IMG/VR virus record: IMGVR_UViG_3300033148_007408
Coordinates: 38,656 to 102,655 of that record
Length of the DNA stretch: 64,000 nucleotides
From: a virus
Reading direction: 5' to 3' (one strand)
Shown: piece by piece, positions 1-64,000 of the stretch
How the letters are laid out: the number at the start of each line of letters is the position of its first letter
Position numbering within the stretch: position 1 is the first letter of the stretch
Notes under the pieces: model-generated
Databases searched by the model: none
What the model was told of the DNA's origin: nothing
The model's input: only the letters and a program-made list of their open reading frames with translations
Position numbers and translations under genes: made by a program

Positions 1-1
1 A

Positions 2-3000
2 TATCGAAGTGGAAGTTCATTATCAAGTAACATAAGCACCTACACTCCTGTTGAAATTGCCGATGAAACAATATCAATATCGGGATTGGAGTCTGTCGGG
101 GAAAGATTTATTAACAACAATGCGTCTAGGGCAATTCTAATAGGAACATATCAAAGTGGCGAAGATGGTGTTACGACCAATGGTAGTAATTTATTTACCT
201 CCAATAGTGCGACTTTTACTGCAGATGATGTTGGCAGAGCACTTATTATAGGAGCATCAACAAATACTCCAGTTCAGCAGGTGGAGATATCAACAATAAT
301 AAATAGCCATCAAGTTACTGTAGATGAGAGTATAACACATACTGGGGCCGATAGGGTCTGGGTTATATTGGATTTATCTACTGAAGCCGACAAAACCATT
401 ACACTAGAAAATGATATTATATCTGTTAGTAATATCTATCTGGTTAATCAACTTGGAACAGTTCCATTTTCTTCGCTGGATGGATATTATGATGTAAGTC
501 GTGATTCGTTTAGTGGGAATATAATAACTTTGGGTGCCACTAACCCACTTTCAGTTGGAGAGGCAATAATAGTAAATTATAACTCTGGTAATATTTTTGT
601 TGATTATCAATATCTCAAAGACGAAATGTTAGTATCTTATGAATATGGAAAAAACTCAATAGATTGGAGTATCAGTAATAGTTTAAGCGAGGATGATGAA
701 TATTTTGTGACATATAAATATGGAGCACTGAGAGAGCCACTTTTATTAAACTTTGGCTCTTTAACACAAATACCGGTTTTAACAAACTTCCCATATGATT
801 TTGACCGAGAAGTTTATCGCTCTGTCGTTGGTGGAACTTTACAATCGTTCGTAAAGGGCCCAACCATACCCTCTATGGAAAAATTAGTAGAATCTTTTAC
901 AAATGTTACCCCCACTATAACCGAATATGCTTTTAGTAATTGGGTGCTAGGAAGAGATTACCTAAATCTAAATGTTGCGAAATCAGAAACATCAGCCAAA
1001 TTTGATGTTGGAAAATTCGGAAATGGTGTTAAAATTGAAACAGGGCAAAATATACAAATCTCCGCATTATCGCATTTGAGATTAGAAGAGGGGACTTTGG
1101 AAACTTGGGTTAGACCATCGTGGAAGGGACTAGATAATGATGCCACAATAACCTTTGATTTATACAAAGATGGTTATAGGACGGCGGATAATGTGTTTAT
1201 AGGTTTTGATGCTCAAAATCCTGACGAGATTCCATTTGATTTGTTAGCATCAAGCACCTCTGTTATAGGACAGCCGAAAAATATAGACTCTAGTGTGGGA
1301 TATTTTATATGGTATGATGAGTTTGCCAACCAGTGGAATTTAAGATGGAGAGAGACTAACGATTCAACGCACGATTTTGTCGGAACTATTACCACTAGCG
1401 GGGAATTATTTAATATAGAAAAACCAACGAGCGACGGTTATGATTTAAATGAGATTACTGATTTAATAACCAGTTCTATTAAAATAATAGATTTTTCCGC
1501 CGAAATAGATGGATACGAACCCTCTGGGGATTATTCAAGTGATGGTTTATTATTTTCATCCGGCGACATTCATTATGTTTTAGATATGGCTGGTGCTTCT
1601 GATGCAAATCGATTTTCAATATTCAAAGATGGTGTAGGTTATTTGAACTTTAGAATAATAGACAATAGCAAAGAGTTAGGTAATGATGCTAGAATATGCA
1701 ACATATCCGAGTATGTGGGTGGTTGGAGCGCGGGAAGCTTACATCATGTTGCTGTTTCTTGGAAACTTAATTCATATAATGAAAATGACGAAATGCATCT
1801 TTTTATTGACGGACAAGAATCCCCAAATCTGTTTAAATATGGCGGAAATCCCAGTGCATCAAGCCAATATGATTTTGGTGATGTCGGAGAAGAGATAGTT
1901 GTGTCTATTGCCACCCGACCTACAGTTGGGGGATATGATGGCGTTTCAGAAGCAGGCTCTACTTTATTTAGGTCCGTAGATATAGATTTTGAGTCACGCG
2001 GTGTTTTGGTCGGCGACAACCTATATGTATTAGAAGAAAACGCGGATGGCACAGAAGATTCTTTAGGTGGAATCTATACTATTGTTGGTGTAGGATCAAA
2101 TACACTAAGTTTGAATCGTGCTCTTACTCTTTCATTGGGAAATATAGATTTTAGTGTTAATCCAATCGCACAAGAGGTTGCTACTGCTTTAAACTTGCAA
2201 AAGTTTGGAATATATACGACTGACGCAGATGGAAGCGAAACGGAACTTCAAGGTCTTAATGCTTCGGAACCAGATTATTCAGTGTCTCGTGGAACATACG
2301 ATGCTCATATATTAACAGTAATGGATGGCGTGGATGTTGGTGATGCGATTACTATTAAAACTTTTGGTCTTGTATTTAGAAGATGTAAAGATCAAATATT
2401 TGTATATGAAAATAATGAAAGTCAAATAAGGACAAACTCTCCTTATCCCGCTACATTGGGCGATGTAGATATAACTGCTATATTATTATCTAAAAGGTTG
2501 GTAAGTCAATATAATGATGAATTTACTCTATTGGAAAATGGCTCATTATTCGCATCTTATGGTGGTGATGGGTATGATTCACAATTTAGAGATGGATATG
2601 TGTATGGAGATGGATATGTGTGTCAGCCTAGCAACCAAACTAAGGGCCGTCGGGTGTCTCTTACTTTATCCGGCGACAATATTAACTACGGAGTAAATAA
2701 AGGAAATAGGGCAATTTTAACCGGAGAAACATATAATGGAGATCTGGAAGAGACTTTATATTTTACTGAAAACGGAACAGTTACCACATCCGAATATTGG
2801 TTAAACATCGAATCTGTTCAAATATATGTAATTCCAATAGATTCATCGGAACATGCCGGAACATTAGAAATTAGGGAGTTCAAGCCAATAAATGAATCGG
2901 AAAATAATGGTGATTTTGCCTCAATTGCCAATTATGAAAATGGAATATTCTCACTTGAAATTTTTGGTTCTGGTGGTTTAGATTTCGATCTAACCTCTTG

Positions 3001-4429
3001 TTCTTATGAAATAGACTATCCTACATTTCTTAAGATAAATATAGACACGATTCCCGATACATTATTTTTTGGCAGTGATTTTGAGGAAAATAATGAGTTC
3101 GATGGCACTATGGATGAATTACGTATATTAAATGTTATGTATGGTGATTTAAGAACTGGAGACACTTCGTCCGATGGCAAAAATATTACATCAGATTACA
3201 ATAAGATTGCATCTTTTGTTAAGGACAATAATACTACATTATTGATGCATTTTAATGATTCTGTGGCTGATTCTGCCGACTATGTAGATTCTTTTGATTC
3301 TGGATTTGAGGTGGCGGAGAGTGTAAATAGTTTATTTGGGAATGCCATTAGAGTTTCAGAAGATAAAAAATACGAAATAGGCAATGCAACCAATATATTT
3401 AACAACAACGAAGGAACCATTGAGTTTTGGGTAAGTCCATTGATAGAACCTCAAGAAGATCCGACTCTTCGCTATTATATCGATATTTCCTCATCAGTCG
3501 AAGAAGAGGTTGGGTCCTACACAAAACTTAATCTTATAACATCTAGAAGAATTAAAGAAGTAATTAGTATTTATTTACTGTCGGATATAAAAAACATAGG
3601 AATAGATTATTTCGTTGGAGGAAGTGTTTCTAATGTGGATGGAAAAACAATAACCCTAGGAACGCCACTTCCGTCCCAAAATACAAACGTCAAGGTTAGA
3701 TATGTTCCGTTGGGCGTAAGTGGTGATAGAGTGTCTATATTCAAAAGCAAAGAGGGAGCCATTAACTTCTTTTTGAAAGCAGAAGAAGTAGAACATATGA
3801 TAACCATGCAGGTTGATTGGGACAGAAACACATGGCATCGAGTAATGGTAATGTGGAAAACTAATAATTCAGATAATAATGATCGCATACGACTTTTTGT
3901 AGATGGAACGGAACGAGGAACTATTAAGTATGGAACTGGTTTATTATATGGAACCGGCGTAATATATGGGCAGGCAGAAATAAGACCGGGAGTTAATAGG
4001 TTCGTTGTTAGTGATATAAACCTACTGGACACTTTCTCAAAAATACACATAGGGACAGATTTTTATGGTGTAAATAATGCTATGGCACGGATAGACAATA
4101 TAAGATTCTCAGACGAACAACGACTTTCATCCATTAAAACAGTTGGTTATGATGTGCTGGACACAAACTATAATAGTAATGACAGTTTAGCCAATCCAGT
4201 AGTAAGCGATTTAATAACTACGCTGTTGGTGAACTTCGACAAAGAAATACAAATAATTGATGATTTAGTGACTTTGATGAACTCAAATCGGGGCTTATTT
4301 AGGTTTAAGATTGAAGTAGTGGATAGTTTTGGTAAGATAGGAGATGATGCCGTGCTTAGACAATTGTTGGTTGATTTAATAAATACATTAAAACCTGCTA
4401 ATAGTGAAGCAATTGTAGAGTTCATTTAA
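2..4429 (+). CDS. Large acidic virion structural protein, baseplate-wedge-like (P2 gpI/DUF2313-like) with two interrupted LamG/concanavalin-A-like domains; 5' end lies upstream of the window
   Basis: Frame is open from nt 2 (YRSGSSLSSNIST...), so TTG86 is not the true start. Wedge-like segment DREVYRSVVGGTLQSFVKGPT and C-terminal LINTLKPANSEAIVEF. LamG motifs: EGTLETWVRP/LHHVAVSW/LFIDG/DGTMDELRI and EGTIEFWVSP/WHRVMVMW/LFVDG/RIDNIRFS. Confidence 0.7.
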   Translation, partial: YRSGSSLSSNISTYTPVEIADETISISGLESVGERFINNNASRAILIGTYQSGEDGVTTNGSNLFTSNSATFTADDVGRALIIGASTNTPVQQVEISTIINSHQVTVDESITHTGADRVWVILDLSTEADKTITLENDIISVSNIYLVNQLGTVPFSSLDGYYDVSRDSFSGNIITLGATNPLSVGEAIIVNYNSGNIFVDYQYLKDEMLVSYEYGKNSIDWSISNSLSEDDEYFVTYKYGALREPLLLNFGSLTQIPVLTNFPYDFDREVYRSVVGGTLQSFVKGPTIPSMEKLVESFTNVTPTITEYAFSNWVLGRDYLNLNVAKSETSAKFDVGKFGNGVKIETGQNIQISALSHLRLEEGTLETWVRPSWKGLDNDATITFDLYKDGYRTADNVFIGFDAQNPDEIPFDLLASSTSVIGQPKNIDSSVGYFIWYDEFANQWNLRWRETNDSTHDFVGTITTSGELFNIEKPTSDGYDLNEITDLITSSIKIIDFSAEIDGYEPSGDYSSDGLLFSSGDIHYVLDMAGASDANRFSIFKDGVGYLNFRIIDNSKELGNDARICNISEYVGGWSAGSLHHVAVSWKLNSYNENDEMHLFIDGQESPNLFKYGGNPSASSQYDFGDVGEEIVVSIATRPTVGGYDGVSEAGSTLFRSVDIDFESRGVLVGDNLYVLEENADGTEDSLGGIYTIVGVGSNTLSLNRALTLSLGNIDFSVNPIAQEVATALNLQKFGIYTTDADGSETELQGLNASEPDYSVSRGTYDAHILTVMDGVDVGDAITIKTFGLVFRRCKDQIFVYENNESQIRTNSPYPATLGDVDITAILLSKRLVSQYNDEFTLLENGSLFASYGGDGYDSQFRDGYVYGDGYVCQPSNQTKGRRVSLTLSGDNINYGVNKGNRAILTGETYNGDLEETLYFTENGTVTTSEYWLNIESVQIYVIPIDSSEHAGTLEIREFKPINESENNGDFASIANYENGIFSLEIFGSGGLDFDLTSCSYEIDYPTFLKINIDTIPDTLFFGSDFEENNEFDGTMDELRILNVMYGDLRTGDTSSDGKNITSDYNKIASFVKDNNTTLLMHFNDSVADSADYVDSFDSGFEVAESVNSLFGNAIRVSEDKKYEIGNATNIFNNNEGTIEFWVSPLIEPQEDPTLRYYIDISSSVEEEVGSYTKLNLITSRRIKEVISIYLLSDIKNIGIDYFVGGSVSNVDGKTITLGTPLPSQNTNVKVRYVPLGVSGDRVSIFKSKEGAINFFLKAEEVEHMITMQVDWDRNTWHRVMVMWKTNNSDNNDRIRLFVDGTERGTIKYGTGLLYGTGVIYGQAEIRPGVNRFVVSDINLLDTFSKIHIGTDFYGVNNAMARIDNIRFSDEQRLSSIKTVGYDVLDTNYNSNDSLANPVVSDLITTLLVNFDKEIQIIDDLVTLMNSNRGLFRFKIEVVDSFGKIGDDAVLRQLLVDLINTLKPANSEAIVEFI

Positions 4430-4467
4430 ACGTATTATATATAACTTTTCTTGTCTTGTCATACATG

Positions 4468-4479
4468 GTATAATATAAC
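4468..4479 (+). promoter_or_regulatory. Promoter-like motif class B (GTATAATATAAC)
   Basis: Intergenic; the motif recurs at 8725, 24020, 44437, 63592 and 63527(-), each upstream of a gene start. Confidence 0.55.
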
Positions 4480-4526
4480 GCCATTTCTTAAAAAAACAAG
4501 TAAAAAGCGACATAGGAGATAAAAAA

Positions 4527-6332
4527 ATGAGTCATATGATTTATTCACGAAATAATTTCTTCGACGGCCAAGAAATATTCGAGGAAGAGATGGATTTGGA
4601 GCAAAATGCTTGGCACGGTACTTTAGCCGGCAATGTGGATTTTATTTCTGGCAGCGGCGTAGAGAAAGAATATTCCACGCAAAGAGTTTTATTTGACACT
4701 GATTCGGCTCCTGCATCTGTTCAAACATTAATAAGTACGCAAAACTTTGATGGAGAGCCCTTGTATGAAACTGATTCATTCGGCAGCACTGTGTTTTTAC
4801 AGCCATCGGATTCGACTCAAGGAAATCAGATGGAAATAGAAATAAGCGGATCTTCTTTAGATGGGACGCCCCTTCTCAAAGTTTATTTATTCGGTACAAT
4901 TTTTGATGGGGAGTTTAAAGAAGAGGTAATGATATTTGATTCAAATTCCAGTCATATCACTCAAAATTATTTTACTACTGTTGTTGCTATTATGACTCAA
5001 GATTTTAGAGGAAATCAAAATACTCTTGTGGACGGAGTGGCAAGTAGAAATAACGGAGGCAGGCTTAAGATCTTGGAAGCATTACCTATGGCCGTTGCTT
5101 ATGATTCTATAATGGTTCAACAGGCACGAGAACCCAACCAAGACTATGTAGATTTCAAGCCGGCTACCCTATTTAAAACTTTGGATATTTTGCTGGATGA
5201 AATTGCGGCAGAGGGAGGAAAGGACAAAGACGATCTGGAAATAAACATGACATCCACTGACACACGAAAGCTTGAATCAGAACAAACGGGTGTAATTATA
5301 GGGCAGAAGTTTAAAGCGACAACCAATAATATACAAAAAATAACTATATTGCTTGCCGTAGAGGAAAGAACATTAGTACCAGAGTCCGTAAAGTATGATT
5401 GGTCTGGAGATATAGTTGTTGGAATAAGAGCGTTACAGACTACTACATCCTGTCCTACCGATATAATACCAAACTCTCAAATTGAATTCGACCCAGAGCC
5501 ATCCTCAATAGCGGAAGTATCATTCAGTAAAGCAGAGTTAGAAGATCTTGGTGTGGTACTTACAGACACGGCACAAGAGGTTGATTTTGTATTCACTCAA
5601 TCTTTATTGGCAAACCCAAATCTATCGCCAAGTATTATTCCGAGTTCTTATTATGTTTTAACCATTAGACGATCAGGAAATGTTAGAACTGGAAATATAA
5701 TACTACAAGAGGCGGCGAATACTACTGCGGACCCAACTGAAACTGATGAAATGATGATGACCGTATTCTCACAAAATAAATGGACTGATATTCCGGAAAA
5801 TGATTTGTGGTTTCAGATTCACACAGATGCCGTTAGAATTGTTGACGGCACAGCAATAGACACGGGAGTTGCCATTACCTCACCCAAAGTTAAAGAAAAT
5901 ACAAGCACCGGCCTTAACGAGCCATATGTTGAGGGACATCATAGTTTTATTAACGTTTCGGATAATGATTACAATTATATCATAGTTCAGAAGTCTAACG
6001 AATTTACCGATACGGTTAGTCACCCCTCTACTGGAAACTTGGTATTTTCGAGAATTAATGATGCTCCAGAAATTGCAGTGGTGGCGGAGTCTACTTTAAC
6101 TACCTTGATTTCTGCTGGCAATAAACCCATAGTTCTCGCTGCGGTTCAAGACACAAATCCGGTAAGTAATGAAACTATAACTGGATATACTTTATTTCCG
6201 GGGCTTGCGGGAACGAATACTTTTACGTTTATTGCTCCTTCTTCTGACATTACAGTAAATAATTTAGTTGGGTCTATTTTGGTGCCTAATACCGATGAGC
6301 CTGACCTAAAGCAGACTCATACGGCGATATAA
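4527..6332 (+). CDS. Acidic virion structural protein, N-terminal part (continues in the -1 frame into 6305-7312)
   Basis: AGGAG RBS. N-terminus RNNFFDGQEIFEEEMDLEQ resembles the N-termini of phage/contractile-tail baseplate and fibre proteins. Acidic, S/T-rich composition. Confidence 0.6.
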   Translation: MSHMIYSRNNFFDGQEIFEEEMDLEQNAWHGTLAGNVDFISGSGVEKEYSTQRVLFDTDSAPASVQTLISTQNFDGEPLYETDSFGSTVFLQPSDSTQGNQMEIEISGSSLDGTPLLKVYLFGTIFDGEFKEEVMIFDSNSSHITQNYFTTVVAIMTQDFRGNQNTLVDGVASRNNGGRLKILEALPMAVAYDSIMVQQAREPNQDYVDFKPATLFKTLDILLDEIAAEGGKDKDDLEINMTSTDTRKLESEQTGVIIGQKFKATTNNIQKITILLAVEERTLVPESVKYDWSGDIVVGIRALQTTTSCPTDIIPNSQIEFDPEPSSIAEVSFSKAELEDLGVVLTDTAQEVDFVFTQSLLANPNLSPSIIPSSYYVLTIRRSGNVRTGNIILQEAANTTADPTETDEMMMTVFSQNKWTDIPENDLWFQIHTDAVRIVDGTAIDTGVAITSPKVKENTSTGLNEPYVEGHHSFINVSDNDYNYIIVQKSNEFTDTVSHPSTGNLVFSRINDAPEIAVVAESTLTTLISAGNKPIVLAAVQDTNPVSNETITGYTLFPGLAGTNTFTFIAPSSDITVNNLVGSILVPNTDEPDLKQTHTAI

Positions 6333-7312
6333 ACCGCTCTGGAGAAATCGATGCCGACGACGTAACTCGATGTTTGGAAATCGGAGATATTGTTGCCGGA
6401 GATGGATATTCTGAAGATCTGGCCACCGGTTCTTTGGGTTCTGATAATCAACTGGCCGGCCTACTAGCTGGCAACGTAACAATGGTTGAAATCATCAGAG
6501 CAGACGTATTGGATGTTGGGCTTGTAACAACAGCATCAGCGGCAGCGATACAACAACACATTTCTTTAGGGACGGCGTTTGCTGCGGGAACTACATTTAC
6601 GCGAGTAATGCTGACAGTGGAAAGCGTCATCAATCCACTTACAACAAGCCCAGATATAGAGGGTGGTGATACTGCGTTCAACACAGTTCCGTTTTCAGAT
6701 ATACCTTTCCGGATAGATTTCATTCCGCTGTGGTCCGAAAGTAATATCGCGGTAACGGATTTGAGACGATTTGTACCGAAAACACTTACTGAGATTGCCA
6801 CTACCGATATTACAGGAACAACAAAAAGCGGAGGAAAGAACATTGCGCTCGTTCCGGATGATCTAATTTTGACAGGTGATTTATTGGACGAAGATAGCAA
6901 TCCGAAGAAGATAGATTTAGAGACAACGAATATTACGATTACTTTGCCTGAAGGTGATACGATTGGAGAAATTGATATTTTCAACAACTACATAAAAAAC
7001 ATTATGTATTTTTCAGATGGTACGTTGGTTAGTTCGAGTGCTCTTACAGACGAGCAGATTCGTATAGACGCTGCGATACAAAGTTTATATAAATCGGATG
7101 GATATTCTGATCAAGTCGAGAATATCGCCGTTTTATATACTTCGTCATCGGGGATATTGCGTATTAATGCAACAAGTGTGCAGAATGTAGTTACGAGCGC
7201 CGAACAGAAAACGAGAATAGTGCTTTCCGTATCCCTCAAAAAAGCAGGATTTAGAAACGCCGAAGTTGATATTTCTGCCACTGATGTTGACGAATTGCTG
7301 ATTCCGCTGTAA
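6305..7312 (+). CDS. C-terminal part of the split structural protein, with a dockerin/EF-hand-like repeat pair
   Basis: Frame opens at 6305, well before TTG6374, and reads ADSYGDINRSGEIDADDVTRCLEI, later RADVLDVGLVTTASAAAIQQHI. Same composition as the upstream ORF. Confidence 0.6.
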   Translation, partial: PKADSYGDINRSGEIDADDVTRCLEIGDIVAGDGYSEDLATGSLGSDNQLAGLLAGNVTMVEIIRADVLDVGLVTTASAAAIQQHISLGTAFAAGTTFTRVMLTVESVINPLTTSPDIEGGDTAFNTVPFSDIPFRIDFIPLWSESNIAVTDLRRFVPKTLTEIATTDITGTTKSGGKNIALVPDDLILTGDLLDEDSNPKKIDLETTNITITLPEGDTIGEIDIFNNYIKNIMYFSDGTLVSSSALTDEQIRIDAAIQSLYKSDGYSDQVENIAVLYTSSSGILRINATSVQNVVTSAEQKTRIVLSVSLKKAGFRNAEVDISATDVDELLIPL

Positions 7313-7343
7313 AAAAGCACAATTAAAATAATAGGTTAGGATT

Positions 7344-7387
7344 AAAAGCCTCTGTTGAAAAAAAGTCAAAAAAACAGAGGCTTTTTT
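7344..7387 (+). terminator. Intrinsic terminator-like hairpin, possibly bidirectional
   Basis: AAAAGCCTCTGTT (7344-7356) is the perfect reverse complement of AACAGAGGCTTTT (7373-7385); ends in a T-tract; directly follows the structural genes. Confidence 0.75.
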
Positions 7388-7392
7388 GCGTC

Positions 7393-7417
7393 AATCTATC
7401 AATAATCCGGATATAGT
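7393..7417 (+). promoter_or_regulatory. Promoter-like motif class A (AATCTATCAATAAT-N4-ATATAGT)
   Basis: Near-identical copy at 20263 at the same distance (40 vs 41 nt) from the ATG; variants at 30914, 30933 and 23995(-). Confidence 0.65.
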
Positions 7418-7432
7418 ATAGAGGAGACAAAA

Positions 7433-8704
7433 ATGGAAAAAACTGGAATAATTTACATGGCAACAAACAAAATAAGCGGAAAATCTTATATTGGGCAAAC
7501 CATAAGGGCGTTGAAAAAAAGAATTCGGGAACATTTTTATGACTCGAATATAATAAAAAAAGATGGCTCTTTCAAACATACTTTTAAGTTTGCTAATGCT
7601 CTCCGAAAATATCAAGAGGGCGATTGGAAGTGGAAGATACTACTTGACGACATTCCCCAAAAATATCTTGCAACCAAAGAGGAGTGGTCTGTCGCCAAAC
7701 ATGACACTTTTCATAATGGTTATAATTCTACTAAGGGTGGAGAAGACTGTCCAATGAGATACGAAGAATCTAGAAGAAAATTATCTGAGTCCAAAATGGG
7801 AACAAAACGACCTGATTTATCTGAGAGGAACAAACGAGTTAAATATTTCGGAGAAAAGAATCCCAAATCTAAACTGAATTGGGAAAAAGTAAAAGAAATT
7901 AGAGACAAATACTTATCGGGCAAGTTCACATCTGTTAAATTAGGCAAAGAATATGGGGTGGCACCAAATACTATTTTGGGCATCATTGAAAACAAATCGT
8001 GGAAGAATGATGATTATAATGTCGATTTTGATAAGATTCGAGAAATTAAAAGAAGAAATCTTAGCGGCAAGGGAGGAAACAACTATGGCGCTAGATTAAG
8101 TTGGGATAGGGTCGAAAAGATTAGGAGTAAATATTTATCGGGCAATTTTTCATTAAGCAAATTGGCAACTAAATATGAGGTAAGCAAAGATGTTATAAGT
8201 CGCATCGTAAATAATAAATTTTGGATTGATCCATTATACAAAGCGGATAGTAATGTTATAAAAGAGATAGGGAAAAAGAACAGAAAAAAAGAAATGAGCG
8301 GTGAAAACAGCCCACTTGCTAAATTAACTTGGGGTCAAACTAGGGAAATTAGAGAAAAATATTTATCGGGTGGTTTAACATCTGCTAAACTCGCCAACCA
8401 ATATAATGTAAGCCCATCTACTGTTTTGCGTGTAATAAATAATAAAGCATGGGAAGATCCGTTATGTAGTATAAACGGCGATGTGGCAAAAAAGATTGGA
8501 AAAGAAAACGAAAAAATGAAGAAAATAAGCGGAGAAGATAACCCACATGCTAAATTAACATGGGATATTGTGAGAGAAATAAGAAGCAAGTATTCATTCG
8601 GCAAATTTTCTTATGATGATTTGTCTAAAGAATATCACGTATCAAAACCACACATTGGTCGTATTATTAATAACGAAAATTGGAAAATACCACCAAAAAA
8701 ATAA
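7433..8704 (+). CDS. GIY-YIG homing endonuclease with NUMOD3-like motif and four tandem HTH repeats
   Basis: GIIYMATNKISGKSYIGQT, GYNSTKGGE and ESRRKLSESKMG motifs; four repeats of KLxWxxVxEIRxKYLSG...LAxxYxVS...I.RIINNxxW. Confidence 0.9.
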   Translation: MEKTGIIYMATNKISGKSYIGQTIRALKKRIREHFYDSNIIKKDGSFKHTFKFANALRKYQEGDWKWKILLDDIPQKYLATKEEWSVAKHDTFHNGYNSTKGGEDCPMRYEESRRKLSESKMGTKRPDLSERNKRVKYFGEKNPKSKLNWEKVKEIRDKYLSGKFTSVKLGKEYGVAPNTILGIIENKSWKNDDYNVDFDKIREIKRRNLSGKGGNNYGARLSWDRVEKIRSKYLSGNFSLSKLATKYEVSKDVISRIVNNKFWIDPLYKADSNVIKEIGKKNRKKEMSGENSPLAKLTWGQTREIREKYLSGGLTSAKLANQYNVSPSTVLRVINNKAWEDPLCSINGDVAKKIGKENEKMKKISGEDNPHAKLTWDIVREIRSKYSFGKFSYDDLSKEYHVSKPHIGRIINNENWKIPPKK

Positions 8705-8724
8705 GCGGAAACCCATAATAAACT

Positions 8725-8737
8725 GTATAATATAAAC
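8725..8737 (+). promoter_or_regulatory. Promoter-like motif class B (GTATAATATAAAC)
   Basis: Identical 13-mer at 63592; directly followed by AAGGAGG RBS and ATG8751. Confidence 0.65.
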
Positions 8738-8750
8738 AAGGAGGTCTAAA

Positions 8751-8915
8751 ATGGCTAGAAAGAAGTATGATTATAAAATTCTTATCGTGAACTTTAAGAA
8801 ACAACACTATGACCTGTACGATTGGTTGAAAAAGTATTGTGATGACAACGGACTTACTATTTCTCATTTAGTGCGGGAAATAATAAGAGATTTCAAGGAT
8901 TCTAAGGGTGGATGA
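8751..8915 (+). CDS. Small ribbon-helix-helix (CopG/Arc-like) DNA-binding protein, 54 aa, absent from the ORF track
   Basis: AAGGAGG RBS; translates MARKKYDYKILIVNFKKQHYDLYDWLKKYCDDNGLTISHLVREIIRDFKDSKGG; strand-helix-helix pattern; similar to 20304-20486. Confidence 0.8.
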   Translation: MARKKYDYKILIVNFKKQHYDLYDWLKKYCDDNGLTISHLVREIIRDFKDSKGG

Positions 8916-10131
8916 AAAATTAGATATTAGAAGTTTCAGTTGGCTTAAACCCGATCTTTCATGGGCGTTTGTAATATACGAGTTGACAAACGCTTTTGAC
9001 AATCTTGGGTGTAATTCGATGGTCCTTTCTACAAACGGAATGGACGAATCTTATTTTGATACACCCAACAAACGAAACAAATCTATCGCTGCTCTTGAAC
9101 AATTTGGGCCGGGAAAGAAATCGGTATTTCTGGACTACTGTTATACGGTGGCTCCAAATTATTCAAAAAGATTTCTTCAAAACTCAAAAAATCGGGCGTG
9201 TGTGTATAACTACGAGACAACTATAATGCCCCCAGCGTGGAAGAGTTTGTATGACACTATCGACTATCACTTTCCCAGTTCTAATTTTTGTGCCGAGGTT
9301 TTTTATCGTAATGGGGTGCCGCTGGAGAAGATATTTGTTATACCTCATGGTGTGAATCAAAGAAAATTCAATAAAGATGTGCCTCCGATTAAATTGAGAA
9401 CCAAGAAGGCTTATAAGTTTCTTTGCGTTGCGGCGCCTCATTATCGAAAAAATCTGGATGTGTTGCTAGATGCATATTGTCAAGCGTTTACTGCTGATGA
9501 TAATGTATGTCTTGTACTGAAAACGAAGGTATATAAACACTCGGATGGGATTATTGGGAAAGACAATCCGAACGGCAGACAGTTATATGAGTTATGTTTG
9601 GGTGATTTGTTTAAACCGCTGATTAAAAAATATGGTAAAAAAATGCCTGAAATTGAAATACTGGGCGGGCGAGTGAAAAATCCCGCCAGTGTGTATAATT
9701 CGTGTAGTTGCCACGTTAGTACTACTGGCGGGGAAGGGTTTTTCCTCCCTGGGCTAGAGTCGCAATCTTGTGGCGGCGTTGATGGCAAAGGCATTGTAAA
9801 TATTGTTCCGCGATATTCTGGTCATCTTGATTTTATGAATGAGAATAATGCCCTTCTTATTAACACTAAATTACGCCATGCGACCGGGCAGGAGCAATAT
9901 TGGGGATATGATCCGAAAGCCGTAATAGGACAGCCGGATTTGAGGTACACTGTGGAGTTAATGAGAAAAGCCTATAAAGAACACGACTCATTAGTTCAAA
10001 AGTTTAAGCCAGAAATAGAACGCATCGTGAATAAGTTTTCGTGGGAAAACGCTGCACAAATGATGATAGACGTGTGCAATAAAAAAATAAACCATTATAT
10101 TCCGGACACTTACAATTACTGGCCAAAATAG
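8908..10131 (+). CDS. Glycosyltransferase, GT4 family
   Basis: VIPHGVN, RKNLDVLLDAY and GEGFFLPGLESQSCG (Ex7E) motifs. Confidence 0.9.
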   Translation: MDEKLDIRSFSWLKPDLSWAFVIYELTNAFDNLGCNSMVLSTNGMDESYFDTPNKRNKSIAALEQFGPGKKSVFLDYCYTVAPNYSKRFLQNSKNRACVYNYETTIMPPAWKSLYDTIDYHFPSSNFCAEVFYRNGVPLEKIFVIPHGVNQRKFNKDVPPIKLRTKKAYKFLCVAAPHYRKNLDVLLDAYCQAFTADDNVCLVLKTKVYKHSDGIIGKDNPNGRQLYELCLGDLFKPLIKKYGKKMPEIEILGGRVKNPASVYNSCSCHVSTTGGEGFFLPGLESQSCGGVDGKGIVNIVPRYSGHLDFMNENNALLINTKLRHATGQEQYWGYDPKAVIGQPDLRYTVELMRKAYKEHDSLVQKFKPEIERIVNKFSWENAAQMMIDVCNKKINHYIPDTYNYWPK

Positions 10132-10139
10132 GATAATAA

Positions 10140-10826
10140 ATGAACAAATCAACAGTCTCTATAGTTATTCCCGTTTATAACCAACTCAAAATGACGATCG
10201 CTTGTCTTAACGATCTCCTCAAAACCCCTATACCAACAGAAACAATAGTAATAGATGATGGCTCTAAACGCGAACCAATATCAAAAGCACTTCCTAAACT
10301 ATTTCCACAAGTTAAACTTCTCACCAACGATACAAACTTAGGATTCGCCAAAACTGTAAATAAAGGCATCAAAGCATCAACAGGAACCCACATACTTTTA
10401 CTCAATAACGACATTCGACTTCACAATCCCAACTTTCTACAAATAATGCTCGACAACATGAAAAAACGCAATTTAGACTTAACCGCTCCTAAAGGCGGAA
10501 GAATGTGCGAGAAAACTTGGGAATATCAACCCGGAGAAGCAACTAAAACTACGGACTCTTTTACTTTTCTGCCATTCTGGTGTTGTTTGATTAAAAGAGA
10601 AGTATTTGACAGGATAGGTTTTATAGACGAATCATATGGTAAAGGGTTCTGGGAGGATGTGACTTTCTGTCTAACCGCAAAAAAAGCAGGATTTAAGATG
10701 GGAATTACTGAAGGTACAGGCGTAGAGCATCTTTATCACAGGACTTTTAGAGCAGAGGGTTATGATTTAGCCAAAGAATACGAAGAGAAACGCAAAATAT
10801 TTCTGAAATTAGTGAAGAAAATATGA
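10140..10826 (+). CDS. Glycosyltransferase, GT2 family
   Basis: VSIVIPVYN, VIDDGS, NLGFAKTVNKG, LLNNDI, WEDV. Confidence 0.92.
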   Translation: MNKSTVSIVIPVYNQLKMTIACLNDLLKTPIPTETIVIDDGSKREPISKALPKLFPQVKLLTNDTNLGFAKTVNKGIKASTGTHILLLNNDIRLHNPNFLQIMLDNMKKRNLDLTAPKGGRMCEKTWEYQPGEATKTTDSFTFLPFWCCLIKREVFDRIGFIDESYGKGFWEDVTFCLTAKKAGFKMGITEGTGVEHLYHRTFRAEGYDLAKEYEEKRKIFLKLVKKI

Positions 10827-11215
10827 TTAGTTTATCGAATGAAACCACATCTTATATGAACCGTATGATGACTTATAGATACACGAACGATGTGTATTCT
10901 ATTTTTCCACCGACAATATATCAGCGTTATTTGGCACATGGAGAAGTTGGAGTTCTAAAATCACCAGGAAGGTATTTGACTAGAACCCATAATAATAACT
11001 GGGGAACAGTGATTACAGGGAAATATCCAAATAGGTATATGGTGAGTGTGGATGGAGTTAGTCCTGGGCTTTTATTGATGAAAATATTTTATATTTGCGG
11101 GATGTTTAATATTAAGCAGATATGGTGGGGATCAATGCCAGAGATTCAGTCTTTCGGAGACAAGTTTTTTACAAAATGCATGTGTTCTTTTATACTTGAA
11201 GGTGCCAGTGGTTAA
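10823..11215 (+). CDS. Hypothetical protein
   Basis: ATGA-coupled to the upstream gene; no recognisable motif. Confidence 0.55.
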   Translation: MISLSNETTSYMNRMMTYRYTNDVYSIFPPTIYQRYLAHGEVGVLKSPGRYLTRTHNNNWGTVITGKYPNRYMVSVDGVSPGLLLMKIFYICGMFNIKQIWWGSMPEIQSFGDKFFTKCMCSFILEGASG

Positions 11216-11507
11216 TTTTAATGTTTTGGTAATGAGAATGTCAAAAAACCGTGGGCTTGGGTTATACTGTAATAATATATCCCACTTGGTGCTTCGGTAT
11301 TTACATAAAAACTGCCAGAGTTTTACGAGAGAGCCTTTAACACAAGCCACAGAATATCGAATTGAGCAATATTGCGAGTCTATTTTAAACGAACTAGGGC
11401 GTTGTGGGATAATTAGAGAAAACCAGCATAGGGTTTGTGAGTTTGCTATATTTTCACACGAAATAACACCAAAAGAATATTATTGTCATTTTGCGAGGAA
11501 AACATGA
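11208..11507 (+). CDS. Hypothetical protein, tandem paralog 1
   Basis: Aligns end to end with 11504-11803 (YCNNxSxLVLxYLHKxCQSF; EFAIFxHEITPKEYYCxFAxKT). GTG11208 start chosen from the paralog alignment. Confidence 0.7.
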   Translation: MVNFNVLVMRMSKNRGLGLYCNNISHLVLRYLHKNCQSFTREPLTQATEYRIEQYCESILNELGRCGIIRENQHRVCEFAIFSHEITPKEYYCHFARKT

Positions 11508-11803
11508 ATAAATTTGATGTTTCGGTAATGAGAGTACCACACAATCTTGGGCTGTCGATTTATTGCAACAACGTATCTTACTTGGTGCTTCTATATTTAC
11601 ATAAAATTTGCCAGAGTTTTGTGGGAGTATGTTTAACGTCGGCAGTAGAACATGAAGTTAAGGCACGTTGTGAGTTTGTCTTAAGTGATTTATGGCATAG
11701 TGGGACAATTAGGGAGAACGAGTATATGATTTATGAGTTTGCTATATTTTTACACGAAATAACACCAAAAGAATATTATTGTTATTTTGCGAGTAAGACA
11801 TGA
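11504..11803 (+). CDS. Hypothetical protein, tandem paralog 2
   Basis: ATGA overlaps at both ends; paralog of 11208-11507. Confidence 0.7.
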   Translation: MNKFDVSVMRVPHNLGLSIYCNNVSYLVLLYLHKICQSFVGVCLTSAVEHEVKARCEFVLSDLWHSGTIRENEYMIYEFAIFLHEITPKEYYCYFASKT

Positions 11804-12624
11804 AAATCGATATTTGCATAACCTCATATAGAAACGCCGAAAAACTCAAAATGTGCTTAGAGTCGATAATAGAAAAGACCAAGTTTGTCGATTACCATAT
11901 TTATGTTTTGTTAAATGACCCAAATGAAGAAATGAAAAAAGTTATCCATGATTCAATTTTTATGGGCGATGTACAATTTACCGATCGCATTACTCCGGTT
12001 TTTAATGACAATAACAATGGTTCGTTTTCTAAAAATAATAATGAGTTAGTCGCAGAGGGCGACGGAGACCTAATTTTGTTTTTGAATGACGATATCGAGA
12101 TTCAACACGATTCTTGGTTATTGAACATGACTCAAGTAACGGACAACGACCCAAATATCGGCGTTGTGGGGGCTTTATTGCTATACCCTTCAAAAAAAAT
12201 TCAGCACGTCGGGGTGTTTTTTAGCGAACGAACCAACAATCTTCCCTTTCATATGTATTATCGCAAAAGCCCAAAAGAAGTTAAGGATTTCATATCTGTT
12301 CCTCGTTATTATCAGGCAGTAACGGGAGCTTGTATGTTAGTGAGAAGAAAAGATTTTGAGACATTGGGCGGGCTATGTAATGATTATTTCTATTGCTATG
12401 AAGACATACAATACTGTTTGGATGTTAGACATAAATTAAAAAAGAAATGTGTTTATACGCCCAATGCGGTTCTTATTCATCACGAAGGAATAAGCAGCTC
12501 TTCTAAAAATAACCCCCATCTACAAAAAAACATAGAAGCATTTAGGAAAAACTGTACGGGTAAATATTATAACGATTTAGAATTTTACCTATCTAATCCA
12601 AACTTCATGGTATACAATAAATGA
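11800..12624 (+). CDS. Glycosyltransferase, GT2 family
   Basis: FLNDDI, VVGALLLYP, AVTGACMLVRR, CYEDI. Confidence 0.92.
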   Translation: MKIDICITSYRNAEKLKMCLESIIEKTKFVDYHIYVLLNDPNEEMKKVIHDSIFMGDVQFTDRITPVFNDNNNGSFSKNNNELVAEGDGDLILFLNDDIEIQHDSWLLNMTQVTDNDPNIGVVGALLLYPSKKIQHVGVFFSERTNNLPFHMYYRKSPKEVKDFISVPRYYQAVTGACMLVRRKDFETLGGLCNDYFYCYEDIQYCLDVRHKLKKKCVYTPNAVLIHHEGISSSSKNNPHLQKNIEAFRKNCTGKYYNDLEFYLSNPNFMVYNK

Positions 12625-15185
12625 ACTCTGCTGGTGGCCCCGGATATAAATGGCGCGGTAAAAATATTCGTCTCATACAAAGGCGAAATATTGATTGCGT
12701 AACTATGCCACGAAAAGATTCTTGCGTGGTTTTAAGCGCCAAGATAAAAGCAAATACCATGTACCGCGTTAATATAACAGCGAAAAATGCCGGCGGAAAT
12801 GGTTTGGTTGCTGCGAGATTTTCTTCCGGAGAGTGTGGGGCATCACCGGCATATGTAGTATCAAAAGACTTTCATACTGTGCAGATAGAGGTTTGGGTAA
12901 AAAGTATAGTTTCAAAAGATACTACCCTAGAAGTATATCGTCCCCCAAAAGCAACTGGCAATATACTCGTCAGCAATGTTTCTTTTCATATGATTAAGAA
13001 AGTTAAACCCGCACCTATTAAAAAAATAGAGGATAAGGCTACAAAAAAACGAGTGCAAGAAATAACGGCGCGACAGAATAAGTTGGAACAAAAAGAACGC
13101 GTAGATAAATTGAAAAAAATATCCGAGGCGCGAAAAATAGGTATGTCGGTCGGAAATCAGTGGCAAGGAAAGAATATACGCACAGTTAATAAGTTTGGAT
13201 CCAGTTGTGCTAATATATCGGGCTCAGACTCAATTCTTTTATTGCCAGTTGTTGTAAAACCCGACTCAATATATCGTGTGGTTATTACGGCATCTAAAGC
13301 ATCAGCGTCTGGAAATGGCGAACTATTAATAAACTTTTCTGCCGGCCGAGGTTTTGATGGACCCTTGGCGACTTTTAAGGCAAATGGTATAATACTTCGT
13401 GACTATTCTCTCAATCTTCAAAGTCCAAAAGCAAAACCAAGCACACAAGTTTATTTAAGAGTGTGGCGGTCAAAATCTTCAGGTGCCAATATACTCATTA
13501 AAGATATTAGGTATTCTTATGTGAAAGAGGTCCAGAAACCAAAACCTAAAATTAGACCTCGACCCAAACCTCGAAGTAAAACAAAAAACAAGGAAGATAA
13601 AATAATGAAATTTCGACCATATGCAAAAATAAAATCTAGTGTGGCGAATATGGTGAATGAGGTTTTAATCACCGATGCACTTCAAGTTCCCAAGGTGAGC
13701 ATAATAACTCCAACACGAGATAATCTAAACTTGCTTTCGAAATGCCATAAAGCGTTAGGTGAAAATACTGCTTATCCGAGCTGGGAGTGGATAGTTGGAG
13801 ATAGCGATTCTACTGACGGCACTGTAGAGTTTATGCAAAATGTGAAACGAGACAATGTAAAGTTCATAGAAAGAGGAACTACGGACGGTTCATTTTCTTC
13901 TATAAACAATGAGCTAGTGGAACAATCAACGGGAGAATATGTGCTCTTTCTTAATGACGACACGGAACCTCAACCGTTTTGGCTTTACAATATGATGTCC
14001 AAGATTCATCGTCATCCGGAGATAGGGATAGTTGGGGCAAAATTATTATACAGTCCAGGCAGAATACAACACGCGGGAATAGCATTTATGAACGAGGGGC
14101 CAGGAAACTTGGGTAAATCTGTGTTGAAATCATTCCCCAAGGGCTTTGCCGAACACGATCGTTTTTATCAAGCAGTTACTGGTGCTTGTTTGTTAATGCG
14201 CCGTGAAGATTTTGAAGCAATTGGTGGGTTTGATTTGGAGTACTGGTTTTGCTACGATGATATGGCGCTGTGTATGAAAGTTAAACATCAATTAAAGAAA
14301 AAGATTCTATATGCGGCTAATGCGGAGGTGTTTCATCGAGAAAGCGTAACGCAAAACAAATTCAAGACGGGCGGAGAAAAACAAAAGGCGGGAATAGAAT
14401 ATTTTAAGAAGACATGGATGCCCAAAGCAGAAAAAGATTTCAATAAGTATATGAAATTAGTGGGAAAAAACAAGTATCCAGTTGACATTTCCTTCGTAAC
14501 TTGCGTAAATAACCTTCAGCAATACACCAATTATGTTGTGGGGTCTCTGTTTAGCAACAAAACCGGTAAAAATTATGAGATTATCCCTATTCTTAATTTC
14601 GGCAACAAATATTCAGCAGCACGAGCGTTAAATATTGGAATAGACAAAGCGAGGGGTAGTTTGATTATCCTAATACACCAAGATGTAATATTCCTCAAAG
14701 GGTGGGTTGAGATGTTATATGAACGGATTGCAGAAATAGAGAAAGAGGACAAGGGATGGGGTGTATTGGGGACAGCAGGAATAAACACAAAAGATGACAC
14801 AATAGGTATAGTTTATAATACCAAGGGAAGAGTTCAATGGCAATCCACTAGGAGAAAACGCATATGTTCTGTGCAAACAGTAGACGAGCATTGCATGATA
14901 ATACGAAAAAAATCCGGATTGAGATTTGATGAGGCCTTTAATGGCTGGCATATGTATGGGCCGGACATTTGTTTGACTGCGATCCAAAAGGGAATGACTA
15001 ATTATGGGATATTATGCCCTTTAATTCACGATTCCAAATCCACTAGTTTAATTTCAGGCAAAAAAGAGTTCATGAGATACTTAAATATGCTGAATACAAA
15101 GTGGGGATCTAAAATACCACTGATAAGAACGCCCACATCGATAATAAAAAAGAGAGTGGCGAGAACTTTTGTGAGGTTCAAATGA
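12621..15185 (+). CDS. Multidomain glycosyltransferase: two CBM-like beta-sandwich repeats, a GT2 domain and a second GT-A (Glyco_tranf_2_5-like) domain
   Basis: Duplicated N-terminal unit (WxGKNIR...YRVxITA...GNG); GT2 motifs VSIITPT, FLNDDT, AVTGACLL; C-terminal ISFVTCVNN, HQDV, VQTVDEHC, WHMYGPDICL. Confidence 0.85.
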   Translation: MNSAGGPGYKWRGKNIRLIQRRNIDCVTMPRKDSCVVLSAKIKANTMYRVNITAKNAGGNGLVAARFSSGECGASPAYVVSKDFHTVQIEVWVKSIVSKDTTLEVYRPPKATGNILVSNVSFHMIKKVKPAPIKKIEDKATKKRVQEITARQNKLEQKERVDKLKKISEARKIGMSVGNQWQGKNIRTVNKFGSSCANISGSDSILLLPVVVKPDSIYRVVITASKASASGNGELLINFSAGRGFDGPLATFKANGIILRDYSLNLQSPKAKPSTQVYLRVWRSKSSGANILIKDIRYSYVKEVQKPKPKIRPRPKPRSKTKNKEDKIMKFRPYAKIKSSVANMVNEVLITDALQVPKVSIITPTRDNLNLLSKCHKALGENTAYPSWEWIVGDSDSTDGTVEFMQNVKRDNVKFIERGTTDGSFSSINNELVEQSTGEYVLFLNDDTEPQPFWLYNMMSKIHRHPEIGIVGAKLLYSPGRIQHAGIAFMNEGPGNLGKSVLKSFPKGFAEHDRFYQAVTGACLLMRREDFEAIGGFDLEYWFCYDDMALCMKVKHQLKKKILYAANAEVFHRESVTQNKFKTGGEKQKAGIEYFKKTWMPKAEKDFNKYMKLVGKNKYPVDISFVTCVNNLQQYTNYVVGSLFSNKTGKNYEIIPILNFGNKYSAARALNIGIDKARGSLIILIHQDVIFLKGWVEMLYERIAEIEKEDKGWGVLGTAGINTKDDTIGIVYNTKGRVQWQSTRRKRICSVQTVDEHCMIIRKKSGLRFDEAFNGWHMYGPDICLTAIQKGMTNYGILCPLIHDSKSTSLISGKKEFMRYLNMLNTKWGSKIPLIRTPTSIIKKRVARTFVRFK

Positions 15186-15928
15186 GAGGATTTAACTTGG
15201 ATAAAAAAACGCTTAGTGCGTTATATTTAGACCAGAAAAAGAGTTGCAAAAGTATCGGAGAATTGTATGGAGTGGGCTTTGAAGCCATAAGAAAAAATCT
15301 GATTAGATGCGATATACCAAGACGCTCCGCGGCATCTTATAAAATTAGAGATAGATTGGTGCTTAAACCGGAACAATTAGAGTTTTTAGACGGGTTTTTG
15401 GCAGGTGATGGTTCTATTTCATACAGGCTTGCGCGCGACACTTGTAACGGTTGGCTCAGTGGGATGTTCAAACACAAAGAATTCGCCAAATACATTTCTA
15501 ATTATTTGGATATAGATAAAAATGTTTCAAAATATATACATAAAAGCGAAAGATACAAGTCCGGAGAGTGCATTTGTTATACCGTTCATTCCGGAGCAAA
15601 TGTTTTTTACACCGAAGAAAGAGGTAGGTGGTACCCAAACGGTGTTAAAATAATTCCCAGTGACTTCAGTTTTTCGCCAACATCAATGAACATACTATAC
15701 TTATGCGATGGGTCTAAACTAAGGCTGGGCGCAGTAATTTGTACAGATAGTTTTGAAATTGATAATGTAGAGGCGACAATTATTACATTTTTAAGAGATA
15801 TAGGGATTAAATGTCATGTACGTAAAGACAGTAAAGTCTATATAAGCGAAAAGTCGATTAGAGATTTCTTGAACTTTATTGGCGATTGTCCGGTAAAATG
15901 CTACAACTATAAATGGAGAATCAAATGA
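15182..15928 (+). CDS. LAGLIDADG homing endonuclease (two-motif type) with N-terminal HTH
   Basis: EFLDGFLAGDGSI and ILYLCDGS motifs, WYPNGVKIIP, C-terminal YKW. Confidence 0.85.
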   Translation: MRGFNLDKKTLSALYLDQKKSCKSIGELYGVGFEAIRKNLIRCDIPRRSAASYKIRDRLVLKPEQLEFLDGFLAGDGSISYRLARDTCNGWLSGMFKHKEFAKYISNYLDIDKNVSKYIHKSERYKSGECICYTVHSGANVFYTEERGRWYPNGVKIIPSDFSFSPTSMNILYLCDGSKLRLGAVICTDSFEIDNVEATIITFLRDIGIKCHVRKDSKVYISEKSIRDFLNFIGDCPVKCYNYKWRIK

Positions 15929-16755
15929 GTAAAAATCTAATGTCCGTTGTAATACTTAATTGGAACAGACTTGAATATTCTAAACGCACTATCGAAAGTA
16001 TAATTAAAAAGATGACCGTTCCGCATATTTTAACATTAGTGGATAATAACAGTTCCAAGCAAAGTGGTATTCGAGATTATCTTTCCAGTATAACCAAATC
16101 GAACACCAACGCCGAGGAGGTTATTCATGTATTTAACGAAAAAAATCTTGGCGTTGCTGGCGGTCGAAACTCTGGAATATGGGCGGTAGAGCAGAAAAAG
16201 TTGGAACCGACTTATTTGTTTAATCTTGATGACGATGTACTCTTACCAGATCGGTTCGATGTATTAATGAAAGAAATATGTGATAAAGTGTTAAGGGTGG
16301 GAATAACAGGTGTGAGCGTAGAGCCAAACAAATATCCTTTAGTAACAATGAATGGAGTTAGGGTACAGTTGAAAAGACAGGGGAACTTGAATGGGGCAGC
16401 ACTTTGTCTATCGCGGCGTGTTCTTTTGAGAGTTGGTTATTATGGGTTTGGAAGGGGGACTATATATGGGCACGAGGATAGCTATCTGAGGTACAAACTT
16501 GACATTCTTGGTCTTTTAAGTGCTTATATTCCTGGTCGTGGCATACATTTGGACACCGATAAGGATAAAAAATATAGAAAGGCAAAGAATCTAGCACACG
16601 TAAAAGGTTCAATGCAGCTTAACGAATTATCCGGAAGTATTGTAGAAATGCGGAAAACAAAGAACGTTTATACTTCTTATACACTGCCGGAAGAATATAA
16701 CCCAGTTGACGGAAAGATTTTTACCAATGATTTAATTCTTGGTGATAGAAAGTGA
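15925..16755 (+). CDS. Glycosyltransferase, GT2 family
   Basis: SVVILNWNR, LVDNNS, NLGVAGGRN, LDDDV, YGHED. Confidence 0.9.
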   Translation: MSKNLMSVVILNWNRLEYSKRTIESIIKKMTVPHILTLVDNNSSKQSGIRDYLSSITKSNTNAEEVIHVFNEKNLGVAGGRNSGIWAVEQKKLEPTYLFNLDDDVLLPDRFDVLMKEICDKVLRVGITGVSVEPNKYPLVTMNGVRVQLKRQGNLNGAALCLSRRVLLRVGYYGFGRGTIYGHEDSYLRYKLDILGLLSAYIPGRGIHLDTDKDKKYRKAKNLAHVKGSMQLNELSGSIVEMRKTKNVYTSYTLPEEYNPVDGKIFTNDLILGDRK

Positions 16756-17711
16756 TCGGAAGAAATTATGTTCCACCATTAAACAGAGATAAACTATACG
16801 ATTTATATATTACCAAGCATATGCGTATGATAGATGTGGCTAAGGAATTTGGTGTATGTACTGATACAATAAGAAGAGATTTGAACAAATACAATATCCA
16901 AATTCGCAAAAGAGGTTATGGATTTTTGGTTCATCCAGAGATAAAATATTCACCCGAGCAGCTTGAGTTTTTTGACGGTTTAACGGTGAGTGATGGCAAT
17001 CTAGCCAAACCGAAACAGGGAAGGGCGTTCAAAAATTCATTTGTTAGTTGCAAGTTCAAATATGAAGAGTTTGCCGAATATATAAATGAATATTTGGATT
17101 TTAAGTGCAAAGTTAAAATGTATAGACATTATAGCGAGAGATATAAAAAAGGCTATTGCGATAATTATAATTTATACTCTCAAAATAATATATTTTTTAC
17201 AAAAGAGTTGTCTCGTTGGTATCCCGCTGGAGGTGAGAAAATAGTACCAATGGATTTTAGGTTTAGCCCAATATCTATAAACATAATGTACTTGGGTGAT
17301 GGTTTTATTACCTCCGGAGGCGCCGTGTTATGCACCAATTCTTTTACAGAGAGCAACTTAAATGATACATTTGTACAGTGGTTTGCTCAAATTGGAATAA
17401 TGTGTGCGGTTAAAACTGGAAACAAATTGTATTTTAATATGGAAAATACACGTAAGTTTTTAGAATATATAGGAGAATGTCCCGTTAAGTGCTATGAATA
17501 TAAATGGAAAGTTCGGGAAATTGCCCATCCTACATTTATTAAGCCACTCCAAGAAGATTTATTTGAAATGTATATAGGGGAAAAAATGTCATCGCCGGAA
17601 ATATCAAAAGTTTATAAAACCAGCGCAAATGTAATATCGAGATACCTTAGGAAATACAACATCCCAGTAAGATCTTTATCCGAGGCAGTTAAGTTGGCAA
17701 AAAACAAATGA
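16752..17711 (+). CDS. LAGLIDADG homing endonuclease with N- and C-terminal HTH domains; paralog of 15182-15928
   Basis: EFFDGLTVSDGNL, MYLGDG, WYPAGGEKIVP, IGECPVKCYEYKW. Confidence 0.85.
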   Translation: MIGRNYVPPLNRDKLYDLYITKHMRMIDVAKEFGVCTDTIRRDLNKYNIQIRKRGYGFLVHPEIKYSPEQLEFFDGLTVSDGNLAKPKQGRAFKNSFVSCKFKYEEFAEYINEYLDFKCKVKMYRHYSERYKKGYCDNYNLYSQNNIFFTKELSRWYPAGGEKIVPMDFRFSPISINIMYLGDGFITSGGAVLCTNSFTESNLNDTFVQWFAQIGIMCAVKTGNKLYFNMENTRKFLEYIGECPVKCYEYKWKVREIAHPTFIKPLQEDLFEMYIGEKMSSPEISKVYKTSANVISRYLRKYNIPVRSLSEAVKLAKNK

Positions 17712-19378
17712 AAAAACCCAAATCTAAAAAAACAAAACTCAACATCGGCACAAAATGTCATGGAGAGAATGTAAAAGTCTATCGCAGAGACCGTGGATTT
17801 GCCGTTTCTTTTAAGGATCCAGAGGCAACCATAGTAATACCAGTGCACACAGCTGAACACGCGATTCATAAAGTAAAGATAATTGCCGAAAAACCGAGTT
17901 ATTTTGGATTTGCCGAGATACGCATGTTTTTAGTTGAGGGTGGCAGAGTAATTGCACGATCCGAAAAGGCACAGGTCAAATATGATAGGTCTTCTGTTCA
18001 TTCCGTGCCAAAGGAATATTTGTTGACGATAGAAACTAGAAAAATTAAAGAAAGTGCTATTTCCGCCCAAAGAGTTTTGAAAATAAGAGGAACTGAGAAA
18101 TCTAAAGCGTTATTTTACATAAACAGGCTACAATATAAAGTAATACAAAAAAAGAAAACGCCCAAAAATACAGACAGTGCCTTGAGGTTTCACGTGTTTA
18201 AAGAAACTAACTCAGTATCCGATTTTAACAAAGAAGTTTTAATGACAGATACGAGCGATTTTCCAGCCGTTAGTATAATAGTATATGGTGAAGACAAATA
18301 TCTCAAAAAAGTATCGGCGGTAGTTAAAGACATTTCTGTTTATCCGAACTGTGAGGTAATAGTTGGCCACGAGGAAGAAATACAGGGTACACCGGAACCT
18401 AATCACATCGAATCAACAAAGCAAGGCGATTTGATTGATGTATGTAGCGGGGAATATGTGTTTTTTCTTAAAGATGATTTTGAAATAAATCCTTTTATTC
18501 TATTCAATTTAATCAGCAGTATGAAGCGATATAGGTTAATTTATCGTAGAGGAGATACGATATGCCAATATCTTTTTGCTCGACGGAAGGATTTTTACAG
18601 ATACGATGAAATTAAACTTCGTGAGTGTTCGGAGGAGAGGGATGTAAAGTTTGATTTGTCTTTTGTTTCATGCGTGAATAATATAAGACAATACACGCAA
18701 TATATAATAGCGTCTTTGTATAAAAACCATACGGATAAGGTTTACGAGCTTGTTCCTATTTTGAACTTTAAGAACAAATACTCCGCGGCACAAGCATTAA
18801 ATATTGGAACAAAACAAGCACGAAGCAATCTGATAATCGCATGCCACCAGGACTTAATCTTCTACAGGGATTGGGTTGAGACTTTGTTTGTGCGAATTGG
18901 GGAAATAGAGGAAGAGGACGAAAACTGGGGCGTATTGGGGACGGCAGGAATAACTACGAGGGAAAGTGCGATAGGGAGGGTCTATGATTTAAAGGGAAGG
19001 TGTCAATGGGAGGGTGTCAAGTCGATTATGTTTGCTTCCGTGCAGACCGTAGATGAGCACTGTGTGATTTACAGGAAAGATTCGGGGCTTGAGTTTGACG
19101 AAGAAAGATTTGACAGCTTCCATTTTTACTCGATTGATTTATCACTTTTGGCATTATCTAGGGGTTTTAAGAATTATGGTATTATGTGTCCGCTGTCTCA
19201 TATCTCAAACTCGGCAAGCATGTTAACCGGCGAAGAAGTTTTTATGAAGTATTTAACTGTGATAAGAAAAAAGTGGGAGGGTCAATTTAGGAGAATCAAA
19301 ATGCCTACCGCTATTATTGAGAGAGGCAAAATAAGCGTATTTATTAAGTTCAAAAAGGAGGAGTGGAATGGCAAGTAA
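17708..19378 (+). CDS. Glycosyltransferase: basic N-terminal domain, degenerate GT2 domain and Glyco_tranf_2_5-like domain; paralog of 12621-15185
   Basis: C-terminal LSFVSCVNN, HQDL, WGVLGTAG and VQTVDEHC closely match the 12621 protein; the middle GT2 is eroded (FLKDDF). Confidence 0.8.
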   Translation: MKKPKSKKTKLNIGTKCHGENVKVYRRDRGFAVSFKDPEATIVIPVHTAEHAIHKVKIIAEKPSYFGFAEIRMFLVEGGRVIARSEKAQVKYDRSSVHSVPKEYLLTIETRKIKESAISAQRVLKIRGTEKSKALFYINRLQYKVIQKKKTPKNTDSALRFHVFKETNSVSDFNKEVLMTDTSDFPAVSIIVYGEDKYLKKVSAVVKDISVYPNCEVIVGHEEEIQGTPEPNHIESTKQGDLIDVCSGEYVFFLKDDFEINPFILFNLISSMKRYRLIYRRGDTICQYLFARRKDFYRYDEIKLRECSEERDVKFDLSFVSCVNNIRQYTQYIIASLYKNHTDKVYELVPILNFKNKYSAAQALNIGTKQARSNLIIACHQDLIFYRDWVETLFVRIGEIEEEDENWGVLGTAGITTRESAIGRVYDLKGRCQWEGVKSIMFASVQTVDEHCVIYRKDSGLEFDEERFDSFHFYSIDLSLLALSRGFKNYGIMCPLSHISNSASMLTGEEVFMKYLTVIRKKWEGQFRRIKMPTAIIERGKISVFIKFKKEEWNGK

Positions 19379-20207
19379 GAAGAAGGTTTTGCTTATAACG
19401 ACTATCTATAATCGGGCACATTATTTGTCCGCTTGTTTGGATTCTGCATTAAACTCTACGCTGGATAAAAAATATTGGGTTCATTTACTGATCGACAACG
19501 CAAGTACTGATGGAGCGACAAAAATAGCACAGGAATATTGCGATAAACACGAGCATATGTATCTGGTTAAAAATGAAACTAATATAGGCCAAATGCCTGC
19601 TTATAACTTTGCTCTGGATTGGGTGCGGGAGAAGTTCAGTGAAATCGAATACCTGTCGATGCTAGACTCGGATGATTTAATAGCGAAAGCTGGTCTGGAG
19701 ACTTGTTTTGATTTATTTGAACGAGAGCCTAGCATCGACATATCATATTCTGGTTTTCATGTAATTGGGCCGGGTAAGGGAAAAATACAGGTTAAAAATC
19801 ACCCCAAGAGTCATCGAATTGTACCTAAAGAGATAGAGTTGACCGAAGCAGGGCAAAGGGCTTATAGACAGAGGCAAATTAATGTTCGTAATGGAAACGT
19901 GGCTACACATTTACGCTTTCTTAGATTATCCAGTCTTTTCAGTAAGATGGGACGGTTTAATGAAGACAAAGAGTTTTCGACAGATTTTAATATTTATACG
20001 TCGGCCCTCGATTTTGGAATGATTTTAGCTCGTGCGGATGCTGGAAAAAATAATAAGGGCGTTCTTTATCTTTGGCGAGATCATGGGAAAAGAAAAGGCG
20101 AAGTCGTTATTCAGGTGGAAAAAAACCACGGAGAGATTCAAAACAGGCAGTGGCATGAATTGCGAGAGTTTTATGAGAAAAAGTGGAAAAAAGAAGGTCG
20201 AATATAA
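19368..20207 (+). CDS. Glycosyltransferase, GT2 family
   Basis: TTIYNR, IDNASTDG, MLDSDD, STDF. Confidence 0.9.
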   Translation: MASKKKVLLITTIYNRAHYLSACLDSALNSTLDKKYWVHLLIDNASTDGATKIAQEYCDKHEHMYLVKNETNIGQMPAYNFALDWVREKFSEIEYLSMLDSDDLIAKAGLETCFDLFEREPSIDISYSGFHVIGPGKGKIQVKNHPKSHRIVPKEIELTEAGQRAYRQRQINVRNGNVATHLRFLRLSSLFSKMGRFNEDKEFSTDFNIYTSALDFGMILARADAGKNNKGVLYLWRDHGKRKGEVVIQVEKNHGEIQNRQWHELREFYEKKWKKEGRI

Positions 20208-20262
20208 AATAAATGCTCAATGAAATCAGTTGAGTCCAAAAAAGTTTCAGATATTTTCCACA

Positions 20263-20288
20263 AATCTATCAATAATTCCGTATATAGT
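20263..20288 (+). promoter_or_regulatory. Promoter-like motif class A (AATCTATCAATAAT-N5-ATATAGT)
   Basis: Matches the 7393 copy; followed by AAGGAGG RBS and ATG20304. Confidence 0.65.
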
Positions 20289-20303
20289 TAAGGAGGAAAG
20301 ATT

Positions 20304-20486
20304 ATGTATGATAAAACGAAATATTATTTTATTACGATCAATTTGTTTAGAGGGCGTCATAAGGATTTAATCAGATGGATCAAAGAGAAAGCAGAACGAG
20401 ATGATAGAAGCATATCCTCCTTTATTATCTCTATTTTAAAAGAAAAATTTGCGGAGGATAAAAATGACCAAGAGAAAATGGAGTAA
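20304..20486 (+). CDS. Small ribbon-helix-helix (Arc-like) DNA-binding protein
   Basis: Strong RBS; FITINLF-HKDLIRWIKEKAERDDRSISSFIISIL pattern; similar to 8751-8915. Confidence 0.75.
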   Translation: MYDKTKYYFITINLFRGRHKDLIRWIKEKAERDDRSISSFIISILKEKFAEDKNDQEKME

Positions 20487-21987
20487 GGAAAAAATTGTTG
20501 ATGAGATAAGAGAAATTGTCGAAAAGCATGGTGAAGAACATCTAACTACTTTAAATCTGGCTAAAAGTTATCCTTTGTTGTATCAAGCTATGGGTAGGTA
20601 TTTTGAAAAACTAGAGGATGCAATAGTTTCTGCGGGTTTTGATTGTAATAACTTTAGACAAAATAAAAGATGGGGCAAAGATGAGGTGTTAGCAGGGTTG
20701 AAAAAAATTGTAAAGAAAAGTGGTAAAGATGGATTAAATGCTAAGTTTTTAAGGGAGAACTGTCCGGCCTTATATCATGCGTCTCGTCAGCATTTTGGTA
20801 GTTTAGAGCATGCCGTTACAGCCATTGGGTTTAACTATAAAGATATTAAAAAACATCGCGATTGGAATAAAAATAAAGTCGTTTCGGAATTGCAAGCGAT
20901 AGCCAAAAAGGATGGTTTGGGGTGTTTGTATCATTGTTATCTAAGGAGGCATAATTCTAGATTAATTGGCGCGGTCATTATGTATTTTGGAAATCTATCA
21001 GATGCAATTACGTTCGCCGGCTTTGATTATGATGAGGTCCGAAAAAAACAAGAATGGAATGATTGTAAAATTATTGAGGCGCTTCAGATAATTGCGCGAC
21101 GAGACGGAGAGGAATGTTTAAATGACTCTATGATGAGAAAAAATAATGGAAAGTTGTTGGGAGCCACTAGGGTGCATTTTGGAAGCTTAGAAAATGCAGT
21201 CCGCGTAGCCGGTTTTGATTATGATAAGATTAGGGGAACCGAGAAATGGAATGGGGATAAAGTTATCTATAGATTACAGAAGATCGCACAAAAAAATGGT
21301 GAAAAATATTTAACACGTGGTTTTGTGAAAAGGAAGTATAGAGGGCTGGCCGATGCTGGCATTAGATATTTCGGCAACTACGGTAATGCGGTTGAGGCAG
21401 CAGGCTTTAATTACAGCGACATTAAGAGACATGAGGAGTGGAGCAAGGATAGAATTATTTATGAATTGCAAGAAGTTGCAAAAGAGAAGGGCCAAAAATA
21501 TTTAAGTGATCATATGCTCAGGAAATATAACGGCAGGTTGCTTGGTGCTTCTAGATTGTATTTTGGCACTCTGGAAAATGCAGTTGAGGCGGCAGGTTTT
21601 GATTATAGTAAAATTAGAAAAATTAATATTTACGAATCTATGGTTAGAGATGTGCTTATCAACCTATTTCCTAATATTGAAATCAAAACTCATTATACCG
21701 GTTTTAAGTGGCTCAGACATAAAGGACAAATGCATGTAGATTTTTATATTCCGACATCAAAAGCGGTCGTTGAATTTCATGGACAACAGCATTATGAGTT
21801 CGTAGATTGGGGCGGAAGTGAGCCATATGAGAAGAAATACGAGAAGTTTAAAGCAGGATTATTTCGCGACAAGCTTAAAAGGAAATTGTTTAAAAAACAC
21901 GGCATTAAACTAATTGTCTTCAAATATGATGAAGATATTTCCACCGAGGCTATTAAAAAGAAACTCATCAAAAAGGGCATACTATGA
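20464..21987 (+). CDS. Endonuclease with six ~64-aa helical repeats (homing-endonuclease-associated-repeat-like) and a C-terminal Vsr/DUF559-like PD-(D/E)XK domain
   Basis: Six W...I...L...L.GA..xxFG.LE.A+.xAGFDY repeats; HVDFYIP...VEFHGQQHY; GGAGG RBS before ATG20464. Confidence 0.82.
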   Translation: MTKRKWSKEKIVDEIREIVEKHGEEHLTTLNLAKSYPLLYQAMGRYFEKLEDAIVSAGFDCNNFRQNKRWGKDEVLAGLKKIVKKSGKDGLNAKFLRENCPALYHASRQHFGSLEHAVTAIGFNYKDIKKHRDWNKNKVVSELQAIAKKDGLGCLYHCYLRRHNSRLIGAVIMYFGNLSDAITFAGFDYDEVRKKQEWNDCKIIEALQIIARRDGEECLNDSMMRKNNGKLLGATRVHFGSLENAVRVAGFDYDKIRGTEKWNGDKVIYRLQKIAQKNGEKYLTRGFVKRKYRGLADAGIRYFGNYGNAVEAAGFNYSDIKRHEEWSKDRIIYELQEVAKEKGQKYLSDHMLRKYNGRLLGASRLYFGTLENAVEAAGFDYSKIRKINIYESMVRDVLINLFPNIEIKTHYTGFKWLRHKGQMHVDFYIPTSKAVVEFHGQQHYEFVDWGGSEPYEKKYEKFKAGLFRDKLKRKLFKKHGIKLIVFKYDEDISTEAIKKKLIKKGIL

Positions 21988-22754
21988 ATAAAATATTATT
22001 AGTTTCTCTTGTGCACAATCGCAAACAATTACTCGGGTTGGCAATTCGTAGTGTATTGGCTCAAACTTTGTCGTCGGATAAGTTTGATTATCTCTTATGG
22101 AATAATGCATCTACGGACGGAGCGGAAAAAATTGCTCGTATCGCGGCGCAGAAATATAAAAACTTTCATATGATTGATTCGAAAGTAAATCTAAAACAGC
22201 AAGGGGCCTATAACGAGATTCTAAAAACCGTTATTCCCAGCCAATTCAAAAATCGTCATGATATAATCGTAATTCTCGATTCGGACGATGAGCTGTATCC
22301 GAATGCACTTTTTGAAATCCAAAAAGTGTTCTCTAAGCACCCAGAAATAGGCGGGGCCTATACGGGATTTTGTCTTATTAATTCCCGAGGATCTGTTATC
22401 GTACCGGATCACGGAAAAGCAAAGTTAGTACCTAAACAATATACGCCGGAGGGACAGTTGGCTCTTAGACGGCTCTTTTTATTAGCAAATCCTTGTGGCC
22501 ATGCGAGATGTTATAGAATAAGTGCTCTCAATGATATAGGCGGATTTACAACAGCCCAAGAATTTTCTACAGATTATGCTATTTTCGGACAACTTTTAGA
22601 AAGGTTCTCAGTAGTAAAAATAGATAAAGTTCTCTATAAGTTTCGCCAGCACGGAAATCAAATTCAGGCTAAACACAGTCCCGCTCAAACGGCAGCATGG
22701 CACTACTACCAAGACTATTTTCGCGAGAGATGGAAGAAACTTAAACTAATATGA
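21984..22754 (+). CDS. Glycosyltransferase, GT2 family; paralog of 19368-20207
   Basis: VHNR, NNASTDGA, ILDSDD, FSTDY, LYKFRQH. Confidence 0.9.
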   Translation: MNKILLVSLVHNRKQLLGLAIRSVLAQTLSSDKFDYLLWNNASTDGAEKIARIAAQKYKNFHMIDSKVNLKQQGAYNEILKTVIPSQFKNRHDIIVILDSDDELYPNALFEIQKVFSKHPEIGGAYTGFCLINSRGSVIVPDHGKAKLVPKQYTPEGQLALRRLFLLANPCGHARCYRISALNDIGGFTTAQEFSTDYAIFGQLLERFSVVKIDKVLYKFRQHGNQIQAKHSPAQTAAWHYYQDYFRERWKKLKLI

Positions 22755-23424
22755 TGCTTTTTAATCTTTCCCTAGATGATTTTTCGCCCCATTTACACGC
22801 GGGTCTTAATTTTGAGTCCATCTATTGGTGTCTCAAACCGAACTTTATCCCGACATTAAAATCAATCTGTTCGTTCCCGCTAGATATGCTCGTCTCCAAG
22901 AAAACCCACATCCGCTCATCCAAAACCCAGAATGGTGCGAAAGAGTAAATGAACTTCCGAGTAACTTTCAGGTAGGGATGCATGGACTGTACCATCGTAG
23001 TTCTTCCGACGATTTTAATTTTCACACCACACAGTCAAACAACGATGAGTTCCGATACTTAAACACCGAACAGGCCGAAGTTGTGGTAAATGAAATGATA
23101 AATGAGTTCGAGCAATCGGGGCTTAAATACGCTAAGATTTTTCGTCCGCCTCGTTGGTCTATTTCTTATGATGTCGCCCAAATACTAACGAAGCGGGGTT
23201 TTACTATAGCCGGACATGATGATTATTTTCAGCAGTGTAAGGGTATTGAAGGGTTAAAGTGGGTTAGCGTGAACTGGCATTTAATTGATGTTCCTCCCCC
23301 GCAAAACATTATAGCGGCGGGACATACGAGCGACTGGACTTATAACTATTTCAACCAAGAGAGGTTTGAGCTAGTGAAGAAGGTTTTGGAAGGACAGGAG
23401 TGGAAGTTTCGGTTTATAGTTTAA
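22751..23424 (+). pseudogene. Polysaccharide-deacetylase-like (DUF2334/NodB-like) gene, frameshifted near 22835
   Basis: N-terminal SLDDFSPH lies in one frame; ELYPDIKINLFVP, GMHGLYH and FRPPRW lie in the -1 frame. Confidence 0.7.
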
Positions 23425-23983
23425 TAATGCCTAATCCGCCCCATTTTTTATTTTTTGTTATTTCGGTGGTGTTGGAGTACTGTAATTTGAGTTCTTCCCA
23501 AAACTTATATATGAGGCACCCAAGTTGTATATGATAAGAAGATTTTGTAATGTCATGTAAAACTATGTGTCCGCCGGGCTTAACTAGGGGCGAATATGTC
23601 TGAAAGTCCCTTTTTGCTCCTCGATATGTGTGATCTGCGTCGATTAACAAAAGATCAACTTCTCGTCGATGGAATCTTAGCAGATGGTTAATTTTTGTCA
23701 ACACGCGAGGGTTTTTGCTGGTCCGGTTAATAAAATAGAGTTGGCTTTTTCTGGATATGATGTTTTGCTTCTTTGGCTTAAAGAGATTATTGTTGTCTAC
23801 TGTAATAATTAAATCAGCAAAATGAGCGAAAGTATAGGCACTACCACCTTTGTAAGTGCCTATTTCTAATACTGTTTTGGGTTGTGCGACCATAAGGAAC
23901 TTAATAAACTCTATCCATTCGGCTCGAACTTGCTGTAGTCCGAAGTTTTTTTGGGCACGTTTATATAATTTTAATGAGCTCAT
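23414..23983 (-). CDS. Class I SAM-dependent O-methyltransferase (Methyltransf_24-like)
   Basis: VLEIGTYKGGS, DLLLIDADHTY, GGHIVLHD. Confidence 0.9.
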   Translation of the reverse strand: MSSLKLYKRAQKNFGLQQVRAEWIEFIKFLMVAQPKTVLEIGTYKGGSAYTFAHFADLIITVDNNNLFKPKKQNIISRKSQLYFINRTSKNPRVLTKINHLLRFHRREVDLLLIDADHTYRGAKRDFQTYSPLVKPGGHIVLHDITKSSYHIQLGCLIYKFWEELKLQYSNTTEITKNKKWGGLGIIKL

Positions 23984-23994
23984 ATAGTAAATGA

Positions 23995-24008
23995 AATATT
24001 AGTAGATT
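23995..24008 (-). promoter_or_regulatory. Promoter-like motif class A variant (AATCTACTAATATT on the minus strand)
   Basis: Lies 11 nt upstream of ATG23983; no RBS between, so the mRNA may be leaderless. Confidence 0.5.
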
Positions 24009-24019
24009 TTTTAAGAATG

Positions 24020-24032
24020 GTGTAATATAAAA
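24020..24032 (+). promoter_or_regulatory. Promoter-like motif class B (GTGTAATATAAAA)
   Basis: Identical 13-mer on the minus strand at 63527-63539; followed by GAGG RBS and ATG24044. Confidence 0.6.
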
Positions 24033-24043
24033 GTGAGGTTAAA

Positions 24044-24661
24044 ATGAAATATTATAAAAAATACGCAGATTACTGGTCTAAACGAAATGAATTAATCGAT
24101 GTATATTGGAACGACGAAGATCTGATAAGACATTCGAAACGACTGGCAAGTAGATTGAGTAGATATGATTTTTCTTCTGTATATGAAATTGGTTTATATT
24201 GCGGGAGAAACCTCAAATATATTCATGACAGGTTTCCAGAGGTAAAAATAGGCGGGTGTGATGTAAATAGATCTGCTCTTAATTATGCTAGGGAAAACCT
24301 TCCGCCAAATACGGTTTTAGAAAATATTGATGTCTTAAACATGGATACAGACGACAAATGGGATATAGTATTTACGCACGGAGTTTTAATGCACATTCCT
24401 CCGGACGGAATATCTTTGGTGCTCGATAAGTGTTTAGAAAAGGCTAATAAGTATGTAGTGCATATGGAAAGACAAGAAAGCGATAATCATATTCTTCGAG
24501 GTGCTGAAGAAATGAAACCCGAAATGGTGTCAGTAGAGTTTAGGTGGGCACCTAATATTTCTGATATGTATCGTGCGAAGGGATGTAATATAATATACAA
24601 AAAGAATAAAAGGGTGGGAATAAGCGAGAAATTACAAACAATTTTAGTAATTAAGAAGTAA
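24044..24661 (+). CDS. Class I SAM-dependent methyltransferase, similar to pseudaminic-acid-associated methylases
   Basis: YEIGLYCGRNL, GCDVN, WDIVFTHGVLMHIPP. Confidence 0.85.
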   Translation: MKYYKKYADYWSKRNELIDVYWNDEDLIRHSKRLASRLSRYDFSSVYEIGLYCGRNLKYIHDRFPEVKIGGCDVNRSALNYARENLPPNTVLENIDVLNMDTDDKWDIVFTHGVLMHIPPDGISLVLDKCLEKANKYVVHMERQESDNHILRGAEEMKPEMVSVEFRWAPNISDMYRAKGCNIIYKKNKRVGISEKLQTILVIKK

Positions 24662-24670
24662 GGAGGCTGG

Positions 24671-25663
24671 ATGGCTACTATCTATTATAGCGTTCAAGGT
24701 TCATTCAATGCCGGAGGTCCAAGCATTCATGTGGCAAAAATGACTTCTGGTTTGGCCCAAAAAGGACATAAGGTAATATTCGACAAGCCACAAAGAGCGT
24801 CGGTGGCAATGTGTATTATTAACGCAGGAAGTATATTTAGAAAGGTGAATAGAGACAAGACTCGTGTAATATTAAGAATAGACGGAATCTATAACAAACT
24901 TTATAATGAAAAGTTCAAGCGTAAAATAAGACCAGATATGATTGCTTTACATGAGGAGTTGAGACGAACTATTCCTTTATTTGATTACATCGTGTATCAG
25001 AGCGAATGGTCTAAGGGTTGTATAGACACAGAGATTTTGCCAAGAAACGACAATTATTCTATTATTCACAACGGAGTTAATACAAAGATTTTTAAGCCGC
25101 ACCCCGACGCAAATAAAAAAGATGGGTTTATTAAATTGGGACATATAGGTTTTATGAGAGACGCTTATTTGATGGAAGTTTTAGTGGGAGTTTATAAAGA
25201 ATTAAAAAGTCGAGGACACAAAGTTAAATTATTTTTATGTGGTAGTATGGATGCTGGTTGTAGTAAAGTTTATTCCGCCAACAAAGACTCTAATATTATT
25301 TACTCACCTCATGTTAAAAATACTCGACTGGCCACTAAATACTGTGAGGCTGATATTTATATGAATGTTCGCCAAGGCTGTTCTTCCAATAATGTAGTTC
25401 CAGAAGCCCAAGCATGTTGTTTGCCTGTGATTACAAGTAGTTGGGGCGGAGATTGCGAAATGGTCGTGGGTGGGAAAACTGGAATAGTGGTGGACGGAGG
25501 AAAGTGGGATTACGATCGGAAATATATTGTCAGCTTATCTGATGCGGTAGAGAAAATAATACCAGATTTAGACGGATTTAAGACTCGGGCTAGAAAACAT
25601 GCAGTTAAAAATCTCAATGTTGACACTATGATTAACAAATATCTAAAGGCGATGAAATTATGA
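24671..25663 (+). CDS. Glycosyltransferase, GT4 family
   Basis: IIHNGVNTKIFKP, SNNVVPEAQACCLPVI; AAGGAGG RBS. Confidence 0.9.
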   Translation: MATIYYSVQGSFNAGGPSIHVAKMTSGLAQKGHKVIFDKPQRASVAMCIINAGSIFRKVNRDKTRVILRIDGIYNKLYNEKFKRKIRPDMIALHEELRRTIPLFDYIVYQSEWSKGCIDTEILPRNDNYSIIHNGVNTKIFKPHPDANKKDGFIKLGHIGFMRDAYLMEVLVGVYKELKSRGHKVKLFLCGSMDAGCSKVYSANKDSNIIYSPHVKNTRLATKYCEADIYMNVRQGCSSNNVVPEAQACCLPVITSSWGGDCEMVVGGKTGIVVDGGKWDYDRKYIVSLSDAVEKIIPDLDGFKTRARKHAVKNLNVDTMINKYLKAMKL

Positions 25664-25779
25664 GTCATTTCATGCGTGATGTTTATACGATAATGGTTTC
25701 TGCTTATTGGAGGTTGGGGCAGAGGGCTGTTGCTTCACTTTCATATGATTTTGTAATGAAACATTTGAGGCCGAAATGA
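25660..25779 (+). CDS. Small hypothetical protein, 39 aa, absent from the ORF track
   Basis: ATGA overlaps with both neighbours; MSHFMRDVYTIMVSAYWRLGQRAVASLSYDFVMKHLRPK. Confidence 0.5.
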   Translation: MSHFMRDVYTIMVSAYWRLGQRAVASLSYDFVMKHLRPK

Positions 25780-26087
25780 ATGGCGAAATGAAAGTTTTAT
25801 ATCGGTATTGTTGCGGTGGTTCATTGCCAAAAATTAGCCTTTTTTTGATGCGGAGAGATATAAAACGCGCTCTTAACTTATATGAGGAATATAGGTATTT
25901 GAGAGGTAAGTTTTTCTGTAATCATCAATGGCAGTTATTTACCATAGTGCCTTCTGGAACTTTCGCTGTATATTTTGGCACCGCGAAGTGCATATGTGAA
26001 AAATGTGGCAAGGTTTCGTATGATAAGAGATGTAGAAATCCAGACGATAGGCTGATAGATTGCTCTAGTCATGTGGTGTATGGATGA
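25776..26087 (+). CDS. Hypothetical protein with a possible Zn-ribbon (CNHQW...CEKCGK)
   Basis: Coupled ORF; Cys/His pattern seen in small phage proteins. Confidence 0.6.
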   Translation: MNGEMKVLYRYCCGGSLPKISLFLMRRDIKRALNLYEEYRYLRGKFFCNHQWQLFTIVPSGTFAVYFGTAKCICEKCGKVSYDKRCRNPDDRLIDCSSHVVYG

Positions 26088-26326
26088 ACTATTTATTTTT
26101 GGAATTATATAGGGATTTTTGTTCAGATCTGTTTGTTTTTACATCAGAGCGATTAGGGTGGAGTTTTCCCGAAGGTTATAAGATACATGTTTTTAACAAA
26201 GAAGTTTTACAGCACATTCGGCCAAAACTGATTAAATTGTTTGTGTTTCAAAAGTCATCCGAGCATTTGATAAAGACATTCACAATAGTTGGAAGCTATA
26301 TAGGAAGAGCGGATAGGAGATATTAA
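26084..26326 (+). CDS. Hypothetical protein
   Basis: Overlap-coupled to both neighbours. Confidence 0.5.
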   Translation: MNYLFLELYRDFCSDLFVFTSERLGWSFPEGYKIHVFNKEVLQHIRPKLIKLFVFQKSSEHLIKTFTIVGSYIGRADRRY

Positions 26327-26676
26327 TGAGCAATTATACGACGGCAGCAGTAGGGCAAATGAAAGCGAGATCGTTTATGTTTTGGTTTCCTCGTCAATGT
26401 TATTCTCAATTTGTGCCATCTAAATATCCTAATCTTAAGGAGGGTTCTGTGGATTTCGGACATGATTTTGCTTCTGATATTGATTATAAATTAGCACATA
26501 TGCTTGTCGATAAAAATGAAAGAAAAAAGCGATTCGACAAGGTTAGGGGTAAAATATTTCATTATTTTCACACGCGATCGGCAATAGCAAACGAAATAAT
26601 GGCTTTAATAGAACTCAAACAGAAGATTCGGGATTATATACGAGTAAGCATTGAGTCTTTCAGAGCCACCAAATGA
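26326..26676 (+). CDS. Hypothetical protein, tandem paralog 1
   Basis: AGGAG RBS; C-terminal half (DYK...RS.I..EI...DYIRVSIESFRATK) matches the next ORF. Confidence 0.65.
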   Translation: MSNYTTAAVGQMKARSFMFWFPRQCYSQFVPSKYPNLKEGSVDFGHDFASDIDYKLAHMLVDKNERKKRFDKVRGKIFHYFHTRSAIANEIMALIELKQKIRDYIRVSIESFRATK

Positions 26677-26981
26677 AAATAGATTATTTTGTAAAAAAAA
26701 CATATTGGAGGTTTATTCCGCCTAATGACTCAAGGCCAGAGGAGGAGACAGACGAATATTACATTTACGATCAAAGTGACGATGATGATTATAAGATTAT
26801 TAAATATCTGTGTTCCAAACAAGAGAAAAAGAAAAACTATCAAAAAATTAAGAAGCGATTACTGCGGAACATGAGACAAAGATCCGTATTGATCTCAGAA
26901 ATTATAAATGCCAAGATTACAATTAGAAATCTTATTGATTATGTAAGGTTCAGTCTAGAGTCTTATAGAGAAACCAAATGA
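26673..26981 (+). CDS. Hypothetical protein, tandem paralog 2
   Basis: Ends DYVRFSLESYRETK; ATGA overlaps. Confidence 0.65.
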   Translation: MKIDYFVKKTYWRFIPPNDSRPEEETDEYYIYDQSDDDDYKIIKYLCSKQEKKKNYQKIKKRLLRNMRQRSVLISEIINAKITIRNLIDYVRFSLESYRETK

Positions 26982-27670
26982 GCAATCTAACTGTAATTAC
27001 CGTTGCTTATGGTGCAGGTGATTTGCTAAACTTGATGATTCGCTCTGTTAAAAAAACTTCTTCTCCGCGAATCTTAATATGCGATACTTTAGGCAACCTA
27101 AAAACCAAAGAAGCGGAAGTAATACAATACAAACCTTCTTTATTGGGTGGCAGTAATGCTCATGGTGAATCTCTTAACTACCTAATAAAACAAGTAAAAA
27201 CTTCCCACACCGCAATAATTGAAAGCGATGTGGTTGTTTTTGACGGTTGGAATAAAATAGACAACTGTGATGCGTTATTAGCAAGAAAGGATAAAGGCTT
27301 ATACCATGTTTGTTTTGCTATATTAAAAACAGATTTAATTAGGGGCGTAGATTTTAGAGCAGGAAAAAATAAAGCAGGCAGAATAAACAATAAGAGTTAT
27401 GGCGCTAAATATGATGTAGGTTGGCAGTTGGGTAAGGTAAAGTTAAATGTGAAACCTGTAGATTTTGTTGATTGTAAAACAGATAAGGCTGTGTTCTTCA
27501 AGCACTTTCAGGGGGATGAGTTTCATTTAGACGGTAAATGTATAGCAGCGCACTTCGGTCGGGGTAGTAATATTGGGGGAAAAGCAATTCGTAAGAACTT
27601 TAAGTCACACTCGGAGCAGTTAAAAGAATGGAAACAAATATGCGAGAAACTCATATCGAACAAACAATAA
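26978..27670 (+). CDS. GT-A fold (GT2-like) glycosyltransferase
   Basis: LTVITVAY, HGESLN, IIESDVV (DxD variant), YDVGW. Confidence 0.7.
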   Translation: MSNLTVITVAYGAGDLLNLMIRSVKKTSSPRILICDTLGNLKTKEAEVIQYKPSLLGGSNAHGESLNYLIKQVKTSHTAIIESDVVVFDGWNKIDNCDALLARKDKGLYHVCFAILKTDLIRGVDFRAGKNKAGRINNKSYGAKYDVGWQLGKVKLNVKPVDFVDCKTDKAVFFKHFQGDEFHLDGKCIAAHFGRGSNIGGKAIRKNFKSHSEQLKEWKQICEKLISNKQ

Positions 27671-27924
27671 AGGGTTATTTGTCTTGGGACGATGTATTTA
27701 TGGTGATTGAGTTTGAAGGCGATAAAGAGATATTTTTAGCATTGATAGTAATTACACAGGATAGTGATTTTTTTCCTTTTGAAATACCCACAGAAAAACA
27801 GGGTGTTAAATACTTAAAAATAAGCGGAGAGACTAATATTTTTGGTTTATATAAGAGAATGGTTGGCGTTGAGCAGTGGGGAGTTAAGTGGCCGTCTAAA
27901 ATTAAAAAGGTGTGGATAAAATGA
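27628..27924 (+). CDS. Hypothetical protein
   Basis: Fills the gap between neighbours; ATGA overlap with the next gene. Confidence 0.5.
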   Translation: METNMRETHIEQTIKGYLSWDDVFMVIEFEGDKEIFLALIVITQDSDFFPFEIPTEKQGVKYLKISGETNIFGLYKRMVGVEQWGVKWPSKIKKVWIK

Positions 27925-28508
27925 AAACTCGAACTGATATAATCAATTATTTAATAATGAGATTTCAATATAAACGATATTTGGAAATAGGCGTAGGAAC
28001 GGGAGACAATTTCAATAAAATAAAAATAGAATCTCGGCATAGTGTAGATCCAAATTATCCCGCTACTTTTTCTATGACATCCGGCAAGTTTTTTCAGGAG
28101 GCATGTAAAGACAAATATGACATAGTTTTTATAGACGGAGATCATAAAGGAAAGGCGGTAATTAAAGATATACAAAACTCACTTCAACATTTATCTGAGA
28201 ATGGAATTGTATTGGTTCATGATATAAGCCCAACATCACCAAAATTAGCACGAAATAAACCAAAAGAAGGCCGCGTCACTTGGTTTGGGAGTGGGTTTAT
28301 GCAAATAGTAAAACTTCGTGCGTCAAATCCATATTTATTTATACGAACGATAGATACAGATTGCGGTGTGGCAATTATTAAACCGGTAAAAGAAAAGCAG
28401 GAATTAATTAAAACGCCCGAACGAATATCATATGTTTTTATGGATCAAGATAGGCGATATTCACTGGGACTTATATCCGTTCAAGAGTTTCTAAAACTTA
28501 ACCTGTGA
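27921..28508 (+). CDS. Class I SAM-dependent methyltransferase (Methyltransf_24-like)
   Basis: YLEIGVGTG, YDIVFIDGDH, GIVLVHD, DTDCGV. Confidence 0.88.
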   Translation: MKTRTDIINYLIMRFQYKRYLEIGVGTGDNFNKIKIESRHSVDPNYPATFSMTSGKFFQEACKDKYDIVFIDGDHKGKAVIKDIQNSLQHLSENGIVLVHDISPTSPKLARNKPKEGRVTWFGSGFMQIVKLRASNPYLFIRTIDTDCGVAIIKPVKEKQELIKTPERISYVFMDQDRRYSLGLISVQEFLKLNL

Positions 28509-28514
28509 GGAAAA

Positions 28515-29060
28515 ATGATTACACTTATTTTAGGACCGATGCATAGCGGAAAAACCACAGAACTTTTGCGTAGATTAGAGCGTTTTCATTTAGCCCAAAA
28601 ACCAACTGTATTATTGCGCCCCTCGATAGATTCTCGTCCGTTTCTTACCCATTCCCCAAAAGATGTTTCGTGGCTTAAAGAGGAGTTTGTATCTTCTTTG
28701 GTGGATTATGATATAGGCGATTATTCTGCTGTCGGGCTAGATGAGGGTCAATTTCATTTAGGACTATCAGAGTTTTGTAAAAAATACGCACCAACCAATA
28801 AAAATATAATTATTAGCGGTTTAGTTGCCACATCAGAATCCGAAATGTTTGGTTCTATGGTAGAAACTATTCCGTTTTGTGATAAAATAATTAAATTAAA
28901 TGCGGTATGTACGGGGTGTGGTTCAGAGTTTGGAAGTTATACCTATTATACGGCAGGAAAAAAGACAGATAAGATAGTAGTAGGCGGAACAGAGTCATAC
29001 ACGGCCTTATGTAGCCGGTGTTATTTCGGAAGAATGGAGGGCGGGCACCATAACACATAA
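28515..29060 (+). CDS. tdk: Thymidine kinase (TK1 type)
   Basis: GPMHSGKTTEL P-loop, LDEGQF, KLNAVCTGCG, VGGTESYTALCSRCY. Confidence 0.95.
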   Translation: MITLILGPMHSGKTTELLRRLERFHLAQKPTVLLRPSIDSRPFLTHSPKDVSWLKEEFVSSLVDYDIGDYSAVGLDEGQFHLGLSEFCKKYAPTNKNIIISGLVATSESEMFGSMVETIPFCDKIIKLNAVCTGCGSEFGSYTYYTAGKKTDKIVVGGTESYTALCSRCYFGRMEGGHHNT

Positions 29061-29727
29061 AAAATGTTTAAAATGCAACGAGAACAAACATTTAGAAGAA
29101 TTTTGCAAAGATAGGCTTTGCAAGGATGGGTATAGAAATGTTTGTAAGGAATGTTATAACGCTCGCAAAAAAGAGTTGGTCAACCCGAAAAAAAGAGCTA
29201 AGAAATATCAGGAAAACAAAGAAAAAAATAAGAAGAGGGCAAGGGAGTATTACTATAAAAACAGAGAAGACATTTTGAAGTATAAGAAGCAACATTATGA
29301 GCAAAATAAAGAAGATATTATAGAATATCACAGAGAATATAACGAAAAAAATAGAGAAGTTATAAATCAAAAAGCAAGGGTTTATAAAGATAAAAATCGT
29401 GAAAAAGTTAAAAGGTCAAATAGGCAGTACGACAGGAAGAGGAGAGATTTGCGAAAATCCATAGGAGAAAAATATACCAGTTTTGATGAAAAAGTTACTA
29501 GGATGGTGTTTGACAATGTATGTGCCAATTGTGGCTCTAAAGAGAATCTTCAAATAGACCATCACTATCCATTATCAAAAGGTTTTGCTCTTTCCATAAC
29601 AAATGCCGTGCTATTATGTAAAGATTGTAATTGGGCGAAATTTACTAAACTGCCAGAAGAATTTTACTCCAAGAGAAAGTTGACAAAAATAAATTTGTTG
29701 CTTAAAAAAGCAAAGGATTACAAATGA
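29050..29727 (+). CDS. HNH endonuclease with N-terminal CxxC...CxxC zinc finger; probable ATA start
   Basis: Frame extends upstream of TTG29176 (KKCLKCNENKHLEEF...NVCKEC); C-terminal CANCGS...IDHHYPLSKG...NAVLLCKDCNWAK; GGAGG at 29036-29040. Confidence 0.85.
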   Translation: MTHKKCLKCNENKHLEEFCKDRLCKDGYRNVCKECYNARKKELVNPKKRAKKYQENKEKNKKRAREYYYKNREDILKYKKQHYEQNKEDIIEYHREYNEKNREVINQKARVYKDKNREKVKRSNRQYDRKRRDLRKSIGEKYTSFDEKVTRMVFDNVCANCGSKENLQIDHHYPLSKGFALSITNAVLLCKDCNWAKFTKLPEEFYSKRKLTKINLLLKKAKDYK

Positions 29728-30797
29728 CTGAAAAAATTGCGTTAGTGGTAAGAGAACTTACCTATCTTAAGGCGCTTCATCCGATAATGGTGGAATTGAA
29801 AAAAGCAGGCCAACAATATATCATTTATCATTATGATATGTTTAGAGGCGCGAAGGAATATAATCGTGCGACCAGAAAGAAAATGGTACAATCGTCCAGA
29901 GAAGTGATGGCCGGCGCTAAGAAAATTAAGGCATTTGCGGACGAAAAAGAGTTACAAAAGGGTTTGTTACACGATAGAATAACTAAAATGGTGAGTTTGG
30001 AGATATGGCTGTGGGCTCGTAAGTATATGGATTTTTTTAAGAAACATAATATAAAAACATATTCTATTATGTATTTAACCGATAGTTTGTGGCAACCAGA
30101 TCCAAGATGTGCGACTTCGGTTTATAGAGTTTATTATTCCTCTCGGCATATTATGGAAAAACATCATAAATTTGCTGGAATTAAATATAATGAGGTTCGA
30201 GATAAATGCATAGGCTCTCCGATATTCGACTCGTTGGCGGAAGAAACAGAGGGGGAAGATATTTTAGTGTTGCTACCCAATATGCTGGCAGAGCATGTTA
30301 GAGCGACATTCGGCACCAAGGCAAACTTTAATAAAATCATCGAAAAAGTGTGCGAATATAAAAAGCCCATATTCAAAGCACGAAAGAAACAATGGATTCC
30401 CAAAATAGTTAAAAACGGGAAACATGAGATAATATTCGATGGGGCTCAAATGTATCCGCCTAAGATTTCGGAATTATTGCAGAGGTCGTTTGCTGTTGTA
30501 ATGTTTCTCTCTAGCGGTGTTTATGAGTGTGTATATAGTGGAAATTACGTAATAAACATAACTATTCCGGTTAAAAGATGGTCTTGGAGTAAAGATAAAA
30601 TGCAAGAGTATTTTTCAACCAAACCCCAAAGTTTATACAATTTCGAGGGGGTGATTGAAAGCCACTCACAAGAAGGCTTTTTATCTGGCGATTTTAACCC
30701 TCGGCGAATTGATAAAGATAAACAAAAAGATTGGGTTAAGTCGTTCGGTGTTGCCAGTGGGGCGTCAAATATTGCACAAGATATAATTAACAGTTAG
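29724..30797 (+). CDS. Divergent GT-B-fold (TagF/sialyltransferase-like) putative transferase, family B; paralog of 46595 and 51596
   Basis: Shared motifs LK.L.PI, YSI.Y..DS, RD..+GSP+FD, K.R.K, MF.SS.+YE.+..G.YVIN. Confidence 0.5.
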   Translation: MTEKIALVVRELTYLKALHPIMVELKKAGQQYIIYHYDMFRGAKEYNRATRKKMVQSSREVMAGAKKIKAFADEKELQKGLLHDRITKMVSLEIWLWARKYMDFFKKHNIKTYSIMYLTDSLWQPDPRCATSVYRVYYSSRHIMEKHHKFAGIKYNEVRDKCIGSPIFDSLAEETEGEDILVLLPNMLAEHVRATFGTKANFNKIIEKVCEYKKPIFKARKKQWIPKIVKNGKHEIIFDGAQMYPPKISELLQRSFAVVMFLSSGVYECVYSGNYVINITIPVKRWSWSKDKMQEYFSTKPQSLYNFEGVIESHSQEGFLSGDFNPRRIDKDKQKDWVKSFGVASGASNIAQDIINS

Positions 30798-30825
30798 TTT
30801 TTTTCGGTCAGACCTTCCAAAAAAA

Positions 30826-30969
30826 TCGCGTTCTTAAAAAATATCCTCCAAGTCGCGTTTTCTTAAAAATACTTTCCTAATAATTTCAACCACTTAAAAA
30901 AAATAATTCTGAAAATCTATCAATATTCTAAAAATCTATCCATAGTTGGGTATAAGGTGTGGGTATAAG
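30826..30969. repeat. Three pairs of short direct repeats in the intergenic region upstream of the HTH-PseB fusion
   Basis: TCGCGTT(TT)CTTAAAAA at 30826 and 30853; AAAATCTATC(A/C)ATA at 30912 and 30931 (class A motif); TGGGTATAAG at 30947 and 30960. Confidence 0.75.
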
Positions 30970-31033
30970 TTTTCTTAAATGGGCTTAAATAATGACATTG
31001 CTGGAAAGTAATTAAATCTGGGGTTTGAAACGC

Positions 31034-32215
31034 ATGGAACAATATTCAATAGGCGAAATGGCTAAAAAATTGGGAAAAAGCGTGAAAACCTTGCAGCGGT
31101 GGGATAAAAATGGGACACTATCGGCTTTTAGACATGCTTCCAATAGGCGTTATTATACCCAAAAACAATTTCTAGAAGCCTCCAACAGAGTCAATTATAT
31201 TAAAGATGGTACGGACTTGGATGCTGTTAGAAATAAAACGGTATTAATAACCGGGGCAACAGGGAGTCTCGGAACTAAACTCACGGCACGCATTTGTACT
31301 GTGGCCAAAAAAATTATTGTTTTTAGTCGGTGCGAATTAAAGCAAGCAAATATGCAGGCTCAGTTTTCCGATAAAGACAATATAAGGTATATGCTGGGAG
31401 ATATTAAAGACAAGGAAAGGTTAGATTCTGCCTTGGATGGTGTAGATGTTTGTGTCCACGCTGCTTGTTTTAAGAGAATAGACAGTTGTTCTTATAATCC
31501 CTTTGAGGCAATTAAAACCAACATTAATGGCTCCGTAAATGTTGCGGAGGCGTGTATTAAGCGACAGGTTAAAAAAGTAATTTTTGTTTCAACAGATAAG
31601 GCAACTGAGTCCGGTACGTTATATGGCGGAACAAAGTTTGTCGCAGAACAGATGTTTATCAATGCAAATAACTATTCTAGTCGTAACTCTACAATTTTTT
31701 CGATAGTCAGGTATGGGAATGTTTATGGCAGTAATGGGAGCGTTAGGCATATTTTTGAGAAACAGGCGGAAGAAAATGGTGTTATTGGCATAACACACCC
31801 GGAAATGACTAGGTTTTTTATGTCTCTTGATGATGCGTGTGATCTTGTTTTATTTTGTGCAAATGGTATGATTGGTGGAGAAATATACGTTCCGAAAATG
31901 AAATCCATAGAGATAGTAAAATATGCAGAAATCTTTGCACCAAATACTCCCATAAAAATTATAGGACTTCGTGGCCATGAGAAAATACATGAAAAGTTAA
32001 TCTCCGAAACGGAAATGCTATATGTGGTTAAATGTAATGAAAAGTATTACAAAATAATCCCGCCCCATGTTAATATTCCGGGATTGGGTTGGGACGTTAA
32101 TTATCCAGAAGAAAAAAAGACACATAAAGTTACCTTATCATCGAATACTGCAGAAAGATTTACCAACCAAGAAATTATGAAGTTTGAATGCGACTTAAGT
32201 AATAAGGATGCGTGA
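31034..32215 (+). CDS. pseB: UDP-GlcNAc 4,6-dehydratase (PseB/FlaA1 family) with N-terminal MerR/IS607-TnpA-type HTH
   Basis: N-terminal YSIGEMAKKLGKSVKTLQRWDKNG...RRYYT; then ITGATGSLG, FSRCELKQ, HAACFK, STDKA...LYGGTK, VRYGNVYGSNGSV, MTRFFM, GHEKIHEKL. Confidence 0.9.
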   Translation: MEQYSIGEMAKKLGKSVKTLQRWDKNGTLSAFRHASNRRYYTQKQFLEASNRVNYIKDGTDLDAVRNKTVLITGATGSLGTKLTARICTVAKKIIVFSRCELKQANMQAQFSDKDNIRYMLGDIKDKERLDSALDGVDVCVHAACFKRIDSCSYNPFEAIKTNINGSVNVAEACIKRQVKKVIFVSTDKATESGTLYGGTKFVAEQMFINANNYSSRNSTIFSIVRYGNVYGSNGSVRHIFEKQAEENGVIGITHPEMTRFFMSLDDACDLVLFCANGMIGGEIYVPKMKSIEIVKYAEIFAPNTPIKIIGLRGHEKIHEKLISETEMLYVVKCNEKYYKIIPPHVNIPGLGWDVNYPEEKKTHKVTLSSNTAERFTNQEIMKFECDLSNKDA

Positions 32216-33433
32216 ATGAGCAAACCAGCGATAGAAGGCGGAAATCCTATACGAGAGAATTTTCTAGTTTTTGGCCAGCCTCAGGTTACAAAAGAAGATA
32301 TTTCCGCAGTTACAGAAACAATGCAGTCTTGTTGGCTAGGCACTGGAAAGAAAACAACTGAGTTTGAACATAAGTTTGCTGAATATCAAGGGGTTAAACA
32401 CGCTATAGGCCTAAACTCGTGCACTTCTAGTCTCCTTTTAGGCCTATTGTCGCTGGGATTGAATTTTCGCGACGAAGTCATATGCCCTATTTTCACCTTT
32501 ACAGCCACTGCTAGCCAAATAATCCACAGCCGACTCAAACCCGTGTTCATAGACGCCCAAATGAAAACGCAAAATATCGAGGTGGCAAACATAGAGCAAG
32601 CAATAACCGCAAAAACTCGTGCAATAATTATAGTGCATTTTGCTGGATTGTCGTGCGAGATGGATGAAATAATTGACATATGTAAGCGATACAATTTATA
32701 TTTATTATGTGATTCCGCACATTGTATAGAAGGGACTTACAAAGGAAAACACTGTGGGACGTTTGGTGACATAGGATGTTTTTCATTCTACAGCACCAAA
32801 AATATGACGACAGCAACCGGCGAGGGCGGAATGCTTGTGTGCGAAGATGATAGAATAGCAGAGTTTGTGCGTAAAGCTTCTCTTCACGGTATGTCTAAAG
32901 GAGCACATAACAGATTCAATACAGGCGGTTTTAATCATTACAGCGTCGATATGTGTGGCTTCAAGAGTAACCTAACAGATGTACAATCATCAATGGCGAT
33001 GACTCAATTATCTCGAATCGAATTGAATTGGGAGAAACGTAGTAAGGTATGGGATAAATACATGAAAGCATTTGGGGCATTAGACAACTTATTATTTACC
33101 CCGCCGCCTGTACCAAAACATATCAAGCACGGGTATCATCTTTTCACTCTACACCTGAAAATAGAAAAGCTTAAGGTGGGACGAGATTTTGTTCTTAATG
33201 CGTTGGCCAAAGAGGGTATAGGGACCGGAGTGCATTATCTGTCTTTACATATGCACCCATATTATATGAACACTTTTAATTTATCCGCTGTAGATTTTCC
33301 ATGTGCGCAATGGGTTTCAGAGAGGACTATTTCATTACCGCTGTCACCAAAACTTACGGAAAAAGACACAGATGATGTGATAAAGGCGGTTTATAAAATA
33401 CTCAATTATTATAAGAAAGTTGGCTCGGTATGA
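32216..33433 (+). CDS. DegT/DnrJ/PseC-family PLP sugar aminotransferase
   Basis: NSCTSSL, FTFTATA, DSAHCI, FSFYSTKNMTTATGEGGM, GVHY, ISLPLSP. Confidence 0.92.
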   Translation: MSKPAIEGGNPIRENFLVFGQPQVTKEDISAVTETMQSCWLGTGKKTTEFEHKFAEYQGVKHAIGLNSCTSSLLLGLLSLGLNFRDEVICPIFTFTATASQIIHSRLKPVFIDAQMKTQNIEVANIEQAITAKTRAIIIVHFAGLSCEMDEIIDICKRYNLYLLCDSAHCIEGTYKGKHCGTFGDIGCFSFYSTKNMTTATGEGGMLVCEDDRIAEFVRKASLHGMSKGAHNRFNTGGFNHYSVDMCGFKSNLTDVQSSMAMTQLSRIELNWEKRSKVWDKYMKAFGALDNLLFTPPPVPKHIKHGYHLFTLHLKIEKLKVGRDFVLNALAKEGIGTGVHYLSLHMHPYYMNTFNLSAVDFPCAQWVSERTISLPLSPKLTEKDTDDVIKAVYKILNYYKKVGSV

Positions 33434-34113
33434 TTGATTTAGATGGAAAAAATATATTACTGACGGGCGATAAGGGTTTTTTGGGGAACAACCTTAAAAA
33501 CAAACTGCTCCAAGAGTTTGGTTGTAATGTCGTTGGTGTTGATTTGAATGTTTTTGATATAACGGATCCAAATGCCACCGAACAGTATTTTAACTCGATT
33601 GACCTTGAGTTTGATGGAGTGATTAATAATGCGGCAGTCAGTTTTAAGGGAAAGAATATTTCGAATAAAAAGTTTTTAGAAACGCTAAATGTTAATATTT
33701 TTGGCACATATAATGTAATGAAACATGTCCTCCCGAAAATAAAAAAAGGCGGAAGTGTGGTTAATATATCTAGCGTTTATAGTTTTGCAATTCCCAAATA
33801 TTCTATGTATGATGGGAACGAAGAACAATATAACAATATTTCATACGGTGCCAGTAAAGCAGCCGTAAACCAAATGACCAAAATAATGGCAGTGCAAATG
33901 GCACCGGACATAAGAGTAAATGCCGTTAGTCCGGGGGGAATAAGAGGGGATCAAAATATAGAGTTTGTTAAAAAATATTCCCAAAATGTTCCGCTCCAAA
34001 GAATGGTAGAGGTCGATGAGGTTATTGGCTGTATTGTATTTTTGCTGTCAGATATGTCTAGCGGTATAACGGGACAAAATATTTATGTTGATGGTGGTTT
34101 GGGGATTGTATAA
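33430..34113 (+). CDS. SDR oxidoreductase (PtmA-like)
   Basis: TGDKGFLG, INNAA, NISSVY, YGASKAA, RVNAVSPGG, ITGQNIYVDGG. Confidence 0.9.
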   Translation: MIDLDGKNILLTGDKGFLGNNLKNKLLQEFGCNVVGVDLNVFDITDPNATEQYFNSIDLEFDGVINNAAVSFKGKNISNKKFLETLNVNIFGTYNVMKHVLPKIKKGGSVVNISSVYSFAIPKYSMYDGNEEQYNNISYGASKAAVNQMTKIMAVQMAPDIRVNAVSPGGIRGDQNIEFVKKYSQNVPLQRMVEVDEVIGCIVFLLSDMSSGITGQNIYVDGGLGIV

Positions 34114-34937
34114 TGCAGAAGGTTTTTATAATAGCGGAAGCAGGCATAAATCATAATGGCGACGTAGAAGAGGCCAAGAGACTAATAGATGTTGCTCAAA
34201 AATCAGGGGCAAATGCTGTTAAGTTTCAGTCTTATCATACAGACTCGCGTGTTAAAAAAGATAATCCTGCCTATGAAATATTAAAAAAGTGCGAATTGTC
34301 CAAAGAAGAACAGATGTCTCTAATATCTCACGGAAAAGATATGGGAACAGAGGTATTTTTTACTGTTTTTGATTCCGACCATCTTTCATTTTTATTGAAT
34401 GATTGCGGAGCCCAAAGGATAAAATTGGCGTCTTTTGATATAGTTAATATGTCGTTTCTCCGAGAAATAAATCAGTATGCTAGAAGTGATTATAATTTGA
34501 ATGTATTACTATCTACCGGTATGTCTGACCTCCATGAAATAAATAATGCAAGAAACTGCTTAAGTAATGTATCTAATTTGACATTAATGTATTGTGTTTC
34601 TGCGTATCCTATAAAAGATGAAAGCCAAATAAATCTATCATCCATACAAACATTAAAATCGTTTGCATATGGTCCAATTAAAGTGGGGTATAGCAACCAT
34701 CATAAGTCATCCGATATTCCGTTATGGGCCGTTTTAATGGGCGCAAAAACAATAGAATGTCATTTTATGGAAAACGAAAATGACAAATGTGTTGATGCAC
34801 CAGTATCATTAGACAAAAAGATGTTTTCCGATATGGTAAATAAAATACGACGAGCTGAAACCATAATGGGCGATGGAGTGTTGGGGCTAAAGCAAATAGA
34901 AAAAGATGCTTTGGGTTTTAGGAGGGTTTCTGGGTGA
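34113..34937 (+). CDS. Nonulosonic acid synthase 1 (NeuB/PseI family), lacking the C-terminal AFP/SAF domain
   Basis: IIAEAGINHNGD, AVKFQ, IKLAS, LSTGM, CVSAYP, GYSNHH, IECHF. Confidence 0.9.
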   Translation: MQKVFIIAEAGINHNGDVEEAKRLIDVAQKSGANAVKFQSYHTDSRVKKDNPAYEILKKCELSKEEQMSLISHGKDMGTEVFFTVFDSDHLSFLLNDCGAQRIKLASFDIVNMSFLREINQYARSDYNLNVLLSTGMSDLHEINNARNCLSNVSNLTLMYCVSAYPIKDESQINLSSIQTLKSFAYGPIKVGYSNHHKSSDIPLWAVLMGAKTIECHFMENENDKCVDAPVSLDKKMFSDMVNKIRRAETIMGDGVLGLKQIEKDALGFRRVSG

Positions 34938-35779
34938 AAATTTCTTTTTACAGGGATCACGGTGCTATTCGTGAGATAGGCAAAGGGCATTTATATCGAA
35001 CCAAAGCAATTTCCCGCGAGTTAGCAAAGAGAGGTCACTCAGTAGCAAATATTGAAGATGATGTACTTTACTCCGATCTTGATGCATTAGTGATAGATCA
35101 TATACACAGCCAAAAAGAAATTATTATGAGAGCGAAACAAGCAAAAATAAAGGTAATTTTGATCGATGGGGCGGTAGAAGATGTTGCATTAGTTGATGTT
35201 AGTATTAGTGCAATGTATAATCCTATTGCTCAATTTTCAGGACTTAAATATGTATGTATTCCGACAGAGGGTCGTACTAATTACTATTCCGTCGGCAGAA
35301 AGAGTAAAAATGTATTCGTTGCGATGGGAGGATTTGACGCCAACAATATAGCAGAAATGATTGTCGATGCACTCGGGGGTATTGGATTATATGCGATAGT
35401 GGCTAAAAGTATAAATCATGACTTTGCGCCATATAGCAATATGGAGTTTTTCGAGGAAGAAAATTATTACGATGCTATGAACGAATGCACAATAGCAGTA
35501 ACAAACGGCGGACTTAGTCTTTTTCAACTTTTATATTATGGAATGCCCTGTGTAGCAATTCCGCAGTATAAACATCAATCTAAAAACATTTCTTTTGTGA
35601 GTGGTTGTTGTGTTAAGTGTATGCCGGAAAAAGATGAGATAAAAGAAAAAGTGAAATTTCTTATGGATGATGAGTATGCCAAAATCGATTTCAGTATATT
35701 TGGCTCTAACGTAATTGATGGTAAGGGGTGCGAAAGGGTTTGCGATATAATAGAAGGTGTTCATGATTCCGCTAATTGA
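34934..35779 (+). CDS. PseG/SpsG-like UDP-sugar hydrolase
   Basis: IGKGHLYRT, VAMGGFD, TNGGLSLFQ, HQSKN, IDGKGCERV. Confidence 0.82.
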   Translation: MKISFYRDHGAIREIGKGHLYRTKAISRELAKRGHSVANIEDDVLYSDLDALVIDHIHSQKEIIMRAKQAKIKVILIDGAVEDVALVDVSISAMYNPIAQFSGLKYVCIPTEGRTNYYSVGRKSKNVFVAMGGFDANNIAEMIVDALGGIGLYAIVAKSINHDFAPYSNMEFFEEENYYDAMNECTIAVTNGGLSLFQLLYYGMPCVAIPQYKHQSKNISFVSGCCVKCMPEKDEIKEKVKFLMDDEYAKIDFSIFGSNVIDGKGCERVCDIIEGVHDSAN

Positions 35780-36689
35780 TCGTAGGATTTTGCTTTTTGG
35801 TTCGCAGAAAATAGCCATAGATATTATAAATCTAATAAAAAAGCGGAAGTTTTGCGGAATGGACATGGAGACATATGTTTATCCCGAGTTAGTTGGTGTA
35901 ATAACTTCTGATGAGGAAAGAGACAGGCAGGGCGACAATCAATTAGTGTCAGAGTATTGTTTTCAGCAGGGCATTCCATCTTTTTGTTTTGAGGGAAAAA
36001 TAAACACCGAAATAATTAAGAAAATGAAACCCGATATAATATTCAGCGTGTATTATAGAAAAATGATTCCAAAAGATGTGTTAAGCATTCCGCATATGGG
36101 TTGTGTAAATCTTCACCCATCTTTACTTCCCAAAGATCGTGGTCCAAATCCAGTATATTGGTGCATTAGGCGGGGAGATAAGATAACGGGAACCACATTG
36201 CATTATATGGATGAAGGAATGGATACGGGAGATATTATAGACCAGAGGCAAGTACGAATTAATAACATGGCGGGCTTTAGGTTGGGCGAACAGTTAATGA
36301 AGTCGGGAGTTGATTTGTTTAGGTCCAATTACGCAGATATAATGTGCGGAAAGAATGATAGGATGGAACAGGACAGTACGTATATTGCCCCGACATGTAA
36401 TATTTTGTTTAATGATTTAATGCGTAAAATAAATTGGACCGAAAGTGCGGAAAGTATAATCAACCACATCAGGGCACACACTCGGCCTTATTCTGGTTCG
36501 ATTGCGGAAAATAAAAATGGCGGTCAGACTTTTTTGTGGAAGGCCGAGATATTACACGAGTTAAGGGGCAATAAAGGCCCGGGCAGTTATGAAATACGCA
36601 ATGGAGATTTAATTGTGCAGACTTATAATTCCCCCATTAGGGTTAAAGATTATACGGGCGAAATAAAACCAAAAGGAAGGTTTGTATGA
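35763..36689 (+). CDS. N-formyltransferase (Fmt/ArnA-like)
   Basis: NLHPSLLPKDRG, TGTTLHYMDEGMDTGDII, INW...IRAHTRPYSG. Confidence 0.92.
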   Translation: MIPLIDRRILLFGSQKIAIDIINLIKKRKFCGMDMETYVYPELVGVITSDEERDRQGDNQLVSEYCFQQGIPSFCFEGKINTEIIKKMKPDIIFSVYYRKMIPKDVLSIPHMGCVNLHPSLLPKDRGPNPVYWCIRRGDKITGTTLHYMDEGMDTGDIIDQRQVRINNMAGFRLGEQLMKSGVDLFRSNYADIMCGKNDRMEQDSTYIAPTCNILFNDLMRKINWTESAESIINHIRAHTRPYSGSIAENKNGGQTFLWKAEILHELRGNKGPGSYEIRNGDLIVQTYNSPIRVKDYTGEIKPKGRFV

Positions 36690-37459
36690 GTGTTGGAATT
36701 ATTATACAGGCTAGATCTGGGAGCAGTAGATTTCCACGTAAAATCTATGCCCCTTTTAATAATGGCAAAAATAGCATTCAGTGTATTTTAGAGGGAACAA
36801 AGAAAACCATTGTTCCGCATAAGATTGTGTTGGCTATGCCCAAAGATGACCAAAAAGAAATAGAAAAAAGATTGGCAGAAGGAGAATTTAACGAATATAT
36901 CGATAATAGGTTTGAGTTATTTATTGGGCTAGGTGAAGAAGACGACTTGGTGGATAGGTATTATGGGGCGATGAGGAAGTTCGATATAGATGTTTGTATG
37001 AGGATAACGGGAGACTGCCCTATGCACTGTGCCACTTCCGGTATGATGGATGATATGCTGCTGAAATATTTGGGCGAGAGAAAAAGCGTTTTTATGGGAA
37101 ATGATCTGTTAGTGTCACGAGTTCCTTATCCATGCGGAATTGACATGGAGGTATTCAATTACGAGATGATGTGCTGGGTTAAAATGCATGCGAAAACTGA
37201 TGCTGAATTAGAACATTGTGTAACTACCTTGTATGGAACTTTTTCACCCTTCGATTTATACGGTTACGAAAACATTAGGCCACAAATTCAAATATCAACA
37301 CGTATTTCTGATTTTTCCCTAGATACGCGTGAAGATTATGAATTGTTGAAAAAATTGATGAATGAATATGATAAATATCAAGACATAAACAAGGCGATAG
37401 AGAGTGTAAGCCTATCCAATATTAAAAAAACCAATATGAGCAAGAATTTTAGGCAATAG
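36686..37459 (+). CDS. SpsF-type nonulosonate cytidylyltransferase 1
   Basis: IIQARSGSSRFPRK, RITGDCP, PCGIDME, EHCVT, SLDTREDY. Confidence 0.9.
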   Translation: MSVGIIIQARSGSSRFPRKIYAPFNNGKNSIQCILEGTKKTIVPHKIVLAMPKDDQKEIEKRLAEGEFNEYIDNRFELFIGLGEEDDLVDRYYGAMRKFDIDVCMRITGDCPMHCATSGMMDDMLLKYLGERKSVFMGNDLLVSRVPYPCGIDMEVFNYEMMCWVKMHAKTDAELEHCVTTLYGTFSPFDLYGYENIRPQIQISTRISDFSLDTREDYELLKKLMNEYDKYQDINKAIESVSLSNIKKTNMSKNFRQ

Positions 37460-37473
37460 GGCGGGCGAGGGCG

Positions 37474-38592
37474 ATGAGAAAAAAACGAACTATAGAGGGG
37501 TGCCAAGAACATGCCGAGAGTAAGGGCGGGAAATGTATATCGGTAGAATATATCAATGCATGCACTAATCTCGAATGGGAATGTAAAGAAAAACACAGGT
37601 GGTTCGCAACTCCAAATAACATATTGAACAGTGGCACTTGGTGCCCGTTTTGTGTTAGAGTGGCACCATTAAATATTGAGATTTGCCAAGAGCATGCAGA
37701 AAGTAAAAAGGGGAAGTGTTTATCGACTGAATATATAAATGTGCATACTAAACTTGAATGGGAGTGTGAAGAGAGACATACATGGTTTGCAACACCAAAT
37801 AATATTTTGAACAAAGATCGATGGTGTCCCGAGTGCAATAGTCCCGCGCCTCTAACCATTGAAATTTGCCAAGAGTATGCAGAAAGTAAAAAGGGGAAGT
37901 GTTTATCGACTGAATATATAAATAACAAAACAAAACTTGAATGGGAATGTGAAGAGAAGCATACATGGTTTGCAACATCGAGCAGTGTGTTTAATAAAGA
38001 ATGTTGGTGTCCATATTGTGTCAAGAAGGCGAAGCTTACTATTGAAATATGCCAAGAGTATGCCAAAAGCAAAGGTGGAAAATGTTTATCGACTGAATAT
38101 ATTAATAACCACACAAAACTTGAGTGGGAGTGTGAAGAAAAACATCGATGGTTTGCTAAACCACATAATGTTCTAAATTGTGGCACCTGGTGCCCGCAAT
38201 GCAAAAATAAAACACAGAAAAAATTAACGGATATAATTAAGTCTATATTTCAGGATAAAACGGTGCTCTCGGGTTATACTGGGTTTATTTGGCTCAAAAA
38301 TAAAAGAACCAAAAAACACCAAGAGCTAGATATTTATATACCAGAACTTAAAATTGCCATAGAATATGATGGAGAACAACACTTTGGCCCAGTTCGGTTT
38401 AACGGTATATCAATGAAAAGGGCTAAAGAAAAATATAAAGACCAAAAGAGACGAGATAAAAGGAAAAACCGAGTAATTAAAGCACATCCGGAAGATGTAA
38501 AATATTTTATAAGAATACCCTGCGCCGACAAGAAGAAAATATCAGAAAAATATGTAAAAGAGAAATTGCAAGAAGCTGGAATTGAAATATGA
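37474..38592 (+). CDS. Endonuclease with four ~61-aa Zn-ribbon repeats and a C-terminal Vsr-like PD-(D/E)XK domain
   Basis: Four repeats of GKCLSxEYIN..TKLEWECxExHxWFA.P....WCPxC; ELDIYIPELKIAIEYDGEQHF. Confidence 0.88.
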   Translation: MRKKRTIEGCQEHAESKGGKCISVEYINACTNLEWECKEKHRWFATPNNILNSGTWCPFCVRVAPLNIEICQEHAESKKGKCLSTEYINVHTKLEWECEERHTWFATPNNILNKDRWCPECNSPAPLTIEICQEYAESKKGKCLSTEYINNKTKLEWECEEKHTWFATSSSVFNKECWCPYCVKKAKLTIEICQEYAKSKGGKCLSTEYINNHTKLEWECEEKHRWFAKPHNVLNCGTWCPQCKNKTQKKLTDIIKSIFQDKTVLSGYTGFIWLKNKRTKKHQELDIYIPELKIAIEYDGEQHFGPVRFNGISMKRAKEKYKDQKRRDKRKNRVIKAHPEDVKYFIRIPCADKKKISEKYVKEKLQEAGIEI

Positions 38593-39035
38593 GAAAAAAT
38601 GAGAAATACATATGTCTTTCTGGTATGGCGGATCCTTTACGACTTGGGCATATTAAAATGTTGCAGGAGGCGAGCTTTTATGGTAAGGTTATTTGGATAT
38701 TAAACTCGAATGAGTGGATCGAGAGACGGCGAGGCTATTATTTGATGGATTGGAGTGAACGAGCCGAAATACTACGAGCCTATAAAGAAATTCATGATGT
38801 TGTGCCTGTTGACGATCTTGAGGGCGGAACAGTTGAAGAGGCCTTGATACGAATCAAACCACATTTTTTTGGTAATGGCGGCGACTCAAACCCAGACAAT
38901 ACACCGGAAATTAATATCTGTAATCAACTAGGCATAGAGGTGGTGTTCGGATTGGGTGGAGACAAAATGCACAACTCAGGAGAACTCATAGATGTGGTTG
39001 TCGCATCGATTATTAAAAAATTGGAAAAGTGGTAA
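38589..39035 (+). CDS. Cytidylyltransferase-like nucleotidyltransferase (TagD/RfaE-like; HxGH changed to RLGH)
   Basis: SGMADPLRLGH, LNSNEWI, ERAEIL, GNGGD, NTPE, GLGGDK. Confidence 0.85.
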   Translation: MRKNEKYICLSGMADPLRLGHIKMLQEASFYGKVIWILNSNEWIERRRGYYLMDWSERAEILRAYKEIHDVVPVDDLEGGTVEEALIRIKPHFFGNGGDSNPDNTPEINICNQLGIEVVFGLGGDKMHNSGELIDVVVASIIKKLEKW

Positions 39036-39571
39036 TGAAATATTTGGTTGGGCAGAAGATTAAACTCGAAAAGTTCTGCGATAAGCACATAACAGACGAA
39101 TATATTTCATGGTTAAATGATTCCGAAGTTAATAGATACTTGTGCGTAGGAAGGATTCCAGTGTCGAAATCTGATGTTTCTGTTCCGTCGGGAGATAAAG
39201 ATATTCGATTTGCTATAATTGCGAAACGGAAAAAGTATATCGGAACAATATCTTTACATAAAATTGATTGGATTGATCGACGTGGAGAGATAGGTTATAT
39301 AATAGGCGATAAGAGTTTTTGGGGAAAGGGTGTAGCAAGTGAAGCAATATCTTTGGTGACGGCCTATGGTATTAATAGACTTGGACTTAATAAAATAGTG
39401 GCCGGAGTAATCGAAGGAAATACTGGGTCAATGAAGGTGCTGGAAAAGAATGGGTACAAAGAACATGCCATAGAGTATCAGGAATATTGGTTAGAGGGGA
39501 AGTTTTTAGATTTACACAAGTTTTACATTTTGGCGGAATGGAGGCAACATGACAAGAAAACGAACCATTAA
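39035..39571 (+). CDS. GNAT acetyltransferase (RimJ/PseH-like)
   Basis: YISWLND.EV.RYL, GEIGYIIGDKSFWGKG, NTGSMKVLEKNGY. Confidence 0.9.
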   Translation: MKYLVGQKIKLEKFCDKHITDEYISWLNDSEVNRYLCVGRIPVSKSDVSVPSGDKDIRFAIIAKRKKYIGTISLHKIDWIDRRGEIGYIIGDKSFWGKGVASEAISLVTAYGINRLGLNKIVAGVIEGNTGSMKVLEKNGYKEHAIEYQEYWLEGKFLDLHKFYILAEWRQHDKKTNH

Positions 39572-40691
39572 AGAATGCCAAGACATCGCCAAAGAACATG
39601 GTGGAAAATGCTTATCCTTGGAGTATATAGATGGAAAGACCAAACTTGAGTGGGAGTGTGGAGAGCATCACATATGGCATACTGCCCCAAATAATATATT
39701 TAACAGCGGTTGCTGGTGCCCCGAGTGTGTTGCAAATCGTCAAAAATTGACGATTGAAATGTGTCAAGAACATGCAAAAGGCAAAGGTGGCAAGTGTCTA
39801 TCGGCAGAATATAAAAACGCATTATCCAAACTTGAGTGGGAATGTAAAGAGGGACATATTTGGAGTGTAACTCCGAATCAAGTATTAAATAATGATACTT
39901 GGTGTGCCCAATGCGTTAAGGTGGCAAAATTATCCATTGAAATTTGTCAAGAATACGCAGAAAGTAAAAAGGGCAAATGTTTATCGATTGAATATATTAA
40001 TAGCAAAACAAAGCTTGAATGGGAATGTGAAGAAAAGCATACGTGGTTCGCAACTCCGAGTAATATTTTTTTCAGCACCTGGTGTCCACAATGTTGCAGT
40101 AATTTTAAGAAAACTATCGAAGAGTGCAAAGATTATGCCGAAAGTAAAGGTGGAGAGTGTTTATCGGTTGAATACATAAATAGCAAGACCAAACTACTGT
40201 GGAAATGCGGGTGCGGTTATATTTGGGAGGCAACGCCGGGCCATGTTTTGACGGGCACCTGGTGTCCATTATGCGCAAAGCCGGGCGACAAAATCAGAGG
40301 AAGGGTTTTATCTATATTGAAAAGTATTTTTATGCCCCCCGAATGTAAGATAGAAATAAACAAAAAAGGTTTCAAGTGGCTGATAGGCCCAAATAACGGA
40401 GAAATGGAGTTGGATTTCTATATTTATAACAAGGCATTTACTCTGGGCATAGAATACGACGGAGAACAACACTTCAAGCCCGTTCAATTTGGTGGAATAA
40501 GTATGAAAAGGGCAAGAGAGAACTTTAAAGCACAAAAGAAACGAGACAGAAAGAAAAATAAGTTACTTAGGGAACATAAGGATAATATTATGTATTTTGT
40601 AAGATTTAATTGTAAGGAAAAAATAACCAAAGAGTTCGTCGCAGACAAGCTCATAAAATTTGGAGTTCCGCGGGAGTTTATGAATGTCTAA
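39549..40691 (+). CDS. Endonuclease with four Zn-ribbon repeats and a Vsr-like domain; paralog of 37474-38592
   Basis: Same repeat unit; ELDFY...GIEYDGEQHFKPVQFGG. Confidence 0.88.
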   Translation: MTRKRTIKECQDIAKEHGGKCLSLEYIDGKTKLEWECGEHHIWHTAPNNIFNSGCWCPECVANRQKLTIEMCQEHAKGKGGKCLSAEYKNALSKLEWECKEGHIWSVTPNQVLNNDTWCAQCVKVAKLSIEICQEYAESKKGKCLSIEYINSKTKLEWECEEKHTWFATPSNIFFSTWCPQCCSNFKKTIEECKDYAESKGGECLSVEYINSKTKLLWKCGCGYIWEATPGHVLTGTWCPLCAKPGDKIRGRVLSILKSIFMPPECKIEINKKGFKWLIGPNNGEMELDFYIYNKAFTLGIEYDGEQHFKPVQFGGISMKRARENFKAQKKRDRKKNKLLREHKDNIMYFVRFNCKEKITKEFVADKLIKFGVPREFMNV

Positions 40692-41955
40692 TAATAAAGC
40701 AAAAGACCTATTAAAAAGAGCACTTAAGGTCACCCCCAGAGCGACCCAAGTAATGTCCAAAGGTTTTCAAATGTGGTGTTTGGATGATAACTTTCCTATA
40801 TTTATTGAGAGCGGAAAAGGCTGCAAGATGAAGTCAGTAGATGGGCAGATTTTTATAGACACAATGGGGGCTTTGGGTCCTAACATTCTCGGTTATTGCC
40901 ATCGAAAAGTGGATACTGCGATAAAGAAACAGCTATCAAAAGGCATCATATTTAGTTTACCCTCACCGCTGGAAACTGAATTGGGTGAATTGCTGTGTGA
41001 GGTAATCCCGTGTTGCGAAAAAGTACGGTATTGTAAGAATGGCTCTGATGCTGTGTCTGGTGCTATTCGTGCAGCTCGTTCTTATTCCGACAAAGACCAT
41101 ATACTCTGCGTTCGAGGAGGATATAATGGCTGGTCGGATTCTGTGGCTGCAGCTTCTCAACGTCCATATGGTATTCCTGGTGTTTTAGCACAGTTTGTAG
41201 ATTTTTTCGAGTATAATAACCTACGAGCGCTGGAAGAGAAACTAGAAACTAATAGATTTGCCTGTGTGCTTATGGAGCCGGTTTCATTAGAGGCTCCGAA
41301 AAAAGGGTTTCTGGAGGGTGTGCGCGAGTTGTGTGATAAATACAAAGTTGTTTTAATCTTCGACGAAATGATAACTGGTGCAAGGTGGGCATTGGGCGGA
41401 GCGCAAGAATATTATGGAGTAACGCCGGATTTGGCTTGTTTTGGAAAAGCAATCGCAAATGGAATGCCACTTGCTTTTATATGCGGGAAAGATGAGTTTA
41501 TGAAAGAGTTCGAGCATGTTTTCTTTTCGGCTACTTTTTTTGGTGAAACTTTATCTTTGGCTGCGGCGATAGCAACAATAAAAGAAATGCAAAATAAAAA
41601 AGTGCATAAACATATATGGCGTCAGGGAAGAAGAATAAGGCGAAAGTTCCTAGAATGCTGTAAAAAGTATGAAGTAAATGCCGAGGTACTTGGTTTGGCG
41701 CCCAGAATGAACTTTAAGTTTAATCATGAAGACGAAGTCGGTGTGCGAGATCTGTTTCATAAAGAGATGATTAAACGAGGAATATTTATCGGCATTCAGG
41801 TTTATGCTACATGGGCGACAAAGAAAAAAGATATAGATGTGGTCTTATCTGCAATGGATGAAAGTTTGGAAATAGTCGGTAAAGCCATTAAAGAAAATAG
41901 AGTGGACGAATGCTTGGGCGGAAAAAGATCCATGACAATATTTAAGAGGCAATAA
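40684..41955 (+). CDS. Class III PLP aminotransferase (GSA-aminomutase-like, sugar-modifying type)
   Basis: KNGSDAV, LIFDEMITG, PDLACFGKAIANGMPL, SATFFGE. Confidence 0.9.
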   Translation: MSNNKAKDLLKRALKVTPRATQVMSKGFQMWCLDDNFPIFIESGKGCKMKSVDGQIFIDTMGALGPNILGYCHRKVDTAIKKQLSKGIIFSLPSPLETELGELLCEVIPCCEKVRYCKNGSDAVSGAIRAARSYSDKDHILCVRGGYNGWSDSVAAASQRPYGIPGVLAQFVDFFEYNNLRALEEKLETNRFACVLMEPVSLEAPKKGFLEGVRELCDKYKVVLIFDEMITGARWALGGAQEYYGVTPDLACFGKAIANGMPLAFICGKDEFMKEFEHVFFSATFFGETLSLAAAIATIKEMQNKKVHKHIWRQGRRIRRKFLECCKKYEVNAEVLGLAPRMNFKFNHEDEVGVRDLFHKEMIKRGIFIGIQVYATWATKKKDIDVVLSAMDESLEIVGKAIKENRVDECLGGKRSMTIFKRQ

Positions 41956-41957
41956 TT

Positions 41958-43046
41958 ATGATAAATGGATTGTTTTTAGATCCTAGATCGTGGAAGATAG
42001 ATTATTTATCCTCCCCCTATTGGAATCCCAAAAAATATGGGGTTAATATAGATTTGCACCCGAATGCATTTAGAATCCCGCAAATGGGAATAGATAAAAA
42101 ATATAAGTTTGTTATTGCTACTGAAGTCTGGGAGATTCCGATACACAAAACATTGGATTATCTGCGCAAAAAAGGACTTAAGGTTTTTTTGGTGCCGAGA
42201 GAGATAGCTCCTCCAGTCATGATGTTTAATGAGGAAAAATTCAAGCACAATGGAAAATGTTTTTTTATGCCAGACAAGTTGTTATCTGCTGGTGAGAGAT
42301 ATGCCAGTTTATGGCGCAATGTCAATATAGAAAAGGAATCTATTGGGCATCCACGGTTTGATATCTACTTAAAACCGAATCTTTGGAAAACTCGTAAACA
42401 GATTTTAAAAAGATTTGGAATAGAGCCGGATAAAAAGATTATATTTTTCCCCTCATTTCCCCCTTTCGCATTACAGACGGTTAATGGCAAAAATGAAATG
42501 GCCGATTTACAAGATGATTTACAAAGTATAATGCGTTCGCTAGAGCAGTTTGCTTTAAATAATGATGGTGTTCAGGTTATAGTAAAAATTCACCCCTATG
42601 CGCAAAAATGTTATAATAAAAAAATTGGATTTGGAAACGAGGTAAGCGGATTATTAAAGAAATATTACAAGCACCCTACAAAAAACATTAAAGTTATTGG
42701 TGATATTCGTAATGATTCCAGTGTGTCTAGGGAGATGATTATTATTGCTGATATTGTTACAGGATATACGAGCATGATGTTGCTTGAGGCAGCGATAATT
42801 AATAAGCCCATCGTTCATATAGAGTTTGTGCAGGCAAGAAAGTTATTAAGCTCTATTCCAGAGTTTAATAAACACCTGTACACGGTTCAAACGCCAGACA
42901 GTTTGGGTGTTGCGTTAAAAGACGTAATGCTGAATAAAACCAACCAAAAGTATATGGCGGATCCAAATATAATTGAATACTATTTGCATAAAATCGATGG
43001 AAAGTTTTGTGAAAGGCTTTGTGCAAATATAAAAAAATATAAATAG
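41958..43046 (+). CDS. GT-B-fold CDP-glycerol glycerophosphotransferase/sialyltransferase-like protein
   Basis: IGHPRFD, IIFFPS, IVKIHP, ADIVTGYTSMMLLEAAIINKP, DGKFCERL. Confidence 0.7.
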   Translation: MINGLFLDPRSWKIDYLSSPYWNPKKYGVNIDLHPNAFRIPQMGIDKKYKFVIATEVWEIPIHKTLDYLRKKGLKVFLVPREIAPPVMMFNEEKFKHNGKCFFMPDKLLSAGERYASLWRNVNIEKESIGHPRFDIYLKPNLWKTRKQILKRFGIEPDKKIIFFPSFPPFALQTVNGKNEMADLQDDLQSIMRSLEQFALNNDGVQVIVKIHPYAQKCYNKKIGFGNEVSGLLKKYYKHPTKNIKVIGDIRNDSSVSREMIIIADIVTGYTSMMLLEAAIINKPIVHIEFVQARKLLSSIPEFNKHLYTVQTPDSLGVALKDVMLNKTNQKYMADPNIIEYYLHKIDGKFCERLCANIKKYK

Positions 43047-43053
43047 GGCATCG

Positions 43054-44416
43054 ATGAACATTTTGGTAATAAATATTTCTATGCGTCCGCAGTTGGAGGC
43101 AAAATTATTTCCAGTTGGCCTCGGATATATATGTACGGCTATGAAAAACGCTGGGTTGAAATTTGATCTCGTTGATATAGATGCCCATAGATATTCTTAC
43201 GAAAAAGTTGCCCGGATTATATCAGAAAAAAAATATGACGTAGTGTGTATGGGTTGTATAGTCACTGGGTATTCAAAAGTCAAAAGTTTATGTTCGGTTG
43301 TTAGGGGGATTCACCCTGACTCGAAAATTATAGTGGGAAATTCGGTGGCAACATCTATACCAAATATATTATTGAACAATACGGAAGCCGATATAGCAGT
43401 AATGTCCGAGGGTGATGAAACTATAATAGACTTATTGCAATGTATTGACACTGGCGATGATTTAAGCAAAGTGAACGGTATAGCATTTAAAACTGCGAGT
43501 GAAATTATTCGCACGCAGACAAGAAAACCAATATCTGATATATCATCATTGCCGTTTATAGATTTTGATATATTTGATGTTGAGACATATATAACGAACG
43601 CAAATATACACGAGTCGAAGGTTTCTACAGTAAATAGGCCAAGAGCATTGCCAGTCAATACAGCCAGAGGGTGTATTGCAAACTGTACATTTTGTTACCA
43701 TGTGTTTAAAGGGGTTAAATATAGATATAGAACCTCCAAATCTATTGTTAATGAAATTAAAAACTTAGTCGACAAATATAATATAAATTATGTCCAAATG
43801 TGGGACGAGTTGACTCTTTTTTCCAAGACTCGGGCGGAATCTTTGGCTCAGGAAATTATTGACGCCGGCCTTAAAATTAATTGGACGGCACAATGTAGGG
43901 CTAATTTATTTACAGAAGACGGAGACCTGAGGATAATAGAAAAGTTAAAAAACGGAGTCGTCGGATGCGGAAATACTGAATGATATGAATAAAAAAATCT
44001 CTGTCAAACAATTTTCCAAGCAAACATCTTTGTTGCAAAAGGTCGATATGGCAACATGGACATCATTGGTATTTGGCTATCCGAGGGAGAGCACAAATAC
44101 AATACGCGCAACATTTGATTGCTGTATAGAGAATAATATTTATCCGTCAGTCGGATATCTTTTACCACAACCGGGATCCATAATGTACAAATATGCCTTG
44201 GATAATGGGTTTATAGATAATGAGGAAGAATATCTGTTAAAAATAGGAGATAGGCAGGATTTAACCATTAATCTAACCACAATGAACAATAGAGAGTTTG
44301 AGAATGCCGTCTCGCTAGGTATTCGCAGATGTAATAAAGAAATGAAAATGGGATTGGGCGAAAATCTGATAAAAACGAAATCCTTTAGGGGATCGAAGGT
44401 ATCAAGAAAGCAATAA
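43054..44416 (+). pseudogene. B12-binding radical SAM enzyme, split by an apparent ~29-nt deletion near 43954
   Basis: FPVGLGYI, TARGCIANCTFC, WDELT. After KLKN the +1 frame resumes ESSDAEILNDMNKK; the intact paralog at 48471 has AGCCGMGYSL at this point. Confidence 0.85.
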
Positions 44417-44436
44417 AAAACATGCGTTGCTGATCG

Positions 44437-44450
44437 AATATAAACAGAGG
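44437..44450 (+). promoter_or_regulatory. Class B motif core (AATATAAAC) joined to an AGAGG RBS
   Basis: Intergenic; partial match to the 8725 and 63592 copies. Confidence 0.4.
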
Positions 44451-44460
44451 TTAATTTTTA

Positions 44461-45468
44461 ATGGCTCGTGGACCAACTAAAAAATTCTATAAGGCGCTCG
44501 GTGAAGAATACGTGGAAGGCACTTTAACGTGTCTTAAACCCGAGGTGATTAAAAAAAGAATCAATTTAGAATTTCCACTAGTTTTGAATGTGGAGCCTAC
44601 CAATGTTTGTAATGCGCATTGTTATTATTGCCCTCAAAAAATGATAATTAAAGCTCGTGGTGCAAATTATCTAAGTTTTGATGATTTCAAAAAAATAGCA
44701 GACCAGGTGTCTGCATCTGGCAATAAACTAATTATGTTAAACCTCCATAAAGACGGAGAGCCACTTTTGCATAAAGACCTGCCGTCAATGGTAGAATATG
44801 CAAAGAAAAAAGATATAGCAAAGACAATTCATTTAAACACGAATGGCACTTTGATTAATACTAAAGTTGGCAGGGGTATTATTGAGAAAAATATCAATGA
44901 CATAACGATAAGTGTTGACGCCTCATTGGAAAAAACCTATTTTAAACTCAAGGGAATCAAGGGGCTCCAAAAATTAGAGGAAGATATTAAAAGAGTCATA
45001 GAGTTTAGGGATAAAGTCAATAGCCAGACTACGATCAGAGTGAAAATAATGGAGTTTGGAGGTCTCGAAGATGAAGAGGTTGATATGTTTGTCGATAAAT
45101 GGACCGATATTGCCGATCAGGTTCAAGTTACGGGCATACATAATTGGAGTGGAGCCATTAAGAAATTAAAAATAACTGACGAACAAAGTGCCAGCAGATA
45201 TCCTTGTGCTTTGCTTTGGTATATGCTTGCAATAAATAGTAACGGACAAGTGAGCATATGTAGTGTGGATTGGAATTGTTCGGGGGTTGTGGGCGATATA
45301 CACAAACAGAGCATTAAAGAAATCTGGAATGGAAAAAGCATACGAGAGATTAGGAAAAAGCAACTAGAGGGCGTGTGGAACTGCCCGAGTGTTTGTGAGA
45401 AGTGCGTTGTTTGGGTGGGCGTCGGAGACATGTGGGAATATTTGAAAACAAGAAAAGAGTTTATTTAA
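44461..45468 (+). CDS. Radical SAM/SPASM domain protein
   Basis: EPTNVCNAHCYYC, GEPLLH, NTNG; SPASM segment YPC...GQVSICSVDW...IKEIWNG...CEKC. Confidence 0.92.
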   Translation: MARGPTKKFYKALGEEYVEGTLTCLKPEVIKKRINLEFPLVLNVEPTNVCNAHCYYCPQKMIIKARGANYLSFDDFKKIADQVSASGNKLIMLNLHKDGEPLLHKDLPSMVEYAKKKDIAKTIHLNTNGTLINTKVGRGIIEKNINDITISVDASLEKTYFKLKGIKGLQKLEEDIKRVIEFRDKVNSQTTIRVKIMEFGGLEDEEVDMFVDKWTDIADQVQVTGIHNWSGAIKKLKITDEQSASRYPCALLWYMLAINSNGQVSICSVDWNCSGVVGDIHKQSIKEIWNGKSIREIRKKQLEGVWNCPSVCEKCVVWVGVGDMWEYLKTRKEFI

Positions 45469-45470
45469 CA

Positions 45471-46592
45471 ATGAAGAAAATATTATATGTACTTACCTCT
45501 TTGTCTCACAAACGTTGCTATGAATCCTTTGTAGAACGTAATGATTGTGCTCAAATGATAGCGGGACTAAAGCCGGTTATTACTCAAAAAATAATTCCAG
45601 AAGATTATAGCGATTTCAATATAAAAAATATCAAATTTTATTCTAACAAAAAAGATCTTCAAGGCATAGTAAATAGTTTTCGTCCAGATATATATGTTCA
45701 GGCGTCTATTCCCTGTGCCGATGGGATTAAACTTCCGAGTGGCTGCAAGAAAGTTTATTTAAGTCACGGACTTATTGGCAATCATGTTAAGGGTATCGTA
45801 AAATCATTGCCCGGTAGTGTGCCCAAATGGCGTGGATGTGATTTATATTGTGGCGGAACTAAAATATTTGAGGATTGGATTAAATATTCGGCCAAATGCA
45901 GCTCATCAAAAATATTATTAAATGCCGTACCTCAATTTGATTTAATAAAAAGCCCAAACTATTACAATTCTTACAGAGACGAGATTATATCAAATAGTCG
46001 TAATCCCCATGCATCTAAGGTTATATTATTTGCGGGGTTTTGTTGTCGAGAGCGTGATGACTTTAAGGCACACAATGAGGATTATTTTAAGACAGTTATT
46101 GAGTTGGAAAGATTGGCAATGAAACATAATTGGTTGGTAATGGTAAAACCTCGACAGTATTACCCCAAGATGATGAAGTTTCTTAAAGCACAAAAGTGGG
46201 GCAACAAATATTATAAAAAGTATGCCGAGATCCAAAAAAGCAAATATCTTCATTTTATTACTACCACCGGACATATTTATAGATATTTTTTTGCAGATAT
46301 ATTTGTGTTAAACGGGTGTTCTACAATAGAAATAGAAGCATGTATTGCTCAAAAACCATTAATCGCGGTCAGGACAAACAAACTAATAACGAAAGACACA
46401 TATGACCCATACAATACAGTAAGTTTTGGCGCAGCGCATGAAATCAAACGTATAGAAAGCTTAGAGGGGTGTCTTTTGAATGTCGATTTTGGAGATAAAT
46501 TGGTTAAACAAAAACAACTTATAGATAATATGAAACTAACGATAGATGGCAAAATGCACGAAAGAATACAAAATAAATTGAGAGATTTATAG
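45471..46592 (+). CDS. Divergent GT-B (TagF-like) putative transferase, family A; paralog of 52635
   Basis: YLSHG, PQFDL, ILFAG, NWLVMVKP, YFFADI...STIEIEACIAQKP. Confidence 0.6.
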   Translation: MKKILYVLTSLSHKRCYESFVERNDCAQMIAGLKPVITQKIIPEDYSDFNIKNIKFYSNKKDLQGIVNSFRPDIYVQASIPCADGIKLPSGCKKVYLSHGLIGNHVKGIVKSLPGSVPKWRGCDLYCGGTKIFEDWIKYSAKCSSSKILLNAVPQFDLIKSPNYYNSYRDEIISNSRNPHASKVILFAGFCCRERDDFKAHNEDYFKTVIELERLAMKHNWLVMVKPRQYYPKMMKFLKAQKWGNKYYKKYAEIQKSKYLHFITTTGHIYRYFFADIFVLNGCSTIEIEACIAQKPLIAVRTNKLITKDTYDPYNTVSFGAAHEIKRIESLEGCLLNVDFGDKLVKQKQLIDNMKLTIDGKMHERIQNKLRDL

Positions 46593-46594
46593 GA

Positions 46595-47680
46595 ATGAAA
46601 ATTGGTATAATATTACGCGGAATGAGCGAACTTAAAGTTTTACAGCCTATAATGGAATATTTATGCCATCTAAAGGTGCAATACTTTCTGTTTGTGCCAA
46701 CCGAAAGGCACGGCAGTGTTAAGAAAAGATACAATGTGCTTAGTGTGGATAGAATTAATATGTCATCTCGAAAAACACTTGATGGTGCCGAAAAAACAAT
46801 AACATTTAATGATTTGTTTGAAGTGGTTCCAAAAATAGAAGATCTTGAAATAGAAAAACTTCTAATGGTTGAAGCGCCAAGATTTAGAAAATTTTTATCA
46901 AGTGTTGGAAAAACATGTCGCATTTATTCTATTAGTTATTTTAGTGATTCGTGTTTCAAAAAGAAAAACAGAATGTGTGTAGATGACATTCGTAAAATTT
47001 ATCATACGACCTCACACTGTATGAGGATGTTTCATAAGTTTTACGATATGGAGTTTGATCAAAATAGAGATATGTTGCTTGGCTCTCCTCTTTTTGACTG
47101 TTTGCCTCGAAGCAATTCAAAAAACGGAATCATTTTGTTCGCTCCAAATCTATATGAACAAAATCTTCCTGCTACTTTTGGAACGCCGAACAAGATGGCT
47201 CGACTTATTAGAAAAATAATGAGAGAGGGGTCGGACTCAATAATAATAAAATCAAGATGGAAACAATATCTACCCAAAAGAACAAAAAATGAGTTTAGAA
47301 ATGTCATATATTACGATGGTGGCATTATGTATCCAACTGTGTCGTCAAAATTATTTGCCAAATCGTCTATTTCCATGATGTTCTATTCAAGCACAATATA
47401 TGAAGCGATTTTTGCCGGCCAGTATGTAATAAACTGTCATATAAATTTCGGAAGATGGAAGACACACGAGAAAGTTAGAGATTATATGACGCCATTGTAT
47501 AAAAATGTTGATGGTCTGATAGAGAATATTACTATGAACACAATAGCAAATCGCCAATTATCTTTCAAAAATAAGCAGGCAGATCCACAAAAAGCCCAAG
47601 AATGGATAGAAAATTTTATTATGCCGGAGATAATAACAGACAGTTATAAAAGAATAGTGGATGATTTTCTGGCAGATTAG
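46595..47680 (+). CDS. Divergent GT-B putative transferase, family B
   Basis: ELKVLQPI, YSISYFSDS, LGSPLFD, IKSRWK, MFYSSTIYEAIFAGQYVIN. Confidence 0.5.
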   Translation: MKIGIILRGMSELKVLQPIMEYLCHLKVQYFLFVPTERHGSVKKRYNVLSVDRINMSSRKTLDGAEKTITFNDLFEVVPKIEDLEIEKLLMVEAPRFRKFLSSVGKTCRIYSISYFSDSCFKKKNRMCVDDIRKIYHTTSHCMRMFHKFYDMEFDQNRDMLLGSPLFDCLPRSNSKNGIILFAPNLYEQNLPATFGTPNKMARLIRKIMREGSDSIIIKSRWKQYLPKRTKNEFRNVIYYDGGIMYPTVSSKLFAKSSISMMFYSSTIYEAIFAGQYVINCHINFGRWKTHEKVRDYMTPLYKNVDGLIENITMNTIANRQLSFKNKQADPQKAQEWIENFIMPEIITDSYKRIVDDFLAD

Positions 47681-47688
47681 AGGTAAAT

Positions 47689-48474
47689 GTGGCGATACTA
47701 AAAGAATACTTGAATAAAAAATATGATACTCCGCAGAATCTTAAAGACAAATACAATGGTTCTGAAATTCTAATAGTTGGCACGGGAAATTCTACTATTG
47801 ATCTGGTTAAATATAAAGATCGCCTAAAAGACAAGTTTGGTGTTGTGATAGGGTTAAATTATTCAACAAAAGATTTTGAGAGCGTGATGGATTTTAGATT
47901 GATAGTGGAGAAAAAGGCTGATGGGTTTTTGAAAGATTTAGATGGTCGGGAATATAGACGGGATTTGCCACATATTATAAATTGGAAGTCCATAGATAAA
48001 TACCCAAGAGATTTGCCATTATATAAAACTACGCGATCTAATTTCAACTTCAATCCGCGTATTAGAGAATATGGATATAATGGCAGTGAGGGGCTTTTGA
48101 TAGGCCCACCAGATACTACCGGACTTTCTGCTGGTACTGCTGCATGTCAAGCATTGCATTTGGCTTGCATTATGGGTGCCAAAAGCGTATATTTGATTGG
48201 TTGTGATTTAATGTTCAAAGCGGGTGGTGATCATTATTATGGCGGAGATTATTATGCCAAATCAGTGACTAAACCGGCAAACAGATCTCCTATCGTAAAT
48301 ATAATAAAGGACGGAAAAGAACATAGAACGACTGAATTCTTTCTAAACAGCGCTCGGTTTATTGATTTTATTGTTGAAAAATATTGTAGGCGGGCGGGCG
48401 TAAATGTATATGATTTTTCGAGCGGACTAATAGTTAAAGCGAAAAAACAAAACTTGGGTGAGTTTTTTAAATGA
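47689..48474 (+). CDS. Maf/DUF115 (MptE-like) putative nonulosonate transferase 1
   Basis: ILIVGTGNST, VIGLN, GTAACQALHLACIMGAKSVYLIGCDL, DHYY. Confidence 0.8.
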   Translation: MAILKEYLNKKYDTPQNLKDKYNGSEILIVGTGNSTIDLVKYKDRLKDKFGVVIGLNYSTKDFESVMDFRLIVEKKADGFLKDLDGREYRRDLPHIINWKSIDKYPRDLPLYKTTRSNFNFNPRIREYGYNGSEGLLIGPPDTTGLSAGTAACQALHLACIMGAKSVYLIGCDLMFKAGGDHYYGGDYYAKSVTKPANRSPIVNIIKDGKEHRTTEFFLNSARFIDFIVEKYCRRAGVNVYDFSSGLIVKAKKQNLGEFFK

Positions 48475-49832
48475 ATATTTTGATAATAAACTTCCCACTT
48501 CGTTCGGGTATGTCTCAACGGTTTTTTTCGCTTGGTTTGGGCTATATAGCAACAGCAATAAAAAACGCCGGATTTGCGTTTGACCTAATAGATTTAGATG
48601 TGAATAGAAACCAAGGGTTAAAGTTTGCAAAATCCTATGACGTGGTATGCATGGGGTCATTAATCTCGGGGTATAAGAAAATTAAACACATTTTACTTGA
48701 GGTGAGAAAGTTTAATCCGCATGCCAAGATTATAGTGGGAAATTCAGTGGCAACTTCAATTCCGAATCTTTTATTAAACAACACAGAGGCCGACATAGTA
48801 GTAATGTCCGAGGGTGATGAGACTATCGTAGATTTGTTAAACACGATTAAACATGAAAAAAGTATAGACGATGTTCGCGGCATTTGTTATAAACACAATG
48901 GTCGAATAGTATATACTGAGCAACGAAAGGCAATTAAAAATATTTCACTTATTCCAAATGTAGATTTTGACATTTTTGACATAGAGGGGTATATTAAAAA
49001 TAGTGACGTAGATGAGTCCGATGAATTAATTGGAAAAGATATAAGACCGCTGGCAATTAATACTGCTCGTGGTTGTCCCTTTAATTGTACCTTCTGCTAT
49101 CACACTTTCAAGTCCATTAAATATCGTCGTCGAAGTCCGCAGTCAATAGTGTCAGAGATTAAAAATCTCATTAAAAAATACGGTATAAATTATGTTAAGT
49201 TTTATGACGAACTAACCTTTTTTACTAAAAAACAGGCAAATGATTTTGCCGAAGAAGTATTATCTTCTGGTCTTAATATATACTGGGTGGCACAATGTAG
49301 GGCTAATCTATTTAACGCACAAGACATAGATATAGTTAAAAAAATGAAAGATGCTGGTTGCTGTGGAATGGGTTATTCTCTTGAGTCTTCCGATGCGTCT
49401 ATATTATGTGCTATGAATAAAAAAATATCGGTTAAACATTTTTCTGAACAAAGCAAACTTCTTCAAGACGCTGGTATTTCAACTTGGACATCTTTGGTGT
49501 TAGGCTATCCGCAAGAGACACCGGAAACCATTAGGAAGACATTTGAGTGTTGTACCAGAAGTAATATTTATCCGTCAATTGGGTTTTTATTACCACAGCC
49601 GGCGTCGGTTATGTATGAATATGCCATTGAGCATGGTTTTATCCAAAATGAAGAAGAGTATATTCTAAAAATGGGCGACAGACAAGATTTGACAGTTAAT
49701 ATGACTCAAATGTCCAATGATGAGTTTGAATCTATTATTGCCGAGGAAGCACAAAAATGTAATGAAGCGTTACGAATGGGGCTTGAAAAGGATAAGTTGA
49801 TTAAAACTTCATTTTATAGAATTACCAAATAA
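48471..49832 (+). CDS. B12-binding radical SAM enzyme (class B methyltransferase-like)
   Basis: SLGLGYIA, SEGDETI, TARGCPFNCTFC, FYDELT, SLESS, GYPQET, PQPAS. Confidence 0.93.
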   Translation: MNILIINFPLRSGMSQRFFSLGLGYIATAIKNAGFAFDLIDLDVNRNQGLKFAKSYDVVCMGSLISGYKKIKHILLEVRKFNPHAKIIVGNSVATSIPNLLLNNTEADIVVMSEGDETIVDLLNTIKHEKSIDDVRGICYKHNGRIVYTEQRKAIKNISLIPNVDFDIFDIEGYIKNSDVDESDELIGKDIRPLAINTARGCPFNCTFCYHTFKSIKYRRRSPQSIVSEIKNLIKKYGINYVKFYDELTFFTKKQANDFAEEVLSSGLNIYWVAQCRANLFNAQDIDIVKKMKDAGCCGMGYSLESSDASILCAMNKKISVKHFSEQSKLLQDAGISTWTSLVLGYPQETPETIRKTFECCTRSNIYPSIGFLLPQPASVMYEYAIEHGFIQNEEEYILKMGDRQDLTVNMTQMSNDEFESIIAEEAQKCNEALRMGLEKDKLIKTSFYRITK

Positions 49833-49854
49833 ATTATTAAGTTGGGAGATACAA

Positions 49855-50847
49855 ATGTCGGTTAAAATTATTGCTGAAATTGCACAAGGATACGAGGGCG
49901 ATGTGGATTTAGCAAAACTACTAGTTAAGGCCGCGTGTAAGACAAAAACCGATGCGGTTAAATTACAATGTGTTTATGTAGATGAGTTAGCAGTACCAGC
50001 ATATAAACATTACAAATTGTTTAAGAGCCTCGAAATGGCAACAGATGTATGGGCAGATCTTGTTGAAATGGCCCACTATGAAAAAAAAGAAATTTATTTT
50101 GATATATTTGGCAAAAAGAGTTTGGAAATTGCATTGGCTAGCGGGGTCGACGGAGTAAAGTTGCATTCGACGGACTTTTTTAATGATGAATTGGCACAAG
50201 AAGTGTTTTTGAATTTTAATAAGATTTTTGTATCTATAGGTGGTATTGAATTGTCGGAAATAAGAGAGTTTTTGGATCGATACAATACCGGCGACAAAGA
50301 TCTGTGTCTTATGTTCGGACACCAAGCTGAGCCCACCCCAATACATGATAACAATATCAATAGATTAAAAATTCTAGCCGAAGAATTTAGGGGTGTTAAA
50401 TTAGGTTTCATGGACCATTCGGAGTTTTGTTCAGAAGAGGTTCAAACATTATCCCTATTGGCTTTGCCGTGCGGAGTGGATTATATTGAAAAACATATTA
50501 CATTAGATCATAAATTATTGTTAGAGGATTATGTGTCTGCTATTACTCCGACCGAGTTTGATATTTTTATAAATCGAATTGAAACCCATGAGAGGGCGCT
50601 TGGAGAAAATAATTTCATTTTGGACGCTGGTGATTTGGAATATAGAAATAGAAAAACCAAAGTTATTGTAGCCGGCAAAGATTTAGTATCCAGACATCAA
50701 ATATCCCAAGATGATATAGCGTTAAAAAGAGTAAATTATACCAACACTCGTCCAGAATGTTTTCGAGTTAAATCGGATGTAGTGGGAAAAACAACGAATA
50801 GGCTTATTAAAGAGAATGAGTTAATATCATATGAGGATTTGAAATGA
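49855..50847 (+). CDS. Nonulosonic acid synthase 2 (divergent NeuB family) with AFP/SAF domain
   Basis: IIAEIAQGYEGD, AVKLQ, KLHSTD, GFMDHS, IEKHIT, DIALKR...VVGK. Confidence 0.88.
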   Translation: MSVKIIAEIAQGYEGDVDLAKLLVKAACKTKTDAVKLQCVYVDELAVPAYKHYKLFKSLEMATDVWADLVEMAHYEKKEIYFDIFGKKSLEIALASGVDGVKLHSTDFFNDELAQEVFLNFNKIFVSIGGIELSEIREFLDRYNTGDKDLCLMFGHQAEPTPIHDNNINRLKILAEEFRGVKLGFMDHSEFCSEEVQTLSLLALPCGVDYIEKHITLDHKLLLEDYVSAITPTEFDIFINRIETHERALGENNFILDAGDLEYRNRKTKVIVAGKDLVSRHQISQDDIALKRVNYTNTRPECFRVKSDVVGKTTNRLIKENELISYEDLK

Positions 50848-51599
50848 GAAAATTGGTTGCCTGTTTGGCGTGCAGAAATGATGGAACTAGGCTGTATGGA
50901 AAGCCCATGCAGAATTTGGATGTTCAAGGCGGGGTCTCGGTACTTAAACACATTGTGGACATGCTCAAACGCATAAAAGCAATAGATTCTATTGTTTTGG
51001 GCATTGCTCTCGGTCCGAGTAATGATATATTTGTAGATTTTGCTAATAAAAATAATATTCCATATATTCTGGGATCCGAGGATGGAGTTTTCGATAGACT
51101 TATCCATTGCTGTAAACTGGTTGGCGGAACGGACATATTTAGAATTACTACCGAATCGCCATTTACATATTTTGAAAAAATAGACTCGGCCTGGCAAACG
51201 CACATTAAAAACACTAATGATTTAACTATATTGGATGATTTAGTGCCAGAGGGATGTCATTTTGAAATAATTACCCTCGCTGCATTCGAATTTGCCAAAA
51301 AGCACGGCGAAGATAGGCATAAAAAAGAATTTTGCACTCTTTATTTTAAAGAAAATATAGAAAAGTTTAAGTTCTGTCGTATTCCGGTGAAAGATGAGAT
51401 GAAAAGAATTGGAGATGTTAGACTAACCATAGATAATCCGGAGGATCTTGTTGTTTGTCGAGCCGTTTACAAGGCACTCAAAAAAGATGCACCATTAATC
51501 AAGCCAAAGGATATAATCGAATTTTTAGATAAAAATAATTATCTAAAACTGCTCGTTAAAAAATATATAATAGATACAGGTTTTTGGGACGGACTATGA
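50844..51599 (+). CDS. SpsF-type cytidylyltransferase 2
   Basis: LACRNDGTRLYGKP, RITTESPF, PEGCHFE, RLTIDNPEDL. Confidence 0.88.
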   Translation: MRKLVACLACRNDGTRLYGKPMQNLDVQGGVSVLKHIVDMLKRIKAIDSIVLGIALGPSNDIFVDFANKNNIPYILGSEDGVFDRLIHCCKLVGGTDIFRITTESPFTYFEKIDSAWQTHIKNTNDLTILDDLVPEGCHFEIITLAAFEFAKKHGEDRHKKEFCTLYFKENIEKFKFCRIPVKDEMKRIGDVRLTIDNPEDLVVCRAVYKALKKDAPLIKPKDIIEFLDKNNYLKLLVKKYIIDTGFWDGL

Positions 51600-52633
51600 T
51601 TGGTTTTTTTGTGAAATACTCATCTTTAATGAGAATCTTTGGTCCAATAGCCAAACAGATAAATGCCCTTGGTGCCGATTATGTCGTTTTTCTGCCCGAG
51701 AAACTGCGCGGACACCCGTATGAAGCTTCGGTAGAAAAAGTAAGTGCGGGACATCCGAATTTTTTATCCAAGGCAAGGGATGTGAGGACATTTGGTCATG
51801 AGTGCAACCTTGATGGCATTTCTAAAATATTTACCGTTGGGATAAGTTTTCTTTCCGAAGATTTTATTAATCGCGTAAAGGAAAAAGAGATCAAACTTTT
51901 TAACCTGTTATATTTTACTGAAGCATTAGTTACCAGACGCAATAGGCAAATACTCTGTCCGGATAGGGTATACTATCCGTCCAAATATATCAGAGATTTA
52001 ACACTGGAACATTTTGGCATTGAACCTAATCGAAAAAGAGATAGATTGTTCGGTATGCCGTTTTTTGAAAATATAGAGTTTAAGAGTAATTCGTGCAAGC
52101 TTTCTGGCGATAAAGTAATCATTCTCGTTCCTTCGCTTAAAAAAAGACATCAGTTGTCGGATGCTTTTGATAAAAAGGTAAAAATACTTTCTAGGTTTGT
52201 AAGCCGTGTTGCTAAAAAAAGCGAAATTATTGTAAAAACGAGGGAGAAAATATACATTCCGCCCCCAATAATAAAATTGGCAAGTTCGATAATATTAGAT
52301 GATGTAAGTGTTAACGACATGCTCAAAATATCTAGAAATGTAATTATGTTTTATTCGAATGGCATTTATGAATATGTTTTGGGTGGTGCAAATATCATAA
52401 ATGTTCCAATGGTTATAAAGGATAAATCGGGGTATTTCGGTTATCAAAAGCAATCTTTGTTTAATTGGCCTACGGTCGTAAGGCACCTCTCTTGGGCCGA
52501 AACTAGAACTTTTGATAAATTTAAAACGAGTCGCTTTAGGGACGGTGAAAAGAAAAAATGGATTGAAAAATTTATAGGGCTTAAGTACTACAAAAACATC
52601 TCTAGGCGTATAGCAGAGGATATATTGGTCTGA
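51596..52633 (+). CDS. Divergent GT-B putative transferase, family B
   Basis: RDRLFGMPFFE, IVKTREK, MFYSNGIYEYVLGG; paralog of 29724 and 46595. Confidence 0.5.
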   Translation: MIGFFVKYSSLMRIFGPIAKQINALGADYVVFLPEKLRGHPYEASVEKVSAGHPNFLSKARDVRTFGHECNLDGISKIFTVGISFLSEDFINRVKEKEIKLFNLLYFTEALVTRRNRQILCPDRVYYPSKYIRDLTLEHFGIEPNRKRDRLFGMPFFENIEFKSNSCKLSGDKVIILVPSLKKRHQLSDAFDKKVKILSRFVSRVAKKSEIIVKTREKIYIPPPIIKLASSIILDDVSVNDMLKISRNVIMFYSNGIYEYVLGGANIINVPMVIKDKSGYFGYQKQSLFNWPTVVRHLSWAETRTFDKFKTSRFRDGEKKKWIEKFIGLKYYKNISRRIAEDILV

Positions 52634-52634
52634 T

Positions 52635-53735
52635 ATGGAAAAGAAACAAAAAATTGCTATAATAATGCACGGAGCAAGGTTCTTAAAAAACTTTATTTCA
52701 TATAAAAATAGATCGGACGTTGATCAGATTTTATTAGTACCCAGGGAGGTGGAGCATAAGAGATTTGGCATATCCGATGTTAAAATTTATGATGCGCGAG
52801 AGCAAATAGATCGTTATTTGAGGAAGTTTAAGCCCAATTTTTGTATTCAGGCGTCCACAGATTTTACAAACTATAGATATTTTTTGAAAACCAAAGTTAG
52901 GAAAGTATTTGTGTCGCCGGGAATGTATGCAGATTCTGATGAAGTAAGAAGGATTCTTTTTAGGGAGCGAAAAAAATTCAAAATTTTTGATTTAATATTC
53001 GTGGCATCCGAAAGAGAAAAGGAACTATTTGAGTGCATGAGAATCCCAGAGAAAAAAATAAGAGCCGTATCTCTTCCGCAATTTGATTTGCTTGGTAAAG
53101 ATAGATATCACGAATATAGAACATCTTTATTATCGCAACTCAAGTTTGTTCCAGAAAAGATAATTTTATTTGCCGGCGATAGATACTCAAACTCTGCGGA
53201 TGTAAGAAGAGTCAGAGACAATTATGATACAATTTTAAAACTTTCCGAAATAGTAAGGCATAGGAACTGGCTTGTTTTGATCAAACCCAAAAGCAACAAT
53301 ATGTTAGAATTTATAGAGAGAGATAGCCTTGGTTTTTCCGAGGGTTACATAAGAAAATTTCATAACGCTTTGAAAAATGATCATGTGGTGGTGTTAAAAT
53401 TTAGTGATTGGTTTTATCCATATTTTTTTGCTGATGTGATAATAGATAATGGCGGGTCTACGGTTGCAATAGAGGCTTGTCTGGCAAATCGACCATCAAT
53501 ATCAATTTCCGAGAGACAATCTTTTGCAGAAATGGATAGCCACGGGGTACTTGGTTCTGATGCGAGTTTTTATCTAAGTGATATGTTGGATTTGCTTAAG
53601 TGTATTTATGAAGCAAATTACACTAGTGATATTGGGATGGCCCAAAATAACTTTTTAGACAAAATAGGATTAGTTAAGAGCCCCGAATCGAGCAATGGTT
53701 TAATTGATGCCATATTAAAAGAATACGGGGTTTGA
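52635..53735 (+). CDS. Divergent GT-B (TagF-like) putative transferase, family A
   Basis: LPQFDL, ILFAG, NWLVLIKP, YFFADV...STVAIEACLANRP; paralog of 45471. Confidence 0.6.
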   Translation: MEKKQKIAIIMHGARFLKNFISYKNRSDVDQILLVPREVEHKRFGISDVKIYDAREQIDRYLRKFKPNFCIQASTDFTNYRYFLKTKVRKVFVSPGMYADSDEVRRILFRERKKFKIFDLIFVASEREKELFECMRIPEKKIRAVSLPQFDLLGKDRYHEYRTSLLSQLKFVPEKIILFAGDRYSNSADVRRVRDNYDTILKLSEIVRHRNWLVLIKPKSNNMLEFIERDSLGFSEGYIRKFHNALKNDHVVVLKFSDWFYPYFFADVIIDNGGSTVAIEACLANRPSISISERQSFAEMDSHGVLGSDASFYLSDMLDLLKCIYEANYTSDIGMAQNNFLDKIGLVKSPESSNGLIDAILKEYGV

Positions 53736-53736
53736 G

Positions 53737-54495
53737 ATGCTGTCTAATTGTGAGAACAACAGGATTTTGATTATTGGATCTGGGCCATCAACTAAAAATA
53801 TTGTCAGGTATAAAAACTGTCTCAAAGAATGTTTCGATGTAATAATAGGAATTAATAGTGTATTTTTGGAATTTGAGGATCTTCTAAACTTTCATATGAT
53901 TCCAGAGGCAAATGCGTTTCAAGAATATGATTTATTAAACGATAAAAAAATAATAAAAAACCCGCTGACCCCTAGAATAGTGGATGAAAGCAATATAAAA
54001 TGCGTGGATAAACCATTGAACGTGATTGGTTGCAAAAAAGTAAATATCGATTATCTTTCAAGTTTTAAAAGATATGATGGGAAATCTTTATATAACTTGG
54101 CAGAAAAATTTGATGATTCGTTCGGTCCAATCGGAACTGCATTCTTACAATCGCTTCATTTTGCGGTAATGCTTGGCGCACAATCTATATTTATAATAGG
54201 AAGTGAGTTTTGTTTTGCCGATTCTTCTGATAGGTTTTATAATACTAAATTTTACTCAAACCTATCTGGTGGCATTTATGAAAAAACCAAGATAATCCGT
54301 GGTAATAGAACTTACAATACCATGCTTGCGTTTAAATTGGCAGCGTTGACGGCAGATTTTGCTATAAATAAGTTTATTTTACCAGAAGGTATAAAAATAT
54401 ATGACTTTTCGAATGGGCTTATGTCTTCTCCAAAAAAATTAGATTTGGACAAGTTTATGTGTTCAAACGGAGTGCAGAATGAAGGTTGTGTTTGA
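53737..54495 (+). CDS. Maf/DUF115-like putative nonulosonate transferase 2
   Basis: ILIIGSGPST, IIGIN, GTAFLQSLHFAVMLGAQSIFIIG. Confidence 0.78.
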   Translation: MLSNCENNRILIIGSGPSTKNIVRYKNCLKECFDVIIGINSVFLEFEDLLNFHMIPEANAFQEYDLLNDKKIIKNPLTPRIVDESNIKCVDKPLNVIGCKKVNIDYLSSFKRYDGKSLYNLAEKFDDSFGPIGTAFLQSLHFAVMLGAQSIFIIGSEFCFADSSDRFYNTKFYSNLSGGIYEKTKIIRGNRTYNTMLAFKLAALTADFAINKFILPEGIKIYDFSNGLMSSPKKLDLDKFMCSNGVQNEGCV

Positions 54496-54847
54496 TATAG
54501 ATGGGGTAATTTGCACTAATACATGGGGAAATTATGCAAAGGCGAAACCTCATTTAGAAATGATTGCTTTTATTAACAAATTACACGACGATGGAAATGA
54601 GATAATTTTTCATTCTGCTCGTGGGTTTGGAACATGCGGTGGTGTAATAAAAGATATAAACGCAAAATGGTATGATTTTACCGTGAAACAATTGTACGAT
54701 TGGGGTGTAAAATATAACTTTTTAACATTAGGAAAGCCAGACGGGCAAATATATGTAGATGACAAAGCATTTAGGGCGAATGGAAATACATGTGGCGATA
54801 TTAGTCGGCTTGAACTTTACATTGAAGGGTTGGATGCCAATGGTTAA
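54479..54847 (+). CDS. Small HAD-family phosphatase (capsule-biosynthesis type)
   Basis: FDIDGVIC, HSARG, GKP...YVDDKA. Confidence 0.88.
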   Translation: MKVVFDIDGVICTNTWGNYAKAKPHLEMIAFINKLHDDGNEIIFHSARGFGTCGGVIKDINAKWYDFTVKQLYDWGVKYNFLTLGKPDGQIYVDDKAFRANGNTCGDISRLELYIEGLDANG

Positions 54848-55505
54848 TGTATGTATAATTCCCGCTAGAGGCGGATCTAAAGGAATACCGCATAAAAATA
54901 TTAAATTGTTAAATGATAGACCGCTTATATACTATTCTATTTGCGCGGCCCAGCAATCAAAAAAGTTTGATTGCATAACAGTGTCTTCGGATAGTCAAAA
55001 AATATGTGATTTGGCTCAAAGTTATGGCGCTCAAACCCGAAGAAGACCCGCTTGTCTTGCAGTAGATTGGGTTCATTCTGTGCATGTCGTTTTAGATTGT
55101 ATAAAGTTTTATGGCTTAAAGGGCACTGATCTAATATGTATGCTTCTTCCCACCGCACCGCTGAGGGTTGGTCGGGATATAATAGGAGCGGTGGAGAGTT
55201 TTAATCCCAACAGATACGATTCACTAGTAAGTGTGTGCGAGTTTAATGGTGTGATGTCAAGTTTTAGATTTGTAGAAAAAGATATTTTGATTCCAGTTGT
55301 TTCCACGAATAATTTTGAAAACCAAAGGCAGGACTCGAAAACGATATACGAAGTGAATGGATCGATATATATCTCAACAGTAAAAAATCTGATAGACAAT
55401 AAAAGTTTTCACAAAGGAAAAGTTCAACCCTTTATTATGGAAAGAGAGAGGTCGATAGATATAAATGATAAATATGATTGGAAGATCGCAGAGGCTTTAA
55501 TATGA
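54840..55505 (+). CDS. neuA: CMP-nonulosonic acid synthetase (NeuA/PseF family)
   Basis: IIPARGGSKGIPHKNIK, VSSDS, LLPTAPLR, RQD...YEVNGSIYI, SIDINDKYDW. Confidence 0.92.
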   Translation: MVNVCIIPARGGSKGIPHKNIKLLNDRPLIYYSICAAQQSKKFDCITVSSDSQKICDLAQSYGAQTRRRPACLAVDWVHSVHVVLDCIKFYGLKGTDLICMLLPTAPLRVGRDIIGAVESFNPNRYDSLVSVCEFNGVMSSFRFVEKDILIPVVSTNNFENQRQDSKTIYEVNGSIYISTVKNLIDNKSFHKGKVQPFIMERERSIDINDKYDWKIAEALI

Positions 55506-56641
55506 AAAAAATTTGGATGGTGGGTGCGTGGGCCAATAATTATGGTGATCGCATCTTGCAGAAGGCTAATGCAGATTTATTGAGCCGAATATCTGATTGT
55601 TGCTTCGCATATATAAACTGCCAGCAAACATATTTTTCTCGACAACTTATTGATTATCTAAACAAAGATGCCGATATGTTATTTTTGGCCGGCGGGGGGC
55701 TTATTTTTAATCGTCCGCAAGACAAATCATTCTCGGGCTGGCAATGGAATATAAAAAAGGAAGACATTGGGCATATCAAGGTTCCAATAGTCGTAAATGC
55801 CGTGGGGTATAATAAGTTTCCCGGCGACGCATCAGATTTCAAGTCAGGAATGTGGGATCACGTACAAGAAACAATAGATAGGTCGGTTCTTTTTTCTGTG
55901 CGTAATACAGGAACATACGAAAGACTAAACTGTGCCGGATTAAATACATCGGGAGTGGAAATTACCCCAGATTGCGGAATGTTTATAAAAGAAGAGCCAT
56001 TTGAACACGATATTTTTAGTCGAGGGTTTAAAATAGGATTAAATTGGGCTACAGATCGCATACAGCAAAGATTTGGCGAAAACTGGACGCAAAAATTGCT
56101 TGATGTATTAACTTGGTGTAAGGAAATGATTAAAGAAAAACAGGCAACCGTCTATCTTATCGAACATCTCATGCCTAATGAGTTAAATTACACTGCCAAA
56201 AAAATCGCTAGGGAAATGTTTGCCTCGGAGTTGGGAAAAAATGGTATTATTGTGCGTGATGAGCTAGAAACAGAGATGTATCCTATGTTCGATTATACCG
56301 CCTCTTTTTTTGCCAATATATATGGTAAAATGGATTTGGTAGTTGGAATGCGGGGACACAGTATGATTGTTCCATTTGGGCTTGGTGTGCCTATTATAGG
56401 ATTGGGGCAGCATAATAAAATTAAGTGGTTTTTAGAGGATGTGGGGCTTGAAGATTTTTTGGTGAGGTTAGATTGTGATAGTAATAAAAATGTAGCAGGC
56501 TTGGGGCGTCTAACCGATAGAATTTTTGACGATTTGGACTCCTACATGTGTACTATTAAACATAGCAGAGAAAATCAAACCAACCAATGCACAAAGTGGT
56601 TTGATAAAATAAGAAATATTTTGGAGCATTCTCATGGATAA
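55502..56641 (+). CDS. Polysaccharide pyruvyltransferase family protein
   Basis: NNYGDRIL, AGGGLIF, FSVRN, TPDCG, VVGMRGHSMI. Confidence 0.88.
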   Translation: MKKIWMVGAWANNYGDRILQKANADLLSRISDCCFAYINCQQTYFSRQLIDYLNKDADMLFLAGGGLIFNRPQDKSFSGWQWNIKKEDIGHIKVPIVVNAVGYNKFPGDASDFKSGMWDHVQETIDRSVLFSVRNTGTYERLNCAGLNTSGVEITPDCGMFIKEEPFEHDIFSRGFKIGLNWATDRIQQRFGENWTQKLLDVLTWCKEMIKEKQATVYLIEHLMPNELNYTAKKIAREMFASELGKNGIIVRDELETEMYPMFDYTASFFANIYGKMDLVVGMRGHSMIVPFGLGVPIIGLGQHNKIKWFLEDVGLEDFLVRLDCDSNKNVAGLGRLTDRIFDDLDSYMCTIKHSRENQTNQCTKWFDKIRNILEHSHG

Positions 56642-57473
56642 AATACTCTATATAGCAGAAATAGGACTGAATCATAACGGAGATATAAAAATTGCAAAAC
56701 AGATAATTGATGCTGCGGTTCAAGCGGGGGTCGATGCTGTAAAGTTTCAGAAAAGAACGCCGGATTTGTGTGTGCCCGAAGATCAAAAAAGTGTAATGCG
56801 AGAAACACCGTGGGGTCTAATGAGTTATTTGGATTATCGTCGTCGAATCGAGTTTGACGAAAAGGAATACGACGAAATAAATGAATATTGCGAACAGTGT
56901 GGCATTAGTTGGTTCGCCTCTTCGTGGGATATTCCGTCTCAAAAATTCTTGCGCAAATATAATTTGAGTTATAATAAAGTCGCGAGTGCCATGCTTACAT
57001 ATGAAGATTTATTACACGAAATGGCATCGGAGAAAAGACATACATTTATCTCAACCGGAATGTCTACATGGAACGAAATAGAATCTGCGGTTGAAATATT
57101 TAGACATTATGATTGTCCGTTCACCCTTATGCATTGTACATCAACATATCCTACCGCGATGGAAGAGTTGAATCTGAATGTAATACCCGTGCTCAAAGAC
57201 AAATTTCCAGACAGCGTGGGAGTGGGATTCTCTAATCATAGCCCAGGGATTTTGGCGTGTTCTTTGGCAGTTTCTCTAGGGGCAACTTGTGTTGAGGGAC
57301 ATTGCACTATTCGAAGAAATATGTGGGGAACCGATCAAAGCAATTCACTGGAACCAAATGGACTTGAAAAAATGATAAGAGATTGTAACAATGTACACAA
57401 GATTTTAGGAGATGGGACCAAAAAAGTATATGAAAGCGAAAAGCCGATAAGAAAAAAATTACGTAAATACTAA
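56634..57473 (+). CDS. Nonulosonic acid synthase 3 (NeuB family; no AFP domain)
   Basis: IAEIGLNHNGD, VKFQKRTP...RETPWG, KVASA, ISTGM, HCTSTYP, GFSNHS, GTDQSNSLEP. Confidence 0.93.
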   Translation: MDKILYIAEIGLNHNGDIKIAKQIIDAAVQAGVDAVKFQKRTPDLCVPEDQKSVMRETPWGLMSYLDYRRRIEFDEKEYDEINEYCEQCGISWFASSWDIPSQKFLRKYNLSYNKVASAMLTYEDLLHEMASEKRHTFISTGMSTWNEIESAVEIFRHYDCPFTLMHCTSTYPTAMEELNLNVIPVLKDKFPDSVGVGFSNHSPGILACSLAVSLGATCVEGHCTIRRNMWGTDQSNSLEPNGLEKMIRDCNNVHKILGDGTKKVYESEKPIRKKLRKY

Positions 57474-57484
57474 AGGAGTTTAAT

Positions 57485-58033
57485 ATGTTGGTTGGAGAAA
57501 AAATAACTTTAGGGGAAGTAGATCCCGAAAACATAGAACAACTTAGGATGTGGAGAAATGATCCGTCTATGAGAAAGTTTTTTAGAGAGTGGAAAGACAT
57601 AAGCAAGGATAAACAGCAACAGTGGTACGAAGAACGCGGCAACAATACCAATCCGAGCCATATTTACTTTCAAATAAAATCAAAAAATAAATTAATTGGA
57701 TGCTGTGGGCTTCATTATATCGATTGGCGAATTCGTTCTGTTGAGTTTTCTATATTTCTCGGTGTCGACAGGGGACAGGGGAAGGGAAAAGAAGCTCTGG
57801 TCCTCATGTGTGATTATGCTTTCAAAGAGGTTGGCGTCCATAAGGTTTGGTGCGAAGTATATGATAACAATCCGTCTGTCAATCTGTATAAAAAAGTTGG
57901 GTTTGTTGAAGAGGGAGTTCTCCGGGACAATTATTATCACGAGGGAAAATATGGTAATTCAATTATCATGTCCGTATTAGAGAATGAGTGGCGTGCTAAA
58001 TATGGAGACGGTGTATTGTGGGGAGATTTATAA
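57485..58033 (+). CDS. GNAT acetyltransferase (PseH-like)
   Basis: LRMWRNDP, RGQGKGKEAL, HKVWCEVYDNN, LYKKVGFVEEGVLRD. Confidence 0.9.
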   Translation: MLVGEKITLGEVDPENIEQLRMWRNDPSMRKFFREWKDISKDKQQQWYEERGNNTNPSHIYFQIKSKNKLIGCCGLHYIDWRIRSVEFSIFLGVDRGQGKGKEALVLMCDYAFKEVGVHKVWCEVYDNNPSVNLYKKVGFVEEGVLRDNYYHEGKYGNSIIMSVLENEWRAKYGDGVLWGDL

Positions 58034-58071
58034 CAAAAACCGAAAATCAAAATGCCAAAAAGGAGGCAAGT

Positions 58072-58800
58072 GTGACAGAAATTATTGCGGAAATAGGCAT
58101 AAACTTCATGGGGAATATGGAAATTGCCAGAAAACTTATTGCAGATGCGACGGAGTGTGGTGCAGATATTGCAAAGTTTCAGTGGTATAGTTGTGATTCT
58201 CTTTTTGGCGATCCATCAAAAGACACATACAATCAAAAGATATATGAAGCAGTAAAGCCGTTTGAGCTTGATGAAAAAAAGATTGAACAACTTGTCAAAT
58301 GGTGTGAGTTGGAGGGTATAGAGTTTGCATGTAGTGTTTTCGACAAAGAAAGGTTCGAAACATTGGAAGATTTAGGTGTCTCGGTGCATAAAGTTGCCTC
58401 TCGTGTTTCAAAATATGATCGAGATTTGGCAGTCAAAATAATAGAAACGGGAAAACCCTGTTATGTTTCGTTGGGTTTTGGTGCTGAGCCATTTGATACA
58501 GAAAAATATCCCAAGGTTCGACATCTTCAGTGCGTCGCTAAATACCCGACTTGGAATGAAGATTTTGATATACCCAAATCATTCGAGGATTCTATTTATT
58601 ATGGACTATCTTCTCATGCGACAACTCCCTATCCGGCCATGGTTGCTGTTGCTCGCGGTGCAAAAGCAATTGAAGTACATTTTACTTTAAGCAAGAGTAT
58701 GGTTGCTTTGCCAGGTGGGTTTGATCATTTGTGCTCGTTGAATAAAGATGAACTTAAACAATTGGTAGATTTTGCCTATCATGCCGATCAAATTAAATAA
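58072..58800 (+). CDS. Nonulosonic acid synthase 4 (divergent, short NeuB family)
   Basis: AGGAGG RBS with GTG58072; IIAEIGINFMGN, AKFQ, HKVAS, CVAKYP, GLSSHA, IEVHFT. Confidence 0.88.
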   Translation: MTEIIAEIGINFMGNMEIARKLIADATECGADIAKFQWYSCDSLFGDPSKDTYNQKIYEAVKPFELDEKKIEQLVKWCELEGIEFACSVFDKERFETLEDLGVSVHKVASRVSKYDRDLAVKIIETGKPCYVSLGFGAEPFDTEKYPKVRHLQCVAKYPTWNEDFDIPKSFEDSIYYGLSSHATTPYPAMVAVARGAKAIEVHFTLSKSMVALPGGFDHLCSLNKDELKQLVDFAYHADQIK

Positions 58801-58819
58801 ATATAGCAATGGGTTTAAA

Positions 58820-59608
58820 ATGAGCACAGCATATTATATGTCCTATAACCTTCCGACGCCAGCAAGTTTGCGTGCTCGGTATGATGGGTATAGTGCGTTA
58901 ATTATCGGCACGGGACAATCAACAGAAAATCTTTTAAAATACAAATCGGAAATAAAAAAACATTTTGATATTGTTATTGGGTTGAATTATGCGACGAAAG
59001 ACTTTGAAGATGTTATGGATTTTCATATGGTCATGGAAATTCGACCAATCGATATGGCAACGGAAATGGCATTAAATTATAGGAAAGATTTGCCACGAAT
59101 ATTAAACTACAAATCCATAAAATTTTTTCCAAAAGATATGAATATAATCAAAGCAAGACGAGAACCTTTTTTTGGAACACCGAATATAACTAAATATAAA
59201 TTTAATGGAGTGGAGGGTCTATTAGAGTATCGAAAAGATGGGCGAAAACTTCATTATGGTACGGTTATGTTACAGGCATTACATTTTGCGTGTATACTTG
59301 GTTGTAAGGACATATATCTTATTGGCGCGGATTTGGCATTTAAGGGTGAGTTTGATCATTACTACAAAGATAAATTTTATCGGGAGCCAATTACAGTGTC
59401 CACAAGCCGAAGTCCACTAATTATGACCAAGTTGGATGGCGAAATGATTCCAACGACCCACGTGTTTAAAAAAAGTGCAAGGTATATTGATAGAATGATA
59501 ATACAACAGTGTAGACCCCGTGGGATTGAGGTTTATGATTTTTCGGAAGGTTTAATCAATCGAGCAATTAAAGTAGAAATCGATTCATTTTTTCAAGTTG
59601 GTCCATAA
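58820..59608 (+). CDS. Maf/DUF115-like putative nonulosonate transferase 3
   Basis: ALIIGTGQST, VIGLNY, GTVMLQALHFACILGCKDIYLIGADL, DHYY; close paralog of 47689. Start position uncertain. Confidence 0.8.
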   Translation: MSTAYYMSYNLPTPASLRARYDGYSALIIGTGQSTENLLKYKSEIKKHFDIVIGLNYATKDFEDVMDFHMVMEIRPIDMATEMALNYRKDLPRILNYKSIKFFPKDMNIIKARREPFFGTPNITKYKFNGVEGLLEYRKDGRKLHYGTVMLQALHFACILGCKDIYLIGADLAFKGEFDHYYKDKFYREPITVSTSRSPLIMTKLDGEMIPTTHVFKKSARYIDRMIIQQCRPRGIEVYDFSEGLINRAIKVEIDSFFQVGP

Positions 59609-59609
59609 T

Positions 59610-60209
59610 ATGGAAATTTCAGTAATCGTAACAAATTATAATTATGAAAGATTTCTCGCTAGATCAATTAGATCATTGATCTGTCAATCTTATAATAACG
59701 AAGAATACGAAATAATAGTTATAGATGACTATAGTACCGATAGTAGCAAAAAGATAATAGAATCATTTAGTGGACACATTAAATCAATATTTAACGATAA
59801 GAACCTTGGCCTTGCTACCAGTTGTAATAAGGTGATAAAACAAGCCCTCGGAAAATATGTTGTTAGGGTGGATGCTGATGACTATGTTGCTGTCGATTTT
59901 TTGAAAGTTCATCAATTATTTTTGGCCAACAATAAGTCTGATATGAATGCAACCAGTTCGGACTATCTTGAAGTTGACAGTGAAGAAAATATCATACAAA
60001 GACGTAGTGGCGTAACGTTTCCGATAGCGTGTGGGACAATGTATAAGACCGACGACATGCTGGAACTTGGATTATTCAATAAAGACCTGCCACGTGAAGA
60101 TGAGGACTTTAGATGTAGGTTTTTGAAGAGCGGAAGGCATATTTATAACATTCCAGTGCCGTTATATCGTTATTGCAAGCATGGTATGAATATGACATGT
60201 GGCTTATAG
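59610..60209 (+). CDS. Glycosyltransferase, GT2 family
   Basis: ISVIVTNYN, VIDDYSTD, RVDADD, EDED. Confidence 0.92.
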   Translation: MEISVIVTNYNYERFLARSIRSLICQSYNNEEYEIIVIDDYSTDSSKKIIESFSGHIKSIFNDKNLGLATSCNKVIKQALGKYVVRVDADDYVAVDFLKVHQLFLANNKSDMNATSSDYLEVDSEENIIQRRSGVTFPIACGTMYKTDDMLELGLFNKDLPREDEDFRCRFLKSGRHIYNIPVPLYRYCKHGMNMTCGL

Positions 60210-60224
60210 CACATTTGGAAAATT

Positions 60225-61115
60225 ATGACTAAATTTACTTATACTAAAACCAAAAACTTTCCCAATATTAAGTTTTTGGTAGGCTCTCGGCATTCCGGCT
60301 TGCTATATTTTGATGGAGAGGATTTTAAAAGAATTTATCCAAGATACAGGGTTTATGGAATAACGAAAGGTCGTCATGGATGGTGCGCCTATGTTAAAGA
60401 CCCGGGATCTAAAACTGGAACAATTGTGTCATTTAACATAGAGGACGATAATTTTTGTAATTTTAAGAACATTATATGCCCTGCGCCAAAGGATATACAT
60501 CAAATAGACTTTATAGGAAAAAGCCTAATATTAACCGATGTAAGATCCGGGTCGTTAATAGAATATAAAAATTTTTTGAAATTTACCCGTCCGCCCTTAA
60601 AAATAGTACATAAAATTGGCACACCGATGAAGCACTTTAACTCAATATATTTTTACAATAATCAAATATTGGTATTGGCACACAACCAATATGCGAAAAC
60701 CGAGCAAAAAAGTAAAGTGATTTATTTGAATAAAAGTTTTGACAAAGTTAAAAGATATAAGTCAAATGCTAAGTGCGGACACAATATATACCAAGACAAA
60801 TCTTGTATAATTGTATGTGACTCCTTGGGCGGCAATGTGCTATACAACAATAAACCAATATTGAAAAATATGGGTTTTGTGAGAGGTTTGTCTATTTCAG
60901 ATGACTACATACTAATCGGTTCATCAAAACAATCTGATGATGATAAAAATAGAATAAGTTTGGGGCATATTCACGTGTTTAATAGAAAATTTAAGAAGAT
61001 TGGTCGCATTTCTATTCCAAAAACTCAAATATATGAAATACGACGAGTGGATAGTATTGATTATTGCATGTCTAATGGTTCTAGCAAAAACAAGGTCCCT
61101 TTATATGTCAAATAA
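60225..61115 (+). CDS. Beta-propeller protein (DUF4915-like)
   Basis: DIHQI, HFNSI, GHNI, GFVRGL, LIGSS and IYEIR blade-like motifs. Confidence 0.55.
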   Translation: MTKFTYTKTKNFPNIKFLVGSRHSGLLYFDGEDFKRIYPRYRVYGITKGRHGWCAYVKDPGSKTGTIVSFNIEDDNFCNFKNIICPAPKDIHQIDFIGKSLILTDVRSGSLIEYKNFLKFTRPPLKIVHKIGTPMKHFNSIYFYNNQILVLAHNQYAKTEQKSKVIYLNKSFDKVKRYKSNAKCGHNIYQDKSCIIVCDSLGGNVLYNNKPILKNMGFVRGLSISDDYILIGSSKQSDDDKNRISLGHIHVFNRKFKKIGRISIPKTQIYEIRRVDSIDYCMSNGSSKNKVPLYVK

Positions 61116-61424
61116 TTTATACGAGTTTGGAAAATTATATCATGATTATTCAATTTTTGGCTTTGAGAGTCACCAAAAAGAGGATGTTTTTTTCATTATT
61201 GTGATTTGTTAGATGACACAGAGGAAGCAGTTAAAAGAATTATTGAGTTTGTTGGTGTTCCGCAACTGAAGAAATACGATATGGCGGAAAAAGAAATAAA
61301 AGAATTTGTGTCGAAAAAACTGCAACATTACAGATCAGAAGAAACGATTGAAGATATACAAGTTCGAAGTTTATACGATAGTTTGTTGAAACGTTGCTAC
61401 AATCACAAAATAGGTCGCACATGA
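61105..61424 (+). pseudogene. Truncated, frameshifted sulfotransferase-like C-terminal fragment
   Basis: A -1 shift at the T7 run (61187-61193) gives ...FHYCDLLDDTEEAVKRIIEFVG...EFVSKKLQHY, resembling the YEDLL..P...+.R+.EFLG motif; the N-terminal PAPS-binding part is absent. Confidence 0.55.
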
Positions 61425-62506
61425 AACAAATATTTATTTTTTCGGATTTATATCTTCCAACTTTTCCATTTCTTGAAGTTCCTCTTTATCAGAACTTAAA
61501 AGATCGCGGGTTGGATGTCAAATATGTGTTGCAGGCGGGAGATATACGACTTACGCTTCCACATCTTAAAAAAATCTATGAACCAATAACCACCATTGTT
61601 AAAAAACCAAAAAACATTCTTGCGGAAATGGACAAAAAAGATTTGTTGGTGTGTAGATTTGCATATAAGGATGTTGCCGGCAGTTTAATTGCGAAAGCAC
61701 GCAAAAAAAGAGTTATAGTGTTGGATCCCGCAGCAGTTGATATTGCATTTAGAGAAACTGGGGCGCAATATATGACGGTAAAAAGCCCGTGGATGAAGCG
61801 AAGAGTAATTAAAAAATTTCCCAAGAGAAAGAAATATATCTATACCACAGGCACATTGCATTTTGATATGGCTTGGGGCCTAGGAGATATTAATAAAGTA
61901 AAGTTTATGGAGTCATATGGCTTAAATCCGAATAAAAAATTGGCTATTTTGTGCAAGAGTAGCGCCGGAGAAGTAGGGCATCAGAAAGGGATAGACGCCG
62001 AATATAAGCAAATAGTGAATATAGTAAGAAAAAAATGCCCGGAGTGGGAGGTTTTGGTAAAGTTTCATCCCGTAGATCACTTGTCGGAATACGCCCCTAT
62101 GCCTGGTGTGATGAACAAAAACCTACATTATAAACATAGACCCTCATGGGAGATTTTATTTCCAGGGGGTGTAAATATATTAAAGCCGGAAGAAGGGTAT
62201 CTTGGATTTAAATGTGCCGATGTAATATTAAATGTTCGTTCTTCGATAGGAATGGAGTCGGTGCTTTTTCCTACTCCGCTTTTAAACATAAACTCGCATA
62301 AGTATTTGATAAATTGGCCCAAATCTAGCAATCCGAGCATAATGAAATTTATCAAGATGGAAAGTTTAAGTAGAGCACTTAATAACCATGAGTACAGTGT
62401 GGACATAGGTGCGTGTAGAAAACATGTGTTGGAGTATTGTGATCCGGTGGGAGACGGAAAGGCTTACAAGAGAATTGCTAAAATAATAGAAAACTTAATC
62501 CAATAG
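61421..62506 (+). CDS. GT-B-fold TagF/sialyltransferase-like putative transferase
   Basis: TGTLHFD, LVKFHP, ADVILNVRSSIGMES, GDGKAYKRI; similar to 41958. Confidence 0.65.
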   Translation: MKQIFIFSDLYLPTFPFLEVPLYQNLKDRGLDVKYVLQAGDIRLTLPHLKKIYEPITTIVKKPKNILAEMDKKDLLVCRFAYKDVAGSLIAKARKKRVIVLDPAAVDIAFRETGAQYMTVKSPWMKRRVIKKFPKRKKYIYTTGTLHFDMAWGLGDINKVKFMESYGLNPNKKLAILCKSSAGEVGHQKGIDAEYKQIVNIVRKKCPEWEVLVKFHPVDHLSEYAPMPGVMNKNLHYKHRPSWEILFPGGVNILKPEEGYLGFKCADVILNVRSSIGMESVLFPTPLLNINSHKYLINWPKSSNPSIMKFIKMESLSRALNNHEYSVDIGACRKHVLEYCDPVGDGKAYKRIAKIIENLIQ

Positions 62507-63514
62507 GCTTTTGTACAACCTTTTCCATTTTTCAGCTTGTATGTCGAGATTAAACTCTTTCTTTACTAGATCGTATCCCCATTGTCCAAACTCATCACAA
62601 ACTCTGGGGGTGTTGGAAAGGTAAAGTATGTATTTGGTTAGTTGAGTAATGTCTCCGGTTCTTATTAAATATCCATTTTTTCCGTGGTGGCATATTTCTG
62701 TTGCTTGACCTACTTTGGTGGATATTGTGGGTTTTTTCAGCATAGAGGCTTCAATAAGACCATTGCTAATACCGTGCGTTGCTGCCGGAACTACACATAA
62801 ATCAGAGCCGGCGATTAATTCGGGCACATTATCTACAAAGCCGGTGAAAATACAATTTTTTCCTAGAGGTTTTGCTAATTTAATCAATTCTGGTTTTATT
62901 TTTTCGTACCCGGCTTGATTTGGTCTATCCCCGGTGATTATTAGTTTTACACGAGGGTTTGATTTATTTGCTTGTATTGTGGCTTTAATTAGATCGTCCG
63001 CTTTTTGTCCTCGGCCCAAACGACTGCAAGGGTATATTACCACAAATCCATCTTTAAATGATTTTGCGGGTTCAGTGTTTTCGTTTAAGTTTGTTCCATT
63101 GTGTATGACTGTGATGGGGCCTGAATAAGATTTGCGTATTGCTGGAACTATTCCATGTGACGAGGAAACCAAATGAGTTACGCCGTCGTGGTCAGATTTA
63201 AGAGATCGTGGGCCTGCAATTCTCTCAATGATTGCGGGCGTTTTTGCTTTGAGCGCACAATTCTTGTATTGTGGTAGATTTCCGTATTGAAGTATATCTA
63301 TTTTGTTGGATTTTAGATAGTCGGTTATTTTGTTCCACTTTTCGCCCGAGTATGTGGTTTTTCCTATTTTTGCAAACTTTGGGTGGATGTCTGGGTTCCC
63401 TGTGGCTATAAAATGAAACTCAAAATGATTTTTGAGGTGGTTGGCTGTATTATAGATGAAAGTTTCCGTTCCGCCGATATGTAAAGATTGAATTATATAG
63501 CATATTTTGGTCAT
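62495..63514 (-). CDS. Glycosyltransferase, GT4 family
   Basis: GGAGG RBS before ATG63514; IGGTE, VIHNG, FTGFVDNV, GISNGLIEASMLKKP. Confidence 0.92.
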   Translation of the reverse strand: MTKICYIIQSLHIGGTETFIYNTANHLKNHFEFHFIATGNPDIHPKFAKIGKTTYSGEKWNKITDYLKSNKIDILQYGNLPQYKNCALKAKTPAIIERIAGPRSLKSDHDGVTHLVSSSHGIVPAIRKSYSGPITVIHNGTNLNENTEPAKSFKDGFVVIYPCSRLGRGQKADDLIKATIQANKSNPRVKLIITGDRPNQAGYEKIKPELIKLAKPLGKNCIFTGFVDNVPELIAGSDLCVVPAATHGISNGLIEASMLKKPTISTKVGQATEICHHGKNGYLIRTGDITQLTKYILYLSNTPRVCDEFGQWGYDLVKKEFNLDIQAEKWKRLYKSLLD

Positions 63515-63526
63515 CAATACCTCCAA

Positions 63527-63539
63527 TTTTATATTACAC
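63527..63539 (-). promoter_or_regulatory. Promoter-like motif class B (GTGTAATATAAAA)
   Basis: Identical to 24020-24032; immediately upstream of the RBS of the minus-strand GT4 gene. Confidence 0.6.
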
Positions 63540-63591
63540 ACCGCACGTAAAAAATATTTTTTATTTTTAACTGAAAAATTTTAATAATCGC

Positions 63592-63604
63592 GTATAATAT
63601 AAAC
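63592..63604 (+). promoter_or_regulatory. Promoter-like motif class B (GTATAATATAAAC)
   Basis: Identical to 8725-8737; upstream of ATG63638. Confidence 0.6.
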
Positions 63605-63637
63605 AGAAGGATTTTTCGACGCAACAAGGAGTTTTCG

Positions 63638-64000
63638 ATGAAGGTTAATATTATATGTGGTGATCGCGGTTGGATTTATAGCAAGTTTATTAAAGAAATG
63701 AAAAAATTCTCCGAACACGAAATATTACTAAACTCAAAAGAGAAATGTGATTGTGTTTATTTTTTACCCTACTATGAACAACGAAAAACTGACATTCCGT
63801 CAACTGGGTGGTGGTCCCATATGGAATCTAAGGATCCTATTAAATCCAAGTTTTTATCTTCTGCGCGTCAAGTAGATTATTGTATATCTCAGTCAAAAAA
63901 ATATGCCTCGGTGCTTGTGGCTAATGGAATTGAAAATGTGACACAAATAATGCCGGGTATTGATTTGGATGTCTATAAATTGCGCTCAACTTATAGAGTG
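63638..64000 (+). CDS. Glycosyltransferase, GT4-like, N-terminal part (runs off the window)
   Basis: AAGGAG RBS; MKVNIICGDRGWIY...DYCISQSKKY...IMPGIDLDVYK; open to the end of the window. Confidence 0.7.
   Translation, partial: MKVNIICGDRGWIYSKFIKEMKKFSEHEILLNSKEKCDCVYFLPYYEQRKTDIPSTGWWSHMESKDPIKSKFLSSARQVDYCISQSKKYASVLVANGIENVTQIMPGIDLDVYKLRSTYRV

Follow-up and report, generated by a model that had tools for sequence, protein, structure and literature searches.

The window analysed here, 64,000 nucleotides long, is the 3′ end (positions 38656–102655) of a 102,655-bp IMG/VR record, here called G000. Baseplate and fibre genes at its start are followed, from 8908 to the contig end, by about 45 sugar genes recognised by Pfam/NCBIfam, ESM Atlas and fold comparison, at least 22 of them putative transferases. 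An earlier note had described more than 40 sugar genes directly after virion-type structural genes, and both the number and the placement hold. Since the window ends where the contig ends, this glycan island is truncated on its downstream side; that side was read instead in the collinear relative G006. The features are listed below, single numbers being gene starts.

1–7312, + strand: distal baseplate/fibre genes (synteny with G001, G002, G003 and G006 at 35–63% amino acid identity)
to 4429, +: Laminin_G_3 protein of 2185 aa, the C-terminal 1475 aa inside the window (Pfam)
4527–6332, +: 601-aa ORF (fibre gene) of the fibre module
6374–7312, +: 312-aa ORF of the fibre module
7433–8704, +: free-standing GIY-YIG homing-type nuclease with several HTH domains (Pfam)
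8908–10131, +: first island gene, a GT-B (GT4-like) glycosyltransferase (ESM Atlas)
10140–25663, +: GT2-rich block (Pfam, paralogy; GT2 homologs at the same position in G002, G003 and G006)
10140, 11800, 12621, 15913, 17708, 19368, 21984, +: GT2 genes of the block (Pfam), that at 12621 a double GT2 of 854 aa
15182, 16752, +: LAGLIDADG nucleases interleaved in the block (Pfam)
20449, +: HNH-type ORF interleaved in the block
22825, +: DUF2334 (Pfam)
23414–23983, −: methyltransferase (Pfam)
24044, +: methyltransferase (Pfam)
24671, +: GT4 (Pfam)
25776–29727, +: small ORFs without assigned function, then the next three genes (Pfam)
27912, +: Methyltransf_24 gene (Pfam)
28515, +: thymidine kinase (Pfam)
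29176, +: HNH nuclease (Pfam)
29724–37459, +: nonulosonate module 1 (Pfam, NCBIfam; collinear in G006 at 43–60% identity; members by Pfam/NCBIfam)
29724, +: family-B GT-B
31025, +: HTH-fused PseB-like 4,6-dehydratase
32216, +: PseC-like aminotransferase
33430, +: SDR
34113, +: NeuB-1, without SAF domain
34934, +: PseG-like protein
35757, +: formyltransferase
36686, +: CMP-transferase-like protein
37474–51599, +: module 2 (Pfam, NCBIfam, paralogy; members by Pfam/NCBIfam unless noted)
37474, 39549, +: two CapR/zinc-finger HNH nucleases
38589, +: TagD/RfaE-like nucleotidyltransferase
39029, +: GNAT
40684, +: class-III aminotransferase
41958, +: BFO_1060/TagF-like transferase
43054–43983 and 43985–44416, +: B12-radical-SAM gene, frameshifted (split-gene and paralogy comparison)
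44461, +: SPASM radical-SAM
45402, +: family A, TagF/BFO_1060-like (TarL match for family A)
46595, +: family B (paralogy)
47689, +: Maf-like (matches the sole Maf-like gene of G006)
48471, +: B12-radical-SAM, intact
49855, +: NeuB-2, with SAF domain
50844, +: CMP-transferase-like protein
51584–57473, +: module 3 (Pfam, NCBIfam, paralogy)
51584, +: family B (paralogy)
52635, +: family A, TagF/BFO_1060-like (paralogy; TarL match for family A)
53737, +: Maf-like (profile/fold family)
54759, +: PseF-like CMP-transferase (Pfam/NCBIfam)
55478, +: pyruvyl transferase (Pfam/NCBIfam)
56634, +: NeuB-3 (best PDB match 6ncs)
57485–64000, mixed strands: module 4 and distal transferases (Pfam)
57485: GNAT (Pfam)
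58018: NeuB-4 (Pfam)
58772: Maf-like (AF2 model, Foldseek, VIA)
59598: GT2 (Pfam)
60225: 296-aa ORF without assigned family
61394: TagF/Epimerase_2-like GT-B (ESM Atlas)
62495–63541, −: GT4 (Pfam)
63638–64000: GT1-like ORF cut by the contig end (the G006 homolog carries Glycos_transf_1)

By class, the transferases comprise eight GT2, four GT4/GT1-like GT-B, four TagF/BFO_1060-like (41958, 45402, 52635, 61394), three ‘family B’ GT-B (29724, 46595, 51584) and three Maf-like proteins. Synthesis is represented by four NeuB proteins, four nucleotidyltransferases, PseB/PseC/PseG-like enzymes and one SDR, and tailoring by a formyltransferase, two GNATs, a class-III aminotransferase, three methyltransferases, a pyruvyl transferase and three radical-SAM genes, one of them split; DUF2334 is also present. 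The first island gene, blank in Pfam, scored 0.98 to mostly phage Glycos_transf_1 clusters in ESM Atlas, and its identity is 53–56% in G001, G002 and G006 and 30–32% in G003. Seven homing-type nucleases had been counted inside the island, taken to begin at 8751; seven there are, all free-standing (GIY-YIG at 7433, LAGLIDADG at 15182 and 16752, HNH-type at 20449, 29176, 37474 and 39549), but the first lies just before that start, and tblastn found no counterpart of it in G001, G002, G003 or G006. The thymidine kinase noticed among the sugar genes was located at 28515. It belongs to a stretch (genes 27912 to 29176) that looks like an inserted cassette, each of the three genes being without a match in G006. 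Segments 43054–45468, 46595–47680 and 48471–54495 have no collinear ortholog in G006, where matches are weak and at paralog level, and a single 940-aa ORF of G006 corresponds to the 601-aa and 312-aa ORFs of the fibre module.

None of the four NeuB proteins has lost the invariant positions Lys/Gln, His202, Glu221/His223 and Asp234. NeuB-3, whose best PDB match (6ncs) is a 290-aa, SAF-less NeuB, retains the His/Glu metal-site motifs, and every Pse-like pathway enzyme falls below the NCBIfam equivalog cut-offs for Pse. Because the four NeuB-type synthases are divergent and each comes with a nucleotidyltransferase and a tailoring set of its own, these soluble enzymes could convert UDP-GlcNAc-type precursors to up to four different CMP-activated nonulosonic acids, with tailoring that would span N-formyl, N-acetyl, amino, O-methyl, pyruvyl and radical-SAM/B12 chemistry.

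The Maf-like AF2 model (pLDDT 89) has the Maf glycosyltransferase 5mu5 as its best PDB match (Foldseek E 6.5e-8; VIA Z 18.2, rmsd 3.7 Å over 223 residues), followed by the CstII and ST8Sia sialyltransferases (Z 10–11), and the three paralogs (47689, 53737, 58772) are predicted to share their fold with the core of the Maf flagellin glycosyltransferase. The proteins are 250–280 aa long versus 632 aa for 5mu5, and the match spans 5mu5 residues 243–512, so that they correspond to the catalytic core alone, without the flanking acceptor-binding (flagellin-binding N-/C-terminal) domains of true Maf; lacking these, they could equally sialylate a glycan. The Maf-like profile and NeuB co-occur in G000 and G006, and neither is found in G001, G002 or G003, the informative absence being that in the complete G003, since G001 and G002 are partial and end at the island start. 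In the 289-kb contig Ga0105099_10000001, which holds structural and island parts together, a Maf-like ORF overlaps both its neighbours, at the stop codon of a 1681-aa repeat protein on one side and at the next ORF's start codon on the other. This ORF belongs to a giant-protein operon that in G000 lies directly upstream of the sheath gene. The giant proteins beside it matched no recognised family or fold, and we assume a virion role for them from their position. DUF115 and GT29 proteins also exist in the Mimiviridae member ChoanoV1 (BFVD).

The earlier note had seen no multi-pass product and had recognised no Wzx, Wzy or priming transferase, and both observations were borne out. In a hydrophobicity scan (Kyte-Doolittle, 19-aa window, threshold 1.6), no sense-strand ORF in 8751–64000 has two or more hydrophobic segments, the hits being two short antisense ORFs; the sole multi-segment protein of G000 sits in the tail module. 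Nor does any credible ORF of this kind occur in the relatives' island segments or over about 95 kb of G006. The priming transferase, Wzx and Wzy/ligase families (PF02397, PF00953, PF01943, PF04932) are absent from G000, G002, G006 and the complete 435-kb G003, with positive controls. G000 is a genome fragment (CheckV completeness 12%), so export genes could sit elsewhere in its genome. In G006 none was found beyond the island, within some 95 kb after the tail module; TubZ, UvsW, DnaB, PrkA/SpoVR and RNR follow instead.

The earlier note proposed a jumbo prokaryotic virus, and this is supported: the contig belongs to a jumbo or huge contractile-tailed phage. PHROGs profiles identify a tail sheath, a tube-like virion protein and gp25-like and gp6-like baseplate proteins in the upstream 38 kb of G000, and 23 IMG/VR relatives share the sheath, one of them (G003) a 435,004-bp genome that is 100% complete per CheckV. 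No tRNA, rRNA or other Rfam family was found on the whole contig, nor any cellular core gene. Tail part and island have a tetranucleotide correlation of 0.95, which gives no sign of a chimera, and carry homing nucleases of one family. The PseB-like protein shares 60–69% identity among phages versus at most 49% with any cellular homolog found. With the tail and baseplate genes upstream, the even composition, the PseB identities and the recurring junction described next, the island appears native to the phage.

A survey of relatives gave the new result that the island occupies a fixed locus, bordered by the fibre module on one side and a TubZ/UvsW/DnaB module on the other. The fibre-to-island junction and gene order are repeated in the independent assemblies G002, G003 and G006, every relative whose sequence spans the junction has the island tied to the structural module, and phage replication genes come after it in both G006 and G003. 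Collinear segments occur in about six further metagenomic populations, on contigs of up to 289 and 468 kb. Island size ranges from about 18 kb in G003, with GT2 genes only and no NeuB, through about 55 kb with three NeuB genes in the 206-kb relative G006, to at least 55 kb with four in G000. The fixed position combined with O-antigen-type variability suggests diversifying selection on an exposed glycan. Bacterial Pse/Leg O-antigen, capsule and S-layer loci (e.g. that of Tannerella forsythia, with its BFO_1060-type transferase) share these enzyme families, modularity and fixed-locus hypervariability; unlike them, the island has no priming phosphoglycosyltransferase, Wzx/Wzy, ABC transporter, ligase or oligosaccharyltransferase, nor any polytopic membrane protein.

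Very probably, then, the island is genuine: a nonulosonate and glycan system that the phages have inherited and that has no membrane components. To the whole reading, a membrane-free phage glycosylation island that decorates the phage's own virion proteins, with the acceptor inferred, we give a probability of about 0.5. Some 22 soluble transferases (GT2, GT4, TagF-like, a small new GT-B family and three ‘mini-Maf’ sialyltransferase-fold enzymes) would build glycans in the cytoplasm on an acceptor without a lipid link. The acceptors would most probably be the phage's own fibre, baseplate or other giant structural-type proteins, which would receive glycans before or during assembly, as flagellin does from Maf. 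The case for these candidate acceptors is circumstantial: the fibre-adjacent position, fixed across the lineage, the Maf-type fold, the co-occurrence of Maf and NeuB and, in one relative, the Maf-like gene within the giant-protein operon. Shielding, host mimicry or receptor interaction as the purpose is speculation.

Particles of chloroviruses, mimivirus and mycobacteriophages are glycosylated by virus-encoded enzymes. Virion glycosylation in mycobacteriophages is reported by Freeman et al. 2023 (Cell Host Microbe), as cited in PMC12619734 and PMC12801897. Like the island's phage, they are tailed phages encoding their own glycosyltransferases, whose action on structural proteins in the cytoplasm is there either demonstrated or supposed. 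They reportedly carry a handful of transferases and use host nucleotide sugars. The island differs in its 22 or more transferases and complete biosynthesis of unusual nine-carbon acidic sugars, and its use on particles is a prediction. The capsid glycans of chlorovirus PBCV-1 and the fibril glycans of mimivirus are products of autonomous, virus-encoded glycosylation from gene clusters. There too, nucleotide-sugar pathways for rare bacterial-type sugars accompany many soluble transferases and the clusters differ clade by clade; the glycan is placed on particle proteins, as is proposed for the island. The island also differs in belonging to a tailed phage of a prokaryotic host and in its nonulosonate sugars, and is larger than any mimivirus glycan cluster known to us.

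The main alternative, which we consider possible but rather unlikely, is that the island's enzymes assemble or cap a glycan on host undecaprenyl-phosphate-linked intermediates, which the host's priming transferase, flippase/ABC exporter and ligase would deliver to LPS, capsule, teichoic acid or S-layer, blocking superinfection or altering the infected-cell surface during a long latent period. Missing export genes do not alone rule out the use of host Und-P, Wzx or ABC machinery, and GT2/GT4 enzymes normally lengthen lipid-linked intermediates. Host-surface modification by way of host machinery is the standard view of the known exporter-less sugar clusters of jumbo phages and cyanophages (PMC7824862, PMC12801897). 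Those T4-like cyanophage and jumbo-phage ‘LPS’ clusters (Iyer et al. 2021, PMC7824862) are likewise polymorphic, sporadic sets of transferases and NDP-sugar enzymes; they have 8–22 genes (cyanophage S-SCSM2R has 13 transferases; PMC12801897), and small NeuB-containing clusters occur in the Kyanoviridae record MH319754 and the huge phage LR756508. The island, unlike them, combines Maf-like enzymes and four nonulosonate modules in a set of about 45 sugar genes, and is inherited clade-wide at a fixed locus beside fibre genes. TagF/BFO_1060-like, TagD-like, CsaB-like pyruvyl transferase and DUF2334 proteins are typical of cell-wall polymers, and the first three count against virion decoration. Changing gene content would fit an arms race with competing phages. 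Envelope remodelling is disfavoured by the lack of any priming transferase, flippase, polymerase or ligase family in the four genomes searched, by a number of transferases that suggests a whole glycan rather than a cap, by the constant tie to the structural module, by the Maf-like gene within a giant structural-type protein operon in one relative, and by island genes that are of an old phage lineage and not recent host acquisitions.

Another reading is that host proteins (flagellin, pilin or S-layer protein) are glycosylated in the cytoplasm with nonulosonates specified by the phage. This would alter receptors for competing, e.g. flagellotropic, phages and would need no membrane machinery, consistent with the absence of such genes. 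To our knowledge, Maf enzymes are recognised solely for transferring nonulosonates to flagellin in the cytoplasm, the structural match to them is strong, and the literature discusses nonulosonate type as possibly affecting susceptibility to flagellotropic phages. Like the Maf-dependent pseudaminic/legionaminic flagellin systems (Campylobacter, Helicobacter, Aeromonas, Magnetospirillum; 5mu5), the island has a cytoplasmic CMP-nonulosonate synthesis set of PseB/PseC/PseG/NeuB-family/CMP-transferase type and a transferase of Maf (DUF115/MptE-like, sialyltransferase-type) fold, for which lipid carrier and exporter are unneeded. It is, unlike them, phage-encoded, with pathway enzymes under the Pse cut-offs, four synthases and about 19 more transferases of other folds. 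We regard host-protein glycosylation as improbable: the mini-Maf proteins lack the flagellin-binding domains, no flagellar genes lie nearby, the fibre-adjacent position is left unexplained, and 55 kb with 22 transferases is an investment hard to justify.

Still less probable is DNA hypermodification, in which glycans on modified pyrimidines would protect against restriction; T4, RB69 and metavirome clusters (Pyle et al.) are the precedents. DNA is a known substrate of phage GT-A and GT-B enzymes, such clusters can adjoin structural genes and nucleases (bioRxiv 10.1101/2023.12.21.572611; PMC13326640), and the island includes a thymidine kinase and several methyltransferases. However, the kinase lies in the cassette missing from G006, and the methyltransferases resemble sugar O-methyltransferases (CmcI/rhamnosyl type). 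Known routes depend on either a hydroxymethylase/hydroxylase of the ThyA family or a 5mYOX (TET/JBP) enzyme, usually encoded in one cluster with the transferase; PF00303 was not found in G000, G002, G006 or the complete G003 (control positive), and a PF12851 search, a weak test with a silent control, gave no match. Known DNA glycans, moreover, consist of one to three sugars (hexose, HexNAc, heptose or arabinose) and contain no nonulosonates. That cellular DNA was misjoined to a phage contig, or that a cellular locus lies beside a prophage or tailocin, is scarcely credible: the island resembles a cellular surface-glycan locus at first sight and the nearest relative, G001, is classed as ‘provirus’ in IMG/VR, but the repeated junction, the segments in other metagenome contigs, the 289-kb contig with both parts, the replication genes beyond the island, the uniform composition and the shared nuclease family all argue against it.

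In favour of virion decoration, two promoter-like motifs of G000 are common to structural genes and island units: motif A stands before the sheath gene and also before that for HTH-PseB, while motif B stands before both the fibre gene (4527) and the island's first gene (8908). Against it, neither is conserved in G006, where an extended −10 element also stands ahead of PrkA, a non-structural gene.

The window covers the final 64 kb of a 102,655-bp IMG/VR record (G000) that is classed as linear with a CheckV completeness of 12%, and because window and contig end together, the sugar-gene island runs into the contig end. The rest of the record carries the following genes:

Upstream 38 kb of G000: tail sheath protein, 863 aa (PHROG 2839)
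Upstream 38 kb of G000: tube-like virion protein
Upstream 38 kb of G000: gp25-like baseplate protein
Upstream 38 kb of G000: gp6-like wedge protein, 1068 aa
Upstream 38 kb of G000: HNH nuclease and endonuclease VII-like nuclease

Genes of G000 lie close together on a single strand, many of them preceded by AGGAGG-type ribosome-binding sites, and tetranucleotide usage in the tail part and the island is correlated at 0.95. Across the entire contig Rfam recognised no tRNA, rRNA or other family. The sheath retrieved 23 IMG/VR relatives at 40–65% identity; the relatives compared here include G003, a 435,004-bp genome rated 100% complete by CheckV, and two partial contigs of 96 and 162 kb (G001 and G002). 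None of 50,697 phage records matched, either by megablast of window positions 1–20000 or by tblastn of the sheath; the collection thus contains no sequenced isolate of the lineage, and we know of no cultured member of the clade. Sheath and baseplate genes, huge relatives and the lack of an isolate match thus identify G000 as a fragment of a huge contractile-tailed phage from an uncultured lineage. TerL_ATPase (PF03354) was not found on the 102,655-bp fragment, which is too partial for this to be informative. The CheckV values of 12% for 102.7 kb (G000) and 25% for 206.5 kb (the relative G006) would imply genomes larger than 800 kb; nonulosonate-free relatives are about 400–435 kb, and one metagenome contig of a relative is as long as 468 kb. 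Perhaps the estimate is unreliable, or perhaps genomes of the nonulosonate-bearing subclade are exceptionally large.

Annotation of positions 8908–64000 with Pfam, NCBIfam, ESM Atlas and two AlphaFold models gave about 22 putative transferases and about 24 biosynthesis and tailoring genes, in agreement with the earlier note, which had described a sugar-gene island following virion genes:

8908, 24671, 62495 (minus strand) and 63638 (cut by the contig end): four GT4/GT1-like GT-B transferases
41958, 45402, 52635 and 61394: four TagF/BFO_1060/Epimerase_2-like GT-B transferases (family A includes 45402 and 52635)
29724, 46595 and 51584: three members of a small unnamed GT-B family (family B)
47689, 53737 and 58772: three Maf-like genes
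Island: eight GT2 genes, one a double GT2 of 854 aa
34113, 49855, 56634 and 58018: four NeuB-family synthases (NeuB-1 to NeuB-4)
36686, 38589, 50844 and 54759: four nucleotidyltransferases
Island: HTH-fused PseB-like dehydratase, PseC-like aminotransferase, SDR and PseG-like protein
Island: ArnA/Fmt-like formyltransferase, two GNATs and a class-III aminotransferase
Island: three methyltransferases, a DUF2334 protein and a pyruvyl transferase
Island: two B12-radical-SAM genes and one SPASM radical-SAM gene
28515: thymidine kinase, outside both counts

All-against-all BLASTP showed a recurring cassette in which family A, family B and a Maf-like gene lie near a NeuB and a nucleotidyltransferase gene. 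One B12-radical-SAM gene (43054–44416) is split by a frameshift near 43,950–43,985; its pieces (309 and 143 aa) correspond to residues 1–301 and 315–453 of the intact paralog at 48471–49832, at 54–59% identity.

The main new result is that the island belongs to the phage and occupies one fixed, conserved locus across the clade. With tblastn, synteny with G001, G002 and G003 extends over the whole run of tail and baseplate genes and includes the first island gene (8908, GT4-like), and a GT2 gene immediately follows the 8908 homolog in G002 and G003. In the complete genome G003, which has neither a NeuB nor a Maf-like gene, seven GT2 domains cluster directly after the fibre genes, and the order is fibre module, an island of about 18 kb, then TubZ, UvsW, DnaB and RNR. 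The 206,495-bp relative G006, with a sheath 63% identical to that of G000, has a collinear island of about 55 kb at 43–65% amino-acid identity. Common to both are the HTH-PseB fusion, NeuB-1, NeuB-3, NeuB-4, the Maf-like gene, the PseF-like gene, the pyruvyl transferase and the distal GT2 and GT4 genes. Past the equivalent of the window end, G006 continues for about 10 kb with more sugar genes (GT1, saccharopine-dehydrogenase-like, epimerase/dehydratase, UDP-glucose dehydrogenase and NTP-transferase), followed by a TubZ/PhuZ-like tubulin and UvsW- and DnaB-type helicases, then PrkA/DUF444/SpoVR, ribonucleotide reductase and a PIN-PhoH protein. Collinear island segments at 40–69% identity were found in about six further populations by a metagenome scan with the Maf-like profile, on contigs that include Ga0105099_10000001 (289 kb), Ga0208454_1000005 (468 kb) and one of 76 kb. 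The PseB-like protein is 60–69% identical among phages, whereas its identity to the cellular homologs found, which are scattered over many phyla, does not exceed 49%; this difference argues that the island is old in the phage lineage and neither a recent capture nor a chimera. The contigs of G001 and G002, the closest relatives, both stop 1–2 kb past the 8908 homolog, where the variable island starts, which suggests that assemblies break at the start of the variable region and that it is heterogeneous at the strain level.

The G006 island lacks the thymidine kinase cassette, the radical-SAM/NeuB-2 block with its duplicated cassettes, and a counterpart at the corresponding position of any of the seven homing-type nucleases of the window:

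7433: GIY-YIG nuclease, free-standing
15182 and 16752: LAGLIDADG nucleases, free-standing
20449, 29176, 37474 and 39549: HNH-type nucleases, free-standing

Nucleases, thymidine kinase cassette and radical-SAM/NeuB-2 block alike are peculiar to the phage of the window, which gained them by insertion or duplication. We call the nucleases free-standing because Rfam recognised no group I intron around them on the whole contig. The earlier note had placed seven such genes in the island; the number stands, although the GIY-YIG gene lies just before the island start it had claimed. One HNH domain family is common to 20449, 37474, 39549 and a further homing-type nuclease gene outside the window (G000 6821–7399). 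The products of 37474 and 39549, which flank a two-gene cassette, are 54% identical, and HNH relatives of both occur in islands of other relatives. The 512-aa ORF at 20449–21987 combines HNH-repeat and HNH nuclease parts with a weak N-terminal FolD-like fragment (E 2e-5, below cut-off) and has no counterpart in G006. FolD is a THF dehydrogenase/cyclohydrolase; possibly a nuclease gene disrupted a folate enzyme that had supplied the formyltransferase, leaving this ORF as its remnant. With an 18-kb and a 55-kb version in the same place, the clade offers a natural experiment on island growth, which here involved duplication of transferase/Maf/NeuB cassettes and colonisation by homing nucleases.

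None of the pathway enzymes reached its NCBIfam equivalog cut-off. The PseB-like protein (31025) scored 330.5 bits with TIGR03589, its best family, against a cut-off of 407.75, covering positions 3–316 of 324. Corresponding values were 293 against 423.5 for the PseC-like protein (an ArnB-type model scored slightly higher), 41.6 against 153.6 for the PseG-like protein and 149.6 against 205.7 for the PseF-like protein (54759); we do not assign the island enzymes to the equivalogs of the Pse pathway. All four synthases matched PF03102, the NeuB TIM-barrel, with E-values of 7e-27 to 2e-70, and K37, Q39, H202, E221, H223 and D234, at catalytic, metal or substrate positions, are invariant among them. 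Because each scored higher with NeuB_NnaB (TIGR03569) than with PseI (TIGR03586), below both cut-offs, we call them NeuB-family nonulosonate synthases and their modules nonulosonate modules, and do not assign pseudaminic acid. A SAF/antifreeze-like C-terminal domain is present only in NeuB-2; the other three are 260–279 aa long, and their best PDB match is 6ncs, a solved 290-aa NeuB that likewise has no SAF domain. The formyl, acetyl, amino, methyl, pyruvyl and radical-SAM enzyme families predict unusual derivatives. NeuB homologs are rare in phage records: only three of the 50,697 matched NeuB-3, in small clusters of a Kyanoviridae record and a 484-kb huge phage, and a few IMG/VR contigs carry two NeuB genes with an SDR. 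The literature searched contained no report of a phage-encoded pseudaminic, legionaminic or multi-nonulosonate pathway, or of nonulosonate on virions. The PseB-like dehydratase (31025–32215) carries at its N-terminus a MerR/excisionase-type HTH (residues 7–52), and the fusion is kept in G006 (60% identity, residues 2–388) and Ga0105099 (69% over 388 aa). Among the 80 closest cellular homologs almost all begin only at about residue 60–70 and have no HTH, a domain that may have a regulatory or DNA-tethering role.

The earlier note had seen no multi-pass product in the island and had recognised neither Wzx/Wzy nor a priming transferase. Both observations were borne out. In a Kyte-Doolittle scan, a crude method, no sense-strand island ORF had two or more hydrophobic segments, and the sole multi-segment protein on the contig was a 676-aa protein of the tail module. 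Priming phosphoglycosyltransferases (Bac_transf PF02397; WecA/MraY PF00953), Wzx (Polysacc_synt, PF01943) and Wzy_C/ligase (PF04932) were absent from G000, G006, G002 and the complete G003 in searches that matched the control genomes. Export genes might also have lain just beyond the window, a point raised in the same note; in collinear G006 about 95 kb held no credible polytopic ORF by hydropathy, and in the island segments of relatives the only multi-segment ORFs were short antisense or tiny ones. No ORF had the size and hydrophobicity of a transporter, ABC-2 permeases (ABC2_membrane) being covered by this crude hydropathy scan. With no priming, flippase, polymerase or ligase family found, the island is not a member of the export-dependent polysaccharide loci (Wzx/Wzy, ABC or synthase). 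We put at 0.85 to 0.9 the probability that it is genuine, a system for nonulosonates and glycans that is inherited by the phages and has no membrane components.

Among the transferases with Maf-like, family B and family A members (TRANSFERASES), the Maf-like proteins matched PF01973 (DUF115/MptE-like) weakly (E 1e-5, below cut-off), and precomputed Pfam annotation places this domain on many of their homologs. PDB sequence searches with the Maf-like and family B profiles gave no matches. The AF2 model of the Maf-like protein (pLDDT 89) had as its best PDB match the Magnetospirillum Maf glycosyltransferase 5mu5 (Foldseek E 6.5e-8), with a VIA Z of 18.2 and an rmsd of 3.7 Å over 223 residues, covering Maf residues 243–512. 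Next came MptE-type HPPK (Z 12) and the sialyltransferases CstII, ST8Sia and ST3Gal (Z 9–11). By this fold match the Maf-like proteins have the central DUF115/MptE-like, sialyltransferase-type catalytic domain. They are "mini-Maf" cores of 252–278 aa, against 632 aa for Maf 5mu5. A full Maf has about 600 aa, N- and C-terminal flanking domains and flagellin as its acceptor; the mini-Mafs have no flanking domains, and Pfam and PHROGs found no flagellar genes on the contig. Other uncultured phages and a mimivirid have similar mini-Maf proteins. In this lineage the Maf-like profile was present only where NeuB was present, and only G003 is an informative absence, since G001 and G002 are partial and end at the island start. 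Family B is modelled as a generic GT-B fold, matched by BshA, TagF, PglA and NeuC at TM 0.5–0.6, and is small, with only 41 representative clusters matching at E <1e-30 in a set of 1.84 billion proteins; its members could be transferases or NDP-sugar hydrolases. Family A and the BFO_1060-like genes match TarL.

That the island glycosylates virions had been proposed in the earlier note. We find the proposal partly supported: the phage-inherited nonulosonate island without membrane genes is highly probable; that the acceptors are the phage's own virion proteins we infer from genes, and we give it even odds. In its favour, the island is attached to the fibre module, on the same strand, in every relative covering the junction; it encodes no membrane step; those relatives of the Maf-like enzymes that have been characterised, to our knowledge, all glycosylate protein in the cytoplasm; a Maf-like ORF lies within the giant-protein operon of the 289-kb relative; and two intergenic motifs are common to structural genes and island units in G000. 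Against it, the shared motifs are not conserved in G006, the giant proteins belong to no recognised family, the mini-Mafs have no acceptor-binding domains, and several island families are typical of cell-wall polymers. A bolder reading, which we hold tentatively and at somewhat less than even odds, is a huge-phage clade (contigs to 468 kb) with an O-antigen-like hypervariable "serotype" locus for its own particle. Here a cytoplasmic, lipid-free pathway would add complex glycans to giant proteins of the fibre or baseplate, and minimal Maf-type enzymes would install up to four different nonulosonic acids as caps. The chemistry of some of these acids could be new, with C-methylation by B12-radical-SAM enzymes, N-formylation or pyruvylation as examples.

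The rival reading is that island products remodel the host surface, as sugar clusters of jumbo phages and cyanophages have been interpreted, namely as modification against superinfection (PMC7824862; PMC12801897). Even then, this would be the largest such phage cluster found; 13 glycosyltransferases were considered possibly the highest number in a marine phage (PMC12801897), and four core glycosyltransferase groups are described for the "moraphage" lineage (PMC12619734). Glycosylation of phage DNA is unlikely, since the ThyA-family domain PF00303 was absent from four records including the complete G003 in a search whose control matched, Pfam scans of the island contained neither the ThyA-family nor the TET/JBP (5mYOX) enzymes of phage DNA hypermodification clusters, G006 has no counterpart of the cassette that includes the thymidine kinase, a search for TET/JBP (5mYOX, PF12851) gave no match (a weak test, its positive control being silent too), and known DNA glycans are short and are not nonulosonates (PMC13326640; bioRxiv 10.1101/2023.12.21.572611).

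Judged by its genes, the island would work like a combination of Maf-type cytoplasmic protein glycosylation and the autonomous glycosylation of giant viruses and mycobacteriophages. The bolder reading of a particle "serotype" locus, if true, would make this the largest glycosylation system known in a phage and, as far as we found, the first nonulosonate-coated particle built wholly by virus genes. Glycosylated particles would show that large autonomous glycosylation evolves in tailed phages as well as in giant eukaryotic viruses, and sialic-acid-like sugars would be part of phage surface biology, with a bearing on adsorption, on how the largest particles stay stable and on how they escape recognition by hosts or grazers. 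Many soluble enzymes are also packed into the island (four divergent nonulosonate synthases, of which three have no SAF, Maf-type transferases of minimal size, a small GT-B family that is new, and tailoring enzymes of the radical-SAM type) and could serve to make and transfer rare nonulosonates.

In Ga0105099_10000001 a Maf-like ORF overlaps at one end with the stop codon of a gene for a 1681-aa repeat protein and at the other with the start codon of the following ORF, inside a giant-protein operon that in G000 sits just upstream of the sheath gene, with homologs at G000 14–2257, 2383–3360, 3372–6446 and 7396–12399. The first ORF of G000 encodes 747 aa, the C-terminal, repeat-rich part of a protein that has ~1680 aa. 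The products of 3372–6446 (1024 aa) and 7396–12399 (1667 aa) contain about 19% Ser+Thr and have in common a 158-aa N-terminal domain at 67% identity, the only part of them conserved in G003; fibre paralogs often have a common N-terminal anchor. The Ser/Thr content of the structural proteins was not striking, and three upstream proteins of G000, giant or without known family, gave nothing usable in PDB sequence searches and nothing in PHROGs. In G006 the region 21,000–38,800 downstream of the island, with the tubulin, PrkA/DUF444/SpoVR and PIN-PhoH genes, also encodes two Laminin_G_3 giants of 1680 and 3634 aa, the larger with a weak match to a trans-sialidase C-terminal lectin domain.

The two intergenic motifs of G000 are promoter-like, and because neither is conserved in G006 we make no claim of a late-gene programme. 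The motif TCTATCAATAAT(N5-8)ATAGT occurs four times, always between genes (G000 13726; window 7395, 20265 and 30916), preceding the sheath gene, the GIY-YIG gene, 20304/20449 and the HTH-PseB gene. The motif TGTATAATATAA, which by its sequence resembles an extended -10 element or a T4 late promoter, is intergenic at window 4469, 8726 and 63593, before the fibre gene at 4527, the first island gene at 8908 and the last ORF. At the fibre gene, ORFs 4527–6332 and 6374–7312 are in different frames, G006 has one 940-aa ORF, and in G001 and G002 the matches to both ORFs are in the same frame. An error in sequencing, a pseudogene or a programmed frameshift could each account for the change of frame. 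From about 6305 the second frame is open, and it encodes a DINRSGEIDADDV motif that is dockerin/EF-hand-like.

Follow-up and report, generated by a model that had tools for sequence, protein, structure and literature searches.

The best overall explanation of the gene cluster described here, to which we give a probability of about 0.55, is that a phage makes several sialic-acid-like sugars, most likely as a coat for its own particle. The window (the whole stretch of DNA analysed, 64 kb) belongs to a viral contig of 102.6 kb from an IMG/VR virus record, and its source is a very large tailed phage, represented here by a fragment. The contig carries a contractile-tail module (a tail sheath match and Baseplate_J), a thymidine kinase and HNH, LAGLIDADG, and GIY-YIG endonucleases, homing endonucleases among them, and 84 of its 86 ORFs (called with ATG starts) share one strand. 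CheckV puts the completeness of the record at 12%, so that about one-eighth of the genome is available. Right behind the baseplate and tail-fibre genes starts a glycan island that exceeds 50 kb; its 31–60 kb part holds four NeuB-family genes together with activating and attaching enzymes (Table 1).

Table 1. Features of the NeuB-containing part of the glycan island (positions within the 64-kb window).
Feature	Coordinates	Strand	Evidence
GT-B-fold family A, copy 1, immediately 5' of PseB-like gene	29724..30797	+	paralog of 46595 (31%) and 51584 (24%); G002 ortholog 49%
MerR-type HTH fused to PseB-like UDP-GlcNAc 4,6-dehydratase	31025..32215	+	Polysacc_synt_2 E 1.5e-82; MerR_1 E 7e-8
DegT/PseC-like sugar aminotransferase	32216..33433	+	PF01041 E 6.8e-110; PseC model 293 bits (cut-off 423.5)
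Short-chain dehydrogenase/reductase	33430..34113	+	adh_short_C2 E 4.9e-42
NeuB1, SAF-less NeuB-family synthase	34113..34937 (274 aa)	+	PF03102 E 2.8e-53
PseG-like NDP-sugar hydrolase, weak match	34934..35779	+	TIGR03590 PseG E 1.1e-10, 41.6 bits (cut-off 153.55)
Formyltransferase, N- and C-terminal domains	35757..36689	+	Formyl_trans_N E 1.6e-26; Formyl_trans_C E 2.3e-10
SpsF-like cytidylyltransferase 1	36686..37459	+	CTP_transf_3 30.9 bits; PDB 6OEW cytidylyltransferase E 1.3e-17
Nuclease-like ORF (CapR and DUF4379 zinc-finger domains)	37474..38592	+	54% paralog of 39549
TagD-like small cytidylyltransferase	38589..39035	+	CTP_transf_like E 1.9e-6; G002 ortholog 47%
GNAT N-acetyltransferase, candidate for PseH/SpsD role	39029..39571	+	Acetyltransf_3 E 2.7e-24
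Second nuclease-like ORF, paralog of 37474	39549..40691	+	paralog comparison
Class-III (omega-type) aminotransferase	40684..41955	+	Aminotran_3 E 7.2e-50
TagF-like glycerophosphotransferase-type GT-B protein	41958..43046	+	Glyphos_transf E 3.5e-6
B12-binding radical SAM gene split in two ORFs	43054..44416 (43054-43983, 43985-44416)	+	paralog comparison
Radical SAM enzyme with SPASM domain	44461..45468	+	Radical_SAM E 4.6e-14; SPASM E 2.8e-12
GT-B-fold family B, copy 1	45402..46592	+	paralog of 52635; G002 ortholog 45%
GT-B-fold family A, copy 2	46595..47680	+	paralog comparison, family model
Mini-Maf 1, MptE/DUF115 core only	47689..48474	+	MptE-like E 1.3e-5, below cut-off
Intact B12-binding radical SAM enzyme, immediately 5' of NeuB2	48471..49832	+	Radical_SAM E 4e-18; B12-binding E 5.7e-13
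NeuB2, NeuB with SAF and remodelled substrate pocket	49855..50847 (330 aa)	+	PF03102 E 7e-27; SAF E 7e-5
SpsF-like cytidylyltransferase 2	50844..51599	+	CTP_transf_3 21.2 bits, just below cut-off 22.6; PDB 6OEW E 1.8e-8
GT-B-fold family A, copy 3	51584..52633	+	paralog comparison
GT-B-fold family B, copy 2	52635..53735	+	paralog of 45402
Mini-Maf 2	53737..54495	+	MptE-like E 0.013; 29-32% identical to other two mini-Mafs
Small HAD-type phosphatase	54479..54847	+	motifs DIDGV, HSARG, GKPD...VDDK in translation; Pfam matches weak
NeuA/PseF-like CMP-ulosonate synthetase	54759..55505	+	CTP_transf_3 E 2.9e-20 from residue 31, 73.5 bits
Polysaccharide pyruvyl transferase family protein	55478..56641	+	PS_pyruv_trans E 1.9e-15; G002 ortholog 47%
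NeuB3, SAF-less NeuB	56634..57473 (279 aa)	+	PF03102 E 2.1e-70
GNAT acetyltransferase	57485..58033	+	Acetyltransf_3 E 1e-19
NeuB4, mini-NeuB	58018..58800 (260 aa)	+	PF03102 E 1.1e-37
Mini-Maf 3	58772..59608	+	MptE-like E 2.4e-5; 45% identical to mini-Maf 1
GT2 glycosyltransferase, end of block	59598..60209	+	Glycos_transf_2 E 6.1e-28

NeuB-family enzymes condense PEP with a sugar aldehyde. From the four synthases we infer three or more distinct CMP-activated ulosonic acids. Three mini-Mafs with a sialyltransferase-like fold, perhaps helped by some of the GT-B proteins, would transfer these within the cytoplasm, and the virion proteins of the phage itself are the most likely acceptors. Multiple synthases yielding several nonulosonates have bacterial precedents, Campylobacter being one. 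Another is provided by the clusters of Leptospira (PMC3438082).

The four NeuB-family genes listed in an earlier note, made from the letters alone, were all recovered by the Pfam NeuB model (PF03102) on the plus strand. The motifs given there agree letter for letter with the alignment: AEAGINHNGD/GYSNHH in NeuB1, AEIAQGYEGD/GFMDHS in NeuB2, AEIGLNHNGD/GFSNHS in NeuB3, and AEIGINFMGN/GLSSHA in NeuB4. Just one of them, as had been stated, has the SAF/antifreeze-like domain, and it is NeuB2. The phylogeny proposed as a check shows that the paralogs are not recent duplicates but, at the level of sequence, four anciently diverged lineages: they share 24–31% pairwise identity and fall into four separate clades, with closer relatives elsewhere at 45–76%. 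FastTree support for these clades is 98–100 (93 for the broad virus-dominated clade holding NeuB4), IQ-TREE SH-aLRT values are 97–100, and the AU test rejects monophyly of the four paralogs (p-AU 3.5e-24). None of the four lies in the PseI clade of the tree, and a grouping of NeuB1 with PseI was rejected (p 0.0003).

Each of the four proteins retains the catalytic Lys, Gln, His, Glu-x-His, and Asp, and all four clades retain equivalents of K53, Q55, K129, H215, E234, H236, and D247, which leaves the metal and PEP core intact. Substitutions in the substrate pocket are clade-specific and conserved across each enzyme's own clade. NeuB1, NeuB3, and NeuB4 also recur with their neighbours, in the same order and at 44–57% identity (NeuB1 44%, NeuB3 57%), in a second huge-phage contig (G002). 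Divergence, clade-specific pockets around an intact core, and the synteny of three of the genes together indicate non-redundant enzymes that would use different sugar substrates. At the position of Glu134 (N. meningitidis enzyme numbering), NeuB3 and NeuB4 have no acidic residue (Met; Ser/Val), so their chemistry may differ or be weaker. None of the pathway enzymes reaches the NCBIfam equivalog cut-offs.

The first module surrounds NeuB1, whose top PDB match is the short NeuB 6NCS (150.8 bits) and whose clade consists of proteins of about 277 aa, one of them from Kuenenia. Its PseB-like protein, probably starting at the ATG at 31034, scores 330.5 bits with TIGR03589 (PseB; cut-off 407.75), carries a T-x9-Y-x3-K motif and has a 60% identical ortholog in G002. 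With the PseB-like, PseC-like, GNAT, PseG-like, and SpsF-like enzymes, NeuB1 would give a Pse- or Leg-type 5,7-diamino-tetradeoxy-nonulosonate. The gene set, although Pse-like, does not fix the stereochemistry, since the comparable sps set of B. subtilis yields legionaminic acid (PMC7439481). In this phage the product is probably N-formylated; the formyltransferase has no homologue in G002. Both nuclease-like ORFs are likewise missing from G002, and the one at 37474 is probably a mobile insert. The module gene orders in the earlier note are correct as given, but they omit these two ORFs, the TagD-like and TagF-like genes, and the five GT-B-fold genes.

The class-III aminotransferase, which had been assigned to the first module, appears to belong elsewhere: in 26 of 31 cellular loci that carry NeuB2-type genes a homologue is present, and a Methylomagnum plasmid has one next to its NeuB3-like gene. 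An SpsF2-like homologue lies directly 3' of the NeuB2-type gene in 27 of the 31 loci (up to 53–55% identity), which by gene context identifies SpsF2 as the cognate partner of NeuB2. The NeuB2 clade (25 rows, support 100) has a signature throughout of AQGYEG, Tyr186 replaced by Glu, and SDH replaced by MDH. FastTree places it with the Neu/Leg references (support 93); in IQ-TREE, E. coli K1 NeuB is the sole one of them to group with it (87). Relative to G002, an additional 11 kb, the NeuB2 block, is inserted. NeuB2, SpsF2, and probably the aminotransferase would thus form an imported cassette, widespread in prokaryotes, for a further, so far uncharacterised ulosonate, for which the neighbouring B12-radical SAM enzymes are possible tailoring enzymes. 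Homologues of the intact one lie 0–6.5 kb from NeuB-like genes in 12 IMG/VR viral contigs. The two ORFs of the split copy are 54% and 59% identical to the N- and C-terminal parts of the intact gene, respectively, and are separated by a TGA stop and one base before an ATG in a different frame.

NeuB3 belongs to a clade of 34 rows (support 98) that includes Methylomagnum and Hymenobacter plasmid genes (49%) and is marked by KFQK, Trp in place of Phe112, and the non-acidic Glu134 position. Orthologs of the small HAD phosphatase adjoin NeuB3-type genes in G002 (49%), in the Kyanoviridae genome MH319754.1 (52%, adjacent), and in LR756508.1 (33%), and a HAD-IIIA hydrolase lies beside the NeuB3-like gene of the Methylomagnum plasmid. 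This recurrent linkage suggests that NeuB3, the phosphatase, and NeuA act in a route through a phosphorylated intermediate, resembling the animal Neu5Ac and bacterial KDN routes; the pyruvyl transferase is a candidate for a later modification of the product. A NeuB–phosphatase fusion is on record in Leptospira (PMC3438082). The NeuA-like protein, with its IPARGGSKG motif, scores 149.6 bits with TIGR03584 (PseF; cut-off 205.7), and its gene probably starts near 54837.

NeuB4, which probably begins some 20 codons further downstream than called, represents a 'mini-NeuB' clade of some 240 residues (80 rows, support 93), in which 52 rows are IMG/VR viral. Its homologues of about 243 aa (58–76% identity) occur on contigs as long as 481 kb, and orthologs of the neighbouring GNAT adjoin NeuB4-type genes in G002 (48%) and in the L007 contig (G001; 60%). 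NeuB4, accompanied by this GNAT, would be a virus-typical mini-synthase that probably shares a cytidylyltransferase with a neighbouring module. The parallel pathways of the earlier note stand only in part. The synthases are divergent and, judged by clades, pockets, and synteny, non-redundant, but the idea that each has its own activation and transfer enzymes fails: no cytidylyltransferase adjoins NeuB4, and in both phages NeuB3 and NeuB4 sit together in a conserved block that has just one NeuA.

This arrangement bears on an unlikely alternative, in which products are fewer than synthases: at least two of the NeuB paralogs would share a pathway, be isozymes with closely related substrates, or be catalytically impaired, leaving one or two ulosonic acids instead of four. 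The three CMP-activating enzymes named earlier (two SpsF, one NeuA) are indeed of the CTP_transf_3 type, which sets four synthases against three NeuA/SpsF-type cytidylyltransferases; a fourth cytidylyltransferase, the TagD-like one, was missing from that list. A second, canonical NeuB accompanies the NeuB2-type gene in 23 of the 31 cellular loci, so NeuB2 could share its pathway and make no separate sugar. The NeuB3–GNAT–NeuB4 block behind one NeuA, the lack of an acidic residue at the Glu134 position in NeuB3 and NeuB4, and the split radical SAM gene, a sign of some decay in the island, point the same way. Weighed against this are pockets that are conserved within clades yet differ between them, the metal ligands and Lys/Gln pair intact in all four enzymes, and the retention of three synthases in G002. 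Moreover, the only NeuB of the L007 contig is of the NeuB4 type, which can thus stand alone.

The three Maf-like genes reported earlier are paralogs (28–45% identity), all below the Pfam MptE-like cut-off. The top structural match of the mini-Maf 1 model is the central domain of Maf (PDB 5MU5; Z 13.9, rmsd 4.4, 208 residues), followed by MptE (Z 10.9) and sialyltransferases (Z 8–9.4). The alignment is confined to residues 257–511 of the 632-residue Maf chain, so the mini-Mafs lack the domains that flank this part in the full-length protein. Known Maf enzymes glycosylate flagellins, which lends some weight to an unlikely reading in which the island remodels the host surface: during infection, ulosonic acids would be added to the flagellin, pili, S-layer, LPS, or capsule of the host, with export by host machinery, which could block superinfection or keep progeny from sticking to debris. 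Prophage enzymes that O-acetylate capsule nonulosonates are a known precedent (PMC6586298), the TagD-like and TagF-like genes recall teichoic-acid-type polymers, and export genes could sit elsewhere in a genome of which about one-eighth is available. The mini-Mafs, however, comprise the Maf central domain only, and the investment would be very large for use limited to the infected cell. No multi-pass membrane protein is predicted in the 64-kb window, which also lacks a flippase, polymerase, ABC exporter, and initiating phosphoglycosyltransferase. This absence of export genes from the genome fragment, and the position of the island directly behind the baseplate and tail-fibre genes, make the virion the most likely target.

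Bulky hypermodification of phage DNA, with the sugars on DNA rather than protein, is very improbable. It would be in keeping with the number of glycosyltransferases and with neighbouring genes of nucleotide metabolism (the thymidine kinase and methyltransferases at 23.4–29 kb), but no base-hydroxymethylase or DNA glycosyltransferase families were detected, folds of the Maf/sialyltransferase type act on protein or glycan acceptors, and we know of no case of an ulosonic acid on DNA. There are known cases of viruses whose own glycosyltransferases hypermodify DNA with glycans (cited in PMC12619734).

Returning to virion glycosylation, not all GT-B-fold proteins need be transferases. The family A model matches UDP-GlcNAc 2-epimerases/NeuC (Z 15.4–16.8), TagF (Z 15.2), and then generic GT-B proteins, and the Atlas structural neighbours of family B fall in Epimerase_2 and Glyphos_transf clusters; judged from these models, both families could instead be NeuC-like hydrolysing epimerases. 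The GT2 gene that ends the block is kept in the relatives, at 65% identity in G002 and 63% in L007.

Four NeuB-family synthase genes, NeuB1 to NeuB4, lie in the window, as the earlier note had read from the sequence: the Pfam NeuB domain is found in four ORFs, and a search of the whole contig returns exactly these four. Their PF03102 scores are 181.3, 94.9, 237.4 and 130.3 bits, respectively, all above the cut-off of 22.1, the matches cover model positions 1-231 to 1-241 of 241, and pairwise identities are 24-31%. The active-site motifs quoted in that note are all reproduced in an alignment of the four proteins. As it had also stated, only one synthase keeps the antifreeze-like (SAF) domain: according to Pfam and the alignment this is NeuB2, whereas NeuB1, NeuB3, and NeuB4 stop after the barrel. 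In NeuB this C-terminal domain is the source of Arg314 for the partner subunit. NeuBs that lack it form a large group already known from the environment and account for about 30% of the nonulosonate synthases in UniProt (PMC8208679); 6NCS, whose structure has been solved, is one of them and the best PDB match of NeuB1.

Active-site positions were mapped onto the NeuB proteins of E. coli and N. meningitidis. The equivalents of E25, K53, Q55, K129, H215, E234, H236, and D247 (N. meningitidis numbering) are kept in all four clades. The residue at position E134 is conserved clade by clade: NeuB1 and NeuB2 have Asp there, NeuB3 has Met, and NeuB4 has Ser/Val. The NeuB2 clade is further marked by AQGYEG for GxNHxG, Glu for Tyr186, MDH for SDH, and Gly for the Asp of the FD motif, the NeuB3 clade by KFQK, Trp for Phe112, and a position 134 devoid of an acidic residue, and the NeuB4 clade by INFM, KFQW, SLG, and SSH. 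Since these substitutions are conserved across each clade, they point to different substrate pockets rather than to decay, with the caveat that NeuB3 and NeuB4 lack an acidic residue 134. No synthase reaches an equivalog cut-off, either for PseI (TIGR03586, cut-off 340.25 bits; 154.9, 83.7, 186.3, and 98.7 for NeuB1 to NeuB4) or for NeuB_NnaB (TIGR03569, cut-off 399.65 bits; 210.4, 115.6, 252.5, and 126.4).

Positions of the features discussed (window positions unless a locus is named)
Feature	Position	Remark
GIY-YIG/HNH-type genes	7433, 20449, 29176	
GT2 gene between two LAGLIDADG endonuclease genes	15913-16755	whole group 15182-17711
HNH-repeat protein	20449-21987	512 aa
Family A, GT-B fold	29724, 46595, 51584	three copies
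HTH extension of PseB-like dehydratase	31025-31200	about 60 residues
NeuB1	34113	+ strand
SpsF1 (SpsF-like)	36686	
Nuclease-like ORF pair (CapR homology, DUF4379 zinc finger)	37474, 39549	span 37474-40691; 54% mutually identical
TagD-like small cytidylyltransferase	38589	
Class-III aminotransferase	40684	
TagF-like gene	41958	
Split B12-radical SAM	43054, 43985	span 43054-44416
Family B, GT-B fold	45402, 52635	two copies
Mini-Mafs 1, 2, 3	47689, 53737, 58772	
Intact B12-radical SAM	48471-49832	
NeuB2	49855	+ strand
SpsF2 (SpsF-like)	50844	
HAD phosphatase-like ORF	54479	
NeuA (NeuA/PseF-like)	54759	doubtful start region 54759-54840
NeuB3	56634	+ strand
GNAT	57485	
NeuB4	58018	+ strand; doubtful start region 58018-58080
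HTH-PseB ortholog in G002	L089, 567-1715	382 aa
NeuB3-type genes in MH319754.1	L167, 12364-16148	
NeuB3-type genes in LR756508.1	L166, 19920-24421	
B12-radical SAM near NeuB-like gene, viral contigs	L009, L017, L020, L028, L032-L034, L046-L048, L054, L057	L092 is the same contig as L048

Phylogenetic analysis was based on a FastTree tree of 187 NeuB domains and a second IQ-TREE run of 59 rows, with E. coli K1 NeuB, three PseI genes from pse clusters and three synthases from leg-type clusters as anchors, the PseI and Leg anchors being chosen by gene context. In both trees, NeuB1 to NeuB4 fall into four separately supported clades (98-100 in FastTree, but 93 for the broad virus-dominated NeuB4 clade; SH-aLRT 97-100 in IQ-TREE), each with closer relatives elsewhere. 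The four genes are thus not recent duplicates, the outcome that would have overturned the earlier note: an AU test rejects such an origin (p-AU 3.5e-24), the tree constrained to unite all four being worse by 853 log-likelihood units. A fifth clade (support 99 in the IQ-TREE run) is made up of the PseI anchors and holds no window protein. That NeuB1 is a PseI ortholog is ruled out by the tree, by an AU test (p-AU 0.0003), and by its NCBIfam score. NeuB1 shares up to 57% identity with metagenome proteins and 42% with one from Kuenenia, each of about 277 residues and SAF-less. NeuB2 has a best relative at 63%, followed by many proteins of about 329 residues at about 45%; its clade is the nearest of the four to the Neu/Leg references, with a long stem (1.43). 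FastTree joins it to E. coli K1 NeuB and the Leg-context anchors (93); in IQ-TREE, E. coli K1 NeuB is the sole joiner (87) and the Leg-context anchors lie in the unresolved part. For NeuB3, identities reach 54%. NeuB4 belongs to a tight set of proteins of about 243 residues (58-76% identity) on contigs of up to 481 kb, and 52 of the 80 rows of its clade are IMG/VR viral contigs.

The parent record of the window (102,655 bases, IMG/VR virus, 12% complete by CheckV) is part of the genome of a very large phage with a contractile tail, not of a cellular genome, since a tail sheath homologue (phrog_2839, E 8.8e-19) and a Baseplate_J protein (E 1.1e-23) are encoded on the same contig, upstream of the window. 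These two genes also rule out a giant eukaryotic virus, an idea that the low completeness had raised. A 1555-residue coiled-coil protein is likewise encoded upstream, and the window starts within a protein of about 2185 residues carrying a concanavalin-A-like lectin domain. On the contig, 84 of 86 ORFs with ATG starts lie on one strand. GC content is about 36% throughout the window, across which a thymidine kinase gene and HNH, LAGLIDADG, and GIY-YIG homing endonuclease genes are dispersed. A search of the window for tRNAs found none, the contig fragment carries no capsid, portal, or terminase gene, and megablast of positions 1-25000 against GenBank phages gave no match. CheckV values of 12% for 103 kb here and 25% for 206 kb in G002, a syntenic second huge-phage contig of IMG/VR, would each imply a genome of about 0.8 Mb. 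This estimate may be unreliable, and it exceeds the largest phage genomes that we know of.

The tail-fibre genes are directly followed by a glycan island more than 50 kb long, of which the NeuB stretch (31-60 kb) makes up the distal half: its 8.9-27 kb part holds eight or more GT2 genes (with nine GT2 domains), two GT4-like genes (one by PHROGs only), sugar-type methyltransferase genes, and a gene for a DUF2334 protein. In G002, syntenic genes are 43-65% identical to those of the window and keep the order family A (one of two GT-B-fold paralog sets, A and B), HTH-PseB, PseC, SDR, NeuB1, PseG-like, SpsF1, TagD-like, GNAT, class-III aminotransferase, TagF-like, family B, one mini-Maf (a short Maf-like protein), HAD, NeuA, pyruvyl transferase, NeuB3, GNAT, NeuB4, and GT2. 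Absent from G002 are the formyltransferase, both nuclease-like ORFs, and the entire 43.0-54.5 kb block, with the radical SAM genes, copies of families A and B, Maf2, NeuB2, and SpsF2. Because this block is missing there, the NeuB2 module is, judged by gene order, an accessory insert, and NeuB1, NeuB3, and NeuB4 form the conserved core. Another huge phage, unrelated (G004, a 350-kb contig), carries three NeuBs from different clades, and of the 80 IMG/VR loci retrieved, most have one mini-NeuB only and 29 a NeuA-like gene. NeuB homologues are rare in GenBank phage records: queries with NeuB3 and NeuB4 found them in 3 of 50,697, one of the three being a Moritella contig.

Around NeuB1, each step of a Pse-type pathway has a candidate gene. 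The canonical CMP-Pse set nevertheless scores below the equivalog cut-offs (score/cut-off: PseB 330.5/407.75, PseC 293/423.5, PseG 41.6/153.55, PseI 154.9/340.25), the PseF-type gene (149.6 bits for a cut-off of 205.7) is located in another module, and the only candidate for the PseH role is a generic GNAT. A very similar set of genes, the sps set of B. subtilis, makes legionaminic acid (PMC7439481), so the putative product of the NeuB1 module is claimed only as a 5,7-diamino-tetradeoxy-nonulosonate. The formyltransferase of the module suggests that this sugar is N-formylated in the phage of the window. The PseB-like dehydratase carries a T-x9-Y-x3-K triad, and a MerR/excisionase-type HTH is fused to it in frame. 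The fusion looks conserved in relatives, as the G002 ortholog is long enough for the same extension.

In the animal NANS/NANP and Bacteroides KDN-9-P routes, the substrate of the NeuB-family synthase is a sugar 6-phosphate, and an HAD phosphatase and a CMP-synthetase follow. The HAD-NeuA...NeuB3 gene set of the phage resembles these 9-phosphate routes, with the differences that a pyruvyl transferase is interposed and that the ORF with HAD phosphatase motifs is unusually small (about 110-140 aa). Small HAD orthologs are found beside NeuB3-type genes in G002, in MH319754.1 (52%, adjacent), and in LR756508.1. A NeuB3-like gene (49%) on a Methylomagnum plasmid adjoins genes for an HAD-IIIA hydrolase, a class-III aminotransferase, an SDR, and a split transketolase, and Leptospira has a NeuB-phosphatase fusion (PMC3438082). 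Taken together, the recurrent HAD linkage, the Methylomagnum neighbours, and the Leptospira fusion support a NeuB3 pathway that would pass through a phosphorylated ulosonate. Two of these phage genomes are unannotated: MH319754.1 belongs to the Kyanoviridae, a family of T4-like marine cyanophages, and has SDR, SpsF-like, and DegT genes besides the NeuB3-type and HAD genes; LR756508.1 is a 484-kb uncultured phage.

A single-sequence search of cellular genome contigs with NeuB2 gave no match; an alignment-based search of such contigs retrieved 64 bacterial and archaeal loci (L102-L165). Neighbourhoods were counted in the 31 of them with at least 4 kb on either side. An SpsF2-like gene lies directly 3' of the NeuB2-type gene (AE[IVA]AQGYEG) in 27 of these, a class-III aminotransferase gene is present in 26, and a second, canonical-length NeuB in 23. 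The cassette of NeuB2-type, SpsF-like, and aminotransferase genes spans many phyla, including Omnitrophota, Bacteroidota, Methanosarcinales, Pelagibacteraceae, Kiloniella, and Priestia, and no description of it or of its product was found in the literature searched. The class-III aminotransferase that the sequence-only reading had placed in the NeuB1 module is indeed present there, but given its frequency in the cellular loci (26/31) it may functionally belong with NeuB2.

One of the two B12-radical SAM genes is intact. The second is split into two ORFs by a TGA, one base, and an ATG in another frame, and is 54-59% identical to the first; it may be a pseudogene or a two-subunit form, or the split may stem from a sequencing error. 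On 12 IMG/VR viral contigs, B12-radical SAM genes lie on the same strand as NeuB-like genes and 0-6.5 kb from them, directly adjacent in two (L048, which is G004, and L054). Among the cellular NeuB2-type loci, few show this link (2/31).

The three activating enzymes proposed earlier, two SpsF-like and one NeuA/PseF-like, are all found. SpsF1 and SpsF2 match the cytidylyltransferase 6OEW (E 1.3e-17 and 1.8e-8), SpsF2 scoring slightly below the Pfam cut-off; 6OEW, like 6NCS, is presumably a Leptospira structural-genomics protein. The idea that each NeuB has an activating enzyme of its own does not hold: NeuB4 has no cytidylyltransferase of its own, and its conserved partner, from the gene order of relatives, is a GNAT. 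The TagD-like and TagF-like genes had been overlooked. For two genes the longest-ORF start is probably too far upstream, as homologues and domain matches start about 20 codons later for NeuB4 and about 27-30 codons later for NeuA.

The three Maf-like transferases of the earlier note are indeed paralogs, and the one modelled has the fold of the Maf central domain, but all score below the Pfam cut-off for MptE-like proteins (PF01973; 25.5, 15.7, and 24.6 bits, cut-off 34.6). With 252-278 aa (about 255), they correspond to the central domain only, the domains on either side of it in full-length Maf (about 630 aa) being absent. An AlphaFold model (pLDDT 66, pTM 0.75) has its best match among 48,161 chains in Magnetospirillum Maf 5MU5 (Z 13.9, rmsd 4.4, 208 residues, chain residues 257-511), followed by MptE kinase (Z 10.9), C. 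jejuni Cst-I (9.4), and mammalian GT29 sialyltransferases (about 8). Only this exhaustive structure search (VIA) gave Maf; Foldseek against the PDB placed MptE kinase on top and did not list Maf, and a sequence profile found no match among PDB sequences at E up to 10. For family A, the model aligns with UDP-GlcNAc 2-epimerases/NeuC (Z 15.4-16.8), with TagF (15.2), and with ordinary GT-B transferases (about 14) to much the same degree. As structure search cannot separate these three classes, families A and B are not called transferases. With shallow, little-informative alignments, hhalign gave probabilities below 5% throughout, for both families compared with NeuS and NeuC of E. coli K1 and with one another, and for family B alone compared with the TagF-like gene.

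Multi-synthase nonulosonate loci of Campylobacter give several products. The flagellin island of C. jejuni (PseB/C/H/G/I/F, LegI with Ptm, Maf1-7) likewise gathers multiple NeuB and Maf paralogs, several CMP-nonulosonate pathways, and tailoring enzymes in one locus, and glycosylates in the cytoplasm without export machinery, as predicted for the phage (drawn in part from PMC9298399). Unlike it, the phage has no flagellin among the ORFs of the contig that were scanned and gave a match, no synthase in the PseI clade, Mafs reduced to a core of about 255 residues, and no SAF domain in three of four synthases. The cluster of Leptospira interrogans also encodes multiple synthases, aminotransferases, and CMP-synthetases, several nonulosonates have been detected, and its NeuB-phosphatase fusion implies a 9-phosphate route (PMC3438082). 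In contrast to this bacterial surface system, the phage carries a stand-alone small HAD gene for the phosphatase, and mini-Mafs as transferases. In B. subtilis, SpsM/C/D/G/E/F make CMP-legionaminic acid for the spore crust (PMC7439481). This Pse-like six-enzyme set acts on UDP-linked sugars, includes an SpsF-type cytidylyltransferase and a PseG-like enzyme, and decorates a proteinaceous particle assembled within the mother cell, which likens it to the phage. It differs in having one synthase, a SAF domain in SpsE, and in SpsM a Met where the phage dehydratase has Tyr (T-x9-Y/M-x3-K).

Mimivirus-type fibril glycosylation is a virus-encoded decoration of the virion. As predicted here, Mimivirus and mycobacteriophages use virus-encoded sugar-nucleotide pathways or glycosyltransferases to glycosylate their own particles, to our knowledge with sugars other than ulosonic acids. 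For mycobacteriophages, the passage concerned on capsid and tail-tube glycosylation speaks of 'glycans' without named sugars (Freeman et al. 2023, in PMC12619734). A full-text literature search of restricted coverage found neither phage-encoded NeuB-family synthases nor nonulosonate coats on phage particles. The locus differs from known ones by its huge-phage setting, by four synthase lineages in one island, one of them virus-dominated, and by its truncated Mafs.

As to the destination of the sugars, a scan for hydrophobic segments found no ORF of the window with more than one marginal segment, and thus no flippase, polymerase, exporter, or initiating transferase there. This lack of export genes within the fraction of the genome covered, the sialyltransferase-like mini-Mafs, and the position beside tail genes favour glycosylation of phage structural proteins in the cytoplasm. 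A bolder reading, to which we would give a probability of about 0.3, is that this huge-phage lineage covers tail or capsid proteins of its own with a complex acidic glycocalyx of several ulosonic acids, partly by means of an essentially viral mini-NeuB (about 240 aa) and mini-Mafs, with at least one undescribed ulosonic acid (for instance C-methylated or chain-extended by a B12-radical SAM enzyme, or a pyruvate ketal). Sialic-acid-like sugars are seen as cellular tools for shaping surfaces in motility, immune evasion, and phage defence. If the glycocalyx reading is right, bacterial viruses would be able to produce a complex acidic sugar coat of their own, which could influence adsorption, stability, and recognition by hosts, grazers, and animal immune systems. 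Three enzyme groups with distinct active sites stand out as starting points for new ulosonic acids and glyco-engineering enzymes: the virus-dominated mini-NeuB, the NeuB2-SpsF2-aminotransferase cassette widespread in bacteria and archaea, and the SAF-less, phosphatase-linked NeuB3 type.

Finally, the island has an unusually high density of homing endonuclease genes, and a single GT2 gene is enclosed between two of the LAGLIDADG type. The two nuclease-like ORFs flank the TagD-like and GNAT genes and are missing from the G002 island, as expected for mobile selfish inserts. The N-terminal part of the HNH-repeat protein weakly matches the catalytic domain of tetrahydrofolate dehydrogenase/cyclohydrolase (25.1 bits, cut-off 32.8); if real, this match could provide a link to the supply of formyl-THF for the formyltransferase.

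What the first reader, a model, noticed from the sequence alone, without database searches (positions are those of the whole stretch)
31034..32215. MerR/IS607-type DNA-binding HTH fused in frame to an intact PseB dehydratase
Seen: the first ~50 aa (YSIGEMAKKLGKSVKTLQRWDKNGTLSAFRHASNRRYYTQKQF) look like the N-terminal HTH of IS607 TnpA/MerR proteins. They join without a stop to a PseB/FlaA1 enzyme that retains STDKA and YxxxK. The gene is first in the nonulosonate operon. Inference: either a trigger enzyme that senses UDP-GlcNAc or feedback product and autoregulates the operon, or a domesticated IS607 fragment. I do not know of a described PseB with this architecture.
Basis: partly seen in the sequence, partly recalled or inferred. 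Interest (0 to 1): 0.75.

Follow-up and report, generated by a model that had tools for sequence, protein, structure and literature searches.

The report
DNA-binding domain fused to phage PseB
A huge tailed phage makes a sugar-pathway enzyme (a PseB-type UDP-GlcNAc dehydratase) carrying a small transposase-like DNA-binding domain at its front; the fusion is real and conserved across dozens of related environmental phages, but what the DNA-binding part does is untested.

Summary
ORF 31034-32215 (393 aa) has a MerR-type winged HTH (res 4-49), a 17-aa linker and a PseB/FlaA1-like dehydratase with GxxGxxG, STDKA and YGGTK intact. It is not an assembly quirk: about 65 metagenomic protein clusters (46-71% identical) share the architecture, and eight loci open the frame at the HTH, seven behind a Shine-Dalgarno-like purine run.

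The carrier is a huge tailed phage, not a bacterium. The HTH is closest to IS607-type transposase N-termini and to stand-alone or tandem short MerR-like HTHs. No recombinase domain or second MerR HTH occurs in the 102-206 kb phage records. The fused clade is essentially monophyletic, with two HTH-less members nested inside. The HTH is conserved at 58% mean pairwise identity against 69% for the enzyme core.

The upstream repeat AAAATCTAYYAATAT lies before the fusion gene in seven of eight loci (degenerate in L085). It also precedes the tail sheath gene, homing endonucleases and other genes in three phages, so it is a clade-wide promoter-like motif, not a private operator. No fusion-specific operator was found.

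The trigger-enzyme reading stays plausible but unsupported; an IS607-like origin is supported by sequence similarity. The scan's first readers flagged the same fusion in four other genomes. Verdict: new variant of a known kind, moderate interest.

The parts
29724..30797 (+). Conserved upstream gene (357 aa, no Pfam family), syntenic with the gene before the fusion in related phages
   Evidence: No Pfam hit. It is 47% identical to L006:4806-5885, E 3e-115. L005 has a 363-aa ORF in the same place, which I did not compare.
30798..31033 (+). 236-bp intergenic region ahead of the fusion gene, with three pairs of direct repeats
   Evidence: Repeats listed. No sigma-70-like promoter and no intrinsic terminator found here.
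30912..30945 (+). Two tandem copies, 19 bp apart, of the promoter-like motif AAAATCTAYYAATAT (exact at 30912-30926, 2 mismatches at 30931-30945)
   Evidence: The motif lies upstream of the fusion gene at 0-1 mismatch in seven of eight loci and only at 2 mismatches in L085. It also lies before at least 14 other genes in G000, G001 and G002.
31034..32215 (+). HTH-PseB fusion gene (393 aa plus stop)
   Evidence: AlphaFold2 model: mean pLDDT 87.4, pTM 0.87.
31043..31180 (+). MerR/IS607/BldC-type winged HTH, residues 4-49
   Evidence: Pfam PF13411 and PF00376. A profile of this domain hits BmrR, RacA and BldC in the PDB. pLDDT 87-94, with helices 6-13, 17-26 and 43-49 and a beta wing at about 31-41. 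T19, W23 and Y41 are invariant; R33 and P35 nearly so.
31181..31231 (+). Linker, residues 50-66 (consensus SGKxKYxxxGxDLDAV), with no in-frame ATG
   Evidence: 48% mean pairwise identity; Y55 and D63 nearly invariant. Block-mean pLDDT 82-96.
31232..32212 (+). PseB/FlaA1-like extended SDR domain, residues 67-393
   Evidence: PF02719 E 1.5e-82. TIGR03589 PseB 330.6 bits. PDB 2GN4 E 8e-76.
31253..31273 (+). Rossmann motif G74-A-T-G77-S-L-G80
   Evidence: Read from the translation. G74, G77 and G80 are invariant in A1 and A3.
31589..31636 (+). Catalytic stretch S186-T-D-K-A ... Y197-G-G-T-K201
   Evidence: S186, D188, K189, Y197 and K201 are invariant. The stretch aligns to STDKA...YGATK of FlaA1 2GN4.
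32216..33433 (+). DegT/PseC-like aminotransferase
   Evidence: PF01041 E 7e-110. TIGR03588 PseC 293 bits, below the cut-off of 423.5.
33430..34113 (+). Short-chain dehydrogenase (PtmA-like among other matches)
34113..34937 (+). NeuB-family nonulosonate synthase (short, no SAF domain)
   Evidence: PF03102 E 3e-53. NeuB 210 bits and PseI 155 bits, both below their cut-offs.
34934..35779 (+). Weak PseG-like UDP-sugar hydrolase candidate
   Evidence: TIGR03590 PseG E 1e-10, 41.6 bits, cut-off 153.55.
35757..36689 (+). Formyltransferase (ArnA N-terminal/Fmt-like)
36686..37459 (+). CMP-sugar cytidylyltransferase-like (CTP_transf_3)
   Evidence: weak.
39029..39571 (+). GNAT acetyltransferase, weakly PseH-like

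Best explanation
This is one translated protein of a huge tailed phage. A short MerR-like winged HTH, of the kind found at the N-terminus of IS607 serine transposases and in BldC/RacA-type proteins, is joined by a 17-residue linker to an active PseB-type UDP-GlcNAc 4,6-dehydratase.

Shown: the fusion arose essentially once in a phage lineage and has been kept under selection. It is expressed from the same promoter-like motif as the tail sheath gene and heads a divergent pseudaminic-acid-like gene array.

Inferred: the HTH still binds DNA, and the enzyme core oligomerises like FlaA1, which would present several HTHs. The protein would then sit on DNA and act as a trigger-enzyme-type regulator, coupling the state of the dehydratase (substrate, cofactor or product bound) to transcription of phage sugar genes or other loci. 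The regulatory step and the target site are not shown.
For: Architecture and intact motifs.

Conservation: about 65 clusters at 46-71% identity share MerR plus Polysacc_synt_2 at 376-407 aa. IMG/VR and metagenome loci L005, L006 and L085-L089 carry the same fusion; L085-L089 were read from their translations only.

Translation of the HTH: in all eight loci the frame opens no more than 41 codons before the HTH (20 or fewer in seven), with a start codon at M-x-YS(I/T)xEMA. Seven loci have a GGAG/GAGG-like run 5-10 nt upstream.

Selection: HTH mean pairwise identity is 58% against 69% for the core and 49% for the C-tail. T19, W23 and Y41 are invariant; R33 and P35 nearly so.

DNA-binding competence: residues 1-57 carry 12 K/R against 4 D/E (read). 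T19-x-x-R22-W23-x-K25 has the same spacing as BldC's DNA-contacting Thr27, Arg30, Trp31 and Lys33 (PMC5859096). A profile of the domain hits BmrR, RacA and BldC. The AF2 model shows a confident wHTH, pLDDT 87-94, and no coiled-coil helix.

Specific pairing: it is the only MerR-type HTH in each of three phage records of 102, 206 and 158 kb.

Pathway context: PseC-, NeuB-, PseG- and PseH-like genes and a cytidylyltransferase-like gene lie downstream.

Precedent for MerR-like wHTH proteins coupled to an enzyme: TnrA/GlnR with glutamine synthetase, as summarised in PMC5859096.
Against: No operator private to this gene was found. The conserved upstream motif is shared with at least 14 other genes, and the fusion-gene upstream regions share nothing else.

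Recognition-helix positions 18, 21 and 22 vary within the family (K/Q, Q/R, R/N) while the upstream motif does not. This argues against a simple one-site autoregulatory pair.

Two close relatives lack the HTH (P0069, P0071), so the enzyme does not need it.

The dehydratase scores below NCBIfam's PseB equivalog cut-off, so its exact reaction is inferred. DNA binding, ligand response and oligomeric state are untested.
Confidence: 0.4

Rival explanations
1. DNA tether without gene regulation. The HTH binds DNA with little sequence specificity and merely places the dehydratase oligomer on phage or host DNA, for example to concentrate the first pathway step near the site of virion assembly, or to be carried with the DNA.
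For: Near-identical 'SVKTLQRWD...NRRYYT' recognition regions occur in hundreds of unrelated proteins, including arrays of up to 15 tandem copies. That fits a generic DNA-binding module. RacA, one of the two best PDB matches, is a chromosome anchor and not a transcription factor. No private operator was found. The gene shares its upstream motif with the tail sheath gene.
Against: No advantage of putting a soluble nucleotide-sugar enzyme on DNA is known. The other pathway enzymes carry no such domain. It is the only MerR-type HTH found in the phage records.
Confidence: 0.22
2. The HTH has been re-used as a protein-protein or oligomerisation module (partner enzyme, virion protein or host factor) and no longer binds DNA.
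For: AF2 gives high confidence for the HTH and the linker and pTM 0.87, which is compatible with a fixed position on the enzyme. The linker has nearly invariant Y55 and D63. BldC-type wHTH domains do oligomerise head to tail through the domain itself (PMC5859096).
Against: The basic residues of the recognition helix and the wing are conserved (K12, K25, R33, R38/R39), as are T19 and W23, which in BldC contact DNA phosphates. Net charge of the domain is about +8. I could not inspect model coordinates, so docking on the core is not shown.
Confidence: 0.13
3. Global factor. The fusion protein is itself the sequence-specific factor for the clade-wide motif AAAATCTAYYAATAT and so controls a whole class of phage promoters (tail sheath, homing endonucleases, sugar genes).
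For: The motif precedes the fusion gene in seven of eight loci at 0-1 mismatch (only at 2 mismatches in L085), in two copies in the window and L089. All three phage records searched for the motif carry it and also carry the fusion. The window's gap has no sigma-70-like promoter. The fusion protein's HTH is the only MerR-type HTH found in these records.
Against: The co-occurrence is by construction, because the records were found through the fusion. Recognition-helix residues vary while the motif is constant. A late-class promoter is more simply read by a phage sigma factor or RNA polymerase. A factor made from its own promoter class cannot start that class.
Confidence: 0.08
4. Neutral relic. 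The HTH is a leftover of an IS607-type or homing-element insertion next to pseB that happens to stay in frame and has no function.
For: The closest HTH relatives include IS607 transposases. The region is full of homing endonuclease genes. One relative even carries an intein inside the enzyme. Two nested relatives have lost the HTH.
Against: It is retained over about 65 clusters down to 46% identity, with 58% identity in the HTH itself and the MerR signature residues invariant. A neutral 50-residue appendix would have decayed. No recombinase domain, TnpB or second MerR HTH was found in these records.
Confidence: 0.05
5. Artefact. A mis-assembly or a wrong start makes two separate genes look fused.
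For: None found. The window's own Shine-Dalgarno-like run is weak (GGGG, 12 nt upstream).
Against: The same junction appears in many independent assemblies from different sources (jgi, ena, lgn, ncbi) and in eight loci read base by base. There is no in-frame ATG between codon 9 and codon 107, so a start after the HTH would remove the Rossmann motif.
Confidence: 0.02

Closest known systems
PseB / FlaA1 (UDP-GlcNAc inverting 4,6-dehydratase; H. pylori, PDB 2GN4)
   Same: The enzyme part aligns over about 280 residues with E 8e-76. GxxGxxG, STDKA and YxxxK are conserved. It is followed by PseC-, NeuB-, PseG- and PseH-like genes.
   Different: It carries an N-terminal wHTH and linker that no described PseB has. 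It scores 330.6 bits, below NCBIfam's 407.75 cut-off. The clade has its own substitutions, for example SRCELKQ for SRDELKQ and GSNGS for GSRGS. It is encoded by a phage.
IS607-family serine transposase TnpA (N-terminal MerR-like DNA-binding domain; PMC4058570)
   Same: It has the same kind of HTH at the N-terminus, joined by a short linker to a catalytic domain. Identity to such transposases is 55-64% over about 46 residues.
   Different: There is no serine-recombinase domain, TnpB or second MerR HTH in the three phage records searched. The partner domain is a sugar dehydratase.
BldC and RacA (short MerR-like wHTH proteins without coiled coil; PMC5859096, PDB 6AMA, 5I41)
   Same: A wHTH of about 50 residues with no dimerisation helix. 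The profile matches both. The T-x-x-R-W-x-K spacing of BldC's DNA contacts is present.
   Different: BldC and RacA have no enzyme domain. Binding to direct repeats or GC-rich sites is not shown here.
Trigger enzymes with a covalent DNA-binding domain (BirA, PutA, NadR; my own knowledge, not tested here)
   Same: An N-terminal DNA-binding domain is fused to a metabolic enzyme at the head of its pathway genes.
   Different: These have other folds (BirA wHTH plus ligase, PutA RHH plus dehydrogenase). No operator, ligand switch or regulatory effect is shown for the phage protein.
Classical MerR-family regulators (BmrR, SoxR, CueR)
   Same: The DNA-binding wHTH is homologous (Pfam PF13411 and PF00376; BmrR E 7e-7).
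   Different: It has no antiparallel coiled-coil helix, no C-terminal effector domain, and no palindrome in a 19-20 bp spacer promoter.

Membership tests
PseB (TIGR03589, UDP-GlcNAc 4,6-dehydratase, inverting) | Extended-SDR Rossmann fold with GxxGxxG | tested here: met
   G74, G77 and G80 are invariant. PF02719 E 1.5e-82.
PseB (TIGR03589, UDP-GlcNAc 4,6-dehydratase, inverting) | Catalytic Asp-Lys of STDKA, and Tyr/Lys of YxxxK | tested here: met
   D188, K189, Y197 and K201 are invariant and align to FlaA1 2GN4.
PseB (TIGR03589, UDP-GlcNAc 4,6-dehydratase, inverting) | Score above NCBIfam's curated equivalog cut-off | tested here: not met
   330.6 bits against a cut-off of 407.75. PseB is still the best model, ahead of FnlA at 193 bits.
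PseB (TIGR03589, UDP-GlcNAc 4,6-dehydratase, inverting) | Neighbourhood with the other Pse pathway genes (PseC, H, G, I, F) | tested here: inconclusive
   PseC-, NeuB/PseI-, PseG- and PseH-like genes and a cytidylyltransferase-like gene are present, but all score below the curated cut-offs.
PseB (TIGR03589, UDP-GlcNAc 4,6-dehydratase, inverting) | Inverting 4,6-dehydratase/5-epimerase activity on UDP-GlcNAc | not testable with these tools
   Needs an enzyme assay.
MerR-family transcription regulators | N-terminal winged HTH of the MerR type | tested here: met
   PF13411 32.9 bits (cut-off 21.6) and PF00376 31.2 bits (cut-off 28.2). PDB profile hits to BmrR, TipA and SoxR.
MerR-family transcription regulators | Long antiparallel coiled-coil dimerisation helix after the HTH | tested here: not met
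   The HTH is followed by a 17-residue linker and then the Rossmann strand. AF2 shows only helix 43-49.
MerR-family transcription regulators | C-terminal effector-binding domain, and a palindromic operator in a 19-20 bp spacer promoter | tested here: not met
   The C-terminal part is an SDR enzyme. No sigma-70-like promoter and no such palindrome in 30798-31033.
IS607-family serine transposase | N-terminal MerR-like HTH | tested here: met
   55-64% identity to the N-termini of IS607-type recombinases.
IS607-family serine transposase | Serine-recombinase catalytic domain, with TnpB and element ends | tested here: not met
   No Resolvase match in the protein. Its HTH is the only MerR-type HTH that passes the Pfam cut-off in G000 (a second, weak match is a LAGLIDADG endonuclease) and the only one in G001 and G002. 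TnpB and element ends were not searched for separately.
BldC-like short MerR wHTH proteins | wHTH alone, without coiled coil, with DNA contacts T..RW.K and a basic wing | tested here: met
   T19, R22, W23, K25, R33, R38 and R39 are present. BldC 6AMA matches the profile at E 1.3e-5. The contact residues come from PMC5859096. The mapping is by spacing only, not by a structure overlay.
BldC-like short MerR wHTH proteins | Head-to-tail binding to DNA direct repeats | not testable with these tools
   Direct repeats exist upstream in the window, but binding needs EMSA or footprinting.
Trigger enzymes (BirA/PutA/NadR type) | An active enzyme and a DNA-binding domain in one chain | tested here: met
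   By sequence only.
Trigger enzymes (BirA/PutA/NadR type) | An operator in the promoter of its own pathway genes | tested here: inconclusive
   The only conserved upstream element is a motif shared with at least 14 other genes.
Trigger enzymes (BirA/PutA/NadR type) | DNA binding switched by substrate or product | not testable with these tools
   Needs biochemistry.

The most novel reading that the evidence does not exclude
The HTH-PseB protein is the sequence-specific factor that reads the clade-wide motif AAAATCTAYYAATAT. A sugar-nucleotide enzyme would then gate a whole class of huge-phage promoters (tail sheath, homing endonucleases, glycan genes) according to the UDP-GlcNAc or redox state of the infected cell.
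Probability: 0.07. Interest if true: 0.85.

Novelty: new variant of a known kind. Interest (0 to 1): 0.55.

Why it matters
PseB is the committed step of pseudaminic-acid synthesis, and I found no described PseB that carries a DNA-binding domain. A conserved, selected fusion in a lineage of huge phages gives a concrete, cheap test: one protein and a few DNA fragments. The test would show whether phages use trigger-enzyme logic to tie a roughly 50-kb glycan programme to metabolite supply. It would also be a clean example of an IS607-type DNA-binding domain recruited by a non-transposase. The recurrent promoter-like motif found along the way gives a handle on transcription units in an uncultured huge-phage clade. 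If the HTH proves inert or a mere tether, the finding is a curiosity of domain shuffling.

Tried and rejected
- **Giant virus of eukaryotes.** First guess from thymidine kinase, homing endonucleases and CheckV's 12% completeness. Rejected: no NCLDV capsid match, though that search had no positive control; PHROG tail sheath and baseplate wedge hits; 4-bp gene overlaps and Shine-Dalgarno-like runs.
- **Private operator.** The upstream repeat proved to be a genome-wide motif. No other element is shared by the fusion-gene upstream regions.
- **Second weak MerR match (16821-16916).** It is a DeoR-like HTH of a LAGLIDADG endonuclease, not a second fusion.
- **L064, L075 and L105.** They looked like N-terminally extended relatives. 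Pfam finds no MerR domain in L064 or L075, and in L105 the upstream frame is a separate dehydrogenase-like gene.
- **The look-up of encoding contigs.** The contexts of the large contigs (289-481 kb) and of the HTH-less relatives P0069 and P0071 could not be read, so a split gene with a separate HTH ORF is not excluded for those two.
- **The look-up of sequencing runs.** None was listed, so no reads were laid and no expression data were obtained.
- **Rfam.** No family above its gathering score in the window.
- **Sigma-70 promoter and terminator scan of 30600-31150.** Nothing in the gap.
- **phmmer of the HTH alone against the PDB.** Only weak hits, E 0.02 or worse. The profile search was needed.
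- **Complex prediction and the second structure job.** Not used. A homo-oligomer pass would only mirror solved PseB structures, and model coordinates cannot be inspected for the HTH's position.
- **Literature.** Four searches found no paper on a MerR-PseB fusion or on nonulosonate pathways in huge phages. The library lacks most subscription-journal papers.
Full report
**1. What is there**

The + strand frame 31025/31034..32215 is open and gives 393 residues from ATG 31034.
- Pfam places MerR_1 (PF13411, E 7e-8) on residues 4-49 and MerR (PF00376) on residues 5-41.
- Pfam places Polysacc_synt_2 (PF02719, E 1.5e-82) on residues 70-336.
- NCBIfam's best model is PseB (TIGR03589) at 330.6 bits, ahead of FnlA at 193 bits but below the curated cut-off of 407.75.
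- The closest solved structure of the enzyme part is H. pylori FlaA1/PseB 2GN4, E 8e-76.
- G74/G77/G80, S186-T-D-K-A and Y197-G-G-T-K201 are present and invariant among fused and unfused relatives.
- There is no in-frame ATG between codon 9 and codon 107, so no product could start after the HTH and keep its Rossmann motif.

**2. What carries it**

The window is the last 64 kb of a 102,655-bp IMG/VR virus record that CheckV rates 12% complete.
- I first suspected a giant virus. The upstream 38 kb, however, encode a tail sheath (phrog_2839, E 9e-19) and a baseplate wedge protein (phrog_6, E 1e-36).
- Genes overlap by 4 bp, and Shine-Dalgarno-like runs precede starts.
- So this is a huge tailed phage.
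- The window is mostly a glycan programme: about nine family-2 glycosyltransferase genes, methyltransferases, two NeuB-type synthases, cytidylyltransferases, B12-radical-SAM enzymes and a pyruvyl transferase.
- Homing endonuclease genes are scattered through it: GIY-YIG, two LAGLIDADG, HNH, HNH_repeat and two CapR/DUF4379.
- Directly downstream of the fusion lie PseC-like, SDR, NeuB-like, weakly PseG-like, formyltransferase and cytidylyltransferase-like genes. A weakly PseH-like GNAT follows about 1.6 kb further on, after a homing-endonuclease-like gene (37474-38592) and a small cytidylyltransferase-like gene (38589-39035).
- All of these score below the curated equivalog cut-offs. 'Divergent Pse-like pathway' is the fair description.

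**3. The fusion is not unique**

- A search of 5.8 billion clustered proteins found about 65 clusters at 46-71% identity with the same two domains and lengths of 376-407 aa. They come from several independent sources and sit on contigs of up to 481 kb. Ordinary unfused bacterial PseB follows at 50% identity or less.
- IMG/VR holds two further phage records with it: L005 on a 206-kb record and L006 on a 158-kb record. Metagenomes give five more loci, L085-L089, of which L088 is cut by its contig end at residue 271.
- In all eight loci the frame opens no more than 41 codons before the HTH (20 or fewer in seven), and the start codon sits at M-x-YS(I/T)xEMA. Seven loci have GGAGG, GAGG or GGAG 5-10 nt upstream. 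L005 has AGGAGG at 6 nt.
- A FastTree of the enzyme cores, with the HTH cut off, places the fused proteins on essentially one side of the tree. My regular expression mislabelled at least one fused row, P0057 (its N-terminus is shown), and probably P0060.
- The truly unfused P0069 and P0071 (329 and 327 aa) are nested inside the fused group. P0071 still begins ...NDYIKDKTV, a remnant of the linker. I read that as one gain and two later losses or splits.
- P0074 sits on a long branch, and its place is unsure.

**4. What the HTH is**

- phmmer of residues 1-66 against 1.84 billion representatives gave 1025 hits at E 0.001 or better.
- The best are proteins made of 2-15 tandem copies of the same HTH, small single-HTH proteins, and proteins of 160-215 aa. 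Several of the latter are IS607-type serine recombinases at 55-64% identity.
- 11 of the 149 best hits match Pfam Resolvase.
- Boocock and Rice describe exactly this domain order, an N-terminal MerR-family DNA-binding domain on a short linker, as the hallmark of IS607 transposases (PMC4058570).
- A profile of the domain matches BmrR (7e-7), RacA (9e-7) and BldC (1.3e-5) in the PDB.
- AlphaFold2 on 43 family members models residues 1-50 as a confident wHTH, pLDDT 87-94, with no long coiled-coil helix.
- The domain therefore belongs with the short MerR-like wHTHs (BldC, RacA, IS607 TnpA), not with classical MerR regulators.
- The protein has no recombinase domain. In each of the three phage records the fusion protein's HTH is the only MerR-type HTH. 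This is not an insertion sequence.

**5. Is the HTH kept for a reason?**

- Across 43 fused proteins the mean pairwise identity is 58% in the HTH, 48% in the linker, 69% in the enzyme core and 49% in the C-tail.
- T19, W23 and Y41 are invariant. Y4, A10, L20, L29, A31, R33, P35, Q45 and L47 are nearly so.
- Residues 1-57 of the window's protein carry 12 K/R against 4 D/E (read).
- T19, R22, W23 and K25 have the spacing of BldC's DNA-contacting Thr27, Arg30, Trp31 and Lys33 (PMC5859096). This mapping is by spacing only.
- I infer that DNA binding is retained. It has not been shown.

**6. The upstream region**

- The gap 30798-31033 has three pairs of direct repeats.
- One of them, AAAATCTAYYAATAT, lies upstream of the fusion gene at 0-1 mismatch in seven of eight loci, 42-122 nt before the start. 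That includes the most distant locus, L089, at 49% protein identity. In L085 only a 2-mismatch version is present.
- That looked like an operator until I searched the whole phage records. All 10 matches in G002 lie on the gene strand (6 exact). G001 has 7 matches, of which the 4 exact ones lie on the gene strand. G000 has 6 matches, 2 of them exact.
- All 12 exact instances lie in intergenic DNA, 12-309 nt (10 of 12 within 125 nt) before an ORF on the same strand.
- The downstream genes are the tail sheath gene in all three phages, two conserved unknown proteins, a methyltransferase, an enoyl-CoA hydratase-like protein and five homing endonucleases.
- Aligned on the motif, the fusion-gene instances share nothing that the others lack.
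- The gap has no sigma-70-like promoter.
- My reading: this is a clade-wide promoter-like motif, perhaps of a late class since it serves the sheath gene. The fusion gene starts a transcription unit of that class.
- This weakens the operator idea but does not exclude the possibility that the protein binds this motif or less conserved sites.

**7. Mechanism**

- Shown: one translated chain, a single evolutionary origin, purifying selection on both parts, a Pse-like gene neighbourhood, and the same upstream motif as the tail sheath gene.
- Inferred: an active PseB-like dehydratase; oligomerisation as in FlaA1 (established for PseB, not tested here), which would give a multivalent DNA binder; and DNA binding by the HTH.
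- I commit to a trigger-enzyme-like regulator at about 0.4. Covalent DNA-binding-domain-plus-enzyme proteins at the head of their pathway usually work that way (BirA, PutA, NadR; my own knowledge). MerR-like wHTH proteins are also known to be coupled to an enzyme's state (TnrA/GlnR with glutamine synthetase, summarised in PMC5859096).
- Rivals: a non-regulatory DNA tether (0.22), a re-used protein-interaction module (0.13), a global factor for the motif (0.08), a neutral relic (0.05) and an artefact (0.02).

**8. Novelty**

- Four full-text searches found no description of a MerR/IS607-type HTH fused to PseB or of such pathways in huge phages. One family member is in public databases only as 'hypothetical protein' or 'HTH merR-type domain-containing protein'.
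- The scan's own first readers flagged the same fusion in four other genomes, and the repeats in this window, without follow-up.
- I rate it a new variant of a known kind: a PseB enzyme joined to a short MerR-like wHTH, and possibly a new trigger enzyme.
- Interest is moderate, because the interesting part, what the HTH does, rests on inference.

Noticed in passing
window 30912-30926, 23996-24010 (-), 20261-20275; G000:C1:13723-13736; loci L165-L187: A 14-15 nt motif, (A)AAATCTAYYAATAT, recurs on the gene strand in intergenic DNA of three related huge-phage records. It lies before the tail sheath gene in all three, two conserved unknown proteins, a methyltransferase and five homing endonucleases, as well as the fusion gene. 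It looks like a clade-specific promoter class with no sigma-70 features.
   Followed up: partly
window 7433-8704, 15182-15928, 16752-17711, 20449-21987, 29176-29727, 37474-38592, 39549-40691: Seven homing-endonuclease-like genes (GIY-YIG, two LAGLIDADG, HNH_repeat, HNH, two CapR/DUF4379) are interspersed among the glycan genes. Some sit behind the same promoter-like motif.
   Followed up: partly
protein P0149 (746 aa): A relative of the same HTH-PseB fusion carries an insert of about 360 residues inside the enzyme core, just ahead of the conserved ATLYGGTK stretch. The insert has a LAGLIDADG-like block and ends in ...VVHN followed by C, so it looks like an intein in the enzyme's active-site region.
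   Followed up: no
window 8908-61115: About 50 kb of almost uninterrupted sugar and glycan genes lie next to the tail and baseplate genes. They include about nine GT2 glycosyltransferases, a second NeuB plus cytidylyltransferase pair (49855-51599), three B12-binding/radical-SAM genes (43054-45468, 48471-49832), a glycerophosphotransferase-like gene (41958-43046) and a pyruvyl transferase (55478-56641). This suggests heavy glycosylation of something, perhaps the virion.
   Followed up: partly
window 25664-26977: A 1.3-kb stretch has no ORF of 120 aa or more on either strand. Rfam and tRNA scans of the window found nothing.
   Followed up: no
window 29724-30797; L006:4806-5885: A 357-aa protein with no Pfam family sits directly before the fusion gene and is 47% identical to the gene in the same place in L006. 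L005 has a 363-aa ORF there too, which I did not compare. It may belong to the same pathway.
   Followed up: partly
window 43054-44416: A B12-binding/radical-SAM ORF of 309 aa, whose radical-SAM match stops at profile position 99 of 166, is followed 1 nt later by a 143-aa ORF. This may be a split or frameshifted radical-SAM gene.
   Followed up: no
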